NCBI RefSeq assembly: GCF_022045235.1
Contig: NW_027266297.1
Span: 53,196,001-53,260,000, forward strand
DNA: 64,000 nucleotides
Reading direction: 5' to 3'
Source of the DNA: Haliotis cracherodii
Taxonomy: Eukaryota
Part shown: in pieces, positions 1 through 64,000 of the stretch
Layout: each line of letters opens with the position of its first letter
Numbering within the stretch: the first letter of the stretch is position 1
Made by a program: the position numbers and the translations under genes
The notes under the pieces: generated by a model
The model's input: the letters and a program-made list of their open reading frames with translations, nothing else
Database searches by the model: none
What the model was told of the DNA's origin: nothing

Positions 1-1915
1 GCAGCAGGACATATTTCTCTTATCAAGACTTATTGTTGGCATTGTACAAGTCACTGAAACTGTAAACACCCCTTTTATGACCCCTTATAAAGCGGTCGCC
101 TCATCGCGGCGATTACATATTGGCTTTTCTAATTCGTTTTTGTTCTGTCTTTGTTGCATTGTTTTAGATCGTTAATACAGATTTATTAATAGACTGAAGC
201 AACAGAGAGCACGCATACTTCGGCTGTGTATACAAGAAATGGTTCTTATTAAGAGTATCTTTATTGTGTCATGTATAGGTTTTTAATACTAATTATCAAA
301 AAGGACCTTCCTTTGCTTAGTAACTATGACTAATATATAACCAACCCACACAACAACACACGACCTATCAAACAACCATAAAATATTTTATATAATCAGT
401 CAACAATAGAATGCTTACAATTAATTATCAATTATTGGACTTATTATTTGTTTACAATCAGTTATAGACGTTCATATAAGAGCATCAGCTGAACATGATA
501 TAGAATTGTTACACAAGATATTACATTAGTCACAATACATATCCAAGGTACACAACGTGACACAGAAGTTAACATATGACCGAAGATAGTATACCCAACA
601 CACTGTAACCAATACATTACCTGAGTGGGAATTGACAGAAGATATATACTAGCTCAGCCACAATACATATTCCAGAAGGTAAACAGTGTCATAATTGACA
701 CAATCTATTCACCGCAGTATTACAATGGGAATATCTAAGATATACACACAAGTATGACATTTTCAATTACCAAATAAACTTGCAGGTGATAACATATTTG
801 TCAAATTTTGTCTATTTTCCCATATCCATAATTATTTGGAAAAGGCAATTAAAGGTAACACCAGTGTTTAGTACAGTATTCGTTCACGGTAGAAACTAGT
901 CGATCACCAAAGTCACCAAAACGAAGCATTTCAGTGTTGATTGAACATTATCAGAAATCAAACGTGACCAACTTGCCTACAGCATGTGAGTAGGTGAGTG
1001 TGTGTGCCTGTTGTATCACAACGTACCAACCAACTCCAAAGCCTGACATTCTGTCACTTTGTAGAGTTAAGATATAAATATACTCTTCTCAGTGCACACA
1101 GTTCTTAACCTATGCATAAATTATATGGATGGTTTTGCACAATTGGTATTCACATAGCGGCATCAAACTAAATGTCACAATCTATCTACAGTAACACTTC
1201 TATTTATCAGTCACTTTTACTTCCTAATTTCACCATCGTGATATGGATGCAATGTAAAATTTTAGCTCACTTACTCTCTTCTTATTCATTGCAGTTTATA
1301 TGTTTCGCCCTCCAAAGGCAAATAATGTCATGAGACTCGATAGAACATTTAAGCCGACATGAATGAGGGGATGTTGTTTATAGCCACAGTCCGCTTATAA
1401 TGGCGACCTGTAAATTAATCTGGCAGAAAATAAAAACAAGGCAGGTAACAAGTCAAGGCCACCCGATCATAGCAATCGTTTCGTTTGGTCTTTACAATAT
1501 TTGCATATACGATTTTGTAAAGTTGTTACAGCTCCAGTAAATCTACCAACCTCTACTTCTAATGGCTAATTTAAAATTCCACATATACAAAGAGCAGTGG
1601 TATCCTAAGAATCTAAGCATTGCTGCATGTCAACATTGCATACCTAGTAACTGATAGCGCTTCGAATACAGTGATAAGATAAGTCGTCCACACACGACGT
1701 CGTGTAAACAAAGTAGGTCGGGTTTTCCATATGAACAATGCCACCAGCAAAACACGATTAGGACCTCAGAAAGAGTCAATACAACCGGTAGATCGCGACA
1801 TGTTGATATATATATATGTGTTTGTTGTGTGTGTGTGTTGAATTAGATTCGGTATTGCCTGTACCTCTAGGCGACAGAGGACCACATCAACTGTAAATGT
1901 GAGAGACCTTGCAAC

Positions 1916-4900
1916 ATGCAAACAGTAAGTATCTGGATTTTCAATCCATGCATAAAATACACCTAGCAGCGTTTATAGAGCTTATGGTCTTGTTTAACTA
2001 AATAAGTTAAAATAATTATCCAGTATGGCATAACCGGCAGTCAATTATGATTAATTAGACAGTAATTTAGCAGTGCATTGTCCGATCATGATAACAATGT
2101 TTTGAATCCTTGAGTTTTGCATAATACAATAGGCTATACGGAGATGGAGATTTAACATTTTCATTTTCTTTGCAAAATGTTTTATGAAACGCTAAGGTAG
2201 CTAATGGAGCGAAATGGGCCCAGTTTGACGAAAATCCGATATCACTTTGTTATTACTTTTGTTTTGATGGTATTAATAAAAGAACCAAGGCTGCGATCAT
2301 GCATTCTTTAACCCATTTGCAAATACGTCACATCCTCATCAATGCCATATTAGGTGATTAAAATTCTGATATCCACAGAATAAACATGTCTCCTCGCGAT
2401 AAGCTACTACAAAAGGTAATAGATCAGAGGCACCTAGTTAGCGTAACGCATAACCTATGCAACACAGGTCCCGGCATAACTCTTACATCGTGTCTATCTA
2501 AACTCCTAGAGAAAATCATTTTAAGTAGAATAGAAACATATACACCCAGTAATCTCCAATCATTCCCCGATGCTTTACAATTTGGTTTCAGAAAGGAACA
2601 TGGAGCAATCATGTCTGTATTCACCGTTTTAGAATGTGTTAATTTTTACCTAGAAAGAGAATCACAAGTGTTTGCTGCATTTTTAGATAATAAAAAAGCT
2701 TTCGATCGTATTTGGCACGACGGTCTTTTTGTTAAATTACATGACCTTGGTGTGAAAGGTAAATTATGGAACTTACTTTTCCATAGCTATACAGACAGCT
2801 GTACTTTTATATCCTACAACGGAGAAAGATCTGATGAGTTTCCAATTAAACAAGGTGTTGGGCTAGGTCGAGTTATGTCAGCATGGTTCTTTCTCGTTTT
2901 CATAAATGACCTTATATGTAAACTAAGGAAAGCAAATGATGCCTCTCTGTTTATGGCATCTATATACCCTGTGTGTTATTGGCCGATGACACAACGCTCT
3001 TGTCTACAACCCCACGGGGCTTACAGTCTTCCCTTGATTCAGTTCGTTTATATGCCAACAAATGGAGACTCACCTATAATGCCTCCAAGAGTAAATCACT
3101 TGTATTCTGCAAAACACGCCAGCGCGTCATAATAAAGTAACCTACAAATTTGGCTATGCAATAATTGACACTTCCGACTCATAATAATAAACGAATAATC
3201 ATAAACAGTAATTTATCCTGTAAAGAAAGAATCATGACATGTTGCTCAAAAGCAAGAAAAAGTGTTAATTCACTACGGTCACTCGGCCTCAACGACTCAG
3301 ACCTACACCCAGTTGCATGTGTCAATATATAGAAAAGAATGATTTTATCTACAAGCTTTTAAGGATGTGAATTGTTATCAGCATTTTACGGTAAAGAACT
3401 TGAAATGATTGAATGTACACAACGTTACTTTGCTCGTCATATACAAGGATTTGGTAAAAGACATCCAACCGATTCGTCTATTTCTAACTTGGGAATGTGG
3501 TCAATGAATGGCAACATTGATAAATGTAGACTACAATTATTAGGAAGGCTCTGCAATAACGATTGTAACTCAATAACAAAAGACCTATTATGTGCTCACA
3601 TTGCTACCAACGCTATTGTCAATATTAGCCGTCCAGTAAGCATATGCAACATCCTTCTCTATACTGCTAAAAAATACCATTTGGATAACTATATAAAGGG
3701 ATATACTGATAGCGGTTCGTTCCCAACAAAATCGGCTTGGCGAGCTCTTGTAATCAGGCGTCTATCAGAGAATGAACAGTACATCTGGAGAGAGAGACTA
3801 GCACAGAGACCGGATCTTTCACGATACCATAAAATTCATAAACAGTTACAAATGCATGTTCTTTATGATGTAATGTATCTCTATCAACATCTAAGACAAC
3901 CCCTGCAACTTTGTATTAAAATCGGATCAAGAGCAAAAGTGTCGAAAGAATGTAACCATTGCAATAGATATTGCTATGACTATGATTGCCATATTATTTT
4001 GCACTGTGAAATGTTTATGCCTGATTGATAAACTTGATGTAGATGTTTTCGTGAAAATAGATATGCTTGACGATGGTGATATGCTTTCATTCTTTCTCGG
4101 TGCAGATGTCCATGACTTGACTAACGAACTTGATTACGATACTTGGCAAAGCATCATAATGACTTTCTGTCACTTCATATGGAATTAAAAGAAACACCTT
4201 ATGTATATCTACCAGACACTTTACTGCTCTCAAAATGTACATCGTAAATTATTTATTCATAGCAGTGTATAACATGATTTCATTGTATAAAGTCAAGTAA
4301 TTTCATTGATGTATTGTAAATAATGTATTTGCCCATGTAAAATCTTCGGATTCAACTCTGGAGGAAATAAAGAAATTCATTCATTCATTCATTCATTCAT
4401 TCATTCATCAATGCCATGTCCCTCATTAATAGAAACTGTTGCATCCAAGGTTATACGTATGACATCTCACAGTTGCGGATACTGATTCTTCAAACTTTAA
4501 ACTATAACTCCTTTCTGCATAACGTTTACCTGCATATCTTTGCAACTGCTAGGTCGCGATCGTGAAACAGGAAAGCAACAACAACCATTGTCAACAGAAG
4601 AAAATACATGTAGTGGAACAATGCAAACTTATAATAAGTGATAATGTGTCTGATTTGTGAAATTTGTTTTTTCGTTTGCGTAAGCCTTTTTGACTTCTCA
4701 TGAAAACTTGAGATCATAACTAATCTATCCTAATGTTTATTTTCAGCAGGGCTTCTTTGTGTCTGCGGTCATAACTATCCTAACAGGTAAACCTCATTTA
4801 TCTCATTTCGATACAAAATCTTGACAGCGCCTTTATATTTACTTTATGATAATGTGACATGGGGCTAATTGTAATCACTATTTTGTAGGTGGAACATTGG

Positions 4901-5945
4901 CCCAGAATGGGTGCAACATTAAATGTGCAGACTGCATTAGAAGTCGTTGTAGAGAGTGCTACTATGGGTACTGGGGCTCCGACTGTACACACAACTGTGT
5001 GAACTGCTGGGCTGGAGGGTGCAACAAACACACGGGCAAATGTGTCCAGTGTAGCCCTGGGCGGTATTCTACAGACTGCAGTAAGCTGTGTCCCCACAAC
5101 TGTAGATATTCAAGTCACGACAAGGTCACACACTGTGGGCGTTCTGAAGGCAGGTGTTTGGAGGGGTGTAAAGAAGGTTGGTGGGGGACGACATGCGGAA
5201 TGCCGTGCAGTACAGGGTGTAAATCTGCTTGTTATCAGGCGGACGGGGACTGTATTTCGGATTGTAGACCCGGCTGGTATGGTATGCGGTGTGACACACA
5301 GTGTTCTATGGGCTGCTTGTCAGGCACATGTGACTGGTTAACTGGCGTCTGTGTTGGCGGTTGTAAGAACGGTTATGATGGACCAAACTGTGAGGACATA
5401 TGCAGCAAAAACTGTCAATCTGCATGTCAATATGACGAAACATCTGACGGACTGTACTGCTCTGCTGGCTGTCGTGATGGGTGGACATCAGTCTACTGTA
5501 ATGAAACATGTGGGAGTAGATGTCACGTGTGTCCTCAACACAGCGGAAGCTGCACAACATGTAAGACTGGCTATTACGGCAAATCTTGTCAGCTGACATG
5601 CCCTGAGAAATGCAAAGCCTGTGATCAGACATCCGGCCTGTGTACAGAATGCATTGAAGAAAAAGTATGTGACAAACATGCCAGGTCTTACGAAGAAGCG
5701 GGGTACGGTGGAAACAGTCCAGAAGAAAACGATGTAGTGGAATCCTACAATTCTGCAGAGGGTAAGTTTTTGAGATAAAATGTATCTAATTCATAGTAAC
5801 ATAAGATATTTACAATTTCAAGAACATATATAATTCATGCTTGTATACCAACTGTTTTTGTATACTTTCAGGGCACCAAGACGATTCACGAAGATTGTTT
5901 ACTGGATTGATTCTGCTCTTTACATTTTGGACAAAATATCGTTAA
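1916..5945 (+). CDS. Gene 1: multiple-EGF-like cysteine-rich cell-surface protein (MEGF10/SCARF-like), probable GPI-type or tail anchor
   Basis: Predicted exons: 1916-1924 (MQT|gtaagt), 4747-4786 (QGFFVSAVITILT|gtaaac; NAGNAG alternative acceptor at 4750), 4889-5761 (EGF repeats CxxG[WY][WY]GxxC, ag|...|gtaagt), 5872-5945 (GHQDDSRRLFTGLILLFTFWTKYR*). Phases 0,1,1 are consistent. The spliced N-terminus MQTQGFFVSAVITILTGGTLA looks like a signal peptide. Confidence 0.8.
2349..4404 (+). mobile_element. 5'-truncated, degenerate non-LTR retrotransposon (RTE/L2/CR1-like RT) in intron 1 of gene 1
   Basis: RT motifs QFGFR, FLDxxKAFDRIWHDGL and QGV (ORF 2386-3132, then frameshifted). C-terminal CxxC..H..C (ORF 3372-4028). 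AATAAA followed by an (ATTC)n tail. 13-bp TSD TCATCAATGCCAT at 2336-2348 and 4405-4417. Confidence 0.9.
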
Positions 5946-5968
5946 GCCAATCAGTGATTTATGTTTTT

Positions 5969-7431
5969 GTGAAAACCTATCTCCTCTATTATTCTCAATT
6001 TTCATACATGACGTGGAAACCTTTTTGCTTTCATCTTGGTGTGGAGGAGTTAATTTCAACTATGATGAAGATAAAGACTTAATTGTATAGATCCAATTCA
6101 TAATTCTATTGTATGCAGATGATGCTGTATTATTTGATGAATCACCAGAAGGTTTACAGAAAGCCTTGGACACTTTTAATGAATATTGTGAAGAGTGGAA
6201 ATTACATGTAAATATAAATAAAACAAAAATTGTGATTTTCGGTGGTGGCCCATCGAAAAATTCGAAACATAAATTTCACTATTCTAATAAAACTCTAGAT
6301 ATTGATGACACTTATACGTATTTAGGAATTGTAGTTCACAGGAATAGAAAACTAGTATCAAGTTTTAAGTCCCTCAGTGATAATGCATTGAAAGCAATGT
6401 TTTGCCTGATAAAAAAATCAAGAAATTTAAATTTACCTTTGGACTGTGTATTATCAGCTTTTGATACGATGGTATTACCAATATTAACTTATGGTTCAGA
6501 AATCTGGGGCTTTGAAAATTTAGAAATTATAGAAAGAATACACCTCAAATTCCTCAGACTTATCACATGATTAAGAAATTCAACTCCTCGTTATATGATA
6601 TATGGCAAATTAGGTAGGCTACCTTTAAGAATAATAATTTGTAAACGAATGATATCTTTCTGGCACAAATTAACATATCAAACTGGTGTGTATAAACTTT
6701 CACAGCTGTTATATCAATATGTGTCAATTAATGGGAACAAGACTATTGCATCAACAAATCCCTGGGTTAGATGTGTTATGGATATATTAGACAGTATTGG
6801 ATTATCTTATGTATTTAACAATCCGTCAATCTGCACAACAAAGTGGCTAGTGTCAGAAGCAGAGCAAATACTTAAAGATCACTGTTTTCAGAAATGGAGA
6901 AGTGACGTTAATTCTGGTTCTAAAGGCTTATACTGTAAACATGTTTAACGACACTCCGGTTCTCGATAAATATCTACTATTGCCAAAAAGAATAGCAATC
7001 CCAATACTACGATTTCGAACCTGTAATCATAATTTACCTAGTGAGACTGGCCGATGGAAAAATATTCCAAAGGAAAATAGAACTTGTAAATTATGTAATT
7101 CCCCATCTATTGCTGATGAATTTCACTACTTATTCAGATGTAATTATTTTAAAAGAGAGAGGCGAACATTTCTCTCACCATATCATACTGAATGGCCAAA
7201 TATTACAAAATTTGTAAAACTCTTTATCAACAACAAACACACAGGATCTAAAAAGTTTATCGAGATTTATTGTAAAAATGTCCATTAGTATTAAAAATGC
7301 TAGGTAATCACATGTTGTTATTAATTGCCATCTTGTCTGCTTTTTGTACATATGCATAATTATTTAATGTAATATGCTCTTGTACCACCATTTGTGGTTT
7401 CTGAGAATAAACTGATTCTGATTCTGATTCT
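5969..7431 (+). mobile_element. 5'-truncated non-LTR retrotransposon (RTE-X/L2-like) inserted just after the gene 1 stop codon
   Basis: ENLSPLLFSIFI, YADD, YLG, YGSEIWG, YGxLGRxPL and RxCxLC..DEFHYLFxC motifs, broken by stops and frameshifts. AATAAA at 7406-7411 and an (ATTCTG)n tail. Confidence 0.9.
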
Positions 7432-7804
7432 GTGTGAGAAGTATGGCACGTCCAATTCAGAAAAACGAATACCAACGTCGTACATATCTTGAAATATTAA
7501 TACCCTTTCTAACTATACAGGCTTAATATTACGATAACTGGAATGTGTTGAGTATTTGTAAGTGGTAATTGTGCCTTTCACGTAACATTGCAGGCCTTAC
7601 AAATTCACCACTTTGGTAAAACCAGTGATCACGGACAGGTACAGACCAACCGAAAACTATAATCATGGCAATTGTGGGATTTGAACTTCTGTCTTCCCCA
7701 AGGGACGTAACTCTGCACAACGAATTCCGAACCGCCTTCGCGGATTGTAACAGGAAGTGACATATAGCTGGAGGCTTGCGATATCCTTCTATAACAGCTT
7801 CATG

Positions 7805-7980
7805 AAAATTTGGGGATGGACCCTTTAGAAAAGACGTAGGCATCTCTACGGGCACCAACTGCTCTCCCCTCTTTGCTGATCCTTTTCTTCATCAGTATGA
7901 ATAGGAATTTCTGCTCGGATTGGCAAAAATAAAAACAAGGCAATTTGGCCAAGAACTTCACGTAAGCTTTACATCTATGA
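7805..7980 (+). mobile_element. Penelope-like element RT fragment
   Basis: Translates FGDGPFRKDVGISTGTNCSPLFADPFLHQYE*EF, matching the Penelope RT motif GIPMGTNCAPLLADLFL..YE. Confidence 0.7.
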
Positions 7981-9094
7981 GCTGATATCGTCCGATGGTA
8001 ACCAAGAGTCTCCCAAGCAGGTATTGATACCAGATCATATTTATAATTTTTTTTTAAGCACTGTATTTATTATTTATTACAATTCCTGATTTGAAATAAA
8101 TATTTGCCTAACTGTACAGGTATATTCTAACAAGCTTCTCAAATGTTATAAGAACGATATTTACTGCTTTTGACTGGCGCTGGTGGCAAAGGGCTGTATG
8201 CAGTTGTATTTGTCAACGACGAGGCCCCTTTATATGTGTGGAAATATTACAAATATACTAATATTGTATGCATATTTAAGACATTCCTGTTGAATTTCAT
8301 TATTTGGAGATGTATTTGAATAAAACACCACATATTGATCTGTATTTTTGTTATAATCACCAGAGTAACTATAACTAAGAACCACTATTCCATGAACAAA
8401 ATATTATCTTTTAATGGTATCTCTAGTAAAAAATTAACTAAGATATTACAATACATCTATCAAAGTCTACGAGTGCGTAGTAAACTACTTAGTAAATCCG
8501 ATATGCCCAGAAATAATAAGTTGTTTTGAAACTTTCCCATCTAGATCAGGAGTATCTACATTTCATTTTTGTCTGTTTGTTTCTACTAGAAATGCATATA
8601 CATTTTAATTGTCTAATTGTCCTGACATGATGAGTATATTTCTGATAGATCCTTCTGTATTGAATGTCGCGCTATGGCTGAAAGCCTTTGCGACGTAAAA
8701 CTTCATATTTCCATTCCATTCCTTTGGTATTCCTTTTGTATTTTTTCTTCTACTGCTGCCACTGTGGTTTTTACCAATGTTATTACAATACCTTTATTAA
8801 ATGTCAAGTATCATATTAGTTATCAAATAATTATAAAATGCGCTGTACAGCTGTAAATAATATTGTTTATCTGTATGTGTATATGGGCCAATGGCCTTTC
8901 ATACAATAAAGATTGATTGATTGAGTATCCTTTCATTGCCTATTGCTTGGTGTTTCACACTGTACCTTGATGCGATGAGTGGATTTGTACGGTACGGTTC
9001 CTTAACTTACACCAACCATTAGCTCAAAAGTGTAAACTTATTTACAGATATAACATTACTTGAATAATTAACTTACATATCATTACGGATTATG

Positions 9095-9297
9095 TGCCTA
9101 TCGTAAAAGGCGACTAACGGGATCGGGCGGTCAGGCTCGCTGACTTGGTTGATGCATATCATCGATCCCAATGCCGTGGATCGATGCTCATGACATTAAT
9201 CACTGGATTGTCTTGTTCAGATTCGGTTATTTACAGACCGCCGTCATATTGCTGGAATATTGCTAAGTACGGCTTTAGATAACCAACCAACCAACCA
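9095..9297 (+). mobile_element. SINE-like family A copy (no tRNA head)
   Basis: CGTAAAAGGCGACTAACGGGATCGGG...GCTGGAATATTGCT...(AACC)n. Homologous copies at about 22005-22255 (+) and 23695-23933 (-); degenerate copies at about 13470-13680, 45415-45620, 51175-51260, 52330-52500 and 56020-56200. Confidence 0.8.
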
Positions 9298-9543
9298 TTA
9301 CAGATTAGGGTTTCTGTTTCATATATTGTTACCCCTTGTAATGGTGGGTTTGTATTAACATGAGCGAATAATTTATGATCACATTATGTCCAGGTTTCAC
9401 ATTCATAACGTAATTATACCCCTTGTGGGATTCCGTGTAAGAGGATATGCCCTCATTACCGAAATACGCTTGTGTTTGAGTCATTTAACATGGATAAGTG
9501 AGTGAGTGTATGTGTTAAGCAAACGATAACTTTGACAAAAATA

Positions 9544-11249
9544 TACTTAACCGCAAAAGAAACGTCACCCCAAGTAACATTGCATGAAAAGTTGTCATTT
9601 AAATATCTGGGTAATTTTTGGCAAAGTTTCTAAAACTTAACATTACCTTTTCCGGAAAAAATGAAATTTGATGATAAAAATCCACAAAGAGCGGATAACA
9701 TTCATTCGTTATTGAATAGCTACCACATGCCAAGATTGACAAGAAACCAGAGACACCAAGCCCTTCGGTGATTGCAAGCTGGACAAACCGCCCTGCAAGT
9801 AGCCAATGCATGTCAAGTCCACGTAAGGACCATATACAGGCTCCAGCAACGGTACCAGACCACCAACACTACAGATGACCGACCACGTAGTGGAAGACCA
9901 AGGGTCACCACCTGGGCAGAAGGACTGTGTGCAAAAACGCAACGGTAAAACGAACATGAAATGGACATGAAAATGCTGTGTTTCACGTGCAAGATGAACT
10001 TTAGATGTCACGTCACTGTGGTTTTCAGTTATAGTTGTGCTAAAGTTGTCAGGTTGAATACGGGAATTTAGAATAGAAACGTTGTTACAAAACAACATAG
10101 TAACTGAGTTCACATATAAAAGTAAACTTATCCACAATTAGTGGAGAAACAGTGTTCATTATAGAAGATAGTGTAATTGATAAGATGCATTAAAAGTATG
10201 AATTGTTTCAATTGTTTATTGTTTTGAATTTAGGGGTTCTTCACTACACCACCCGACGTCAGAATCGTAAGCAACTTCAAGATGAGACAGCATTTTCAAG
10301 ATCGCTTTGTTACTCCTGCGGAAACTGCTCAACAGACCATGGGGACTGACCAGCGACACATTAGTGCGTCGACGATTGACAAGCAGACACCTCCACTGTC
10401 ACAGGCCACATCAAGGACCCATTCTGACACCACGTCATCGCCGGGACCGTCTTCAGTGGGCAACATAGTACCAGCATTGGCGCCACCAGCAATTGAGAAG
10501 AGTCCTCTTCTCAGACGAGAGCCGTTACTGTATCTCAACAGCAGATGGCAGAGAGAGAGTCTGGCGACGCCGTGGGGAACGTTATTTATTCGGATGCTTG
10601 TGTTATTGTTAGAGACTCGTGGGGTGATCCGAGCATCATGGTGTGGGGTGTAATTGGTCTTGTACAGAGGGTCGGCCCTGGAGTCTTCCAGAACATCGGT
10701 CCAGGGAGAGGCAATGGTGTCACAGCAACTCGGTACATTGATCAAGTCTTGAGACCACACGCAATACCGTATTTGGCACGTTGCGAGTTTCAGCATGATA
10801 ATGCCCATGCCTACACTGCGAGAGCAACAAGAAACTTCCTCCAGCAGAATGGCATCAGAACCATGCAATGGCCTGCCCTCAGTCCCGAATTAAATCCCAT
10901 TGAGCACATGTGGGACGAGATTCAAAGACGACTGAATGACGTCCGACCAAGGCCGACAACTGCAGCTGAACTGCATCAGGCGCTCCTCAGAGTGTTGGCT
11001 CAAGTGCCTGTGGCCTTCATCAACCGCCTCATCCATATCACGCACATGGCGGACTCACGAGATACTGACTTGTGATGCCATTTATCAGAGACTAGTGTTG
11101 TGTTTCGCTTTAAGAACATTTGACACTTTAATTTCAACCTTGATGAGCAGTTGTGCCAAGTTTCATCTTTTTAATATGTCTCAAAGTATGTTTGGACAAA
11201 TAAGGTTCTCATATACTATCCATGGTGACGTTTTTTTTGCGGTTCAGTA
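9544..11249 (+). mobile_element. Degenerate Tc1-family DNA transposon
   Basis: About 26-bp TIRs (TACTTAACCGCAAAAGAAACGTCACC / GGTGACGTTTTTTTTGCGGTTCAGTA) flanked by TA. Transposase fragments MPRLTRNQR.., FSDES, FQHDNA and WPALSPELNPIEH. Frameshifted, with an unrelated insert at about 9925-10235. Confidence 0.9.
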
Positions 11250-11887
11250 TACTTTCTATTCTCAAATTTAGCCAACATGGACTTTTTTGTTACTGTTTAA
11301 GATAGCACCACACATATATGACTGGAACCGCACAGTTACACGTTCCAATCATCTGCTCACCATTCTGGAGTAAAGATGTCAGTCTGTCCTACTGTTGCAG
11401 AAGATGGCGATGGTCAACACCTGGATAATTACATGGACAATGTAATTATTTCCTGATAACGGAAGTAGTCTTAAATTATTGTATCGACAAAGATTAGTAA
11501 ATATATAACTCAGAGGTCTTAAGCCAGTAGACGAAGAGAAATGTTTAATCCTCATCTACAACTTCGACACAGACACAGATATGTTTTGTCTCGGTTTCTG
11601 TATGCAATTTATCCCCGACCAGACATTCAAGTCACTAAAACGTGTGCACAGTTAACAGGAAGCAGCAAGTGAAATCGCGTCAGTGTTATTTCCGTTTTGC
11701 CTGACAGATAGCCTGATATTGAAATCGCAGGTGTTGATTCGAAGACACATGTAAGTATGAGCATGCTTGTCGATGTTTCATATAAACTATTTAACAGAGT
11801 ATAACCAATGATAACACGAACAATACAATACAATAGTGTCAAAACAACTGTTGAAATATATGTATATGTTATTTTAGGACATCCAGA

Positions 11888-14486
11888 ATGACAACACAGT
11901 CTAACCTTCTGCTGCAACTGTTGTGTTTGCGTGTTCTGGTCAACGGAATGACAGGTAAGGTCGGTTGCAAACTGATATGGCGACTCAACGCTCTTAACAA
12001 ACACATGTGCACAGATAATATGCAGTAATAAAAGGGCATCTTCCGTAACAACGTTGCTACTTGTACCTGTATCGTCCTTGTCATGTTAAAGTATGTATGT
12101 AACCCGAAGAATTGTATGTTATTCTACACAACAAGCCTTCAGTCAGAGTATCGACTTAATTTCCTCATCCCCGGGCATGGACTTGAGCGTATCTCACTTT
12201 TAATCAAAGAAAACCTTGTACACTTGTTATTTTGTGTTTCTTTCAGATGCACTGACTCCTAAGCCATTGTGTACAGGATCTCAATGCAAAGGAGATGTTT
12301 GTGTGGAGGACATGTGCCCCTTGGGGTGCAAGGATGGATATTATGGCAGGCACTGTGGATACAGATGTAGTAACGGGTGTATCAGTAAGAGGTGTTCCGA
12401 CTCTGGATTCGGCACAGGAAGCTGCACTGATGGCTGTATCTCAGGATACTGGGGAAGTACTTGTAGCTTCGAATGCCCAGTTGATTGTCTACACTGTTCA
12501 GTCAAGACATGTAGCAAATGTAGAGCGTTTCTTTTTGGACCATTCTGTAGTTCAAACTGTAGAGAAAGATGCCCAAGTAAAGGATGCAACATGGATGGTT
12601 CATGCAGGGAAGATGAGCAATCCATTGCCTGCAATAATGGAAACTTTGGGCCTAAATGCCAGTTCGGTTGCAACGAAAACTGTGCCTTTCATGCTTGCAA
12701 TCGTTCCTCTGGTATTTGTCTGCATGGTTGTGAAACAGGACATTTTGGGGCAACGTGTGAATTCCGATGTAATACCAACTGTAAAGACGCATTATGTGAT
12801 TTCCAAGGCAGGTGTCTAGCAGGCTGCAAGGCGGGGCGCTATGGGCGTGATTGTGATGAGCAGTGCAGTGGGCACTGTCGTCAACGTATCTGCGACCCGG
12901 AAACAGGTTACTGTATCAACGGCTGCCATGACGGACACTACGGCTTTCACTGCAACACGTCATGTTTGGGGGATTGCTCTTACTGCAACCGAGAGAATGG
13001 ACTATGCCTCGAAGATGAAATGCAACCAGGTAGTGTTTAAACGTAATACAATATTAAAAACAGTTCCTATCATGTAGATGACAATGACTGCATTGTGTTG
13101 CTAGTGTTTTGTTTAAAAGTTTTAACCATGTCCTAACCTAAGTACTAAACAAAAATTACTTAGCGAGAACATACACTATTGACTGGGACAAGTGAGCACT
13201 TAATCAATTAATTCAACTTGCTGTTCAAATTGCTGTTCATATATAAAGTTAGTTCCTAGTGTCCTTGCCCGTGATATAACTGGGATACAGCTTTACATCT
13301 TGTAATCCATTCCTATTATCTGGATATTGCGCATGAGGTATCCCTGGCCGAAACTTATATATATATTATATACTACAAAGACAATGCTAGCCACGTGCGT
13401 GTATAAAGCTATTTCGATTCTGTTACATCAGATTGTTTCTGAGAAAGGGTTAGTGAACTGGCATTTTTTGTTTGTGGGGATTTCGAAATACCTGTGCCTT
13501 TCGTTGGAGCTGATTGGGAATCGTTCAGACTCTGTGACTCGGCTGGCTGAGCATCATCTTGCCCCGGTAGTATTGATCATTCCGCATGCTTTCAGTCACT
13601 GGTTTGCGTAAATGCGTAGATTCCATTGATTGCCAGTCCCTGTAATACAGCTGAATTTTTCTGACTGCGACGTTAAACAACATGAATGATGATTAGCATT
13701 TCTGTTTGTAGAAACAACGCTGGTTTCCACTGAAGAAAACACCCAGACGACACCGTCAGTAAACTATGTCATAGGATCTGTTGTGTTCCTGCTGGTTTGT
13801 GGAACAGTCGCTGTCCTGATGACAAGGTACCTCACACAGCAGTGGTTTTGTGTCCACAATTTCCATGCTTTGTGTATGACACAATTTGTGTTTCCTTGAT
13901 CGGATCTCATTTGATCTATCTTTTTATTTTCAGATCATGTAAGTCATCGTTAAAAAGGAAGGACAGGCGTTTGCTGAGCCCCCAAGACAGACAACTGCCA
14001 GAAGTACCGGTGTCTGCAAATGCCTATGATGACATCAACGAAGATGACATTGATGCAAGTGATCGAGTCACTGCAGGGACCAGCAACAACACATGCCAAG
14101 TACGTTGTCATCGTCCTCTTGCTCACGTAACGATGTGTCACACTACATGGTCAAGAAAGGACAAGACTGGGCATTTGCATGTGTTCAAACCATTCCCACA
14201 GAGGGCTAGGTCCTTGCCAGTGTTCACCACTGATGTACTTGGCTGCAAATGGAACGAGTCGGGTGGTTCTTGGACGGAATATACTGGGCTTCAGGCGAGA
14301 TATGGGGATCTACATACAAAGACATTGCCTGAACGAGACGACCGAGCCAACTTGGAAGGAAATAGTTGCCTGGTTGATAACGTAGCGTTTGAACGTAGAA
14401 ATAGTGCTACATGTACTTCAGCAGGTCCGCGAGGATACCTTTCTCCTGTAGCCAGTGATTCATGTCTAGATTACACTGACGTTTAG
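11888..14486 (+). CDS. Gene 2: type-I transmembrane multiple-EGF-like receptor (SCARF/MEGF10/CED-1-like) with tyrosine-motif cytoplasmic tail
   Basis: Predicted exons: 11888-11954 (signal MTTQSNLLLQLLCLRVLVNGMT|gtaagg; acceptor 11878), 12247-13029 (EGF repeats), 13712-13826 (Thr-rich stalk plus TM YVIGSVVFLLVCGTVAVLM), 13934-14486 (basic stop-transfer KSSLKRKDRR, tail ending LDYTDV*). Phases 1,1,2 are consistent. Upstream UTR donor at 11751; AATAAA at 14579. Confidence 0.85.
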
Positions 14487-15879
14487 ACATTGCATAACAA
14501 CATGGCTGGCGTCAGAAGTCACGTAAACTTTCAATCCCTTATAAGAACAACTCGATTGCATAGTTTATTGTGTAGTCAAATAAATTTAAATTGTTAGAAT
14601 ATTAGCTATTTCAAAATATGCACGAGCATGTCTACTGAGCATATGAGATATTTTTCTAACTGACTTCTTAGACATTTTTAAAGTTGAGAATATTGAATTA
14701 GATAGTTTGTGGTCTTGCATGGCGTGCATGGTTTATATACCTATCGAGGAGTCACGTTGTTAGTAGGACTAAAGATTGCACATCGAATGCTGTAGCTAAC
14801 GCTGAGTGGTTTATGAATGACACATTCTTAGAAATGTGATCGTATGTATTTGTTTAGACTTGTTTTTACGCTAAGCTTAAATATTTGTTCAATGTGTATT
14901 GATCAAACACCGATTGTATCAAATGATTTTGATGTCACTCGACATTGCCGCGACTAAAAAAATAGCTTACGTTTGTACATGTCACTGTAAAGCGATGGGT
15001 ATTTTGTATCCTTTATTTTGTTTTTTATTGAGGCGGTTACCATTTGTAATGTTTGAGCCTCTGAGCACTGATATAAAAAATGTTAATATATACTCGTGTG
15101 CAAGATCCTGATTCTCTCTTTCAAATTTGAAATGGTAATTATTGCACCAAGCATACAGTCCGCTTGTATGTGGGTGTTGAGTAACTACACCACAAAGTAC
15201 CTGGCAATGTTAATGAGGAAGTGGGAACACCAGTTGTAATGCAATAACGGGAGGGAACTCGTGCAGTCTTATCGTGTTCACTGTGGGTGCGATGCAGGGT
15301 AGCCTACGTATACCTAAACGGTCAGATAACATGATACAATAACGACAAACAATCAACTGATATTAACATTCAGACTTCACCATCACTTTTTTCAACTTGA
15401 GATTTGAGATAGCTAACTACAATCTTTATTTATAATCATTTTACAGCTGTACATTTGCTGGTGTTCTTATCGTCATATATTTGCATATTCCTTGTGACAC
15501 ATACACTGCACACACATGGAAAGTTGTCATTGCTTATAAACGCTGGATCTAAATAATCCAGAGACATAAATATGTGAACGTCCAGTTGAGAGCATGACAG
15601 AATGTTGTGTTGTAAATCACTGAAATATAAGTATTATTTGCTTCCAGATGTGTTCTTGTTTTTAGATGTATATATCAATTACCGGATACGCCCACGTTTT
15701 GATATCTATACCGAAACACTTTAAAAACGAATAGTGGAATTTGAATCTCGATAAGTAACACGTGACTAGAAGTAATGTCCAGGTATAGCAGCGTGAATGA
15801 GGATTCAAACTCAGACAACATATATTGCAATGTTGCTTGCCTTCGATCATTTTCCAAACTGAAGCACATGTAGCAGATG

Positions 15880-16060
15880 TGGTGTCTGCTTAGGCAAGTG
15901 ACTTTCTTCATAGTATGCCTCTGTTCACCCAGTCTTAAATGGGTATCCAGTATGATGAGATGGTAATGTGAATGTTAACCTTTTAGCTCCTCACATGCAG
16001 TTTGGGTTGTATATTCCCCAGGGAGCTGAGAATGATATCGAGTGCACACTGTTCCAGGGA
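15880..16060 (+). mobile_element. Degenerate CORE-type SINE
   Basis: GGCAAGTGACTT...TGCCTCTGTTCACCCAGTCTTAAATGGGTA resembles the CORE domain. Family assignment is from pattern recollection only. Confidence 0.45.
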
Positions 16061-16098
16061 CTGGGGTAATAATTTGAGCAATCTAAATGGCATATTAC

Positions 16099-16135
<37 letters not shown>

Positions 16136-16159
16136 ATTTAGATTGCTCTATATTTCCAC

Positions 16160-16359
16160 NNNNNNNNNNNNNNNNNNNNNNNNNNNNNNNNNNNNNNNNN
16201 NNNNNNNNNNNNNNNNNNNNNNNNNNNNNNNNNNNNNNNNNNNNNNNNNNNNNNNNNNNNNNNNNNNNNNNNNNNNNNNNNNNNNNNNNNNNNNNNNNNN
16301 NNNNNNNNNNNNNNNNNNNNNNNNNNNNNNNNNNNNNNNNNNNNNNNNNNNNNNNNNNN
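16160..16359. other. Assembly gap (200 N), next to a (TA)n microsatellite
   Basis: Run of N. Confidence 1.
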
Positions 16360-16599
16360 GTACGGACTATCTGAAGGGAAATCATTGGAGTCACCAAAAC
16401 AGGAATCCTATATTTATGCTACTTATCGGAGCAGATGACGACATCGATTATTTGATCATATCTCCATATCCTCATAAACTCCTGCTTGGTTCATCGAGAA
16501 TAAAATCATGTTTTCAGATTATATCAAATGTGCATGATATGGGCAGAATAAGCTATTAAGCATGAGTTAATGAACCACCATCAAACATTTATGATACCA

Positions 16600-17110
16600 G
16601 GTGTTCGCGAAACGGTGAGCGTATCCTGCACTACCTATTGCACCCGCCTCAAGCACATGCAGAGGCAATTCAATAGTTCACCTAAAACCACGGGAACATA
16701 AAGTACAAGTCAAAATAGGGAATTGGTTTGGGACAACATTTTTGTCACTGATGCGCCAAATTTGAAAATGCCCGCCACGTTTCTACTATTCAACTTTTCT
16801 TTAAAGCTTTACTGAGGCCTGTAACCTTGATAAAACGACTTCTGAGCAAGAGTCGTATGACGCTCTTTGACATATTCGAAGAAAGAGCATGCTCGGTTGC
16901 ACGTCAACAGTTGTGAAATGTAGACACTAAAGACTGGAGCTGCTGGAAAATTTCTCGACATGACGGGAAAGCTGACGATTGGAAAGTTGAAGTCATTTAT
17001 GCATAGATCCAAATATGAAACAGATGATGCGGTTTCACTTGTCTCCTTAATTTCTAGCTCAGATAGGTATTAATTTGACAAAATGCATGCAATCCTGATG
17101 AGCACAAAAT
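16600..17110 (-). mobile_element. Penelope-like element RT/thumb fragment
   Basis: Minus strand gives ELEIKETSETASSVSYLDL..DFNFPIVSFP..NFPAAP..VYISQL...RAC...QGY, typical of Penelope RT. Confidence 0.8.
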
Positions 17111-19216
17111 GGATTATATCGAGTTTCACAAACACCTGGTATCGTTTGTGATATGATACATGTACCATATGTGCATAATTTGTATAAAAGTGCATACCAT
17201 ATGCATGATAAATAGAAAATAGATAGAATTTTCTTACATAATATGTAGCCAGTATGATGTACAATACAACCGCCAAGAAAAAAACCCAGTGTGACTATGT
17301 AAACTTAGCGCTATTGCACTTAATTATAAGTATATGTTTTGAGGTCTGTATTTGCAAGCTGATTGGGTATTAACATCAGCACGATAAAGAATATACGCGA
17401 TTGTTTCATTAGTTTTGGGGAGACTTCTGTTATGTATATAATACCGGTATGGATTACATGTATGGCAGTAGGTTATTGAATAGTGTATGCCAGCAATCAG
17501 TCCATGTGTATAGAGCTTGAGTAATGTAAGAATTTAGCAAGTGACATAAATTAAGAGTCCTTGACATGTTGATCATCTTTGTAGTGCTATTTCAAGACAA
17601 TTTACTTGACATGTGCCTTATAGTTAATCCATCACTTTCGCTACATCTTACAAAGAAAATAAGACAGAATCATTGGATTATCATATATGCAATTTTATGC
17701 AATATATATATGGTATATTTGGTGGGTATGATATGCACAGATGGACAGATTTCGTGGTTGTAGTGTTAAGATATGGGTAGCTATCTGGTAAAACAGACTT
17801 GGTGCAAGTTCTGGGGAACTTAACGACACAACGTTAAACGGATGAGATTCCTGAGCCACATGTTCCAGGTCACACAGTTCGGGATCTGATTGCTTCATTG
17901 GGACTACAATAACAGTCAGGTTTGGACTCTTATAGCAGCCATACAACGTATTGAGAACAGATGACCTTCACCTTGAAAATCTACAGTTCCATGTGTGTCA
18001 TATGCAACCTTGGTCAACAACTATGATGTGTGCTGATTTTATATGATATATAAAAATAAACATCTAAAATCACTTTTGCGATTGTTTTTTGCAGAGTAAA
18101 TAATTAGGGTCTTGTGAGTTTTAGGTTATTATAACGAATTTACAGCAGGGGGTCAAGGGAGAGAGGGTCAGTGTCACTGCCTGGGGAGAAAATGAAATAT
18201 GAAACCCTGAATGAAACTCTTTCCTCTACTGGCAGAGATGTTGCTATGGGAACACACATCCTCTGGTCTCCTGACTGATACAGTGGCAAATTCAAATCTG
18301 GATTACAACAAGGGTGCATCAAAACCTTTCGCAGTCTTTCTGTGCACTGTGGCTTAATATCATCCTGAAGCGGTATGTCGATTTTGTGATATTTCATGCA
18401 GTGACAATCTGTTTCATGGAATATATATGAATATAAAATCAAACGACATAGACATAGGCTTTTACCCCGGCCACTCGGCCACCCGGGCACCTGCAAAGAA
18501 ATATCTAGGTCAGTGCAAGGCTCATATTGCACGATATAACGTTATACATGAGTTGTCGGCTGTCAGTCGGTATCTGCGCTGGTTGAATATGAGAATCGGG
18601 TAAGGCTATTCAGTTCTTATCCTCCGTTTAATATGTAATCATTTTTAAACTACGTACTGAAATTATTCTAAAAGCATTGAATGATTTACAAATATTAATA
18701 ACTGTAGATCTTCATATGACGTACATTCTGTTATCTGGAATATTTAATGTACCTGTTTATATGTGTACAATGTATAATATTTATGCTTTTCTTGTTCCGA
18801 AAGACAGTGAGATAGCCTAGAAGTCCCGGGTTCGATTCCCCACATGGTTACAATTTTCTGGGCCACTTTCTGGTGTCTCCCGAAGTGATATTCCTTGAAT
18901 ATTGATACAAGCGGCATAAAACCACACTCATGCACTCTTCGTTCAGATACAGCTCTAAACCTATGGTGATATATCTATCGGAGGAAGCAGCTTGAGAAAC
19001 CTGGGATATGTGCGAGTTATGAAAATGACATGTGATTAGCGTGAACAAGAAAATGTAAATTATTCGTTCTTGTATTTCGCATATGCTATATAAGTGAGGT
19101 TAATTCATGTAGCAAGTGTCTCCGCTAATTAATTACTTCAATTGTAAATGCTGTGATTATATGCTATCCGATGTCTGTCTGTACTTGCAGAACGAGCCAG
19201 ACCTTTGTGTCACAAG

Positions 19217-21465
19217 ATGTATAAGGTAGGTACAGGTCTGTCAAATAGAGCCATTATAGCACTGGCAAACAATCTCACATTGCAGAAGAGCGCGCAGCCA
19301 TGTGCTTTACGACCTTAGTTCTGTCAACATGGCAGTTGCTCGGGACGTGAAGTAGATTATAGTTATGCAGATGTCGCCCTTGACTACCGAATGCTTAATA
19401 GTTTAGTGTTTGCTCTCATTCGTTAACTGAGGTAACTGTAAGACGTGTTTAGTGTATTGAAGTTGCGTTTAAGAGAAGCAATTATACCACCCTTTTATTG
19501 TATATCAATGTCAAAGTAACATGTTTTATTGGCCTGTTTACTTGCGTTGGTCACTGCTATGTTATGAGTGAGTGAGTGAGTGAGTGAGTATGCATTTAGC
19601 AATATTCCAGCAATATCACGGCGGGGGACACCAGGAATGGGGAATCGAACCCGGGGCTTCGGCGTGACGAAAGGTCCGAAAAGGTGACCCGGCCGCCCCT
19701 GCTGTGTTATGGTTTGAAATATATGTATCATGTTGTTGATCACAAATATTAATTGTATTTTTGTATAATAAAATATCAATGATTGTACATGGCTTATTCC
19801 TCATTAAACCGCAATTCACTTCCAAACTTGCCCACGGTTTCCTTTCCCTCTAGTGCATAGAATTGTGTGAATCAACGGACACACGATCCCAACAGAGACA
19901 CCTTGAACTAGATTCGCGATTACATTCATGGCTTCTACTTCATGAAACTTTTTTTTATTTCAGAATACACCTGTCATTCCGGCCTGTGTGTTGATCATTC
20001 AGCTTGTCAGTTGTAAGTTGATTTTAGCCTTGACGCGGGTAAGTTGATCAAATAGCTATTTTGAGAGAGACTGAATACATAAAGGGATTAAATTGTTCCA
20101 GAACAACCTGAAAAAATAAATTGTTCGCTGGGTGTGCTGGATGGACCGGGAAAAATGAACTGTTCTTCTCCTTTCCTGTCTCTAAACAAATCCACCGCTT
20201 ACCTCGCATACTATCAAATGATAAGGTCCTACGTCCAGTATCAAAGAGTGAAAAACGTTAGACAATGGAAATCATGTATGCAGAATATTTTACTTTTTGT
20301 GTGTTCAACTCATGATGCGCTTGGTTGAAGATGTTTGCATGATTTTTGCAGATCGAACCAGTGCGAACCTCTGCGATGACTCTAGATGTAGTTCATGTGA
20401 TTCTGGCAGATGCAGTGAGTGCTTGTATGGGTACTGGGGGCCCCAGTGTAACAACGACTGTACTAGCTGCTGGTTGGCGGGCTGCCATAAACACACTGGG
20501 CGCTGTCACCAATGTCTTCCTGGCTGGTATACCGAGGACTGTGACACACTCTGTCCCAGTACCTGTCGTCTTAGCTACGACAACTTGAGAAACTGTGACC
20601 GGAGCAGCGGCAAGTGTCTGGAAGGATGCAGAGAGGGATGGTGGGGGGCCACCTGTAACATGACGTGCAGTCCAGGATGTAAGAGCAAGGCGTGCTACCA
20701 GGAGGACAGTGTCTGCATATCGGATTGCATGGAAGGGTGGCGTGGACCTAAATGTGACTGCTCGGACACATATAACTGCCGGAATGGTAGGTGCTTGTCC
20801 GGTCGTTGTACTGGTGGCTGTAAGGACGGTTGGACTGGCGAGACATGTACATATAAATGCAGCTTAAACTGCCTGACGTGCCACCAGTCCACAACTCAAT
20901 GTTCCAGTTGCAAAGAAGGTTTGTATGGCCCCGACTGCATGTCCGAGTGTACAACGAACTGCGTGGACAATAAATGTAGCATGGCAGGACACTGTATTAA
21001 TGGCTGCATCAGTGGATTCCAGGGCAGTAAATGCGAGACAGCGTGTCCCTACAGATGCCGTGACTGTGACCAAGATACGGGCAACTGCAAGATATGCTAT
21101 ACTGGATGGAGGGGACTCCAATGCAAAGAAATTGTTTCTGGCAGTTTGACAATAGATCAGTCTGTCACTGATACAACCAACCGACCATATAAACAAGGTC
21201 AGTACATTGTCTAAGGCATGTTTCTTGTAAATCTGACCTGAAAAAGTGTATGCTTATCTCAGTATGGAATAATGTGTTGTTGTGTTTAGTTCTTTAAAGT
21301 GAGTCTAAATCCATATTCTGTTACAATCTGGTAAACAATAACTATTTGTCAAGATATATACTGGTGCTTTGTTTTCTGGGGTCTGCAGATTCATCGAGTG
21401 GCTGTGCAGAGGTTAAACTAGCAACATGTGCGATGGTGTTGATGTCATCAGTTGTCTTCGAATGA
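19217..21465 (+). CDS. Gene 3: multiple-EGF-like cell-surface protein, probable GPI anchor
   Basis: Predicted exons: 19217-19225 (MYK|gtaggt), 19964-20012 (NTPVIPACVLIIQLVS|gtaagt), 20352-21197 (EGF repeats|gtcagt), 21389-21465 (DSSSGCAEVKLATCAMVLMSSVVFE*). The last exon has small omega-site residues, a spacer and a terminal hydrophobic run. TATATAA at about 19087. Confidence 0.82.
19567..19699 (-). mobile_element. tRNA-derived SINE family B copy (internally deleted)
   Basis: B box GGTTCGATTCCC and (ACTC)n tail on the minus strand. Near-perfect TSD TGCTATGTTATG / TGCTGTGTTATG. Confidence 0.8.
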
Positions 21466-22004
21466 TACGAAGGGATAACGCCGTGGAACTTTGGACTTGT
21501 AACTATTGGCATTTGTATAAGATGTTATGTGCAACAAGTAGGAACAACAACTAGGAATCAAAAGACTGAGGAAGTTGATTGATTAAACAAAAACATGTTT
21601 GTAGAGATATAAATGAAGCGTTTTCATTTTGCTGCATTTTATTCATGTAAAAATAATGCATTATATCTAAACAGAATACATTTCGCCGCTGTTAAGTTAT
21701 TTCATGATCAACGTAAGTACTTATCTTTATTTCTGATTTGCCGTCTTATTTACAATTAAACGTCTCCGGTCCATGTTCGATGAAGGTATACATGTACGGT
21801 CTTGGTCACTTGCTTATTTGCAAAATATGTCCTTGAATATCCCCTTCCAATCAATTCAATTCAGTTCAATTTATTTACTGGAAAACCAAGAAAGGGCACA
21901 TTCCGCTTTCTGAGATTTGAACAATTTGTTCAATTTGTACATATTTGGCCATTCATAGATCATTTCTTAGGGAATGTCAATAGTTCGTTGCTGGAGAAGA
22001 GCTC

Positions 22005-22255
22005 CGGGGTAGAATAGGTCTTCAACAACCAATGCTTGCGGTAAAAGGCGACTATGTTTTTCGTTAGAGGCGACTAAGGCTCGGTAGTCAGGTTCGCTGA
22101 CCTGGTTGATGCATGTCATCGTATTCCATTTGCGTTGATCGATGCTCATGATGTCAATCACTGGACTGTCTGGTCCAGACACGGTTATTTACAGACCACC
22201 GTCATATGGTTGGAATATTGCCGAGTGCGGCGTTAAACAATAAGCAAACAAACAA
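22005..22255 (+). mobile_element. SINE-like family A copy
   Basis: Homologous to 9095-9297 and 23695-23933; (AAAC)n tail. Confidence 0.8.
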
Positions 22256-23639
22256 AGATAGTGAAACTCAGCCCCAACAGCCTGAGAGTTACATAGTGTA
22301 CACACTCGCTCCACTCTCGAAAGGTGGTTTCATAGGGCAACTTATGGTTATCAGCCATGGTTATTTGAGAACAGGATAGTATACATTTTGGGGCAATAAG
22401 AGATACGTTTCTAAAAATCAGGTTTCTTTAAGTTGTTTGTAGTACAAATGATCAACAATCTCTATAGGCTATTCACCTAACATGAATGAAGATTTTGTGT
22501 TTTTAGCAGGCATACTTCCAAAAATAATTGCTTTGGTTTCCACAAAGTTCAGTATTCATGAAATGCATCAAGTGATTTTTGTAACTCAACTGGATCATCA
22601 CTGAACAAAACAGCGCCATCCTCATCCTCATCCTCCTCCTCCTCCTCATCATATAACGATAATATTATACTTTAGTCAGAGCAGTATGTCATTGACTTCC
22701 TTATATTCTTGATTCACAACTGATGCATTCTTGTTTGAGTGATTTTTACCTTGAGTTTGTTGCAATTTTATTATGTTTAGCATTATTTTTGGCTCTATGA
22801 TTTGTCTTTTTGTTCAAACAGTTAATTGTTTTGGGGTGATTAATAGCAGCTTCAGATATAATATGAGTGTAACTTTACAAATTGTAACATCAGGGATGAT
22901 ATGATGGGCTAACTTATCAACACATCATCATAATATACTTGATTTTCATCCTTATTATTACCATTATCATCAGGAATATGTAGTTGCAAAAATGTGAAAT
23001 GTATCTTTGTAATGTTTCAATACAGGTATACAGAAACCATGTCCTTCTTAGTAGTTATTCCTTATGAAGATACATATGCACATAAATAGACATAAACCCA
23101 CTGGGAAAGGTGTCCCATTCATATATATTTCAAATAGTATTAATTTTTATTGTGATCGTGTACACTAATATTGTAAGTTGAAGCAGTATCACAAGGTTTG
23201 TGGTTTAATGCATCCCGCGGTTTATGCGTCGTGGTTTTGAACCACGAGGCGGAGCCTGTTTTCTTTGTGGCGGGGTATAAAAGGTATATTCTCCAGCTCA
23301 GAAATGTATTTCACGAACAGGCGGGTTACGTAGTATGTTATGCTGACATAGATTACATGCTGTCATGCAGGTAAGATAACAGCATTTAAATGGCATGCCC
23401 TTGACGTTTGATATAAACGCACAGCCCTCACACATACAATAACAATGGCTTAACAATGCCTTGAAAGCAACCGATATATTAATAGTCTTCACAAGCTACC
23501 CCCTACCTGTGATTTCGTGGAAAGGCCCAAACACGCAATACAAACAACTTCTTTGATAGGCATTTAGAAGTTGGAGTACTAAGTAAGGATAAGAAGTGAT
23601 ATATAGAGTGTTGTTGTTGCATTAAGTGTTTAAGAGGTC

Positions 23640-24950
23640 GTCTTCTGCTTTAGCAATTTCGGCTGACCTGTCCCTCTTTGGGACTCCTGTGTGTTTGTTT
23701 GTTGTTTAACGCCGCACTCAGCAATATTCCAGCTATACGACGGCGGTCTGTACAATAATCGAGTCTGGACCAGACAATCCAGTGATTGACATCATGAGCA
23801 TCGACCCACGCAATTCGGATCGATGGCATGTATCAACCAAGTCAGCGAGCCTGACCACCCGATCCCGTTAGTCGCCTTTTACGACAAGTGTGGGTTACTG
23901 AAGACCTTTTCTACCCCGGAATCTTCACGGGTCACTCCCGTGTGTGAGTAGGGTACACATATCTATTGTGAGTTTGGTATTCACATAATTTCTCTTTTTG
24001 TATTGATATGATTTCCAGTTGTTTTTATATTGATATGATTTCATTTTTATCCTTGGCTGCTCTGTTTATGTACGTTCGAGTAGCTGTCCATCTCTTGGCT
24101 TGAGGCGATTTATGACCGATAGCGGATCTAACTGCAATTCTTGTTTTAACCGAGCCCGGGCTGGGGCATGGTCTTGACATTCTAGTAACACGTGAGCAAT
24201 GGTTTCAGCCGGATTGCAGCCTTGTCATAGTGCTTTTTGTGATCGAGTCTTAGGCGTGAGATGGCAATTTCAATTTTCCTTTCATTTGAGTATGAGTTTG
24301 GCTTTTGTTGGACCTTAGGTTGAATTTTGTATAGCCATCTGCCGATCTTACTTGCGTCCCATTGAGTTTGCCATCTTTCTGCTATCAATTCTGCTTTTTC
24401 ATTTCCATGAATATCTATGTGAGAGGGGATCCAACACGGCTCCATCTGTTGCCCTTGGTCCGATAGTTTTGTATATTCGTATAGAATATTGTTGACTGTA
24501 TTTGGCCTGGAGTTTTATTTTCTGCCACTGATGGCTTGAAGTGCACTTAGCGAGTCTGATAGGACGACTGCCTTTGCTACCGGAAATTCCGGTATGGGTT
24601 TGAGTGCATGATGAATTGCCTCCAATTCAGCCGTGAATACTGACTGTCCATCAGGCAGGCGAACTGAATGTGCTCGGGGTTTGGAGCTGTGGATATGGAT
24701 CCCGTAACCAGCACTGTTGTTGATAGGATTCTTGGATCCATCAGTGTGTATATGGGCCCAGCTGTCCCAGGTAGTTTGAATTTTAGTGATAGCTACTGAT
24801 CGTAGTAGGGTTGGGTTTTCTTTTTTAGTAACTTCTGATGTTAAAGCAGTGACAGCTTTGGGAGTTTTTAAAGTTCAGGGAGGGTGTAACCCTTTGTAGT
24901 GACTTTCTGGAGGCTGAATGTCATCACAATTGTGACTTTGGATGAGTTAA
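23640..24950 (-). mobile_element. RNase H-bearing LINE (I/Nimb-like) 3' fragment, degenerate
   Basis: Minus-strand RNase H motifs HTDGSK, SVFTAEL, SDSLSAL and WIPSHIDIHGNEKA, then WQTQW..WLYKIQP..SRLRL. Interrupted by a SINE. Confidence 0.8.
23695..23933 (-). mobile_element. Full-length SINE-like family A copy
   Basis: Starts GACCCGTGAAG and ends (AAAC)n. TSD ACTCCTGTGTGT (23683-23694) / ACTCCCGTGTGT (23934-23945). Confidence 0.9.
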
Positions 24951-25499
24951 CGTACTAATATCCCAGATGGCTTTAGTAAGGGATCTTTTCGTGCTAGGGC
25001 TTTATCTCGATATTTTTGTGGGTTTACGCTTACCCCTGATTGCGTGTGTTTTGCTCCAGACTGTTTTAGGATTTGTTTTCTCATTTAGAGATTTGCAGAA
25101 GGTCTGCCATGACTCTTTTTTAGAATCGTCTATGAGCTGTCTTACTTTTGTTCTGGCTGCTCGGACTTGGGCGAAGGCTAATTTATCCCTTTTTTTACCT
25201 ATATAGGGCTTTCGTACTCACTCTCCTAGCTTTTGCTATTTCCCTGTTTGATCGTGGTACCGTTGAGTTTTGCCAGTTTTGTGTTCTTTATTTGGAATTG
25301 ATTTTTCAGCTGTGGCAGTAATTGATATTTTCGATATTTATGGAGGTACAGCTGTCGTGGACAAGGGTGATTAGTCCTCCTCCCTTGTTGCCAGGCATAA
25401 GTCTTTTTCATATACAGAGTGTGGATGACAAGTATATATACAAGTAGTAGGCAATGTTTATACAGTGGAGTAGATATTGTTATACTGGAATAGAGAAGC

Positions 25500-25790
25500 C
25501 TGTTATGTATACACAAGGGTAGTGATGACAATCATCAGTGAAGTCAGTGATATAAACAAAGGATGAAGCCAGTAATAAAAACAACGGGATAATGGCTGAT
25601 TGGGGTCTTTGATGAGTTGATGGTACGCCGGGGGTATGTAATAGCCTTGGTCACGGTTGATTGACGGCTGGAGTCTTTTGTTGTTGATGGCTTCTTGTAG
25701 TTTCCTGATCTTGAAGTCTTTGAGGTTGGTGGTGAGGGCTGTGACTCTCTCCCACTGAATGTTGTTCATTCACAAAGTTGCTCATACATA
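25500..25790 (-). mobile_element. Penelope-like GIY-YIG endonuclease C-terminal fragment
   Basis: W..V......RKLQEAI.....PSINRDQG..IPPAY matches the EAI...LNRD.G motif of Penelope endonucleases. Confidence 0.7.
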
Positions 25791-25811
25791 AATTCTTATC
25801 GTTACTTAATA

Positions 25812-27266
25812 TACTGGTCAAATTAAAAACATCACATTTTTAAAAGAAATCCCATATATGCTATACAACGGATAAATGTATCAAAGAAGGTAATTAACGG
25901 TGGCAACCTTAATTTGTTCCAAGCACCTACGGTATTCGGCAATAACATCAACAGTTTAAATCATAAGTCCCAAGCACGAGAATATGATGGCACACAAGTT
26001 CAGTAGCGTGTATGGCCACCATGTGCGTTGACAACTACCACACAACGCCTCCGCATGGACCTTGTGATGCTTGTGAACACATGATAAGGAAGACGACGCC
26101 ATTGGTGCTGCAAAATGGTGCCAAGATCTTGCAAATTCTGTGGTTGGTCCTGGAGAGTGCGCAGACCTCTGCCAAGAGCATCCCAGACGTGTTCGGTGGG
26201 ATTGAGGTCGGAAAACCTTGACGGCCAGTCCATGACGTTGACTCCCGCAATCTGAAGGAAATTCCTTGTCAAAATTGCTGTGTGGGGTCTGGCATTGTGG
26301 TGTTGGAAGATCAAACCGGGTCCATGTGCTGCCATAAAAGGCAGAAGTTCTGGTACCAGTACCTGGTCGCGGTAAGCAGCGGCGTTGAGGTTGCCACGGA
26401 TGACAAGAAGCCTGGAACGTGCATTGCCACAGAAAGCACCCAACACCATGACACTTCCGCCTCGAAATCTGTCAACTTCCTGTACACAACACTGGGCGTA
26501 ACGTTCACGACGGCGCCTCCACACCTTCGCCCTACCATCAGCAAATCGAAGATTAAATCGGGATTCATCACTGAAGACAACTTGATTCGAATTCCTCTGA
26601 GTCCATCGTAAGTGTCGCTGTGCCCACAATTGACGTTGACGTCTGTATAATTGAGTCAGAATCGGCCCGCAGTATGGCCGTCGTGCTTGAAGGTGAGCAG
26701 TTCTCAGACGGTTTCGAACAGTTTGCGCACTCAGTCTACCCCTAAACAGTTCATTTCTGGTTAATGTAGCCGTCAAAAATCGGTTACGGAGGTTACGTAA
26801 GACAATCTGACGATCCTGTGCATGTGATGTCACACGTGGTCGACCTGGCCGAGGTCGATCAGCGGTGGTACCCGTTTGCTGTAGACAGCAAACAGTCCGT
26901 CGACTACAACCCATCGTCCTTGCGACTTCAGCTACGGACGTTCCCATCTGCAACATGCACATTTGACAGGCGTGGCATGACAAATGGCCGTAAAGACTTT
27001 TTTTTCTTATTTCGTTAACGACTGCTAACAAGTATGGCTGAAAACACGTGCGGTATTATGGCCACGTGACCAGTTGCACGTGAAAAAACGCTTTTGCCAC
27101 TATAGTGCTGTGCACATGATTTTAATCGATTCACCTGCACACAAACGGGTGTTATCTGAAGACAATACGTGGCCATTACTTTTTAAATACACAATAAGGG
27201 CCCACACTGATAACTGGTCAAAATGTTAAAATTTTAGGATTGTGAAGTTTTTAATTTGGTTCAGTA
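25812..27266 (-). mobile_element. Tc1-family transposon, full length but defective
   Basis: TIRs TACTGGTCAAATTAAAAACATCACA / TGTGAAGTTTTTAATTTGGTTCAGTA with TA TSD. Transposase at 26000 to about 26979 with FSDES, FQHHNARPH (second catalytic D changed to H), DLNPTEHVW and GGHTRY. N-terminal frameshift. Confidence 0.93.
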
Positions 27267-27529
27267 TACAAACAACCTTGTCTCAACTGACACAACAGTT
27301 TACCCTGTACTTACGCTGTCGTCCCAGTTTAGGAGCATTGTAACCAAATGCATTTTTACGTTTTATAATGCGTGCTTTTTATATCAATACGATTTAAATC
27401 TCCGTATAATTACTGAGAAGATTTATAGTTTTAAATCATACTGATTGATAAATGACATAGTTTTGAATTCGTTGAATAATATTGTCACACTTAGTGTTTA
27501 AATGACATAGATTGTCGCCACCTGGAAGT

Positions 27530-28280
27530 CGTAAGGTTCGTGGAGGAAGCATCCTGGTTTGGGCTGGTGTACTCGCGAAGGGTGGACCCTCACATCGTGT
27601 CGGGGAACCTGAAAGAAACCCATTAGTGAGATGAGATTTTTTCAGTTTTCATTTGAGGTTAGTTCGATAAGGGTGCCATCACTTAGATACATTCAGGTAT
27701 CCTCCTGGTTGCAGCAATTAACGTTAACGCCACTGGCGTTCCGCAGGTAATATCTGAGTGTGGTGGCAGTTACGGAGTGATGACGTCTTCCTGCAATCAG
27801 GAGAAACCTGTCTTCCTGCTGTGTGTCGGGGAGCTGTCGACCACCTGTAAGTCGCTGGGTAGCTGATCCAAACGTCATCGATCCCATGCCCCGCTGATCA
27901 CACTTTGGCTGACACCAAAGACGTTTGCTACGTAACGTTATGTTGACCCAATTTCAAGCATGCCTTTTCATTGGCTACTTCTTCGGTTGACAAACGACAT
28001 CTTTGACGCTGAGGGGGCATACGTGCATCCAGTTGTTGCAATCCTCAGTTGCAAATGGTGTAGTGCTCTCTGATAATGATATGCAACGATTCTGCCACGA
28101 TACATCCAAACACAGGCTTTCAAGCACCTCGTGCACTTAGTCCCCATGACTGCATGCCTCTGTAAGTTCATCATGTAATTGAGGTCCTCTGGGGGTTATC
28201 CAATCATTGTGTACCGGGATATGTCAATCTTCATATATGGGTGAATTTGTTGATAAAACTTCAGCAGTAAACTTTGAGTA
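27530..28280 (-). mobile_element. Highly degenerate Tc1 relic
   Basis: Minus-strand remnants of GML....VANVFGVSQSVIS, R.TTQQEDRFL and TATTLR. A short plus-strand GGSILVWAG..GNL piece at about 27535-27615. Confidence 0.65.
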
Positions 28281-29164
28281 GTATATTATAAACTTTGTAT
28301 ATAGGTTCGTGGAGGAATTAGGATTAAGTTACTCCAAGTTGTTATGTTCATCTAGTGTTTGTGGGAGTGTTTGTGTTCGTGCGTGTAAATTATTTCAAAA
28401 TGTTCTTAATACCCCTTTCATAATTATCTGCGAAAAGTGTTTTGTGTTTATAAGTATAATGGTACGAAAAACTGCAAACTCGATAACCACACAAAACAAA
28501 ATTCCATAGATCCATTCGCATGGCCTAATTCGTCCATCAGATTTCAAATTGTGAAATTAATTACGTACGGTCGTCATTTGGTTGTTGCAATAATTATTAA
28601 AAGGAGAATTATGTAAAGGCAGGCTATGTTAAGACAGGGATGTACAAACCTGTCTCCGCTCGACCTGTATCATTCCGGATCTCCCCCGATTCTAGCTCCT
28701 AATTGTTGGATTGGTATTTTAGAAGTTGGTGAGTAAACTCTCCTTCCTGTTGCAGCAGTCGCGGGATGAATTGGCTGGAGACATTGCATCCCATGTGCAC
28801 ATCGCTCGACTCCCATTCAAGAACCAATATGGTAATCGAGGATGTAGACCTCGCATACTTATCGAGATTCTACCACGATAAACTTGACGATCATTTTAAC
28901 AGTAGCTATTTTGTCCTTTAGCGAGCCCTTTGTCACACAGAAAGTAAGTCTAACAGTGTTAACTAAATTATATCGTATGTTTTGGGTATAACATGTCTAC
29001 AACACATACACACGTTTTTAAACTGCATGTCACGCATAATTATATTAAGGTACGAAGTTTGGCTGAAATGGGGTTTAACAACATTATTATTATTATTATA
29101 AAGCGACGTGCATGTATGAATAGATGTGTGCGTATGCAGGTGCGTGCGAGCGTGCGTCGTGTGT

Positions 29165-29340
29165 GCCTCAGTTTAACATGGATACCACCCTTCTAGCCGA
29201 TCAGTCCTCGTTTTATCGCCAGAAGGTGTAACAGCATGTGCTGTCTTTCAACGCCTTATGGTTTGACGCTGCCAGAGGATCGAACCACCGACCGTCCGCT
29301 CTCCGGGGAGACACTCAGTCCAGTACACCACAGAGACGGT
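29165..29340 (-). mobile_element. tRNA-derived SINE family C (Meta/V-domain-like), degenerate
   Basis: Minus-strand A/B boxes (GGTTCGATCC) followed by CAAACCATAAGGCGTTGAAA. Related pieces at about 59460-59600 and 61275-61440. Confidence 0.55.
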
Positions 29341-31209
29341 TATTAACGTACGAATAAAATGCGACTGAATCTAATATGGTTACATCGCGTTATATCTGTG
29401 ATGGTTAACTCAGTCTGTTGTTTTGAGCAAACCCTCAAGGTAATAGATGTCTCTTGCTCTGGGCAGAAGCGGGCGACACATATAAGTAGGCAACACACCG
29501 TGAAGACTTGCGCCCTTTGCCGATCGTGTATTTGAATTTCGAATTCGCCCTTATTATGAATATTCAGCACCGCTCACACCCGTGCTCATGAAGTGATGCT
29601 AGTCTACACCTCCCACATTAAGCTGACACACCGTGATATAAAGGAAAAACTGTTTAAAGCGGCGTTCACAGTTAATAAATCATAAAGTCTGTATTATTCA
29701 AGGATGAAAGTGAACGTGTATCTTGATTGTACATTGACGTGTCTTGTTTAGACTACAGATAGAATAGATGCTGTATTTTACACTGAACATGTTGACAATA
29801 TGGGTAAGATGAAACGACAGTTGCTCGCTTGCTCATCGTACAAACAAATGACACGTATTGCTGTGGTCATGGTTTTGGAATTTGAATATGTATCATAACG
29901 CAATGTTCCAACTGATGTTTATAAAGCACAATGTGGACTTAATTATATATCGATAAAATGTAGTGTATTTATGGGGACCTTTTCAAACCAAACATGTACA
30001 ACTGATAGTAACTGCAGGCTCTCCTGTTCGTTCAAGGTTAGATTTAACCCAGTTGGCATGTTTGAATAACCATTATACACTATGTACATAATGATTGATA
30101 TTGGACAGTTGGAATAAAGTTTATACTAGCTGGGCCAGGCGCGTATTTGTAAGGCCTTAAATTGTAATCTATCCTGAATAGTTTTTTTCTCAACTTCTAC
30201 CACACAAATGTCCTATTGACGATAGTTCTGCATAGGTCGACCCTGATCATGACGTCAATAGCTGACACTTAAACACCCCTTGCAGTATGACTTACACAGT
30301 CTAAAAAAACTCAAGGTCGATCACCAGTATCCCTTGCTGTTGGATAGTAGTGTACATCTATACATTTCCGTGGAATAGGCGGACTATATCCTCACTTAAA
30401 AAACATAGTTCATTGAATTTAGTAATTCGTACTGCAAAGTCTGTGTCGGTAATATACAACGGAGGGCGTCTCGGGCATGCAGACAACTTACAAGTTACAT
30501 ATGAGCGTTATACAACAGTAACAAAGAACGGCTGTTACACAGCATTCCTTCATGTACATAGTCATGGTCGAGGAATCAGTAACCAGGGAAACGTTAAGAA
30601 GATGTTATTTAAAGATGTTCTCATCCTGTTTTCAATGCGTTTCAGTATATATCTTCATTGAAGCAAAGTGAACACCTACGTACACGTACACTGTAATAGC
30701 CTTAAAATGCAAAACAGGTATCACTGGCGAATGTACTTTTCAAACCGTTTTGTGGGTTGAAGTATCAGGGAGCTTATTTAAGATTGATGCATGGGTTTTG
30801 TGTACATTACCCCAGAGGGTTCCAAATACACTGATGGTGACATGTTTTAATATATTGAAAACCATATCGCTCTGGTTTACTTCAATTCAAATTAATTATC
30901 CTGCTTTGATATGTAAATGCAAGGATGAAAAAGATTACAAGATTACTGTTTCGATGACGAACTTATAGTTTGAGATTTACATCTTGTTGTCGATTACATG
31001 AGGCAAGAATTTGACTACGAATCAATTTTGGATGACCTTGACCTACGAAGACGAAGGAAATCTAATGACTCTGGTCACACAAATAATTGTGGTAATAATC
31101 TGGTTAAGTTATGTAAAAGCCATAACATTTGAAACGGTAGATTGGGCGAAGAAAAGATGGAAAGAAGAACCACATGTAAAGACACAAGTACCATCGACTA
31201 CATTATTTC

Positions 31210-31212
<3 letters not shown>

Positions 31213-31273
<61 letters not shown>
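31213..31273 (+). repeat. (CT)n microsatellite
   Basis: Perfect dinucleotide run. Confidence 0.95.
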
Positions 31274-31276
<3 letters not shown>

Positions 31277-31959
31277 TAGTGTAGGTGATTTCCCCCAGTG
31301 TTATATGATGTACATTGTCCCGTAAGTTGCGTTCTAAATTCATGTATTACAAGTGCAGAGGGTATAAATCAGGTTATCAACAATAACAAGTGTACAGACA
31401 CCAGTCTACTGGCGCGCAGCCAAACAAGTTTGACAGCAGTTGAAAAACACCTGACCCAGAACTATCTGGGCAACGCGTGAAGGTCAAGGTGACTTAACCG
31501 AATTCATTCGCGGATAAGATCAAGTTGATTCTGCACGGGCTGCATTCGGAGTGTGTCCATGTAAGACACATACTACCACACATCGTGGTGTCGTACCACC
31601 TATTGATGCAAGTACCTATACTGTCACAAAGCGCACATGTGTAACCCAGAAGATAAAACAAAGTGTAATTTGCATGTGGTGCCTACATCATCATGAATTA
31701 GAATATGGCACATTCCAGTTTAAATATATACACAAAGAAAATACCCCTATTTCTGAACCATGACAAATGGCAAAAATCATGGCATGGGATGACTGACCAC
31801 AGGAGCTGGGCGATACCAATGTCATCAGATAGAACAAACATTTGACAACAAATAAAGAAGATATTGGTGAGTTGTGATTGAAATTTACCGACGATAACAT
31901 CATGGTAACAGAGGTACTGTTTTTGACCTTAGACAATACCTAAAAAAGGTATTGAGCTG

Positions 31960-33610
31960 CAGGATTAAGAAAACGAGTTACGTTTGATGTGAAAATGTTC
32001 CTTAAAGTCTCTACTTGACATGCCACGTGAAACAGATCAGTAGCGGGTATAACCGCCACGTGCCCGGATGACGCCCAGTCAGACGTTGGATCTGTTGATG
32101 GGTCAACAACAACCACTCCTGATGCAATGCTGCTTCAAATTGGCGCAAATCTTGTACAAAAGGTTCTGTGCCCCTAGCCTGTTAAGTTGCCCCTTATGGT
32201 GACCAAATCCAATCTGTAATCATGAGAGATACACTCTCAAACCATTACCGAGCCCCTGCCGTTTGCAACAGTCGGTTTAATGTTCCTGGGGATGTAGGCC
32301 GTGTTCCGGTGCCTCCAAACTCTCGTTCTTCCATCAGTGACGTGAAGTAGAAAGCGACGTTCGTCTGACCAATGGATCCGTCTCCAAGTTCTCAGATTCC
32401 AGTCCTGTCGCGCAATACACCATGCCAAACGAGCAGCATTTGTGGTGATCTCTCAACAAGGGACGCTTTATGACTCGTCTAGCCCTCAGTCCCACTGCTT
32501 TCAGTCGGTTCCTGACGGTTCTGGTGCTGAAACGACGATTGGGCAACCACAGCTGTTTCAGACGAGTACTTGTTCTCGGCTTCTCGGCGTATGAGACGAA
32601 GAAGGTCCAAGTCTTCGCGATGTCACAGGAGGTCCTCCGGATCTGGGGCGGTCCTGTACATCACCGGTCTGAGGATGTTTCTCGACTAAACGGCTTACGA
32701 CAGTGTGATGATACACCCAATTCCGACCAATGACATTACAACACATTCCTTAAAGTCTCTACTTGACATGACACGTGAAACAGATCAGTAGCGGGTATAA
32801 CCGCCACGTGCCCGGATGACGCCCAGCCAGACGTTGGATCTGTTGATGGGTCAACAACAACCACTCCTGATGCAATGCTGCTTCAAATTGGCGCAAATCT
32901 TGTACAAAAGGTTCTCGTTCTCGTTCTCAGATTCCAGTCCTGTCGCGCAATACACAATGCCAAACGAGCAGCATTTGTGGTGATCTCTCAACAAGGGACG
33001 CTTTATGACTCGTCTAGCCCTCAGTCCCACTGCTTTCAGTCGGTTCCTGACGGTTCTGGTGCTGAAACGACGATTGGGCAACCACAGCTGTTTCAGACGA
33101 GTACTTGTTCTCGGCTTCTCGGCGTATGAGACGAAGAAGGTCCAAGTCTTCGCGATGTGCCGTCACAGGAGGTCCTCCGGATCTGGGGCGGTCCTGTACA
33201 TCACCGGTCTGAGGATGTTTCTCGACTAAACGGCTTACGACAGTGTGATGATACACCCAATTCAAACCAATGACATTACAACACATTCCTGCGTTTGGCA
33301 TGCAGATTATTTACCATCTTCTGGCGTTTGATAATGGTGCTATGGTCACACAGTGTCATGGAATAACTGTTTAAAACCGAGCTTAAGAAAGCAATTTTAA
33401 CGTTTGGATATACTGCTTTTAGAGATACTCGAGGGTAGCATGCTGCACGGGCATACCATGCATGGCACGTGAGCTTTCGTCATACATGACTGATTACATC
33501 ATCTCGAGAAAACATAATTCTTCCCGTTATTATATATTTCATGACTGTTACAAATATTGGGACCAATAATGAAATATATTAGGGTGTACTTAACTTTTTT
33601 CTTTGTGTAT
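31960..33610 (-). mobile_element. Deleted Tc1 element with internal tandem duplication
   Basis: Transposase remnants DRPRSG.P.VT, RTVRNRLKAVGL, WSDE.RF and ARGGYTRY. Near-identical units 31998-32745 and 32746-33290. Confidence 0.85.
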
Positions 33611-34759
33611 ACATGTAATATAGAAGCAGAAAACAAACTTATTATGAAAATTGTGTCGACTTTGTCATCCGTCAGAATCAAGCATACACACAGCTTAGGT
33701 GAGATGGACTTTAACGTCTCATTCTAGATTATTGCACGTATAGCAAGTTCAATCGAAATGCTTCATGGAAATGCTGTATGGGGAAATAGGTCGGACAGAG
33801 CTACACTGGTACCCTGCTCTTCGTCCCCGAGCGGCTGCAGGCGAAGGGCGCAAGCGCTCTGGGGCAGGTAAATCAGTTTAGGACAGGACGTGGCTCCCTG
33901 TTATGATTTTTGCCGAATAACATAAACATGTGTAGTGTAATAATTTACAGTGAGGAATTTTCTCAAACATATTTCCATAATTACTCATGTCAATATGAAT
34001 TCCGTATGTACCCATATCATTATACACATGTGAGACAACGATAAAGTTGGTTAATATCTTTCCAACGATTACTCATCCCCATGGCGCATTTCACCCCCCA
34101 GGCAAGGGGAAAATCTATCCCTAGTTTTATTTTCCATTTGCACTTTACACAAATAGTGCCCACGCCACTGTAACATATATTTATGTTTTCATAAACCATT
34201 AATCCAATCAATGCTTCCAGTGAACAGTTTGATGTAATTTAAGATGGAAAAAACACACTTGCCGTAGATGTTTCATAGGTGTTACAGACCATTTTGTATA
34301 CATTGTATACTAGCAGTTGGTACACTATTTTTCAGAAGTTAAACAATGCTGATACCACAGGAGACCTATAGAAAGATAGATACAAAGTAACGATGAATTT
34401 CTTGTTTTTTGCACCGAATTAACATATTTTTTAAAACAAGCCATTAATCTAATGGAAGCTTCCGGTGAGCGGTTCGATGTAATATAAGGGGGAAAACATC
34501 GTCGTACAGCTTCCTAAAATGTACAGACCATTCATTATAACATGGAACACATCCTCAACATATGACATATTATGATAATGGTTGAAATACTGCCCATGTG
34601 ACGGTAAATAATAACTCACTCACTCACTATTATGTGAATGACAACACAAGCATAGCCTATCAACTAAGGGCTCATTACCAATATGCCTAGTTCTGTCTGT
34701 GTAGTTTTGTAGAGTGATTGATGGCCTTGCGTTCCTGCCCCTTGACGATGTGTTAACAA

Positions 34760-35575
34760 GGTATGTAGTATCCAAGGAAAGTGCTGTCTGAGACACAGAA
34801 ATGGAAAAGAACGAGTGCCGAACAGATATCAAGAGTTTGACGTTAGAGAAAAGTACTCCCCAAGAAATTCATGACCCTTAGTCTTGACGTCCCTCAACTT
34901 CCATCAGTGAAGATTCAAAGAAGGAGATAGAAAAACTTATTCTGTCAGATAGACATATTATCATTGCTGAATTTGAGCAAGATACAGGTTAAAGCCATGG
35001 ATCCATCATTGAAACTATTATTCATGAACATTTACAGATGAATAAGACATATGCTCCTAGGGTGCCAAAGTTTCTAAATTCTGATCTTAAGCAAAAAAGA
35101 ACTGACATTGCCAGAGACAATTTAGAACTACTTGAGGAGGATTTTATCAAATTCAAAAATAGATTAGTAACGGGTAATGAAGCATGGGTCTACCACAATG
35201 ATCCCGAATCAAAACGTCAAGCCGTTGAATGGCAACATTCCACTTCTCCAGCGCCAAAGAAATTCAAGTCTTCAAGATCAGTGAAGAAAGTTATGGCCAC
35301 TGTATTCTGGAATGCAATGTGTATGATCCTTGTTGATAACTTAGAAAGTCAAAGGGCGATTACCGGTGCCTACAATTTGCTTCATCGCCTGACAGATTCG
35401 ATCAAAGAAAAGCGGCGAGGACTGCTGACTGGGGAGGTTCTACGATTCTACTATATCTCACACCTCTCGACTTGCAAAGGCAGCTGTGCGACAATGTGGG
35501 TTCGAAGAGCTTCCTCACCCTCTATTCTCCCCAGATCTGGCACCAAGTGATTTCCACCCGATTCCTAAACTGAAT
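34760..35575 (+). mobile_element. Mariner (D,D34D) transposase pseudogene
   Basis: LVTGNEAWVYHNDPESKRQ..EW, KVMATVFW and HPLFSPDLAPSDF; frameshifted. Confidence 0.88.
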
Positions 35576-35700
35576 GATACTTTTATCTACATAGATGATA
35601 CTCACATTTACGTAGATGATACTATATTCTACGTAGATGACACATTGTACTTTCATCTAGGTAGATGATCTACGTAAAAGATACTTTCATCCATGTAACA
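35575..35700 (+). repeat. Tandem ~21-nt repeats with core TACGTAGATGAT, probably subterminal repeats of a non-autonomous DNA transposon that ends near 37995
   Basis: Four to five imperfect copies; the same core recurs at about 37945-37960. Confidence 0.55.
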
Positions 35701-36192
35701 ATATTTTCTCGACTAATCAACACGAGTTCCGGGTCAGTTATATATAACCTCTGGCTTAACTAATAATGATCAATTTGTTTGATGTTCTACCTTGATATGT
35801 CTTTATTGAGGGATTATCTAAACTTTGCATTGAGGAAATCTTCATTTCAATGTGTCTAAGTCACTGGAGATTTAGAATGGCACACGCCACACTCTTTGAC
35901 AACTTTAATAAAGAGAGGAGAGCACAAAATGTGCTCCAAACTACAAACAAACAACAGCAGATCATTGTTAAAAGATTTAGCGAAATTAGATATCAACTAT
36001 AACGTAAGCCGGATAAATAACTGTAATATGTTGATCCACATGATTTCTCCGTTACGGAAATTAGGTTTAAGAGGTAAAACGTGAATATTAAGGGGAGAGA
36101 ATCATTCAAACTATAAAGCGATATCAAACAAATACTCGTCATCAGCCTATAAAGCACTGATCGAAGTAATGATTCTGCAGTTTGTGTTTATA

Positions 36193-37690
36193 TACTGGCC
36201 ACATAAAGAAACTGTGCACGGAGAAAAATATAGATATAAGGGCACACCGTCCTTATATGAAATATAGGTTTGAACACAGCAATTATTGGAGACATTCAAA
36301 TGCTCATGCACGTGTCATGCGATATGACGGCATTGATGGGGGCCTATGAACGTGCAATGTGTTACTGCACGTGCATCCTGTGCAGCTGTACACAGCATGT
36401 GCAACTCAAAATTCGCTGTCACTTTGGAAAGCATGATCTGTGGTCATTCAAAAATTCAAAACTTCTCAGGCGCAGACACAAACATATCACAAGCAAATCA
36501 TGCCAAGATTGACAGCTGCACAGCGTCATGAAGCCATTGGAATGATCCGAGCGGGAATGAGGCAACAACAGGTGGCAACACATTTCCAATGCCATCGTAA
36601 CACGATATCGGCATTGGTGAGGCGTTATCAGAACACAAATGACGTTGCCGACCACCCACGTTCAGGACGTCCCCGAGTAACGACGCCAAGACAGGACAGA
36701 TGGATTCGAGTTACACATCCCCGACACAGGTTCCAAACGGCAGTAACGACGTCCCAGACAATTCCTGCACTGCGCCGTATCCATCCCGACACTGTCAGGG
36801 ATCGTTTACGTCAGTACGGGATTCGACCACGACGCCCTGCCATACGTCCCATCCTGACACACCGTCATCGAGTCAACCGTCTAAGATGGTGTCGAAATCA
36901 TGTTCGCCAACCTCGAATATGGTGGAGAAATGTTGTCTTTACAGATGAATCGAGGTTCAACATTTCCCACAGTGACGGGCGCCAACGTGAGAGAGAACGT
37001 TATGCACGCAACTGTATTGTGGAGAGGAATCGTTTTGGAGGTGGCTCTGTGGTGATTTGGGGTGGGATAACAGCACGGCACCGAACCCCTTTGGTGGCTG
37101 TTCAGGGCAATCTCACCGGTGTTGGCTACAGAGATCAGATTCTGAGGCCTGTGATCATTCCTTTCCTGCAACGTCATGGCCCGGGATTGACATTTCAACA
37201 GTACAACGCTCGTCCTCACACGGCTAGGGTCGCAATGGATTTCCTTCACCATAACAATGTCATGTTACTGCCATGGCCTGCAAATTCTCCAGATCTCTCC
37301 CCAATAGAGTATGTGTGGGATAAAATGGAACGCCGTCTACGTCGTCTTCCACATCCTCCAGATAACGTCCGTGACTTGGCACAGGATTTGAGGAGGATAT
37401 GGCAGGCCATTCCCCAGGCCTTCCATGCCCATTTGGTGGACTCCATACGTTGCCGATGCACTGCTGTGGGTGGTCATACCCATTATTGACTTTGTGACTT
37501 TGTCGTTTGACCCCCTACTCCATTTTGATCTTCTGACGTCATCGTAACAGATGTTGTTCAGGTCCCGTTGACATTTTCTTATGGTCCGATCATTCAGCTG
37601 CTACAGCGTCTGCATCATTTTGTTCTTGCTGTGTTGTATTTCAATCCAGAATACATTTTCTCAATGCACAGTTTCTTTATGTGGCTAGTA
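36193..37690 (+). mobile_element. Tc1-family transposon, full length, with open transposase ORF 36500-37489
   Basis: 26-bp TIRs with one mismatch (TACTGGCCACATAAAGAAACTGTGCA) and TA TSD. HTH domain MPRLTAAQRHEAIGM; FTDES, FQQYNARPH (second D changed to Y), SPDLSPIE and GGHTHY. Confidence 0.95.
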
Positions 37691-38601
37691 TATATTAGCT
37701 CTGATAGATTGACAAGTTGTAATGATCTCAGTATGTAAAAATACGTTGAAGGCCAAATAAAAATATACGCCCAACATGTTCCCAAACTATAAATTAAATT
37801 AACAGTAATTAAGTAATCACCGTTATTTAAATATAAATGTTTGTATGAATTTGTATACAACTAGGGTCGCAACTGCACAAGACAATGTCACTGACTGAGT
37901 AACGATACGGACGATTAGAATATCTCAGACGGAGATGAAAGTATTATCTACGTAGATGATAAAAATATTAGACTGTGGCACTAATACGCTTCCAAAGAGT
38001 ATGGCTTCAGAAAACTTCTTCCTAACTGGAATTGAAATTAAAGCTTCACTATCGATATGAGAAGTGTGTTGAGAAGCAGCAATATTATGCTGAAAATTAA
38101 AATTAAAATCACTTTCACAAATGTTGGTTTTGTTTGTTAGGCTCTGAACTTTTCGACCAGCTCTCGTACTGTTAGTTTGTTAACAAGTGCTTATGATTGT
38201 GCAGAGTTTATAATTTTGTAATGTTTTCATATCATACTAAATGAATTATAACAATTTGTATTTTGCTTTTTTCTTGTGCCATTTTTACTACAATCTTACA
38301 TGTAATACATTAACCATAACAAAACTAGATTTGCAGCCAAACATATTGAATAATAAATACACCACAAATTGATGAAACTAGGGTTGTTATCACTAGTATA
38401 ATTCATGTTACAGATTATTCATTTCCTTGTGAGGTTCTGCATTTCAACAGATCTCCACAAGTAAGATAGTTTTCTAATTATGCAACGTTGACGGGAATAT
38501 CTCAGATTAAATTTCAAGTATGATGGGCTTCTTTTGGTTTGGTCATGGTTCATACATATGTAACTACAACGTCAGATTCACTGTAGTTGTGTTTAGGTTG
38601 A

Positions 38602-38767
38602 GTGAGTGAGTGAGTCCGGTTTTACGCCGCTTTTAGCAATATTCCAGTAATATCACGGCGGGGGACACCAGAAATGGGCTTCACACATTGTACCCATGTC
38701 GGGAATCGAACCCGGGTCTTCGGCGTGACGAGCGAACGCTTTAATCACTAGGCTACCCGACCGCCCC
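38602..38767 (-). mobile_element. Full-length tRNA-derived SINE family B
   Basis: A box TAGCCTAGTG, GTC anticodon-like loop, B box GGTTCGATTCCC and (ACTC)n tail. TSD TGTTTAGGTTGA / TGTTTGGGTTGA. Other copies at about 18805-18930, 19567-19699, 49113-49277, 53040-53172, 55785-55932 and 61118-61260. Confidence 0.9.
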
Positions 38768-40610
38768 TGTTTGGGTTGACATCATCATGTACGTTTGATA
38801 GGTCATAGTTTTGATATTTGGGTTGCTCTATCATATGCGTAATAAATCGGAATTCGCAGACAGATTTATACGTTTCAATGAGATGAACGTGGAGGGAAAT
38901 ATAATCTCAACCTTACCGTGTATACGTACGTGTCAAGACGATCTTCTTAACATCTATTAATAGATGTGCTATTGGATTGCGACCAAATGGGTGCAATATG
39001 GTAACTGTTCACCAAAATCTAATAGTGACCCTATAGGCGAATTGCACTGTAAGTAAAGCGTGCGCACTGCTGGGATTTAGAGATGGCACTGTAACAGGAG
39101 GCATTGATGATAAGGGTGTAGCATAACAATTTGTTACATTGAATTGCAATATGATCATTAGGGTCATTTCTGTTTTGAACTTATGAGACGTTTTTCCAAC
39201 TATCACGAGTAGAGTTTGGAAGGGATTTGTTTGTTAATATGACAAGCCGTGATAATACCGTTAAACGGCGTTAAACCTCACTCACTCACTCACTCACTCA
39301 CTCACCTGACGGTAATTTGCTATTGAGTCCTAGTGTGTAAAAAGGTGGCTATGCTCTCAGCATAACACACTATTATATGACGCTATTTCGCGATAGCTTT
39401 AATAAACATTTACTGTATTTGTATAGTTAACTACATACATACAAAACACGAACGAAGTTCTTGTAATACAACACATACTTGGAAAAAGTACATGGGTCAC
39501 ATGGTTTATGCACATGTTTCTAAAGAGTGAGGCATAAAGAGACAACCCTGTCTTGCCGGAATTGCTTGTGTAATATAAGTAACCGCGGGGTGCATTATAT
39601 TTTTTTAAATGTGCAAACACGATCGCCTTTTGAAAGTCTCTATGTAATACTGTATATAAATATACCAAGGTCAGGTTGATAAGTTGAAGAACGAGGTGAA
39701 CTTGCCTGACGTAAATCTAAACGATTGAACTTTGCCCAATGTTTTCGACGGTGGTAATACCCAAACTCTGATGTAACGATCCATATATACATACAAGTAA
39801 TGTGTATGTATAGTCCTCTCAGCGTCGTCAGGGTCTAACTGCACCGCTGTTGGTGATTGTCTTGGTATCAAGTATCTTTACCCTCTGAGTCTGCTGTCGT
39901 TGTCAGAGTGTTCATTGTAAGTATGTATCACTCTATTATTTATTTTAACTGGATGTTTGTTTCATTAAGTAAATGTTTTACATAAGTTTCAATAATCTTT
40001 TATATCTACCACTACCCTACTATAGTCCAACTGATGAGACTACGTGGCAACTGCATAGACCTTTCAAACCTGAGACTCATGGAAATTCGCAGTCCAAGCA
40101 AATGTTTTTCAAATCCAAAACTTACAATCGTTAGATGTACATCAACGTAGCAGGTGATTACTCACAGATACTGAGTCCATCTATTCTGAAATACTTACTT
40201 TGCAACAATGTGTATTGTAAGCGTTGACTTTCTGCGAACCCAGCAATCTGCATAAACCAAATACTTGGCCAGATTTCAGGATACATTTCCTAACTTTGTT
40301 CTGTTTTATCTGAGTTTGTGGTTTTCCCTAGAAACTGATTTAAACCTTTTTTAACCAGGTATTTCACAAGTCACAAATATAGTATTAGGTAAATCATGTT
40401 AATCATATCAGGTAAAACATGCACCGGTCTTAAACAAAACTCATTCACACACTTCTATTGATTTATCTGAAACTAAAAGGCTTAAGTTTGCGTCAGTCAG
40501 ACATTAAATCTATCACCTAATATGCAAAAATGTCCACCTGAATCGGGGACTGGAATATGCATTGTTGATGTTCCAGAAAAAAAGGTACAGGGAAATCGAA
40601 ATGAGAAGCC

Positions 40611-42518
40611 ATGTTCACGACACGGAGTCTCCATACGCCCGTTAATCATATGGTAAGCATATCTTGACATCTGTTCATAGGAACGTAACATAAAATAAAA
40701 CGATTTGAGGGACACATCAAATTGTTGCGTTCCATTATTCCTTACAAAATCTACTGATGAAACGATTGATTTATCATATTCCTTAAGGCTTTCCAATGAA
40801 TCGCACATAATTTAGCATGTACATAGCGTGCTTACCCTTGATCTCATCGATATCTAATCCTGTAAAAGTAACATTGAGAATGAATGTGCCATATTTTTGT
40901 CTTCTAGACTTTGGCACTGTTCTCAGTCTTGGTAATAGCAGCACATGCAGGTAAATATATTATTCAACATTTTGTCCTACTGTTGTTACTTGATAAAGTA
41001 GTGAATAAAATCAATTATTATGGTATTATTATAAACTGAAAAAGTTAGGGATCATGAATAAAAAAAATTGTAGTGAAGAGTGAGCACTCAATTTTATAAA
41101 AAATATCACCCAAAATATTCATGATCCTTTTTTTTTATTAAGTATAGTTCAAGATAAATGTGTTCTATCTTACCATTACAGGCATTACCAGCGTACAGAG
41201 TTCCCGCTGTGTTAGATGGGATGGTGGTCAGTGTGTGGAGTGTTACTATGGGTGGTATGGTCGTCAGTGTGAGAGGACATGTACCAACTGCTGGACCACT
41301 GGGTGTTATAAGGATACGGGGATCTGTGAACAGTGTGTGCCGGGTAGATACGGAAGACACTGTAACACTAGATGTCCTGACAACTGTAGACCGGGTAGGG
41401 ACGGGACTGTGAACTGTGATCGTTATAGTGGGAGATGTCAGGAGGGGTGTAAGAAAGGTTGGTGGGGAGACACGTGTGATGACCAATGTAATAGTAACTG
41501 TGAGGGTGGAGCATGCCATCAAACATCAGGTCATTGTATCGGTGACTGCAGGGCGGGATGGCATGGCCAAAGCTGTCATAAAAGATGTTCTGTTGGTTGT
41601 GTAAATGATATATGCGCATGTATAACAGGGAAATGTCAGGACGGGTGCAAGCCTGGGTATTTTGGTGAAACGTGTGAAGAAGAATGTGATGCCAACTGTA
41701 TGGATGGTGAGTGTGATATGAACGGGAGGTGCGTCAAAGGTTGTGAAGACGGGTTTAGAGGCAACACTTGTCATGAAACATGCCCGATAAACTGCTTGAT
41801 ATGTGAACAAGACACGGGAAGCTGTACAAAATGTAAAATGAGATGGACTGGAATTTCCTGTACTGACAGAACAACATCAGAGAATGGCCAAAATCCCCTG
41901 ATTAAATTACAAAATTCTCAAGATTCACCCATAGGTATGTGCATGTACAAATCATTAATATAAATGTTACAACTTAACCTTATTTATTAGCAACAGCTAG
42001 TTATTAACAATTTATTGCAAACCATATCTTATTCAATAATCTTTTACCCAATCCTATAGAGCAATAATATGTATGTGTTAGGAAAAAGCACAGATAACGT
42101 GAAGGAATCCTGTCAAATAACGACATTTGCCATTTGCTGAAATGACAAGTGCATCTGTTATTTATGTATATATAGTACCTTATGTCCCCCTACCCTTGTT
42201 TCAGGTGTTGGATGCAAGACAAGCTGCGGTGACGCATTGCTACTCATGGTTTCTGTTATGGTTACTTTATCGACAAACATTGATGTTTCATATTACATTG
42301 GTATAGTAGCCAACATATTTATAGGTTATTTTCTTGGAATACAGAAGCTTTTACAATCGGAAATACGACGCATGTCTAAAGAGAGCACATCATGGTTATA
42401 CACTGGTTATACACATATTTGTAAATTGGCGGTTCCAAAGGCCGTCAATATCAAGTGTACATCCAGCACAGACCAGTTAAACATTGTCAACGAAACTAAT
42501 CAATGTTCTCATGTATAA
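40611..42518 (+). CDS. Gene 4: multiple-EGF-like cell-surface protein with an extended, two-hydrophobic-segment C-terminus
   Basis: Predicted exons: 40611-40652 (MFTTRSLHTPVNHM|gtaagc; start could be ATG 40650; homologous to the first coding exon of gene 7), 40908-40950 (TLALFSVLVIAAHA), 41182-41934 (EGF repeats|gtatgt), 42205-42518 (GVGCKTSCGDALLLMVSVMVTLST...YYIGIVANIFIGYFLGIQK...*). UTR exon donor at 39917. Confidence 0.78.
42425..42449 (+). promoter_or_regulatory. Conserved RNA stem-loop in the last exon (paralogous copies at 48627-48651, 54497-54522, 63963-63987)
   Basis: AUUGGCGGUU-CCAAA-GGCCGUCAAU forms a 10-bp stem with three G-U pairs. The gene 6 copy carries two compensatory pair changes. 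Confidence 0.6.
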
Positions 42519-45500
42519 ATTTTGCTGTAACAGTTGATATCATATCATGTAATGTCTGAGTGTGTCTGATTAGATAGGCAGCACTACAGCTGCAGTGTGC
42601 ATGACTGTCTATGTGTGCATATGATCAGTCACCATGTCACTGGCCGCATGTTTTGTTCTGAAATGTTTTTCTGTGTCAACTCTACGATACACATCTGTGA
42701 TATTTGTGATGAATGTTGTTTTATAGTTTTAAGGTAGTCGTAATGTAATGTCTACTTTGATCTCATTTACACAACCATGTATGATTTTGTGTGGGAGAAA
42801 TAACAAAATGCTCAAAGCCTTATCACCGCAATGTAAAATACAAGCACTGTTTAATATTGGGATAGCAAGTCACGTGTGTAGGATTTCATTACTCTGAAAA
42901 TAAAGATATTTTTTTAAAAACACCTTGCTGAAGTCACTATTAGCTCGTAATTTCACCACCTTGAAAGGCAAGATGATTTCTGTCATTTTGTTGAATGTTG
43001 TCCAATGTGTAATCCGCATCTCAGACTGGTGCTTTTATCTGTTTACTGGAGTGTGTAAAATTATACTCCAAGCCAGAATGTTTTCATATTCATGTTTTGC
43101 ATGTGGCAGTTTGGAATCTTAACTCAACATAAAGTTTGTTCAGAAAATGGTGATTTTATACCTCTTGAATCAATCCAATATCAAATGACCGCTTCAGTGC
43201 ATTTCTGGGGACACTTTGTTGTGTAAACATTGTGTAATATGAATGAATATATAAAATATTTACTGTGTTTATTTTTTCAAATATTGCTTCATACTTATAT
43301 GATGCTATACTCAGTGTATGAATACTCGAACTAATGTGCATGAAAGCTGTCACACCTAGTACCAACGATTTGAATGACACTTAGCCTATACCTACATTGT
43401 ATATCATGCAACTCTAGGATCCTGACATACCTCAGATCATCATGAATGGCGAACACCTCTGTTCAGTCATGTCCTTGTTGTGATTATTTTGACCCTGAAA
43501 ATTTGTCACTGACACCATAACACATTATACCTCTTCATTTTGCTACTCCTTGTCTGCTAATTTTGCTTTATGGCCAAAAATATCCGTATTGCGTTTCTGT
43601 TTTTGAAGAGTATATATGGATGGACCATTGAAATCAGTGATGACATCAGGTGTTCGCAAAAACGGTAAGCATGCCCTGCCCTACCGGTAGCAAGCGCCAG
43701 TAATAAAATTAAAAAAGTGTCTGTCTGTAAACAAACCTTACAATCAAGTGATCGATGAACCAAAACATCCAGAAACACGAGAGTACCATACTGATTTTGT
43801 TGAAACTAATAAAAACGATATGTGAATTATTAATTACGTCAGCTGTGCACAAGTGCAGATATTTTGCTGCTTATAAGTAAAGAAAAACGGTAAGAAATAT
43901 GTTCGTTTTGCAACACAGTGGGCGCAGTTTTAAAGTCTCATTAAAACACTCCTCACGGCAAAGATATGTAACTTCATAGTATTTGTGCCGTCTAAGACAT
44001 TTCAATTAGGCAACCAGCAATTCCACGTTAAGTAACCAATACCCTGAGGAGTTACCAATCCCTTTAAATGAGGTTGCAAGTACTTGCTAATGACCTGAAC
44101 AGGGAGAATTCGGGGCCCTGAAAGCCAACTGTCTGTCTTGTCCTGAATCTGTTCAATGAAAGTGTATCTGGACTTGGTATCACCTGTTTGGTCGGACAGG
44201 AAAGCTTTTGTCAGGCGATCTTCTTGTAGTCGGACATCTCTGAGTCGAACACCTCTCAGTGTGCAATTACATATGCAGCTGATTGCCGTCCCTCCCAGGC
44301 GGGATACATCGTGTTTTATTAAGATCACGCGAACCAATCAGATCTCATCATTCTGAGGTATGATAATTACGTATGCACGTAATACATAAAGTATATACAT
44401 AAATATACATAGATACGTGTATATGGACAAAGTAAATATATGTCGAACATGACATAAATTGATTGACGGTGATTGATAAACATAACATTTAATAATATGC
44501 ATAGGACAATTTGCATATGATTGAATAGTTTTGAATTCACCCTGTCTAATTACACTACCAGAGTAAGTATTCACACACAATACAGTGTACGTCAGTCTTG
44601 ATACATATTCCAACGTGCAAGATCATAACATAGTTCAACATGATTGACATAATCTATTCACAACAGTATTACAAAGAAAATATTAAAATGTACCTATAGG
44701 TATGACATGTTCAAATAACCAAACTAATTGCATATATTTAAGATTTAAAACAGTAACACATTGTAGACATTTGCTTACCTGAGAGAATAAATATATAGTC
44801 AACCACAGAGCGCAGATGATCGAGATTTCTGGTTAAAATTCGTAGGAAGTTTTTATTGTGAAGTTTAGTTAATTCATCTCAACAGAATTGTATAAATCAC
44901 ATTTAATCCGTAGTAGATCGTTGATATTGGGACGTTATCTGTTTCTCATCTCCCGCCCCTGTAAATTCCCCTGAAGCTGTTTCAATTTCTAAATACATAC
45001 CACATGGTATTTGCATGACGCTATTTGAAAATATAGCCATCAATTTTCACAATTGAATTTAATTTTGAAAATCACTATCGAATGTATAGAATGAAACTCT
45101 GAAACTCTTTTAAAGGAACATTGGAATAAAACTGAACTGTATTTGACAAAACTATATAGAACTTGATCATGAACCCACATTGAATTAATTTTTTTTTCAC
45201 CTGATAGTAGGTCGTTTTAAAATTAATTCTTGGTTTCCGACTCCAAAAATACCGTTCTGCGCACAGCCACCACTTGCAGCTTGGGTTGGCATACTGCAAC
45301 AGGAAGATCAAATTCAGTTAAGACCGGTGTTACGACGTAAATTGCGGACACTGTTTAAATACGCACGTGCCCTTCGTTGCTTTCTTGAATTCCGAAACAC
45401 GCCATGGCCATGGGAGTCACGAAGATAGAATTGGTCCAAAATACCATATTCTTGGATGAAGCGGTCAGACTCGGTGACTTGGGTTATTACGTATCATCGC

Positions 45501-45774
45501 ACCCCAACGACGATGGCCCTTTCTCCTAATGTCAACCTCTGGTTTGCCTGGCCCAGATTCGATTATTTGCAAAATGAATGAAAATAAATGAAATATTGTT
45601 GAACTATATTAACTCAGTCGCTCACTTTGTAAAAGCATAATTTATGACTTATTGTTTATAAATGAGTATTTTGAAGACTTTGCTCAAATAGATTGCCATA
45701 GGACTAGTGACATAACAGGAAAACCTTTCTACAGTCTAAATTGAAAGTTCTTGTATGCAATGGTAGCATGTATA

Positions 45775-45960
45775 TCAACGATGTTGTATAGGTGTGAAGT
45801 ACGGGGAAATATCTGGTGCCAGACCGCATTTTTTTAGAAACTTGGTGAAAATGAATGGGGTGACAACTGTAGGATGGTGTTTGTGATATGAATGGAAGGT
45901 GCGTCTAAGCTTTATAGACGGGCAACACTTGTTACAAAAAGCTCAATTAATAGCTTGTAT
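45775..45960 (+). pseudogene. Decayed relic of an EGF exon
   Basis: CAACTGTAGGATGGTGTTTGTGATATGAATGGAAGGTGCGTC..GACGGGCAACACTTGT aligns by eye to gene 4 at 41690-41800, with indels. Confidence 0.65.
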
Positions 45961-47063
45961 ATATTTGTATATATGTTTAATCACTAATACCTATGGATGA
46001 TGAGTCTTGAAGTTGTTATTATGGAACCAAGGGACCTTTGCCATTTTCTAGTGGTGGTCTTTTCAGTACAAAGAAATCCAGCCCATCTCATTGTAGTCCA
46101 GCTCCCGTGCCATATTCATACAGCAAACAGTTAATCGGCAGGTTTCATGACAAGTCTTGCCTCTAAAACCAGTCTACACAACCTTTAACTTTATAACCAT
46201 GGGAAGCAACTCTGCAAAGCTAATCGCCTTAAACGACTAAGACGCCCGTGCCCCCTACACATTAAAACCTTATACACATATAGTACGTCCGTGTGGGAAC
46301 AGCGAGTGCTTATTAAGCGCAAATCCTCATTCTTATAGATCAAACAGATACCGTTTTTGCCAGGAGAACATAAGGCTAAACATAGTGTATTGTCTCGGCT
46401 ACAAATGTACTATATTTGATAGTGCGGCAAGATCCTCACAAAACACCACGACCTGTTTAACGCCGGGTAACATGATGAACCTAATTGTTAGACTGTGACC
46501 CTGTTAAATACCTGCTTAAAAAGCTTTTATTAAGTCAGTTTTTACAAGCTCGGTGAGGTAGCGCTAAATTTCATGGAAAACAATATATAGTATGTTCAGA
46601 ATAGATAGAACATAATCTTCAGAGTTTCCCTAAGAAAGAATGTTAAATGGACATAAATAATGTCCCCGTGTTTGTCTTAACATTTGACAGTATTTTGTCG
46701 GAACAATATACACATGGACACATGCTGGGCCACACGCTATTGTGATACACTAGCAGCATTTATAAACACTATGCTTCAAAAATAGGTTGACAAATAAAGA
46801 TTGAGGTATTAAGAAACAAACCCTGTCTTGCTTGAAATCCAGAAATAAAGGTACTGGATAATAGAAATGAGAAGCCATATGGTAGTTAATTATGTTGTAC
46901 GCGTAATTTCATCTCTGGTCACTAAGCTGTTAACGTTTTTATGTTCGATTTGAGCCACACATGTCGAGTTAAATTATTGCGTTCCATCATTATCATTCCT
47001 TACATGAATGTTTTTGTTGTTGAAACTTTAGTTTTGTGGTTGATTTTGGTTTTACCATTGCAG

Positions 47064-48600
47064 GTGCTTCCAAGATACACAGTCCCCACTGTGCTGAGTG
47101 TGTAGAATGTCACTACGGGTGGTTTGGGCGTCAGTGGGAGCGAAAATGTGACAGCAACTGCTGGATCACTGGGTGTTATAAGGGTGTAGACGAGTTTAGG
47201 GGCAACCCTTGTCATGAAACATGCCCGATTAACTGCTTGATGTGTGAGCAAGACACAGGGAGTTGTACTGAATGTAAAATGAGTGGATTGGAATTGCATT
47301 TGCAGAGCAATATCAGAAAATGGCCAAAGTCCCCTGATTCCATCACAGAGTGTTCAAGATTCACCCATAGGTATGTGCATGTACATATCATCAAATATGT
47401 TGTAACCAAACCTGATTTATTTGCAACAGTTAGTAAATAATAATGTGTATTAACTACTTCAGTGTGAAAGACTGAAGTTGAGAAAAGTGATATTATCATT
47501 GCAGTGAACATAACACTTGATATTTCACCACGGTGAATATAACACTTCATATTTCACTGCAATGAACATAACATTTTGACGGGAATATTGTCATACAATA
47601 GTTACCTCCCCTCAAATTGTCTCCATTCATCAAGTGTCTGGCGCGTCCAAAATAGTTGACTTCCTTATTACGTTAGTACCACATTGACAAGGCAAAACAA
47701 TGACAGGCGGTCATTTATGGAGTTAATATCGTTCCTTGCCGTTTGTTATTCTCATGAAAATGATGCGTTATAAACTGCAAATTTCTAATTTAACTCGTGA
47801 ATCGCGACTGTCGGTTTCGCAAAGCTCCATTTTTGTTACATGACCACCCCGTATATTCTTTCGCTTCCAACAGCGGTCTCGGAGTTATCAAGAATATGTT
47901 TTGTTAAAATTGTTTTTGTATATATTCATAATTATCCAAATGTATGATAAAGAATGTCAATGACCTCAATTTTTTTATTACTTTTGGTTATATTTTGTAA
48001 GATTTTGCAAACTCGGAACTACTTTTTGAGTCGCAATTCCAAGGGTTGGTGAACAATGCGTTTTAGGTAGGGAGAATTTACGTTTCAACGTTTGTATTTG
48101 CATTGAAAAATAATTCCGGAAGACAACTAAACATAAAGTATATAATAAATAGGATATTCCATGTGTCTCGTGACACATTGTTACCTTCATCGACTGACGG
48201 TGAAAAGGTGATACATGTATTTTCACGAGTGGTGTGATTTACTTTCAATAGTTAGTAAATAACAACTTATAGCTAAAATATATTTTTTCGATAATGACTG
48301 TTAGGGCAGTTATATCTATTTGCGGGTAAAACAGTGACAACGTGAAGGAATGTTTTAATATTTATACGCAGCATTTACTGAAATGCATCTAATGTTTAGA
48401 TATATTGCTTTGTGTATTGGTACCTTATGTATCCCTTCCTTATTTCAGGTGTTGGGTGCAGATCTCTGTAATGATTACTCTATCCACAAACATTAGTTGT
48501 ATTGATGTCGTAACTAAGTTATTTATCGCATCTGTTCTTGTAATACAGAAGGCGGTCAGCATCGGAAATACAACATATCTCTAAAGATTGCTACCCATTG
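47064..48600 (+). pseudogene. Gene 5: chimeric, internally deleted EGF-family pseudogene
   Basis: EGF exon 47064-47370 keeps both splice sites but has lost most repeats, has a Cys-to-Trp change and a frameshift. Last exon from 48449 has a deletion and early stop (GVGCRSL*). First-exon relic at about 46840-46885. Confidence 0.8.
47441..48249. mobile_element. Unclassified insertion (probable MITE) in the gene 5 intron
   Basis: Absent from the paralogous intron of gene 4. Flanked by the direct repeat AGTTAGTAAATAA. Confidence 0.55.
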
Positions 48601-49112
48601 TTATACGCTGGTTCCTATATTTGTAAACTGGCGGTTCCAAGGGCCATCAATATCATGTGTAAATCCAGCACAGATCACTTACCTATTTTCAAGAAACGTA
48701 GCTAACTCAATGGTCTCTTGTTCAAATTTTGCTGTAAATATTGGAGGACAGTTGATATCCGTTCATCTAATGTTAGAGTCACTATTAGCTCGTTGCTCCA
48801 CCAGCTTGAAAAGCGAGATGATTTCTGCCATTTTGTTGAATGTTGTCCAATGTGGAATCCACACATCTCAGACTTGGCACACCAATACACCTTTGAGAGT
48901 GCCCACATTAATATCATTTGGTATTATTGGTTACTGGTTTAAATCTAACCCGGTGTTTGATGTGCAGTGAACATATGTGTTCAGTAATCGTTTAAGTGTC
49001 TTTACAATAACATTTTTATGTTTAGGATTTGGCAATTTGGAATACAACACAACAGAAAGTGTGTTCAGAGAATGGCGATTATATATCTCTTAAATCAATC
49101 CTTTATCAAATG

Positions 49113-49277
49113 GGGGCGGTTGGGTAGCCTAGTGGTTCAAGCGTTCGCTCGTCACGCCGAGGACCCGGGTTCGATTCCCGACATGGGTACAATGTTTTAA
49201 GCCCATTTCTGGTGTCCACCACCGTGATGTTGCTGGAATATTGCTAAAAGCGGCGTAATACCAAACTCACCCTCTCA
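49113..49277 (+). mobile_element. Full-length tRNA-derived SINE family B
   Basis: A/B boxes; perfect 13-bp TSD CCTTTATCAAATG (49100-49112, 49278-49290). Confidence 0.92.
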
Positions 49278-50897
49278 CCTTTATCAAATGACCTGGACAA
49301 GGAACACCTGCCTTTGTACGCTTCAGTGCATTTCAGGGGACAGCGATGTGTAAACATTTTGTAATATGAATGCATATCTATTCTATGTACTGTCTGAATG
49401 TTTTCAAATATTCCTCCCAAGTGGTTAGGATGTGATATGATCGAATATCCTGAATACTCGCACTAGTGTACATATTTTAAGTGTGCATAAAAGTTGATAC
49501 AGTCACGACGAGTGACAAAGATTTGAATGACACTTCGTAAAACCATATGATCCTGGCACAACTTAGATCTTCTTTATAGGCCAATTGGTCGGTACAGCCT
49601 TATCAACCGGATTAATTTATAGTGATAGGATAGGATAAATAATACATATTATAAACACTCCTTTCGGAAAAGAAAATTTGACATATAAATTAATAACAAT
49701 TGAGTCGTCTGTGACATTTTTATTGAGCACCCATGGGGGCTTTGATTCACGGAAAGACTTGGACATATAGTAATGCTTACCCGGGGAATTACCAAGCCCT
49801 TTTAAATGCGATTGCAGGTCCTTGATAAAGATCTGAACAAGGTGCATTCGGGGAACTGAAAGCCAGATCCTTCTCCAATGCAGGTTGACCTGCACTCGGT
49901 ACCACCCTTATATCAGGCGATATCATTGCACTGGCATTTGCAGTTTATTGTTGTGTCAGTGTCAGACAACGACGATACACCAGTTACCCTCTGTGTGAAG
50001 TGTTCCTCAAACTGCGGGGTTGCTTGGGCTGGATGTCAGTGGCGAGAAGTTCATGTATAAATCCTCTGTCAGTAACTGGTGCTGCCGCAGACTGTCTATC
50101 TGCTTGACAAATATCCTGGCGTGGCCTGTACCAGGAAATTTAGGTACCAAGTTCTCTACATATACAATACTAGCAGGCTGTGGTTGAGGTGGCACACTGT
50201 TGATCTCGACTGACAGATCACTATCTGTGTTGATACCAGATGTATAATGGTCGTTAGATCATCGAATGGTTCGACAAAGTCGCTGGTGTTGTTGCCTGAT
50301 CATGTTGTTACGTCGGGTGACTCGTCAGGGTCTTGCTGCTTGTGTTGTAATTAGTGGGTTGGTGTAGGCCGATTTTGGTTCTCCGCCACTTTTGAACCAG
50401 AGAGATGGGGAATCAACTCATTAAGTAGAGGTACCACTGTACACGATCAGTTTTTGTCCACTTTTTTATGTTAACAATAGTATAAGCAATAAAGATGTTG
50501 ACTGCATATCTGTTCTCCGTGTAATAAAAATTACATATACACAGCTGAAACACTCCCATTTACTCAAATAACATAATGACAACACAGCCATTTACCCAAT
50601 TACACAATAACATAAATAAAAACCCAGCATCAAAATTTAAATGGTTCTTAACATTATTAGCTCATACTTGCATCATACAACATGCCTTTATCTGACGGGC
50701 TAACGTCCTATTATCATTGATACTATTCTTAACAATGAAATGATATAATCACGTGTACATAAAGTGTACATCAATTCTGTCTTTCCTTCCCCAACAACAC
50801 AGCATGCGCCCACGCCGTTAAATAAGTGAAATACTGTTCAAAGCCGCGTTAAACCTATTCAAATTAGGGTCAGAATGCTATTTATCAAATGCCTGCA

Positions 50898-51113
50898 NNN
50901 NNNNNNNNNNNNNNNNNNNNNNNNNNNNNNNNNNNNNNNNNNNNNNNNNNNNNNNNNNNNNNNNNNNNNNNNNNNNNNNNNNNNNNNNNNNNNNNNNNNN
51001 NNNNNNNNNNNNNNNNNNNNNNNNNNNNNNNNNNNNNNNNNNNNNNNNNNNNNNNNNNNNNNNNNNNNNNNNNNNNNNNNNNNNNNNNNNNNNNNNNNNN
51101 NNNNNNNNNNNNN
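50898..51113. other. Assembly gap (216 N)
   Basis: Run of N. Confidence 1.
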
Positions 51114-52555
51114 GCGCGTTCAGCTAAAAACGGAAACATGTGCCCTTCGTTGCTTTGATGAATTCCGAAGTACTCCGTGGGGATTCAAGGGTATTGAATG
51201 GGGCCCATGTAACCTCTTCTTGTCGTGAGAGGCGATTAAGACAGATCAAGTGGTCAGATTGAGGAAACGTGCATTTATATGTCACACGTTACATAAGCTG
51301 TGTATGTACAAACATTAGGCATATAATTGAAAAGTAAATTCCAGGCATTTAATGTTTATGATACACACTTAGACAGTGAAACACATATATACATAAAATA
51401 TAAGAAGGATACTATTTGTATCCTGTGTAAAACAATATTTCGCATGGTATATTTCAGTCACATCGTGAGGAGAGAAGGTTCTATTTTAAAAGTAAATGCT
51501 CTTAGACTGTATAAAATCTTGTCGTCGAAGGACAGTAAAACAACTAGAACATCGCAGATTTTATGTATAACTAGTATGTAACCATAAAAAGATATTACTA
51601 TACAGAACAATACAGATCGCCAGCAACTGAAGGTAGATCAGCATACTGGGGACCATGCTACGTGCATGGACCCAAACAGGATTTACACCATCCCTTGAAT
51701 AAAGGCGATTGTACGCAGGCTAACCACAATTAAAATGACAAATATTCTGCGCTCCAAGTAGTAGATAAAAATGCATGGAGAGTGTCTAGACAAATGGGTT
51801 TCCAAAATTAAAACGGGGCGTGTTTAAATATTCTTTGAATGACATGGACTTAGGATATCCCATCATGGCGACATTCATTTCAACTACTGCGATTCTGTAA
51901 CACCGCTTTGAAAAACATTCAGCTCGTTAAATTCTCTTTCATTGTTGATACAGTTTGCTCTACGATTTAGGTGTTTCACCATTGAACCCACCGTGAATGG
52001 TATGAAGTAGTTGCCGGTGTCTGAAGACTCTCGTCATTCATTGCGTATTATTACTGCCAGTCACACATGTAATGTGTGTATTTGTGTACACAAAGTCAGA
52101 GGAGTCGTCGATACGGTTGTCAGATATGTGTACAGTACGGCACTCTTTTGAGTATTTGTACCTAAAGTGACAGCAACTCGTCAAGTGGATATTTCATTAC
52201 ATTACGGATATCATTAACTACGACTTTGCAAGGTACGTAATTTCACACAAGAAATACGGTTTCCACCTGATCTGAGGGTTGACGAACTGGTAAACACAAC
52301 CCCTAGAGCTGTGTCTACCTTTACCCGGAACCCGGATGATCTTGTTTCTAGAAATTGTTGATTTGTGTTGTCGTACTTCCACGTTGTTGCTCCAATATCA
52401 ATGACTGGTTTGTCTGGTCCAGAATCGATTGTTTTCTGATCGCCGCTAGATAGCTAGAACATTGCTGCACGGCGGTGTTAAACAACTCTCATTCATTCAA
52501 GTCATATCAAAACAACTATGTTCCAGGTGCATGTCTCGAATGACAAGCCGTCACT

Positions 52556-54449
52556 ATGGCCCAAATTGGACGAATAACTTTAGTAAGTGGATATCTTGTT
52601 TTTATATATTTGCTTCAAATGACAGGTCTATAACGGTATATGAATATTAACAACTTACCTTTATAAACTGTACTTCGTTATGTTCATTTTAGCTATAATG
52701 GATGCTAAATATGGGATATTCAGGCCCATTTTAGTTATTTCGAAATATTTGCAATAAGCCTTACTTAACGAATGGTCAAATGTGACAATGATGAGTAAAT
52801 GAATTGTGCTTCATTTTCCCCTTTAGGGTGTTCTAGTGACAGTGGTTGGGATCGTCGTAGATACAGCAGGTGGGTATTCAGTCTGTGTTTCATAATTTCA
52901 TATTTAGCATGGGCAGTACTTGGATGGGTAATTAATTAACACGTGAAACACCGAACTATGTTAATCTGCCTGATAGCACGGTTCTACCCTGAGCACGTGA
53001 TCACTAGCTGGTTGGTCTCATGCTTGCTTCATCTTATAACGGGGCAATAGAGTAGCCTAGTGGTTAAAGCGTTAACTCGTCAAGGTTCGAGTACAATGTG
53101 AGCAGCTAATTTTTGGTGTCCCCCGCCGTGATGTTGCTGGAATTTACGGACGTTAGACTATTACTCACTCACTTACTGCATCTTCAATTTTTAGGTGCAG
53201 CTGATGTGGACATTGGAATGTGCATGAGAGAGTCCAATGGCAACTGTCTTGAGTGTCAGTATGGATGGTATGGGCCTCAGTGTTTGAATAAATGTCGATT
53301 TTGCTCGACCACTGGATGTGATCAAACAGGGATCTGTGAACAATGTCAGGCTGGTAGCTCTGGGAAATATTGTAACTCCAGTTGCCCTGATCACTGCAGA
53401 CCGGCTAGAGATGGAAGTGTGAACTGTGAACGGGATACTGAGAAGTGCCAGGAAGGATGTATGCGTGGCTGGTGGGGGGACACGTGTAACCAAACATGTA
53501 GCACACACTGTAGGCAGGGAGCATGTCTCCAGATCAATGGGGACTGTATAGGTGATTGTGAGGATGGTTGGTCTGGAGTCCAGTGTAATACAGCATGTCC
53601 ACAAGGATGTGTAAATAAAAGATGTTCTTTCCATGGCAAATGCTTCGATGGTTGCAGTGCTGGTCTGTGGGGAGAGGAATGTGATAAGACTTGTAGTAAG
53701 GCTACCTCAAAGTGCTTCCAGGGTAATGGCACCCGTACGGGTGAGTGTAAGGACGGATGGTACGGATTGCAATGCGATGCAGTCTGTTCTGTAGGTTGCC
53801 TGACGAGGAAATGTGATGCACGATCAGGGAGGTGCGAAGGTGGATGCAAAGTAGGTACCTATGGGGAAACATGTGACCGTGAATGTAGCTCACAGTGTCG
53901 GGGTTCACAGTGTGATACTAGTGGAAGGTGTTTGCAAGGTTGTGAAGCAGGATTTCAGGGCAGCTCTTGCACAGCAGCATGTCCCTTCAACTGCCTGACA
54001 TGTGAACAAGACGCAGATGTCTGCACAGGGTGCAAAATAGGATTGACTGGAACTCGTTGTCAATCAGCTCAGCCTGATATTTCAGGTTTGTATTCCTCTG
54101 ATTGCTAAGTACAACTGTAACATATCGTTCAGCCATGTGCATATATAATCAAGAAGAGTTATCTATAATGAGCTACGATGTGTGTTAAGCTTTAAGCTAT
54201 GTTCTAACAGTCGTTACATATATTTGCTTCAAATTGAAGATTCCTATTAACTTCAAGAAAAGGCAATGGTGATAATAAAACTAAGATACATGCATTACTG
54301 CATAGTTTGACACAAATGATAATAACATACCTATTCTCTCCATTTCAGGTAGCAGATGCTTCTATATTGATACTATTTTAATTGAAGCCTCAGTGATAAT
54401 CAGTTTGATCGGTGAGGCCGTACTGAATAGATGCACATCATCAGTTTGA
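52556..54449 (+). CDS. Gene 6: multiple-EGF-like cell-surface protein, short hydrophobic C-terminus (GPI-like)
   Basis: Predicted exons: 52556-52582 (MAQIGRITL|gtaagt), 52827-52869 (GVLVTVVGIVVDTA|gtgggt), 53195-54085 (EGF repeats|gtttgt), 54349-54449 (GSRCFYIDTILIEASVIISLIGEAVLNRCTSSV*). Confidence 0.8.
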
Positions 54450-57199
54450 CCAAACAGAAAGAGGTATTACATTCAAGGACTGTTTGGCAGTTGGCAGTTG
54501 GCAGTTTCACGAGGCTGTCAACATCCACAGTATCAAGGAGAAAACACAATCGCTGCATTGTGTCTATCTATTAAGCTTACCTACAAGGTCATGACTGTTG
54601 ATCTCGAAAGAGTGATCTGTACATAGTAACTGAACTGAAAATGTCGTCGTAATGTCATTAATGAGCATATCAAATTCATATCAGGTGTTTTGATGAAGTG
54701 GTTATTCATTTCAATGATAATGTGTACATTTACTCTTTGTTTTGTCTGTGTATTTATTGTTGTAAGTTGTAGCAGTAATAGTGTCAACAACGATCAGTTC
54801 TACATGCCGGAAGTTCCACCCGTCGTGAAAAAGAACTGTTCCATGGGAATAATGCCCCTAGAGAAATATAGTACAAAGGAACGGTTTCACTGAAGGAATA
54901 GACAATTCTTTGACAATAGCGCATATTAATTATGTGTATTGCACATAAGCCTAAGCCAAAATTCATATAATGCTTTTCACTGCATCGAAACATCGAAACG
55001 TCGCAGCTCGTTTAGTTAAACAGTTGACTGATCTACTGATTCATGGATAAGATATTTACTGGTTATTTGCTCCCTTAAAGGTTTTCTAATCGACGGGCAA
55101 ATATACAGGAATTGAAAGTCCTCAGTTTGGTTAGGTTTACAGCGGGAACACAGGCGATCTATATTCATTTGACTTGCAACTCGAGTACGAACAAAACAAT
55201 TTGCAAATTAAACAAAACTGAGTCAGCTGTAAGATATTTGTGTTAAAGTATTAGCTGTTACTATTAACGGTATATATGTATCATATGTACATACTAGACC
55301 ATTCCTGGAGGAATATATATGTTCCAGTGATGTAGTCAGTGATGTAAAAGTTCTGATCACCATAGCAAAGTGGGTTACATCGAACATCTCTTTTAAAGGG
55401 CACATATTGTCTTGTATTTTAGAATAATTGCCTTTATGTGTTCTTTTTTTATGAATAATTTGGTTGTTTATATGTGTATACATCGTAACTGTAGAAGAGA
55501 ACAATTCAACAGTTTCACCTTTATAACTTATTGAACATTCATAGAATAATCTCTACCCATCTATATGTGCTATGTTATGTGTTAAAGTCTTCTGTGTCTT
55601 TAAGATGCGAATCTACCGTTACCAATATGTATCATACTGGAAGATCTAGACGTTGTAAGATTATTGTGTGTATATTTTAGCTATTTTGTTCATATTTGAG
55701 TGAATGTATATACAAAATTAAAGGTTTGCTAAATGAGCGTATATATTGCCTGTTATTGTTTCATGAAACAGTTTTTTGGAGTGAGGGGCGATTGAGTAGC
55801 TTAGTGTTTAAAGTGTTCGCTCGTCGCGCCGAAGATCCGGGTTCAATTCCCTCCAAAGTCCATTTTGGGTGTTCCCTGCTGTGTAATTGCTGGAATACTG
55901 CAAAAAGCGGCGTAAATCAATATTCACTCACTCGTTTGGAGTGTAAACCATGATAAAACTTGGAACGTCACCCGTAACAGCATTCTCCAACCTAACCATT
56001 TTGGGGGACCACTGCTGGATCGTTTGTTTCACGCTTAAGACATTATTCCAGCATTATTCCAGCTATCCTTGGGCGCTCTGTAGAATGGAGTCTGGGCAAG
56101 GGAATGCAGGGTTTGGCTGCATGAGGAAGCACGATGACGCCTAACAAGTCACACAATGTAGCCACCCGATTGCCATCAGTCGACTCATACGACGCACATT
56201 GGAAGCAGGGGACGGGGCACATGTAGTACGTGTCTAATCCTGACGCAGACCTGTGCTAAAACGAGCCACACTGACGATATCATTAATGACTAGTATATTG
56301 TTTGCCAAAAGTTGATGCTGCTCTAAAAATACTCGGATTATCTTTATGAGAAATACAAATTCAATCCTTATGGACCTGTTATAAAATGTATATAAAGAAA
56401 CAAAGCGGGGCTACAATCCGTTTGCAGAAAAATGACGCAGATGAATCATAACTTGCCACGGAAAGTAGAAGTGATATTGGAAAAGTGACATCGCAAAAGT
56501 TAATAACTACACTACGCCAACTCACGTCTTCAAAATAATTGTTTGACAAAGAGAGTGAGTCAGTGAGTTTGGTTAACGCCGCTTTAAACAGTATGCTTGT
56601 TACATCACAGCACGTGACCTTAATGTGGAAGAAAATCCCGAAGTGATGCAAGTGTGAGTGTGTATGTGTGCGTGCGTGCGTGAGCGTGTGTGTGTGTGTA
56701 TGTGTGTCTAACGTGTGTCTATACTAGGAGGGATCTCATGTACAGTAACTGAGAGTACAGTGAGGTACAGAAATAGAAGGGCACAATTCAGTATTCTTAC
56801 TCTCAAATAGATTAGTCTTATGATGTTGAAGCACTGTCAGAATACTGCATTGTGCCTGGCAGTTCACATTGCACCTCCAAACTGCAGTCCACGGCTGACG
56901 TAAAAGAGATCTCATACAAAGTGTATGATTCTTTGAAGGCAGAATGTGATAGGTAGGCCATTTCATTCAATGATTTAAGGACGGGCAATGATAAGAACAA
57001 TGTTTCACCCCCTGGAAATGTCACATTTACGAACGAACATATTTCTTATACGTGTTTCTTTACTTAAATGCAGCAGAATTTCGCCAAAACAAGCAAAACA
57101 AGCAGCCATTATATTGTTTAGTTTCAACAAAATCAGTAAATGGTCTAACACAGGATGATGCTGTTACTTGTTTAGAGTCCGCCGTCAACGTCGGATGGC

Positions 57200-58200
57200 A
57201 GAAATACTGCTGAGGCAATAAACAAACATTTACTTTGTATGCAAGTTGTGTGTGCGGCTGGTGCTACCGGTAGAACAGGACATGCTTAACCATTTTGCGA
57301 ACACCTGGTGTCATCACTGATTTTTGGTGATCCAGTCATATTATCATCACTGCTTTTTCGCCTCTTCCTTCCAACGGAATCTGTTTCAGCGGATGATCGA
57401 GACTGATTACTATTCGGCGTTGACTTTTTGTTTTTACAGTTATTCAAACATGTGCTTTGGAAAGAAGAAATACACAAATGTGGCTACAGATACAGAGAGG
57501 TCAGTGGGGCAAAACGTAGAGCGCTTTGCGAGCAAGCAGACATTATCCAAATGAGAAAACATTACCTTCACACAATAAATTTAAATATGGATAAGGTTAG
57601 GAGCCTGTATATGGAGGAAACATCTCCCAGTGCTACCCATACAGCGAGCAATCAGTATGTACCAAAGGTGGGTTGTGGGAGTCCGGCAGAAAGCTACCTG
57701 TAGGAAAGGGTGCGAGGTTGATCATTTGGCATTCAAGGTGTAACGTGAGGGTTTCCTCCCTGGATGTTCTCCCGTTTTCAGGGCAAAGGCAACAGACAAT
57801 AATGACTTTTACACAGAAAAAAACTGCGCAATGTTCATAGAGATGCCGCAGAAACAGTTTGTCAAAGCCTTTTCCAAAAGGTCCATTGGACAGTTCATCA
57901 TACCACAGCATGCAGCACCCAGACACAAAGGTGCCAGTCTCAAATAACCGAAAAGGCGAAACAGTGTCATGGCTAGAAAACAACGATATTCCAGTGCTCA
58001 ACAAAACTAAAACTTGAATGTGTTGTATTGTCAAAGGTAATGCGGGTAGGTATAATACTTTATTTTGATAATTTTTTGTTAAACAATCACTTGGTCTGGT
58101 GAGTGTAGCCAACCAACTGTCAGAGATGTGTTGACGGGCCCGTGTTGAGGACGTATCATGTAACGTAGAGCTGGCATACAGGTCGATAGATGATCTCACC
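57200..58200 (+). mobile_element. Degenerate IS630/Tc1/mariner-superfamily transposase (possibly Sailor/DD82E-like)
   Basis: Remnants HKCGYRY, LYMEET (xDET-like), GKGARLII, GFLPG, SSSYHS (DNAxYH-like) and WLENNDIP..TK; many stops and frameshifts. Confidence 0.6.
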
Positions 58201-61117
58201 ATGTCAACGGCTTAGCATTTGGTCAGTTATGTAGAATCAGACAGTAGTGATTCAGAGTATGAATTAGTGACAAATGTTTTGAGATGACCCCTTTTCATCC
58301 AAACTGTGCTACCAGTTGATGCGCTCCCCTTTGTGTAAAGACGTTTGACACAACTATGTAAATACAGTGTCTTTAACAGCCATTTCCTACGGACATTTCC
58401 AACAATCAAATTTAAGATGTGAGTTGATGTGAGGTATTTATTAACTATTGTGATGTCACTATTCAAATGCCACTTCTACTTTCTGTCTAAAGTTATGAAT
58501 TCATCCGCGTTCCTTTGCTACAAACGGAGTGAACATGTTTGTCACGTCCTAGAGTAATAGTTTCTCTTACACAAATAATCCATCTCCGAGAACATTTTCA
58601 GGGAATTTACAACTGTGGCAGGTTGTTTGACTCAAATTTCTGAAAACCCTCTGTGGCGACTTTCGATTCAGGCTATGAAGGCTCTATGAAGGCCTAACTC
58701 TCGAGGAGAAGTAATGTATTACTTACTAGCCTTTTATCAAATCACGTCTATAATTAACATAATTGTCCAAAGCGATACGACACGACGTCATGAAGGAACA
58801 CGACGTATGGTTTGTTAATGACCAATAAAAAGTCATGGGTCCTTTGCCTTACATATCTTTGCAATAGATCATATGCCGCTGTACGAAGTGTACTGTCCTA
58901 TAGCTAGTTACTTCAAGAGACCTTACGTCAGACGCTGGTAAACCACAATATATACTTGTATACTGCAGCGGCTCGTGTTTTGAACAAGCAATAAATTTAA
59001 ATTGAAGACTGGTGGGGTGAGGTGAAATGGGGTTCAACGGCGCGTTCAAGATTGTACATTTAAATACTCTATTGACAATAACTGACGTTGCATGGCCTGC
59101 AGTGAGTAAGCATCATGCGCTAGGGTCGAGTCCGTCGAGACCGTCGTCTACACACATCGTTGCTACCGCATTACATTCAGTACACAAAACGTAACTTGAT
59201 AGCATAGAGATAAGGAGTACGACACATATATATGGATCGATTATCTGGTTTCCTTGTAAATTTCATGTTTTGCTTTGATGACCTAGGGTTAGGAATCATC
59301 ATGCTATTGAATTAGTTTCACCCTTATCTTGCAAAAAAACAACTGCAACAGCTTGAATATACATCACGCAGACATCTTCTCTACATGAGGAAGAAGATAC
59401 GCAAAGTGCATGTATATATTCTATTAGCATTGAGGTGAAGTAAGGTGAAATGTACCATACCACAGTTTAACATGAATACCCCACACAGTATACTGACTCC
59501 GATCCATCCAGTCCTTGTTTTCGCCCCTTAATGCCGAGCGCCAGTCAGAGTAACAACAAAAACATCTTTTGATGTCTTTTGTTATCACGGAAGCGGTTAT
59601 TATTATAATTGAGACTTTTGATATTTTGTTAACTGTTATCTATGGTTAATACGTTATACATTGAATTAAATAGTCAATTGGGATCTATTTCTGATCATGT
59701 CTTCGTACCTTTGTTCCGATTACAACGATACTGATCTAACGGACGACCAAGTTGACATGTGACACGCGTCGGATAGATATTCAGGCAACGATACATGATT
59801 CAATCATGCAGCTATATATCTGTCCTGTCAACCCGGACGTTGTAGTGTAGACAGCTGATTACAGGTGATCCTGTTTCTCGCGGAGCCTACCCCACTTGGT
59901 TGTGTCACGTGTCACATCGGAGTATATGCAGTTATTATGCCTTATCTTGCCACCACAGTCGTAAACATTAACATTGAGGGCATCCTGGAAAAACACAAAT
60001 CGTTCACGGGAATTCCGGAGAAAAAGTTCTAATGCATGGCATTATATGTTTTAAGGTCTTAAAATGCGTTGTTATATGTTTGATCAACGTGTACCTACAG
60101 TGGAACTTTTCTGCATTACAAACTGTAGACAATTTTTTCAGTAAATTATGTCCATTATATTGTCTCCTTTGAATTATGATGCTGGTTTTAGTCAGATGAC
60201 GTGTGGAAGATGTGGATGTGTAGATACCGGCATTTGTACAGCATGGACGTGTGACATTATCAGGTTATAAACCTTTCACAAGGCCATCCATCATATTCAG
60301 ATTATATCTTGTTACAGTTTCTTTACCTCACTTAAAGCAGATTTGAATACCTTACAGTGCATGCACATTCAAGACTACAACTGTACTCATCGTATTCAAA
60401 ACACAGTCCCTCTTATTGTACTGTGTACAGTACATCCACGCTGATGGGCAGGATACACAACTAGGACGTAGATAAACGGCAGTGACGTACATAGCTGATG
60501 TAATCATCTATATATACCCCATACCGCTGCCTGTGTATACAGTACTGTTTTAGTTGTCAGGAGTCCACCAAGGCTGTCGGTTGTTGTCTGCCCTCTTCAT
60601 GTGAAGTCAGGTGAGGCCACCCTCGCTGTTCTGCAACCCAAGCTCGCTGCCGTGTTCTCCTGTTCGCTGCTGGCTGCTGCATGACTTGGGTTAAGAAGAT
60701 TTAACTGCAAGTATATTCTTTCAGTTTTTGCACGAGCGTTGATGGCGACTTGTTTCTTATTAGAGACATTACATATATTGTTATTAGTCTGGCCAACTAT
60801 GCATCACTTATCATGACTTTAAAGATAACTTTTTCTCTCTGTAAGTCGGGCCAACTCAAAATCAGAGTGACATCCCTTTGCCATCCCAGGATCTGATGGT
60901 CGTGAATCAGATGCTTTGTCTGTCAGCATTATGAACTCGGGGGTTTCTTACCTGAGATGAGAGTACAGATGGCCAACTCGCCTTCTTGACGTTTCTGCAT
61001 CTGCTAGCTTTGGATTTGTAAACCGAAATTTGGTCATTACGTAAAAGTTTGCTCTCATATGTTGTTTTGGCTCGTTTGTCTAAACTGATAGACCTGTCAA
61101 CAACCTCTCCACCTTTA

Positions 61118-61260
61118 GTGTGTGAGTGAGTATAGTTTTACGCCGCTTTTAGCAATATTCCAGCAATATCACGGCGGTTGACACCGGAAAATTGGCTTGA
61201 CACATTGTACCTATGTGAGGAATCGAACCCGTGACGAGCCAACGCTTTTAACCGCTATGT
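61118..61260 (-). mobile_element. tRNA-derived SINE family B copy
   Basis: B box and tail; perfect 14-bp TSD CCTCTCCACCTTTA (61104-61117, 61261-61274). Confidence 0.88.
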
Positions 61261-61712
61261 CCTCTCCACCTTTAACGCCGCGTGTACGTACCCGGACTAA
61301 TGCAGACTTCAAAGTTCTAGTCAACTCAGGGAACAACAAGTACCATCTTTCAATGTCTGTTGGTATGACGCGACGGGATCGAATCACCAACTTTCCGCTT
61401 TCCGGGCACACGCTCGATCCACTTGACCACGGAGGCGGCACTTTCAGCTTTTGAGAAGAGGAAACGTGTTGTATTCCGGCGACAGAAAATATTATTAATT
61501 TTTTATATCTCTCCAATTTGTAATTAAAATCTCCACAATTAACATTATATATGGAGCGTTGCATATATACAATGATAACCCCTTGATATGTCTTAGTTTT
61601 AAGGCATTTATGACGTATCGCTACCCTTCCCTCGATATGATGATATTGTAATTACCCCGTGTTGTTTCAGAATCAAGGATCCTGAGGGTTAAATGAAAGA
61701 GACACCACCACC

Positions 61713-64000
61713 ATGACACAGCTTTACCATATGCCACTAAAACATCTAGTAAGTAATAACCACTGTTTTAATGTCATATATGCCAACGATGATTATAAGC
61801 CCCAATCCAGAGACCTGAGTGTTGTAGTGTATCTGTAATGCGTCTATGTTACAGTTACAGGTGAATCCTACACAGCTATATGAAATTGGTAAAAGAAATG
61901 CCTCAAGTCTTTGTTTCTTCCTAGTGTTTGATGCTGTCCCTGTACGCTGGACCAGCAGCAGTCGCAGGTAATTTTGTGTGATATACTTCTTAGAAAATGA
62001 CAAAATGAACTACTCTGGAAATGTTTTAGTTTTAGCCTTCATAGAGTGTTATAATACCACGTATATCTCAACAGTACTGATGGGCACGGGTGGCCATGTG
62101 GTCTGGGTTGTCGAACTTGTCTGGACATGGCAGCGTCCTAGTCACCATGTGAGGATCCGCTGATTGAGGTTTCGCATCTCTGGTTCTCATTGGTTAGCAT
62201 CACCATGAGTTTCACCAAAGTGGAACATATCTTTTAAGTTTTGAACGTCCTCCTTCAATTAAGCTAACAAAGTAAACTAACATACACAATTATTTGTGCT
62301 GTTTATTTTGCTATCATTTTAACTGGCGCCACATTGCAAAGTTTGAACAATATTATATATCGTTCTGATTTATCCCATTTCATGGATACGGCGGTTATTG
62401 AACTACACATGACCCAGTGTGCTCGACGGCAATATGACAACTGTGTGGATGGTTACAAGGTGGGGAGGGATGCTGGGGAGAGACGTGTAACAGAACTGTG
62501 AAGTCAGAACATGTTATCAAGGGACCGGTAATTGCATTGGTAACTGTAGGGCGAGATGGCACGGCCAGCGTCGTAGGAAATTTTTTTCAATTGATGTTCC
62601 TTAATAAAATTGGTGAAACTATGTAAATTAGCATGGTATTAATATAGTTCAAGATACCAAAAATAATTTGTGAATTGATCTTGATCTTACCATTACAGGT
62701 GCTTCCAAGATACACAATCCCCACTGTGCGAGGTGGCATAGTGGTCAATGTGTGGAATGTTACTACGGGTGGTTTGGACCTCAGTGTGAGAGAAAGTGTG
62801 ACAGGAACTGCTGGACCACTGGGTGTTATAAGGGTACAGGGATCTGTGAACAATGTGTGCCGGGTAGATACGGAAGACATTGTAAAACAAGATGTCCTGA
62901 CAACTGTAGATCGGGTAGAGACGGGACTGTGAACTGTGATCGGGTCGGCGGGAGATGCCAGGAGGGGTGTAAGGAAGATTGGTGGGGAGACACGTGTAGC
63001 AAGCGATGTAATAGTAACTGTAAGAGGGGGGCATGTATCCAGCAATCAGGACATTGTATCGGTGACTGCACACATGGCTGGCACGGATTGCACTGTGACA
63101 AACAGTGTTCAGTTGGGTGTCGTGGAAACCGCTGCAGTTGTGTGACAGGGGTATGTACGCATGGGTGTGGGAAAGGCTGGTCAGGTGAAACATGTGAAGA
63201 GCAAGAACAGCGAAGAGAATGTAGTGCCACGTGTAAAACGCATGAGTGTGATACGAATGGGAGGTGTTTGAAAGGATGTATACATGGATTCAGAGGCAGC
63301 TCCTGTAACGAAACATGTCCGGTGAATTGCCACATTTGTCAACAAGACACAACGTCATGCACGAGATGCGAACACGGATGGCAGGGACCTATCTGTACCA
63401 GCAGAACTATCACACATCATCATCATCGTCCGTCCAAAAAGGAACCGATATTCGACTCACTTGATTCCCCAGCTGTACCAAAAGGTATGTATATCACAAC
63501 CGATAGTGAAGCAGTCAGTCTAATCAAAATGAATGTTTCGGTCCAACTGCTTAACAAATGGATCCATCAAATCATTGTACTTTAATGGACCATCGGACAT
63601 TGAAGTAGTTTAGCTGAGGAATATATCCTGGTTAGTTGAATTCAATATATTGATGATGTATGTTCCTTTAACATAGAAATGAAAACCAAAGACGAAGAAT
63701 AATGCCTTTGCTTGTTAATGTTTTGGTATCATTCTCTTCCTTTCAGGTAGGGCGAACAGCAGGAATAATGGCAACGTGTTGCTGGTCCTGGTAGCTGTGA
63801 TTATCAGTGCAATGGGTCACATTGATCTGTCATGTTATGCCTATGAAACAGTCCGAATACAAGGAACCGTACGATACATCTTACAAAAGTTACGGCTACA
63901 CGTAAAACGGTTGTGTGTGCAGATTGCATGTCATGAGTGTACACTAGTTCATGCGTTTGTAAATTGGCGGTTCCAAAGGCCGTCAATATCAGATTGTATG
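61713..64000 (+). CDS. Gene 7: multiple-EGF-like cell-surface protein, closest to gene 4; last exon open to the window end
   Basis: Predicted exons: 61713-61748 (MTQLYHMPLKHL|gtaagt), 61925-61967 (CLMLSLYAGPAAVA|gtaatt), 62699-63484 (EGF repeats, HHHH linker|gtatgt), 63747 to beyond 64000 (GRANSRNNGNVLLVLVAVIISAMGHID... with no stop in the window). Confidence 0.8.
62385..62578 (+). pseudogene. Dead EGF pseudo-exon inside intron 2 of gene 7
   Basis: Remnants QCARRQYDNCVD, GCWGETCN and CYQGTGNCIGNCRARWHGQ with indels. The acceptor-like CCCATTTCAT lacks AG. Confidence 0.7.

What the first reader, a model, noticed from the sequence alone, without database searches (positions are those of the whole stretch)
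1916..64000. Tandem cluster of single-exon-ectodomain EGF receptors: one signalling receptor among several apparently non-signalling, GPI-like paralogues
Seen: six intact-looking genes and several dead copies. All have tiny signal-peptide exons, one large phase-1/1 exon holding the whole EGF ectodomain, and an anchor exon. Genes 1, 3, 4, 6 and 7 share an N-terminal signature (C.EC.YG[WY].G..C...C..C...GC...TG.C.QC..G) and a variable loop (CRYSSHDKVTHC, CRLSYDNLRNC, CRPGRDGTVNC, CRPARDGSVNC, CRSGRDGTVNC). Only the divergent gene 2 has a TM helix plus a long Tyr-motif tail. Established: MEGF10, CED-1, Draper and SCARF are EGF-repeat engulfment/scavenger receptors, normally multi-exon in the ectodomain and transmembrane. 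Inference: this is a birth-and-death recognition locus (innate immune, allorecognition or gamete recognition) organised as sensors or decoys plus a signalling partner. Automated annotation would probably call all of them just 'MEGF10-like'.
Basis: partly seen in the sequence, partly recalled or inferred. Interest (0 to 1): 0.85.

Follow-up and report, generated by a model that had tools for sequence, protein, structure and literature searches.

The report
Abalone cluster of SCARF-like EGF receptors
This black-abalone window holds six real, separately spliced genes for cell-surface proteins made of scavenger-receptor-type EGF repeats, one with a long signalling-type tail, two with short tails and three with none; they are ordinary members of a very large, already auto-annotated abalone family.

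Summary
Six + strand genes each carry the whole EGF array (41-50 Cys) on one phase-1/phase-1 exon, with tiny signal exons upstream and a C-terminal exon downstream. All introns are GT..AG.

- **Genome:** Haliotis cracherodii.
- **Support for the models:** my g1 and g3 models are identical to RefSeq proteins. g2 is the C-terminal 505 aa of one. g6 is absent from the protein database searched, but spliced RNA contigs confirm it junction for junction. g4 and g7 rest on orthologues in other abalones.
- **Dead copies:** two are clear.
- **Assembly gaps:** both are intergenic.

- **g2** alone has a 20-residue TM helix and a 183-aa tail. Its tyrosine motifs are conserved in four Haliotis species.
- **g1, g3 and g6** end in 24-33-residue, weakly hydrophobic peptides with no cytoplasmic domain. 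They look GPI-like, but this is untested.
- **g4 and g7** are not tail-less. A 14-17-residue hydrophobic run is followed by 60-80 residues with a conserved FVNWRFQRPSIS end. In this assembly g4 is frameshifted before that motif.

The paralogue lineages predate the Haliotis species splits. The family has at least 181 genomic matches. Nothing links g2 functionally to its neighbours. The closest functional analogue is the insect Nimrod tethering/docking system. The scan noted the same cluster in the adjoining window.

The parts
1916..5945 (+). g1: exons 1916-1924 (ATG, 3 codons), 4747/4750-4786 (signal core, NAGNAG alternative acceptor), 4889-5761 (EGF array), 5872-5945 (24-aa C-terminal peptide plus stop). 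331 aa.
   Evidence: My model is identical to H. cracherodii RefSeq protein P0158 (XP_071118001); the isoform is P0159. Intron 1 holds a reverse-transcriptase fragment at 2386-4028.
11888..14486 (+). g2: exons 11888-11954 (signal), 12247-13029 (EGF array), 13712-13826 (stalk plus 20-residue TM helix), 13934-14486 (183-aa tail ending LDYTDV). 505 aa from the internal Met.
   Evidence: Equals the C-terminal 505 aa of RefSeq P0180. Orthologues P0172, P0173, P0174 and P0184 in three other Haliotis species have the same architecture. The tail exon is unique in the genome.
10908..11072 (+). Tc1/mariner transposase remnant that RefSeq uses as the first 55 codons of its g2 model.
   Evidence: P0180 residues 1-55 map here at 100%. 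The ORF 10545-11075 hits DDE_3. The H. rufescens orthologue starts directly at the signal peptide.
19217..21465 (+). g3: exons 19217-19225, 19964-20012, 20352-21197 (EGF array), 21389-21465 (25-aa C-terminal peptide plus stop). 326 aa.
   Evidence: My model is identical to RefSeq P0186. Orthologues in H. rubra (P0187) and H. asinina (P0026) also end in a short, weakly hydrophobic peptide.
40611..42518 (+). g4: exons 40611-40652, 40908-40950, 41182-41934 (EGF array), 42205-42518 (hydrophobic run plus about 80 aa). A one-base frameshift near 42359-42363, relative to the H. rufescens orthologue, puts the conserved C-terminal motif out of frame.
   Evidence: 94% identity to P0006 (XP_046327749) over the EGF exon. 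Exon mapping is, the frameshift, and the GT..AG model.
47045..47390 (+).
   Evidence: tblastn of the EGF exons against the window.
48581..48655 (+). Tail remnant of the dead copy; it still encodes an FVNWRFQ-like motif.
   Evidence: tblastn with the g7 terminal exon and with P0006/P0009.
52527..54449 (+). g6: exons 52527-52582 (ATG at 52556), 52827-52869, 53195-54085 (EGF array, 50 Cys), 54349-54449 (33-aa C-terminal peptide plus stop). The 3' UTR continues to at least 54651. An upstream 5' UTR exon ends at 52232. 353 aa.
   Evidence: Spliced contigs of runs X1, X2 and X4 give GT..AG joints at all four introns, exactly at the predicted sites. No close protein was found in the database. No near-identical paralogue exists in the assembly.
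61713..64000 (+). g7: exons 61713-61748, 61925-61967, 62699-63484 (EGF array), 63747-64030 (hydrophobic run plus 70 aa ending FVNWRFQRPSIS...). The last 30 bases lie beyond the window (L001:3747-4030). 382 aa.
   Evidence: Homology to H. rubra P0009 (XP_046557048) across the signal, EGF and tail parts. GT..AG model.
62461..62600 (+). Dead EGF fragment with stop codons inside g7 intron 2.
   Evidence: tblastn.
16160..16359 (.). Assembly gap 1, intergenic between g2 and g3.
   Evidence: N run. No exon or EGF match is adjacent.
50898..51113 (.). Assembly gap 2, intergenic between the dead copy and g6.
   Evidence: N run. The first RNA-supported g6 exon piece starts at 52104.

Best explanation
This is part of a tandem cluster on one Haliotis cracherodii chromosome. 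The EGF matches span about 190 kb and I counted at least 15 genes from their positions. The cluster is conserved across the genus. It encodes surface proteins whose whole ectodomain is an array of 6-8 scavenger-receptor-F-type EGF repeats on a single symmetric exon. The six genes in the window are independent transcription units that differ mainly in their membrane end.

- **g2** is a canonical type-I receptor. It has a 20-residue TM helix and a 183-aa tail with conserved NAYDDI, GYLSP and terminal LDYTD[V/F] motifs. The last is an LxYxxV ITIM-like site overlapping a class-I PDZ ligand.
- **g4 and g7** have a short hydrophobic run followed by 60-80 residues with a conserved FVNWRFQRPSIS end.
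- **g1, g3 and g6** stop 1-11 residues after a weak 9-14-residue hydrophobic stretch, so they have no cytoplasmic domain.

The most likely working model is inferred, not shown. The EGF arrays bind polyanionic or particulate ligands on haemocytes or epithelia. The tail-less forms act as GPI-anchored or shed tethering or decoy molecules. The tailed forms internalise or signal on their own. This resembles the tethering/docking split in the insect Nimrod family.
For: - **Gene structures.**. The g1 and g3 models are identical to RefSeq, and g2 is contained in RefSeq.
- **g6 expression.** g6 is spliced in RNA contigs of two organisms.
- **Family identity.** The best solved-structure match is SCARF1, 8hna, E 8.8e-9. 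Pfam gives only EGF_TEN and EGF_laminin: of the seven hits, only EGF_laminin on g4 (25.1 vs 21 bits) clears its curated cut-off. There is no EMI domain.
- **Family size and cluster extent.** 181 matches and 1749 first-look candidates, with cluster members from 53.129 to 53.319 Mb.
- **Orthologues and tree.**
- **C-terminal analysis.** The best 19-residue hydropathy window (mean Kyte-Doolittle score, KD19) is 2.48 for g2, 0.33 for g1, 1.67 for g3 and 1.84 for g6. Residues after the hydrophobic run number 3, 1 and 11 for g1, g3 and g6.
- **Conservation of the ends.** The g1 terminal peptide is 24/24 identical in H. rufescens. Conserved tail-less ends also occur in a neighbouring clade.
- **g2 tail.** Its motifs are invariant in five sequences from four species.
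- **Family-wide anchors.** Among 150 family representatives, 79 have a TM helix plus tail and a minority have short C-terminal hydrophobic ends.
- **Analogue.** The tethering versus docking concept in the Nimrod family: PMC6852320.
Against: - No GPI predictor or wet test was available. The g1 end (13 hydrophobic residues followed by TKYR) also looks like a truncated TM helix plus stop-transfer. The g6 hydrophobic stretch contains two Glu residues.
- No tissue, haemocyte or challenge expression data were obtained, because run metadata were coded.
- No ligand is known.
- g4 may be decaying in this species, given the tail frameshift.
- An immune role is assumed by analogy only.
Confidence: 0.6

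Rival explanations
1. One reading: g1, g3, g4, g6 and g7 are sensors or decoys that work through g2 as their shared signalling partner, in a fast birth-and-death recognition locus (immune, allorecognition or gamete recognition).
For: - g2 is the only long-tailed receptor in the window.
- Three neighbours lack a cytoplasmic domain.
- Dead copies and transposons are present.
- g6 shows two divergent haplotypes in RNA of the same organism.
Against: - The g2 EGF array is the outgroup, at 33% identity, and lacks the shared N-terminal signature.
- g4 and g7 have their own tails.
- Paralogue lineages are old, with orthologues across Haliotis.
- Notes on the adjoining window report further tailed receptors just beyond the window (not checked here).
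- No binding test was made.
Confidence: 0.12
2. The proteins are cell-adhesion, developmental or matrix molecules rather than immune receptors. Examples would be MEGF10/11-style homotypic recognition, or EGF-rich secreted or shell-associated proteins. On this reading the tail-less forms are simply secreted.
For: - EGF arrays of this type serve adhesion and self-avoidance in vertebrates (MEGF10/11; established knowledge).
- 46 of 150 family representatives show no hydrophobic end after the last EGF repeat.
- The C-terminal peptides of g3 and g6 are only weakly hydrophobic.
Against: - The short C-terminal peptides are conserved between species. This argues that they are used, for example as anchor signals.
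- The SCARF1-like repeats and the tyrosine-motif tail of g2 fit an uptake receptor.
Confidence: 0.22
3. Several of the 'intact' genes are decaying copies with no function, namely g4 (tail frameshift) and g6 (no protein in the database, long branch). The anchor diversity would then be erosion of an ancestral TM-plus-tail gene.
For: - g4 is frameshifted relative to H. rufescens.
- The g6 branch is the longest in its clade and no orthologue was found.
- The g1 end resembles a truncated TM/stop-transfer segment of tailed relatives.
Against: - g6 is spliced correctly in two organisms, and the second organism keeps the frame through 6- and 3-base indels.
- All 41-50 cysteines and all splice sites are intact.
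- Tail-less ends are conserved across species.
Confidence: 0.06

Closest known systems
Scavenger receptor class F (SCARF1/SREC-I, SCARF2)
   Same: - The ectodomain is made only of EGF-like repeats.
- SCARF1 is the best solved-structure match (8hna).
- RefSeq names most of these genes SCARF1/2-like.
- g2 is a single-pass type-I protein.
   Different: - There is no long Ser/Pro-rich cytoplasmic domain. The g2 tail is 183 aa with 15% Ser plus Pro.
- Three members have no cytoplasmic part at all.
- The whole array sits on one exon.
- The family is hugely expanded.
MEGF10 / MEGF11 / PEAR1 / Draper / CED-1 engulfment receptors
   Same: - Same type of EGF repeat.
- Single-pass receptor with tyrosine motifs in the tail (g2).
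- Several orthologues carry these names in RefSeq.
   Different: - No N-terminal EMI domain.
- No NPxY motif, and the YxxL site in g2 is not conserved.
- The ectodomains are much shorter.
Drosophila Nimrod family and gene cluster (NimA, NimB1-5, NimC1-4; Eater, Draper)
   Same: - A tandem cluster of EGF-type repeat proteins that mixes transmembrane, tail-less and secreted members.
- A documented split between tethering receptors without an intracellular domain (SIMU/NimC4) and docking or signalling receptors (Draper) (PMC6852320).
- Secreted NimB members modulate uptake (bioRxiv 10.1101/2025.01.07.631694, listed).
   Different: - This is an independent expansion in a mollusc.
- I did not test the repeats against the NIM consensus.
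- No functional data exist here.
Other black-abalone receptor families built on the same EGF module
   Same: The same genome holds families with a SCARF-like EGF stalk or ectodomain joined to lectin heads, ankyrin, STAND NTPase or phosphatase tails. The adjoining window holds further members of this very cluster.
   Different: The genes here are EGF-only, with minimal or no intracellular parts apart from g2.

Membership tests
MEGF10/Draper/CED-1 | N-terminal EMI domain | tested here: not met
   A Pfam scan of all six EGF exons at E<=0.01 gives only EGF_TEN and EGF_laminin, with no EMI. The signal exons are 3-22 codons and leave no room for one.
MEGF10/Draper/CED-1 | Cytoplasmic NPxY and YxxL engulfment motifs | tested here: not met
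   The g2 tail has no NPxY. Its one YxxL (YTGL) is absent in H. rubra and H. asinina. The other genes have short tails or none.
SCARF (class F scavenger receptors) | Ectodomain of SCARF-type EGF-like repeats | tested here: met
   A profile of the six exons hits SCARF1 chain 8hna_B best, at E 8.8e-9, over 148 profile positions.
SCARF (class F scavenger receptors) | Single TM helix followed by a long Ser/Pro-rich cytoplasmic domain | tested here: not met
   Only g2 has a clear TM helix (KD19 2.48). Its tail is 183 aa with 15% Ser plus Pro. g1, g3 and g6 have no tail.
GPI-anchored surface proteins (g1, g3, g6) | N-terminal signal peptide plus a hydrophobic stretch at the extreme C-terminus, with no cytoplasmic residues | tested here: inconclusive
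   - Signal exons are present.
- Hydrophobic runs are 13, 14 and 9 residues, with 3, 1 and 11 residues after them.
- g3 fits best. g1 ends in TKYR. The g6 stretch holds two Glu residues.
GPI-anchored surface proteins (g1, g3, g6) | Small omega and omega+2 residues about 9-10 positions before the hydrophobic tail | tested here: met
   By inspection of the C-termini printed: g1 has A-E-G, g3 has D/S-S-S, and g6 has S-G-S, each 9-10 residues upstream and at the last exon junction. This is inspection only, not a trained predictor.
GPI-anchored surface proteins (g1, g3, g6) | Positive call by a dedicated predictor, or release by PI-PLC | not testable with these tools
   No NetGPI, PredGPI or bench assay was available.
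Nimrod family | NIM repeat consensus after a CCxGY motif | not tested
   Nimrod is used only as a functional analogue.

The most novel reading that the evidence does not exclude
The cluster is a molluscan tethering/docking recognition system. GPI-anchored, polymorphic EGF-array sensors (g1, g3, g6) capture ligands, and tailed members (g2, g4/g7 and the EGF-less adaptor-like paralogue noted next door) transduce. g6 would be kept polymorphic by balancing selection. Two haplotypes differ at 10 of 184 bases, and the alternative one shares its states with a second Haliotis species.
Probability: 0.12. Interest if true: 0.7.

Novelty: new member of a known kind. Interest (0 to 1): 0.4.

Why it matters
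Black abalone is critically endangered, largely through an infectious disease (withering syndrome; my own knowledge, not checked here). Its innate recognition repertoire is almost unstudied. This locus gives a clean, partly RNA-verified set of gene models for a SCARF-like family that the automated annotation names inconsistently. Orthologues carry five different vertebrate names, one model starts in a transposon, and g6 has no protein in the database searched.

If the tail-less members are GPI-anchored tethers working beside tailed receptors, the cluster would be a molluscan counterpart of the insect Nimrod system. It would also offer a tractable place to study how anchor type evolves after duplication. 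As it stands, it is an ordinary lineage-specific receptor cluster.

Tried and rejected
- **Paralogue DNA comparison.** Comparing g4 and g7 to find small exons mostly picked up a tRNA-derived SINE (38598-38742 and 61114-61248). That element is not an exon.
- **The 50-nt conserved block.** The block at 42418-42466 and 63956-64005 first looked non-coding, because the frames differ in this assembly. Orthologue proteins showed it encodes the C-terminal FVNWRFQRPSIS motif, and that g4 is frameshifted here.
- **Ab initio signal-exon scans.** These gave mostly false candidates. Homology and RNA resolved the exons instead.
- **Profile search with the six-exon alignment.** It returned few close relatives, though it did find the g2 orthologues.
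- **Gene conversion from g4 into g6.** Only 3 of 5 alternative bases match g4, so the test was inconclusive.
- **Homologues of the tails.** No further homologue of the g2 tail, or of the g1, g3 or g6 terminal exons, was found in the genome or in the extended 90 kb.
- **Literature.** Searches found no description of this abalone family.
- I redid it from references.
- **Joined models.** Spliced models were translated only inside scripts to check frames.
- **Complex prediction.** Not used, because I do not claim that g2 binds its neighbours.


Full report
**What is there**

The window is G000:C34:53196001-53260000 of a 1.18-Gb genome. The contig length, 73,386,740, equals that recorded for RefSeq proteins of Haliotis cracherodii. 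Two of my gene models turned out identical to H. cracherodii RefSeq proteins. The genome is therefore black abalone.

Six long + strand open frames encode cysteine-rich EGF arrays with 41-50 Cys each. They are 33-47% identical to g1 in the alignment, and g4 and g7 are 67% identical to each other.

Each array is bounded by a phase-1 AG acceptor and a phase-1 G|GT donor. Pfam sees only EGF_TEN and EGF_laminin: of the seven hits, only EGF_laminin on g4 (25.1 vs 21 bits) clears its curated cut-off, and there is no EMI domain. The best solved-structure relative is human SCARF1 (8hna, E 8.8e-9).

**Gene models**

I mapped database proteins onto the window and read the junctions. All six genes resolve into four coding exons with GT..AG introns and one terminal stop.

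| Gene | Coding exons | Length | Support |
|---|---|---|---|
| g1 | 1916-1924, 4747-4786, 4889-5761, 5872-5945 | 331 aa | Identical to XP_071118001. A NAGNAG acceptor gives the second RefSeq isoform. |
| g2 | 11888-11954, 12247-13029, 13712-13826, 13934-14486 | 505 aa | The C-terminal part of XP_071118430. |
| g3 | 19217-19225, 19964-20012, 20352-21197, 21389-21465 | 326 aa | Identical to the RefSeq protein P0186. |
| g4 | 40611-40652, 40908-40950, 41182-41934, 42205-42518 | 383 aa | Orthologue in H. rufescens. |
| g6 | 52556-52582, 52827-52869, 53195-54085, 54349-54449 | 353 aa | Spliced RNA contigs. |
| g7 | 61713-61748, 61925-61967, 62699-63484, 63747-64030 | 382 aa | Orthologue in H. rubra. 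The last 30 bases are beyond the window. |

**RNA evidence for g6**

g6 had no close protein in the 5.8-billion-protein search, so I used the one reads look-up on it. Runs X1-X3 hold 29-46% of the words of 52800-54500.

Their contigs, and those of a second organism (X4), skip 52233-52526, 52583-52826 and 52870-53194. The contigs of X1 and X2 also skip 54086-54348. All joints have GT..AG ends and sit exactly at my predicted junctions. The EGF exon is joined only to its own terminal exon, and contig pieces lie on 54403-54651.

g6 is therefore expressed and correctly spliced. The second organism keeps the frame through 6- and 3-base deletions.

**Assembly gaps**

Both gaps (16160-16359 and 50898-51113) lie between genes. 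No exon, frame or EGF match touches them. They affect only spacing and the possibility of unseen copies.

**Dead copies and transposons**

- A g4/g7-like EGF exon at 47045-47390 has a large internal deletion, a Cys-to-Trp change and a frame change. Its tail remnant is at 48581-48655.
- An EGF fragment with stops lies at 62461-62600, inside g7 intron 2.
- Reverse-transcriptase fragments lie at 2386-3132 and 6109-6570. Tc1/mariner transposases lie at 10545-11075, 26000-27031, 35038-35550 and 36440-37489.

**The membrane ends**

- **g2** has a 20-residue uncharged helix (KD19 2.48, the best 19-residue Kyte-Doolittle hydropathy mean) and a 183-aa tail.
- **g7** and its H. rubra orthologue have a 14-17-residue hydrophobic run (KD19 2.1-2.2), followed by 60-70 residues ending FVNWRFQRPSIS.
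- **The H. rufescens orthologue of g4** has the same ending. In this assembly g4 carries one extra base near 42359-42363, so the motif is out of frame. I could not check this against reads.
- **g1** ends 3 residues after a 13-residue run (KD19 0.33). **g3** ends 1 residue after a 14-residue run. **g6** ends 11 residues after a weak stretch that contains two Glu residues.

So g1, g3 and g6 have no cytoplasmic domain, on RefSeq or RNA evidence. In all three, small residues (A-E-G, D/S-S-S, S-G-S) sit 9-10 positions before the hydrophobic stretch, at the exon junction. That is the layout of a GPI signal, but it is inspection only. The g1 end (…FWTKYR) also resembles the TM/stop-transfer end of tailed relatives such as P0098 (…FWKYRR…).

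The short ends are conserved:
- g1 is 24/24 identical in H. rufescens.
- g3-type ends occur in H. rubra and H. asinina.
- A neighbouring clade ends …SVARII[KT]T in three species.

Among 150 family representatives, 79 have a TM helix plus a tail of at least 20 aa, 9 have a TM helix with a short tail, 4 have a short C-terminal hydrophobic end, and 46 have none by my crude rule.

**g2**

Orthologues exist in H. rufescens (95% identical to g2), H. rubra (70-72%) and H. asinina (65%). They share the architecture and have invariant NAYD-IN-E, PRGYLSPVASD and CLDYTD[V/F] motifs.

The last motif is LxYxxV in H. cracherodii and H. rufescens, and ends in a T-D-[V/F] PDZ-type terminus. There is no NPxY. 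The tail exon is unique in the genome.

The RefSeq model of g2 begins with 55 codons of a Tc1 transposase remnant. The H. rufescens protein starts at the signal peptide.

**Evolutionary setting**

- A protein search of the genome with the g4 exon gives 181 matches from 1749 first-look candidates. Many sit in open frames of 300-700 aa on at least ten contigs. Cluster members run from 53.129 to 53.319 Mb, around and beyond the window.
- A maximum-likelihood tree of 32 sequences pairs g1 and g4 with H. rufescens proteins, g7 with an H. rubra protein, g3 with H. rubra and H. asinina proteins, and g2 with orthologues in all three species.
- The paralogue lineages are therefore older than these species splits. 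This is a conserved cluster with some loss and decay, not a rapidly turning-over array.
- g2 groups apart from the other five. g6 sits on a long branch with no orthologue in my sample.
- RefSeq accession numbers and shared contigs indicate that the g2, g7-like and neighbouring genes are also linked in H. rubra.

**Function**

Nothing here shows function. The best-supported mechanism is by analogy:
- SCARF-type EGF arrays are uptake or adhesion ectodomains.
- g2 has the make-up of an endocytic or signalling receptor.
- The tail-less members can only act by tethering, by decoying, or through a partner.

The insect Nimrod family shows exactly this division. It is a clustered EGF-repeat family with tethering receptors lacking an intracellular domain (SIMU/NimC4), docking receptors (Draper) and secreted NimB proteins (PMC6852320; titles).

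I found no evidence that g2 in particular is the partner of its neighbours. It is the most divergent member. g4 and g7 have tails of their own. Notes on the adjoining window report further tailed paralogues and an EGF-less, adaptor-like one (not checked by me).

**Comparison and novelty**

- The genes are not MEGF10/Draper/CED-1 members, because they lack EMI and NPxY.
- They are not typical SCARFs, because they lack a long Ser/Pro tail.
- They are SCARF-like EGF-only proteins of a mollusc-expanded family that RefSeq already models under assorted vertebrate names.
- I found no paper on them.
- Other notes of this scan show the same EGF module attached to many other domains in this genome.

I rate this a new member of a known kind and moderately interesting. 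The interest lies mainly in the conserved tail-less forms, the mixed anchors within one cluster, and the g6 polymorphism.

Noticed in passing
window 53814-54028 (g6 EGF exon, 3' part): RNA contigs of organism A carry two haplotypes. One is identical to the reference and the other differs at 10 of 184 bases. The first 650 bases of the exon differ at only 4 sites. Of the seven listed alternative bases, four change the amino acid, and all seven are the state seen in organism B. No near-identical paralogue exists in the assembly.
   Followed up: partly
window 42359-42363 (g4 terminal exon): One extra base relative to the H. rufescens orthologue shifts the frame. The conserved C-terminal FVNWRFQRPSIS motif is then read in another frame. 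This is either a real tail change in black abalone or an assembly error. I did not check it against reads.
   Followed up: partly
window 10908-11072 and 11878-11954: The RefSeq g2 model (XP_071118430, 563 aa) takes its first 55 codons from a Tc1/mariner transposase remnant. H. cracherodii lacks the first ATG that the H. rufescens orthologue uses, and probably starts at the next Met (11888).
   Followed up: partly
window 42418-42466, 48581-48655, 63956-64005: A block of about 50 nt encoding FVNWRFQRPSIS is 92% identical between g4 and g7, which is much more conserved than the rest of their tails. It survives even in the dead copy. The motif is restricted to this subclade in the genome.
   Followed up: partly
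window 62268-62600 (g7 intron 2): Upstream of the dead EGF fragment, an open frame reads like a g1-type signal end fused directly to the start of an EGF exon (…AIILTGATLQ…). This may be the remains of an older copy without its intron. It is unexplained.
   Followed up: no
window 38598-38742, 53041-53145, 55662-56049, 61114-61248: Copies of a tRNA-derived SINE sit in and around the genes. The copies at 53041-53145 and 55662-56049, within the stretch laid, attract very high contig depth in all RNA-like runs and cause spurious joints between copies.
   Followed up: partly
window 4747-4750 (g1 exon 2 acceptor): A NAGNAG tandem acceptor (CAG|CAG) explains the two RefSeq isoforms, which differ by one Gln in the signal peptide.
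   Followed up: yes

What the first reader, a model, noticed from the sequence alone, without database searches (positions are those of the whole stretch)
42425..63987. Covarying RNA hairpin conserved in the last exon of four paralogues
Seen: genes 4 and 7 share 36 identical nt (TTTGTAAATTGGCGGTTCCAAAGGCCGTCAATATCA) within otherwise diverged sequence. They read it in different frames (CKLAVPKAVNI vs VNWRFQRPSIS), so protein is not what is conserved. It folds as AUUGGCGGUU/GGCCGUCAAU (42425-42449, 63963-63987). Gene 6 (54497-54522, about 50 nt after its stop) has GUUGGCAGUUU-CACG-AGGCUGUCAAC: an A-U to G-C and a G-C to A-U compensatory change, with the G-U pairs retained. G-U pairs only work on the sense RNA. 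The pseudogene copy (48627-48651) has two pair-breaking changes. A weaker candidate follows gene 3 (about 21507-21527). Inference: an undescribed cis-regulatory element (decay, localisation or translation) coordinating the family. It does not match IRE, histone stem-loop or canonical Roquin CDE consensus.
Basis: partly seen in the sequence, partly recalled or inferred. Interest (0 to 1): 0.8.

Follow-up and report, generated by a model that had tools for sequence, protein, structure and literature searches.

The report
Conserved hairpin in abalone receptor mRNAs
A 25-base RNA hairpin lies in the best-conserved piece of the last exon of four neighbouring abalone EGF-repeat receptor genes, but the same bases also encode a conserved tail peptide, so an RNA role is likely and not yet proven.

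Summary
The 36-mer is identical in genes 4 and 7 and has 3 changes in the pseudogene. Gene 6 carries a diverged hairpin with two compensatory pairs. A whole-genome pattern search and an RNA-model search of its 150 best candidates found only these copies, all on the sense strand.

H. rufescens and H. rubra orthologues and gene 7 all read the block as FVNWRFQRPSIS. Gene 4 here differs by one base about 55 nt upstream, so the "two frames" are a recent accident. A conserved peptide is therefore a real rival.

Nucleotide-level selection is still the better fit:
- 0 of 8 synonymous sites differ between genes 4 and 7, while the flanks show pS 0.5-0.9.
- Only 0.4-0.5% of synonymous recodings fold as well as the native codons.
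- Gene 6's copy no longer codes for the peptide yet keeps every pair. Neutral simulation gives P 0.004-0.023.
- That copy lies in the 3'UTR of a spliced mRNA in three species.

With three distinct stem sequences, covariation is not significant (29 of 500 shuffles). Function is untested. No Rfam, Roquin CDE or Smaug SRE match.

The parts
42418..42453 (+). 36-nt conserved block in gene 4's last exon. The hairpin is 42425-42449 (10 bp, loop CCAAA, three G.U pairs). It is read as CKLAVPKAVNI in this assembly's frame and as FVNWRFQRPSIS in the old frame.
63956..63991 (+). Identical 36-nt block in gene 7's last exon. The hairpin is 63963-63987. It is read as FVNWRFQRPSIS. The stop lies beyond the window (L002:1573-1575).
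48620..48655 (+). Decayed copy in the truncated pseudogene (gene 5). It has 3 substitutions, 2 of which break stem pairs, and no significant fold.
54497..54522 (+). Gene 6 hairpin (11 bp, loop CACG). It starts 47 nt after the TGA at 54447-54449, has two compensatory pair changes and lies in the 3'UTR of a spliced mRNA.
42357..42366 (+). Interval holding the one-base length difference that puts gene 4 of this assembly out of the frame used by its H. rufescens orthologue. This is inferred from the protein comparison only.
42205..42518 (+). Coding part of gene 4's last exon (phase-1 acceptor). The stop in the present frame is 42516-42518. The old frame stops at 42478-42480.
54349..55400 (+). Gene 6's last exon. 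The splice 54085|54349 is seen in RNA contigs, which run on to at least 55394 (3'UTR about 1 kb or more).
63747..64000 (+). Gene 7's last exon (phase-1 acceptor), cut by the window end.

Best explanation
Genes 4 to 7 are a small, abalone-specific subfamily within a tandem cluster of single-pass EGF-repeat receptors. NCBI names their relatives 'scavenger receptor class F-like'. The 36-nt block is the one strongly constrained piece of their otherwise freely drifting tail exon, and it appears to carry two overlapping constraints.

1. In the ancestral frame it encodes the tail peptide FVNWRFQRPSIS.
2. On the sense RNA it forms a 10-11 bp hairpin with three invariant G.U pairs.

Selection on the RNA fold best explains three things. 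No synonymous site differs between genes 4 and 7. The native codons fold far better than synonymous alternatives. Gene 6, which lost the peptide through indels and now has the element in its 3'UTR, kept every pair by two compensatory changes.

The most likely action (inferred, not shown) is as a docking stem-loop for an RNA-binding protein that sets the stability or translation of these mRNAs. The different frame in gene 4 is a recent one-base change and says nothing about long-term constraint.
For: - Sense-strand fold: z -3.4 and -3.9, with 0 of 200 shuffles as good, while the antisense strands are not significant.
- The hairpin persists in the MFE and centroid of 145-nt contexts for genes 4, 7 and 6, but not for the pseudogene.
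- Genes 4 versus 7 in the block: 0 of 8.0 synonymous and 0 of 28 non-synonymous sites differ. The 5' flank has pS 0.50 and pN 0.45, and the 3' flank has pS 0.92 and pN 0.81. The EGF exon has pS 0.35-0.71.
- Only 108 of 20000 uniform and 75 of 20000 usage-weighted synonymous recodings of the peptide fold as well as the native 36-mer.
- Gene 6: all pairs are standard and 2 of 10 changed on both sides. Neutral simulation gives P 0.004-0.023 that all 10 pairs survive 10 substitutions in 35 nt.
- The gene 6 element is in mature mRNA. Three RNA-like runs have no depth in the intron, a GT..AG joint sits at 54085|54349, and contigs span 54403-54651, 54342-54947 and 54391-54947.
- In the pseudogene, 2 of its 3 substitutions break pairs.
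- It is not a dispersed repeat. The whole-genome pattern search found only these copies, and the RNA model, which scored 150 of 209590 first-look candidates, added only one chance-level hit.
Against: - Only three distinct stem sequences exist, and 29 of 500 column shuffles reach the observed covariation.
- At the sequence level the gene 6/gene 7 hairpin alignment is only marginal (21 of 300 shuffles).
- The peptide is conserved in 5 of 5 relatives that have this tail, across three species. The conservation extends beyond the stem (AFVNWRFQRPSISD in H. rubra), so a coding constraint certainly exists and could be the main one.
- Gene conversion does occur in this cluster.
- No cross-species nucleotide data for the hairpin could be read. 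The difference table showed 40 of 141 rows.
- The statistics are post hoc on a feature picked by eye.
- No binding protein or effect is known.
Confidence: 0.5

Rival explanations
1. Peptide only. The block is conserved because FVNWRFQRPSIS is a functional motif of the cytoplasmic tail. The hairpin is a by-product of those codons, and gene 6's copy keeps its pairing by luck.
For: - All five proteins with this tail (own gene 7, H. rufescens gene-4 orthologue, two H. rufescens gene-7 isoforms, H. rubra relative) read the same 12 residues.
- H. rubra keeps 14 of 14 residues (AFVNWRFQRPSISD), while I counted 17 of 24 identical by eye in the stretch before it.
- The motif is absent from the other 150 of 155 family proteins held.
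- Conservation covers the loop and flanks as well as the stem.
Against: - 0 of 8 synonymous sites differ although flank pS is 0.5 or more. By my arithmetic that is about 0.5^8 = 0.004.
- The native codons are in the best 0.4-0.5% for folding.
- Gene 6 retains the pairing without the peptide.
Confidence: 0.25
2. Recent short gene-conversion tract between genes 4 and 7, with no function of its own.
For: - The cluster shows exchange. Genes 4 and 7 are 80-95% identical at 41214-41530 against 50-60% elsewhere, with pS 0.35 against 0.71.
- The pseudogene is a mosaic of gene-7-like and gene-4-like pieces.
Against: - The tract would be only 36 nt long, set in flanks about 50-60% identical.
- It would have to coincide with the peptide conserved in H. 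rubra, with the best-folding segment and with gene 6's conserved hairpin.
Confidence: 0.1
3. A DNA-level or purely mutational cause: an exonic protein-binding palindrome, or template switching during replication that restores complementarity without selection on RNA.
For: - The element is an imperfect inverted repeat.
- Gene 6 has a 7-nt tandem duplication beside the stem, a sign of replication slippage.
- Template switching is reported to create and maintain hairpins (PMC8794818; I saw only the search listing and the start of the abstract).
Against: - Three G.U positions are kept in both versions, and they would be mismatches in DNA.
- The two compensated pairs are separated by a retained G.U, so one switch event would not do it (my reading).
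- The antisense fold is not significant.
Confidence: 0.05

Closest known systems
Roquin constitutive decay element (CDE) and alternative decay element (ADE)
   Same: A single short hairpin in mRNAs of immune-type receptors, recognised by shape, and kept through compensatory changes.
   Different: The relaxed CDE consensus is a 6-8 bp stem with a YRN triloop. A 9-bp stem was inactive and G.U pairs reduced activity. The ADE has a U-rich hexaloop (passages of PMC6294493). Here the stem is 10-11 bp, the loops are CCAAA and CACG, and there are three G.U pairs.
Smaug/Vts1/SAMD4 recognition element (SRE)
   Same: A stem-loop on a non-specific stem, in the coding region or UTR, that controls translation and decay.
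   Different: The SRE loop must begin CNGG (passages of PMC4053848). The loops here do not.
Rfam cis-regulatory hairpins (histone 3' stem-loop, IRE, SECIS and others)
   Same: Small mRNA hairpins near the 3' end of the message.
   Different: No Rfam family matched any copy at E<=10. The 5 matches in 40000-64000 all lie elsewhere.
Scavenger receptor class F / MEGF-type EGF-repeat receptors (the host genes)
   Same: Signal peptide, one large exon of cysteine-rich EGF-like repeats, one hydrophobic segment and a short tail. NCBI names the H. rufescens and H. rubra relatives 'scavenger receptor class F member 1/2-like'.
   Different: Pfam gives only EGF_TEN below its cut-off (31.7 and 22.1 bits against 65). 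The tail motif was seen only in this Haliotis subfamily.

Membership tests
Roquin CDE | 6-8 bp stem capped by a YRN triloop | tested here: not met
   The stem is 10-11 bp and the loops are 5 nt (CCAAA) and 4 nt (CACG). Definition taken from passages of PMC6294493.
Roquin CDE | Stem without G.U wobble pairs (these reduced activity and were excluded from the consensus search) | tested here: not met
   Three invariant G.U pairs. Definition.
Roquin ADE | Hairpin capped by a U-rich hexaloop | tested here: not met
   The loops are CCAAA and CACG.
Smaug recognition element | Loop sequence CNGG followed by 0-4 further bases, at the 5' end of the loop | tested here: not met
   Neither loop starts CNGG. 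Definition from passages of PMC4053848.
Any Rfam 15 family | Covariance-model match at or near the gathering score | tested here: not met
   cmscan of 40000-64000 at E<=10 gave 5 matches, none on a hairpin copy.
Structured cis-regulatory mRNA element (generic) | Lies in the mature mRNA, on the sense strand | tested here: met
   Gene 6: spliced RNA contigs cover it in three runs. Genes 4 and 7: it lies inside the annotated coding sequence of relatives. The fold is specific to the sense strand.
Structured cis-regulatory mRNA element (generic) | Statistically significant covariation | tested here: inconclusive
   2 of 10 pairs are compensatory, but 29 of 500 shuffles reach this with only 3 distinct stems.
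Structured cis-regulatory mRNA element (generic) | A measurable effect on mRNA fate, or a bound factor | not testable with these tools
   This needs reporters, structure probing and pull-down.
Dispersed transposon or repeat | Many copies outside the gene family | tested here: not met
   Genome-wide there are 3 copies at 3 mismatches or fewer and 3 for the degenerate pattern. The model found the 4 copies plus one chance-level minisatellite hit at 24.3 bits, E 1.8, with 150 of 209590 candidates scored.

The most novel reading that the evidence does not exclude
A lineage-specific mRNA hairpin whose fold has outlived the reading frame. The same structure is kept where it is in frame (gene 7), frameshifted (gene 4 of this assembly) and untranslated (gene 6). 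It would serve as a shared post-transcriptional switch for a fast-evolving, highly polymorphic abalone receptor cluster, bound by a stem-loop-specific protein that reads the invariant G.U pairs.
Probability: 0.35. Interest if true: 0.6.

Novelty: new member of a known kind. Interest (0 to 1): 0.45.

Why it matters
If real, this is a compact and testable case of codons under double duty, peptide plus RNA fold, in a mollusc. Almost no cis-regulatory mRNA structures have been described in molluscs. It sits in a tandem family of immune-type receptors, and it would give a handle on how paralogues are co-regulated after transcription. If the peptide is the only constraint, the block instead marks a new tail motif of these receptors. 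Either way the finding is narrow: four copies, one genus, no known function.

Tried and rejected
- Dispersed repeat or transposon: rejected.
- Gene-3 candidate hairpin: rejected.
- Extended outer helices around the hairpin in genes 4 and 7: the pairs are not in the same alignment register by my reading, so I did not count them.
- The C67 hit of the model is a 59-bp minisatellite of 17 units. I took it as chance.
- Programmed frameshifting or readthrough stimulated by the hairpin: considered and dropped. The spacing is about 45-55 nt and I saw no slippery site (my reading, not tested).
- Protein searches for gene 6 orthologues found none. One search scored 0 of 44 candidates at E<=1e-10. In one search the closest were P0001 and P0003 at 51%.
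- The tail-region search found only P0002 and P0003.
Variation inside the gene-6 hairpin in the other species could not be read.
- Paper searches gave nothing on this gene family's tail or hairpin. I know of no description in print, on the strength of those two searches only. Supplements were not consulted.
Full report
**Setting.** The window is G000:C34:53196001-53260000 of a 1.18-Gb genome in 80 contigs. It is an abalone. The large exon of gene 4 is 93% identical to a Haliotis rufescens protein that NCBI names 'scavenger receptor class F member 1-like' (P0001). I did not determine the species.

A tblastx of gene 4 against the window shows seven same-strand paralogues. Their EGF-repeat exons lie at about 4921-5650, 12300-13025, 20357-21130, 41182-41934, 47024-47400 (a truncated pseudogene), 53192-54085 and 62674-63487. 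Genes 4, 6 and 7 have the same layout: a single phase-1 EGF exon, then a last exon with a hydrophobic segment and a short tail. Pfam gives only sub-threshold EGF_TEN hits. Spliced models were searched exon by exon and the joined step was left out.

**The assembly gap.** The gap at 50898-51113 lies between the pseudogene and gene 6, in sequence with no family similarity. It touches no copy of the element. Whether it hides gene 6's first exon cannot be told.

**The observation.**
- The 36-mer is exact at 42418-42453 and 63956-63991 and has three mismatches at 48620-48655. None of 100 shuffles gave a match.
- Gene 4 reads it as CKLAVPKAVNI in the frame fixed by its splice phase. Gene 7 reads it as VNWRFQRPSIS.
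- The sense RNA folds into a 10-bp hairpin: -12 kcal/mol, z -3.4, 0 of 200 shuffles as good.
- Gene 6 has an 11-bp version at 54497-54522: -16.1 kcal/mol, z -3.9, 0 of 200.
- The pseudogene copy does not fold (z +0.1) and neither do the antisense strands (z -0.7, -0.6).
- In 145-nt contexts the hairpin stays in the MFE and centroid for genes 4, 7 and 6 but not for the pseudogene.
- On the four-copy alignment, 38 of 40 cells pair. Six pairs never vary, including all three G.U pairs. Two pairs changed on both sides in gene 6, and two are broken only in the pseudogene.
- The gene-3 candidate is not supported.

**Copy number.** Genome-wide, the 25-mer with up to 3 mismatches occurs three times. 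A degenerate hairpin pattern also occurs three times, in genes 4, 6 and 7. All copies are on the + strand, and the reversed control pattern gave none. A covariance model built from the four copies finds only those four in the window with filters off, at 44-55 bits, and the next best match scores 11.4 bits. In the whole genome it finds the four copies plus one 24.3-bit hit (E 1.8) in a 59-bp minisatellite. Only 150 of 209590 first-look candidates were scored there. The element is therefore not a dispersed repeat. No Rfam family matches it.

The proteins returned by the searches show that the block is coding and is read in one frame almost everywhere:
- H. rufescens gene-4 orthologue: ...HIFVNWRFQRPSISSVHPAQTR.
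- Own gene 7 (P0002): ...HAFVNWRFQRPSISDCMSSGTVILSP.
- Two H. rufescens gene-7 isoforms: the same motif.
- An H. rubra relative...QAFVNWRFQRPSISDR.

Gene 4 of this assembly matches P0001 in one frame up to QKLLQS. From YDACLKRA onwards it matches in the neighbouring frame. This implies a one-base length difference within about 42357-42366. The old frame is still open to the old stop at 42478-42480. So 'two frames' is a recent change, a polymorphism or an assembly error. I could not tell which, and it carries no weight about long-term constraint.

**What still favours an RNA constraint.**
1. Between genes 4 and 7 the block has 0 of 8.0 synonymous and 0 of 28 non-synonymous differences. The 18 codons before it have pS 0.50 and pN 0.45, and the 8 codons after it have pS 0.92 and pN 0.81. 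The EGF exon has pS 0.35 in its 5' part and 0.71 in its 3' part. The tail around the block drifts almost neutrally. By my arithmetic, peptide selection alone would leave all 8 synonymous sites unchanged with a chance of roughly 0.5^8 = 0.004 or less.
2. Of 20000 random synonymous recodings of FVNWRFQRPSIS, 108 (uniform) or 75 (weighted by this family's codon usage) fold as stably as the native 36-mer.
3. Gene 6's copy no longer encodes the peptide. It has a 7-nt tandem duplication at the 5' arm and an extra base in the loop, and it lies after a TGA. Even so, all its stem pairs are standard. Simulated neutral change (10 substitutions in 35 nt) keeps all ten pairs in 0.4-2.3% of trials.
4. Two of the pseudogene's three substitutions break pairs.

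**Is it in mature mRNA?** I laid four runs on 52900-55400. The three small runs (own species A, and species B and E) have no depth in the intron bins 54160-54327, while the DNA run of species D covers them. The own-species run has a GT..AG joint equivalent to 54085|54349. I therefore take the three small runs to be RNA. Their contigs cover the hairpin: 54403-54651 with one difference, 54342-54947, and 54391-54947. They continue to at least 55394. Gene 6 is therefore spliced as predicted, and its hairpin sits in a 3'UTR of about 1 kb or more in three species.

The table of differences showed only 40 of 141 rows. None of the shown rows lies in 54384-54656, but that does not prove the sequences are identical there. 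The cross-species test of the stem therefore remains undone.

**Against the RNA reading.**
- Only three distinct stems exist, and 29 of 500 column shuffles match the covariation.
- The gene 6/gene 7 hairpin alignment is marginal as plain sequence (21 of 300 shuffles), and other 3'UTR blocks also align between genes 6 and 4.
- The peptide conservation extends beyond the stem.
- Gene conversion is active in the cluster. There is an 80-95% identity tract at 41214-41530 between genes 4 and 7, and the pseudogene is a mosaic.
- A 36-nt conversion tract in 50-60% identical flanks would have to coincide with the H. rubra-conserved peptide, with the best-folding segment and with gene 6's hairpin. That seems unlikely to me, but it is not excluded.
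- All statistics are post hoc.

**Comparison with known elements.**
- The element does not fit the relaxed Roquin CDE (6-8 bp stem, YRN triloop, no G.U) or the ADE (U-rich hexaloop). Definitions are from passages of PMC6294493.
- It does not fit the Smaug SRE (loop starting CNGG). Definition from passages of PMC4053848.
- It does not fit any Rfam family.
- Template switching as a non-selective source of compensatory changes (PMC8794818, of which I saw only the listing and the start of the abstract) does not fit well. A retained G.U pair lies between the two compensated pairs.

**Verdict.** The conclusion, a sense-strand RNA hairpin under selection, remains the best single explanation at about even odds, overlapping a genuinely conserved tail peptide.

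Noticed in passing
window 53814-53997 and 55158-55285: The own-species RNA-like run holds two forms of gene 6. One is identical to the window. The other has 10 differences in 184 nt, and 7 in 128 nt. Six of the former (53877, 53891, 53907, 53932, 53946, 53967) are also the letters of the three other species. This could be a deeply divergent allele, shared polymorphism or a close paralogue.
   Followed up: no
window 54447-54623: After gene 6's TGA the same frame stays open for 58 more codons, running through the hairpin. It shares an in-frame IQG with gene 7's tail. The stop may be recent.
   Followed up: partly
window 41214-41530 versus 62734-63050 (about): Genes 4 and 7 are 80-95% identical in the 5' half of the EGF exon against 50-60% in the rest, with pS 0.35 against 0.71. 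This looks like a gene-conversion tract.
   Followed up: partly
window 47040-47394: The pseudogene is a mosaic. 47040-47185 is 87-91% like gene 7 and 62-65% like gene 4. 47184-47394 is 86-88% like gene 4.
   Followed up: no
window 41181-42518: No product of gene 4 of this genome came back from the protein collection, whereas gene 7's did. The best hit was the H. rufescens orthologue at 93%. The annotators may have treated the frameshifted gene 4 as a pseudogene.
   Followed up: no
L022 775-1779 (G000:C67): A 59-bp minisatellite of 17 units whose unit weakly resembles the 36-mer (24.3 bits, E 1.8). I took it as chance.
   Followed up: yes
window 6100-6560: Downstream of gene 1 the + strand reads like a reverse-transcriptase fragment (a Y-A-D-D stretch) of a retroelement. 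This is my reading, not tested.
   Followed up: no
window 49124-49182, 55790-55861, 52984-53151: tRNA-like heads of a SINE family. Rfam tRNA matches are below the gathering score at the first two places. The third place has very high contig depth and GGTTCGATTCC-type loose ends. Related repeats are families D4, D9, D11 and D12.
   Followed up: no
window 31998-33290: Near-perfect (98-100%) direct repeats with 535-748 nt spacing (families D3, D6, D10).
   Followed up: no
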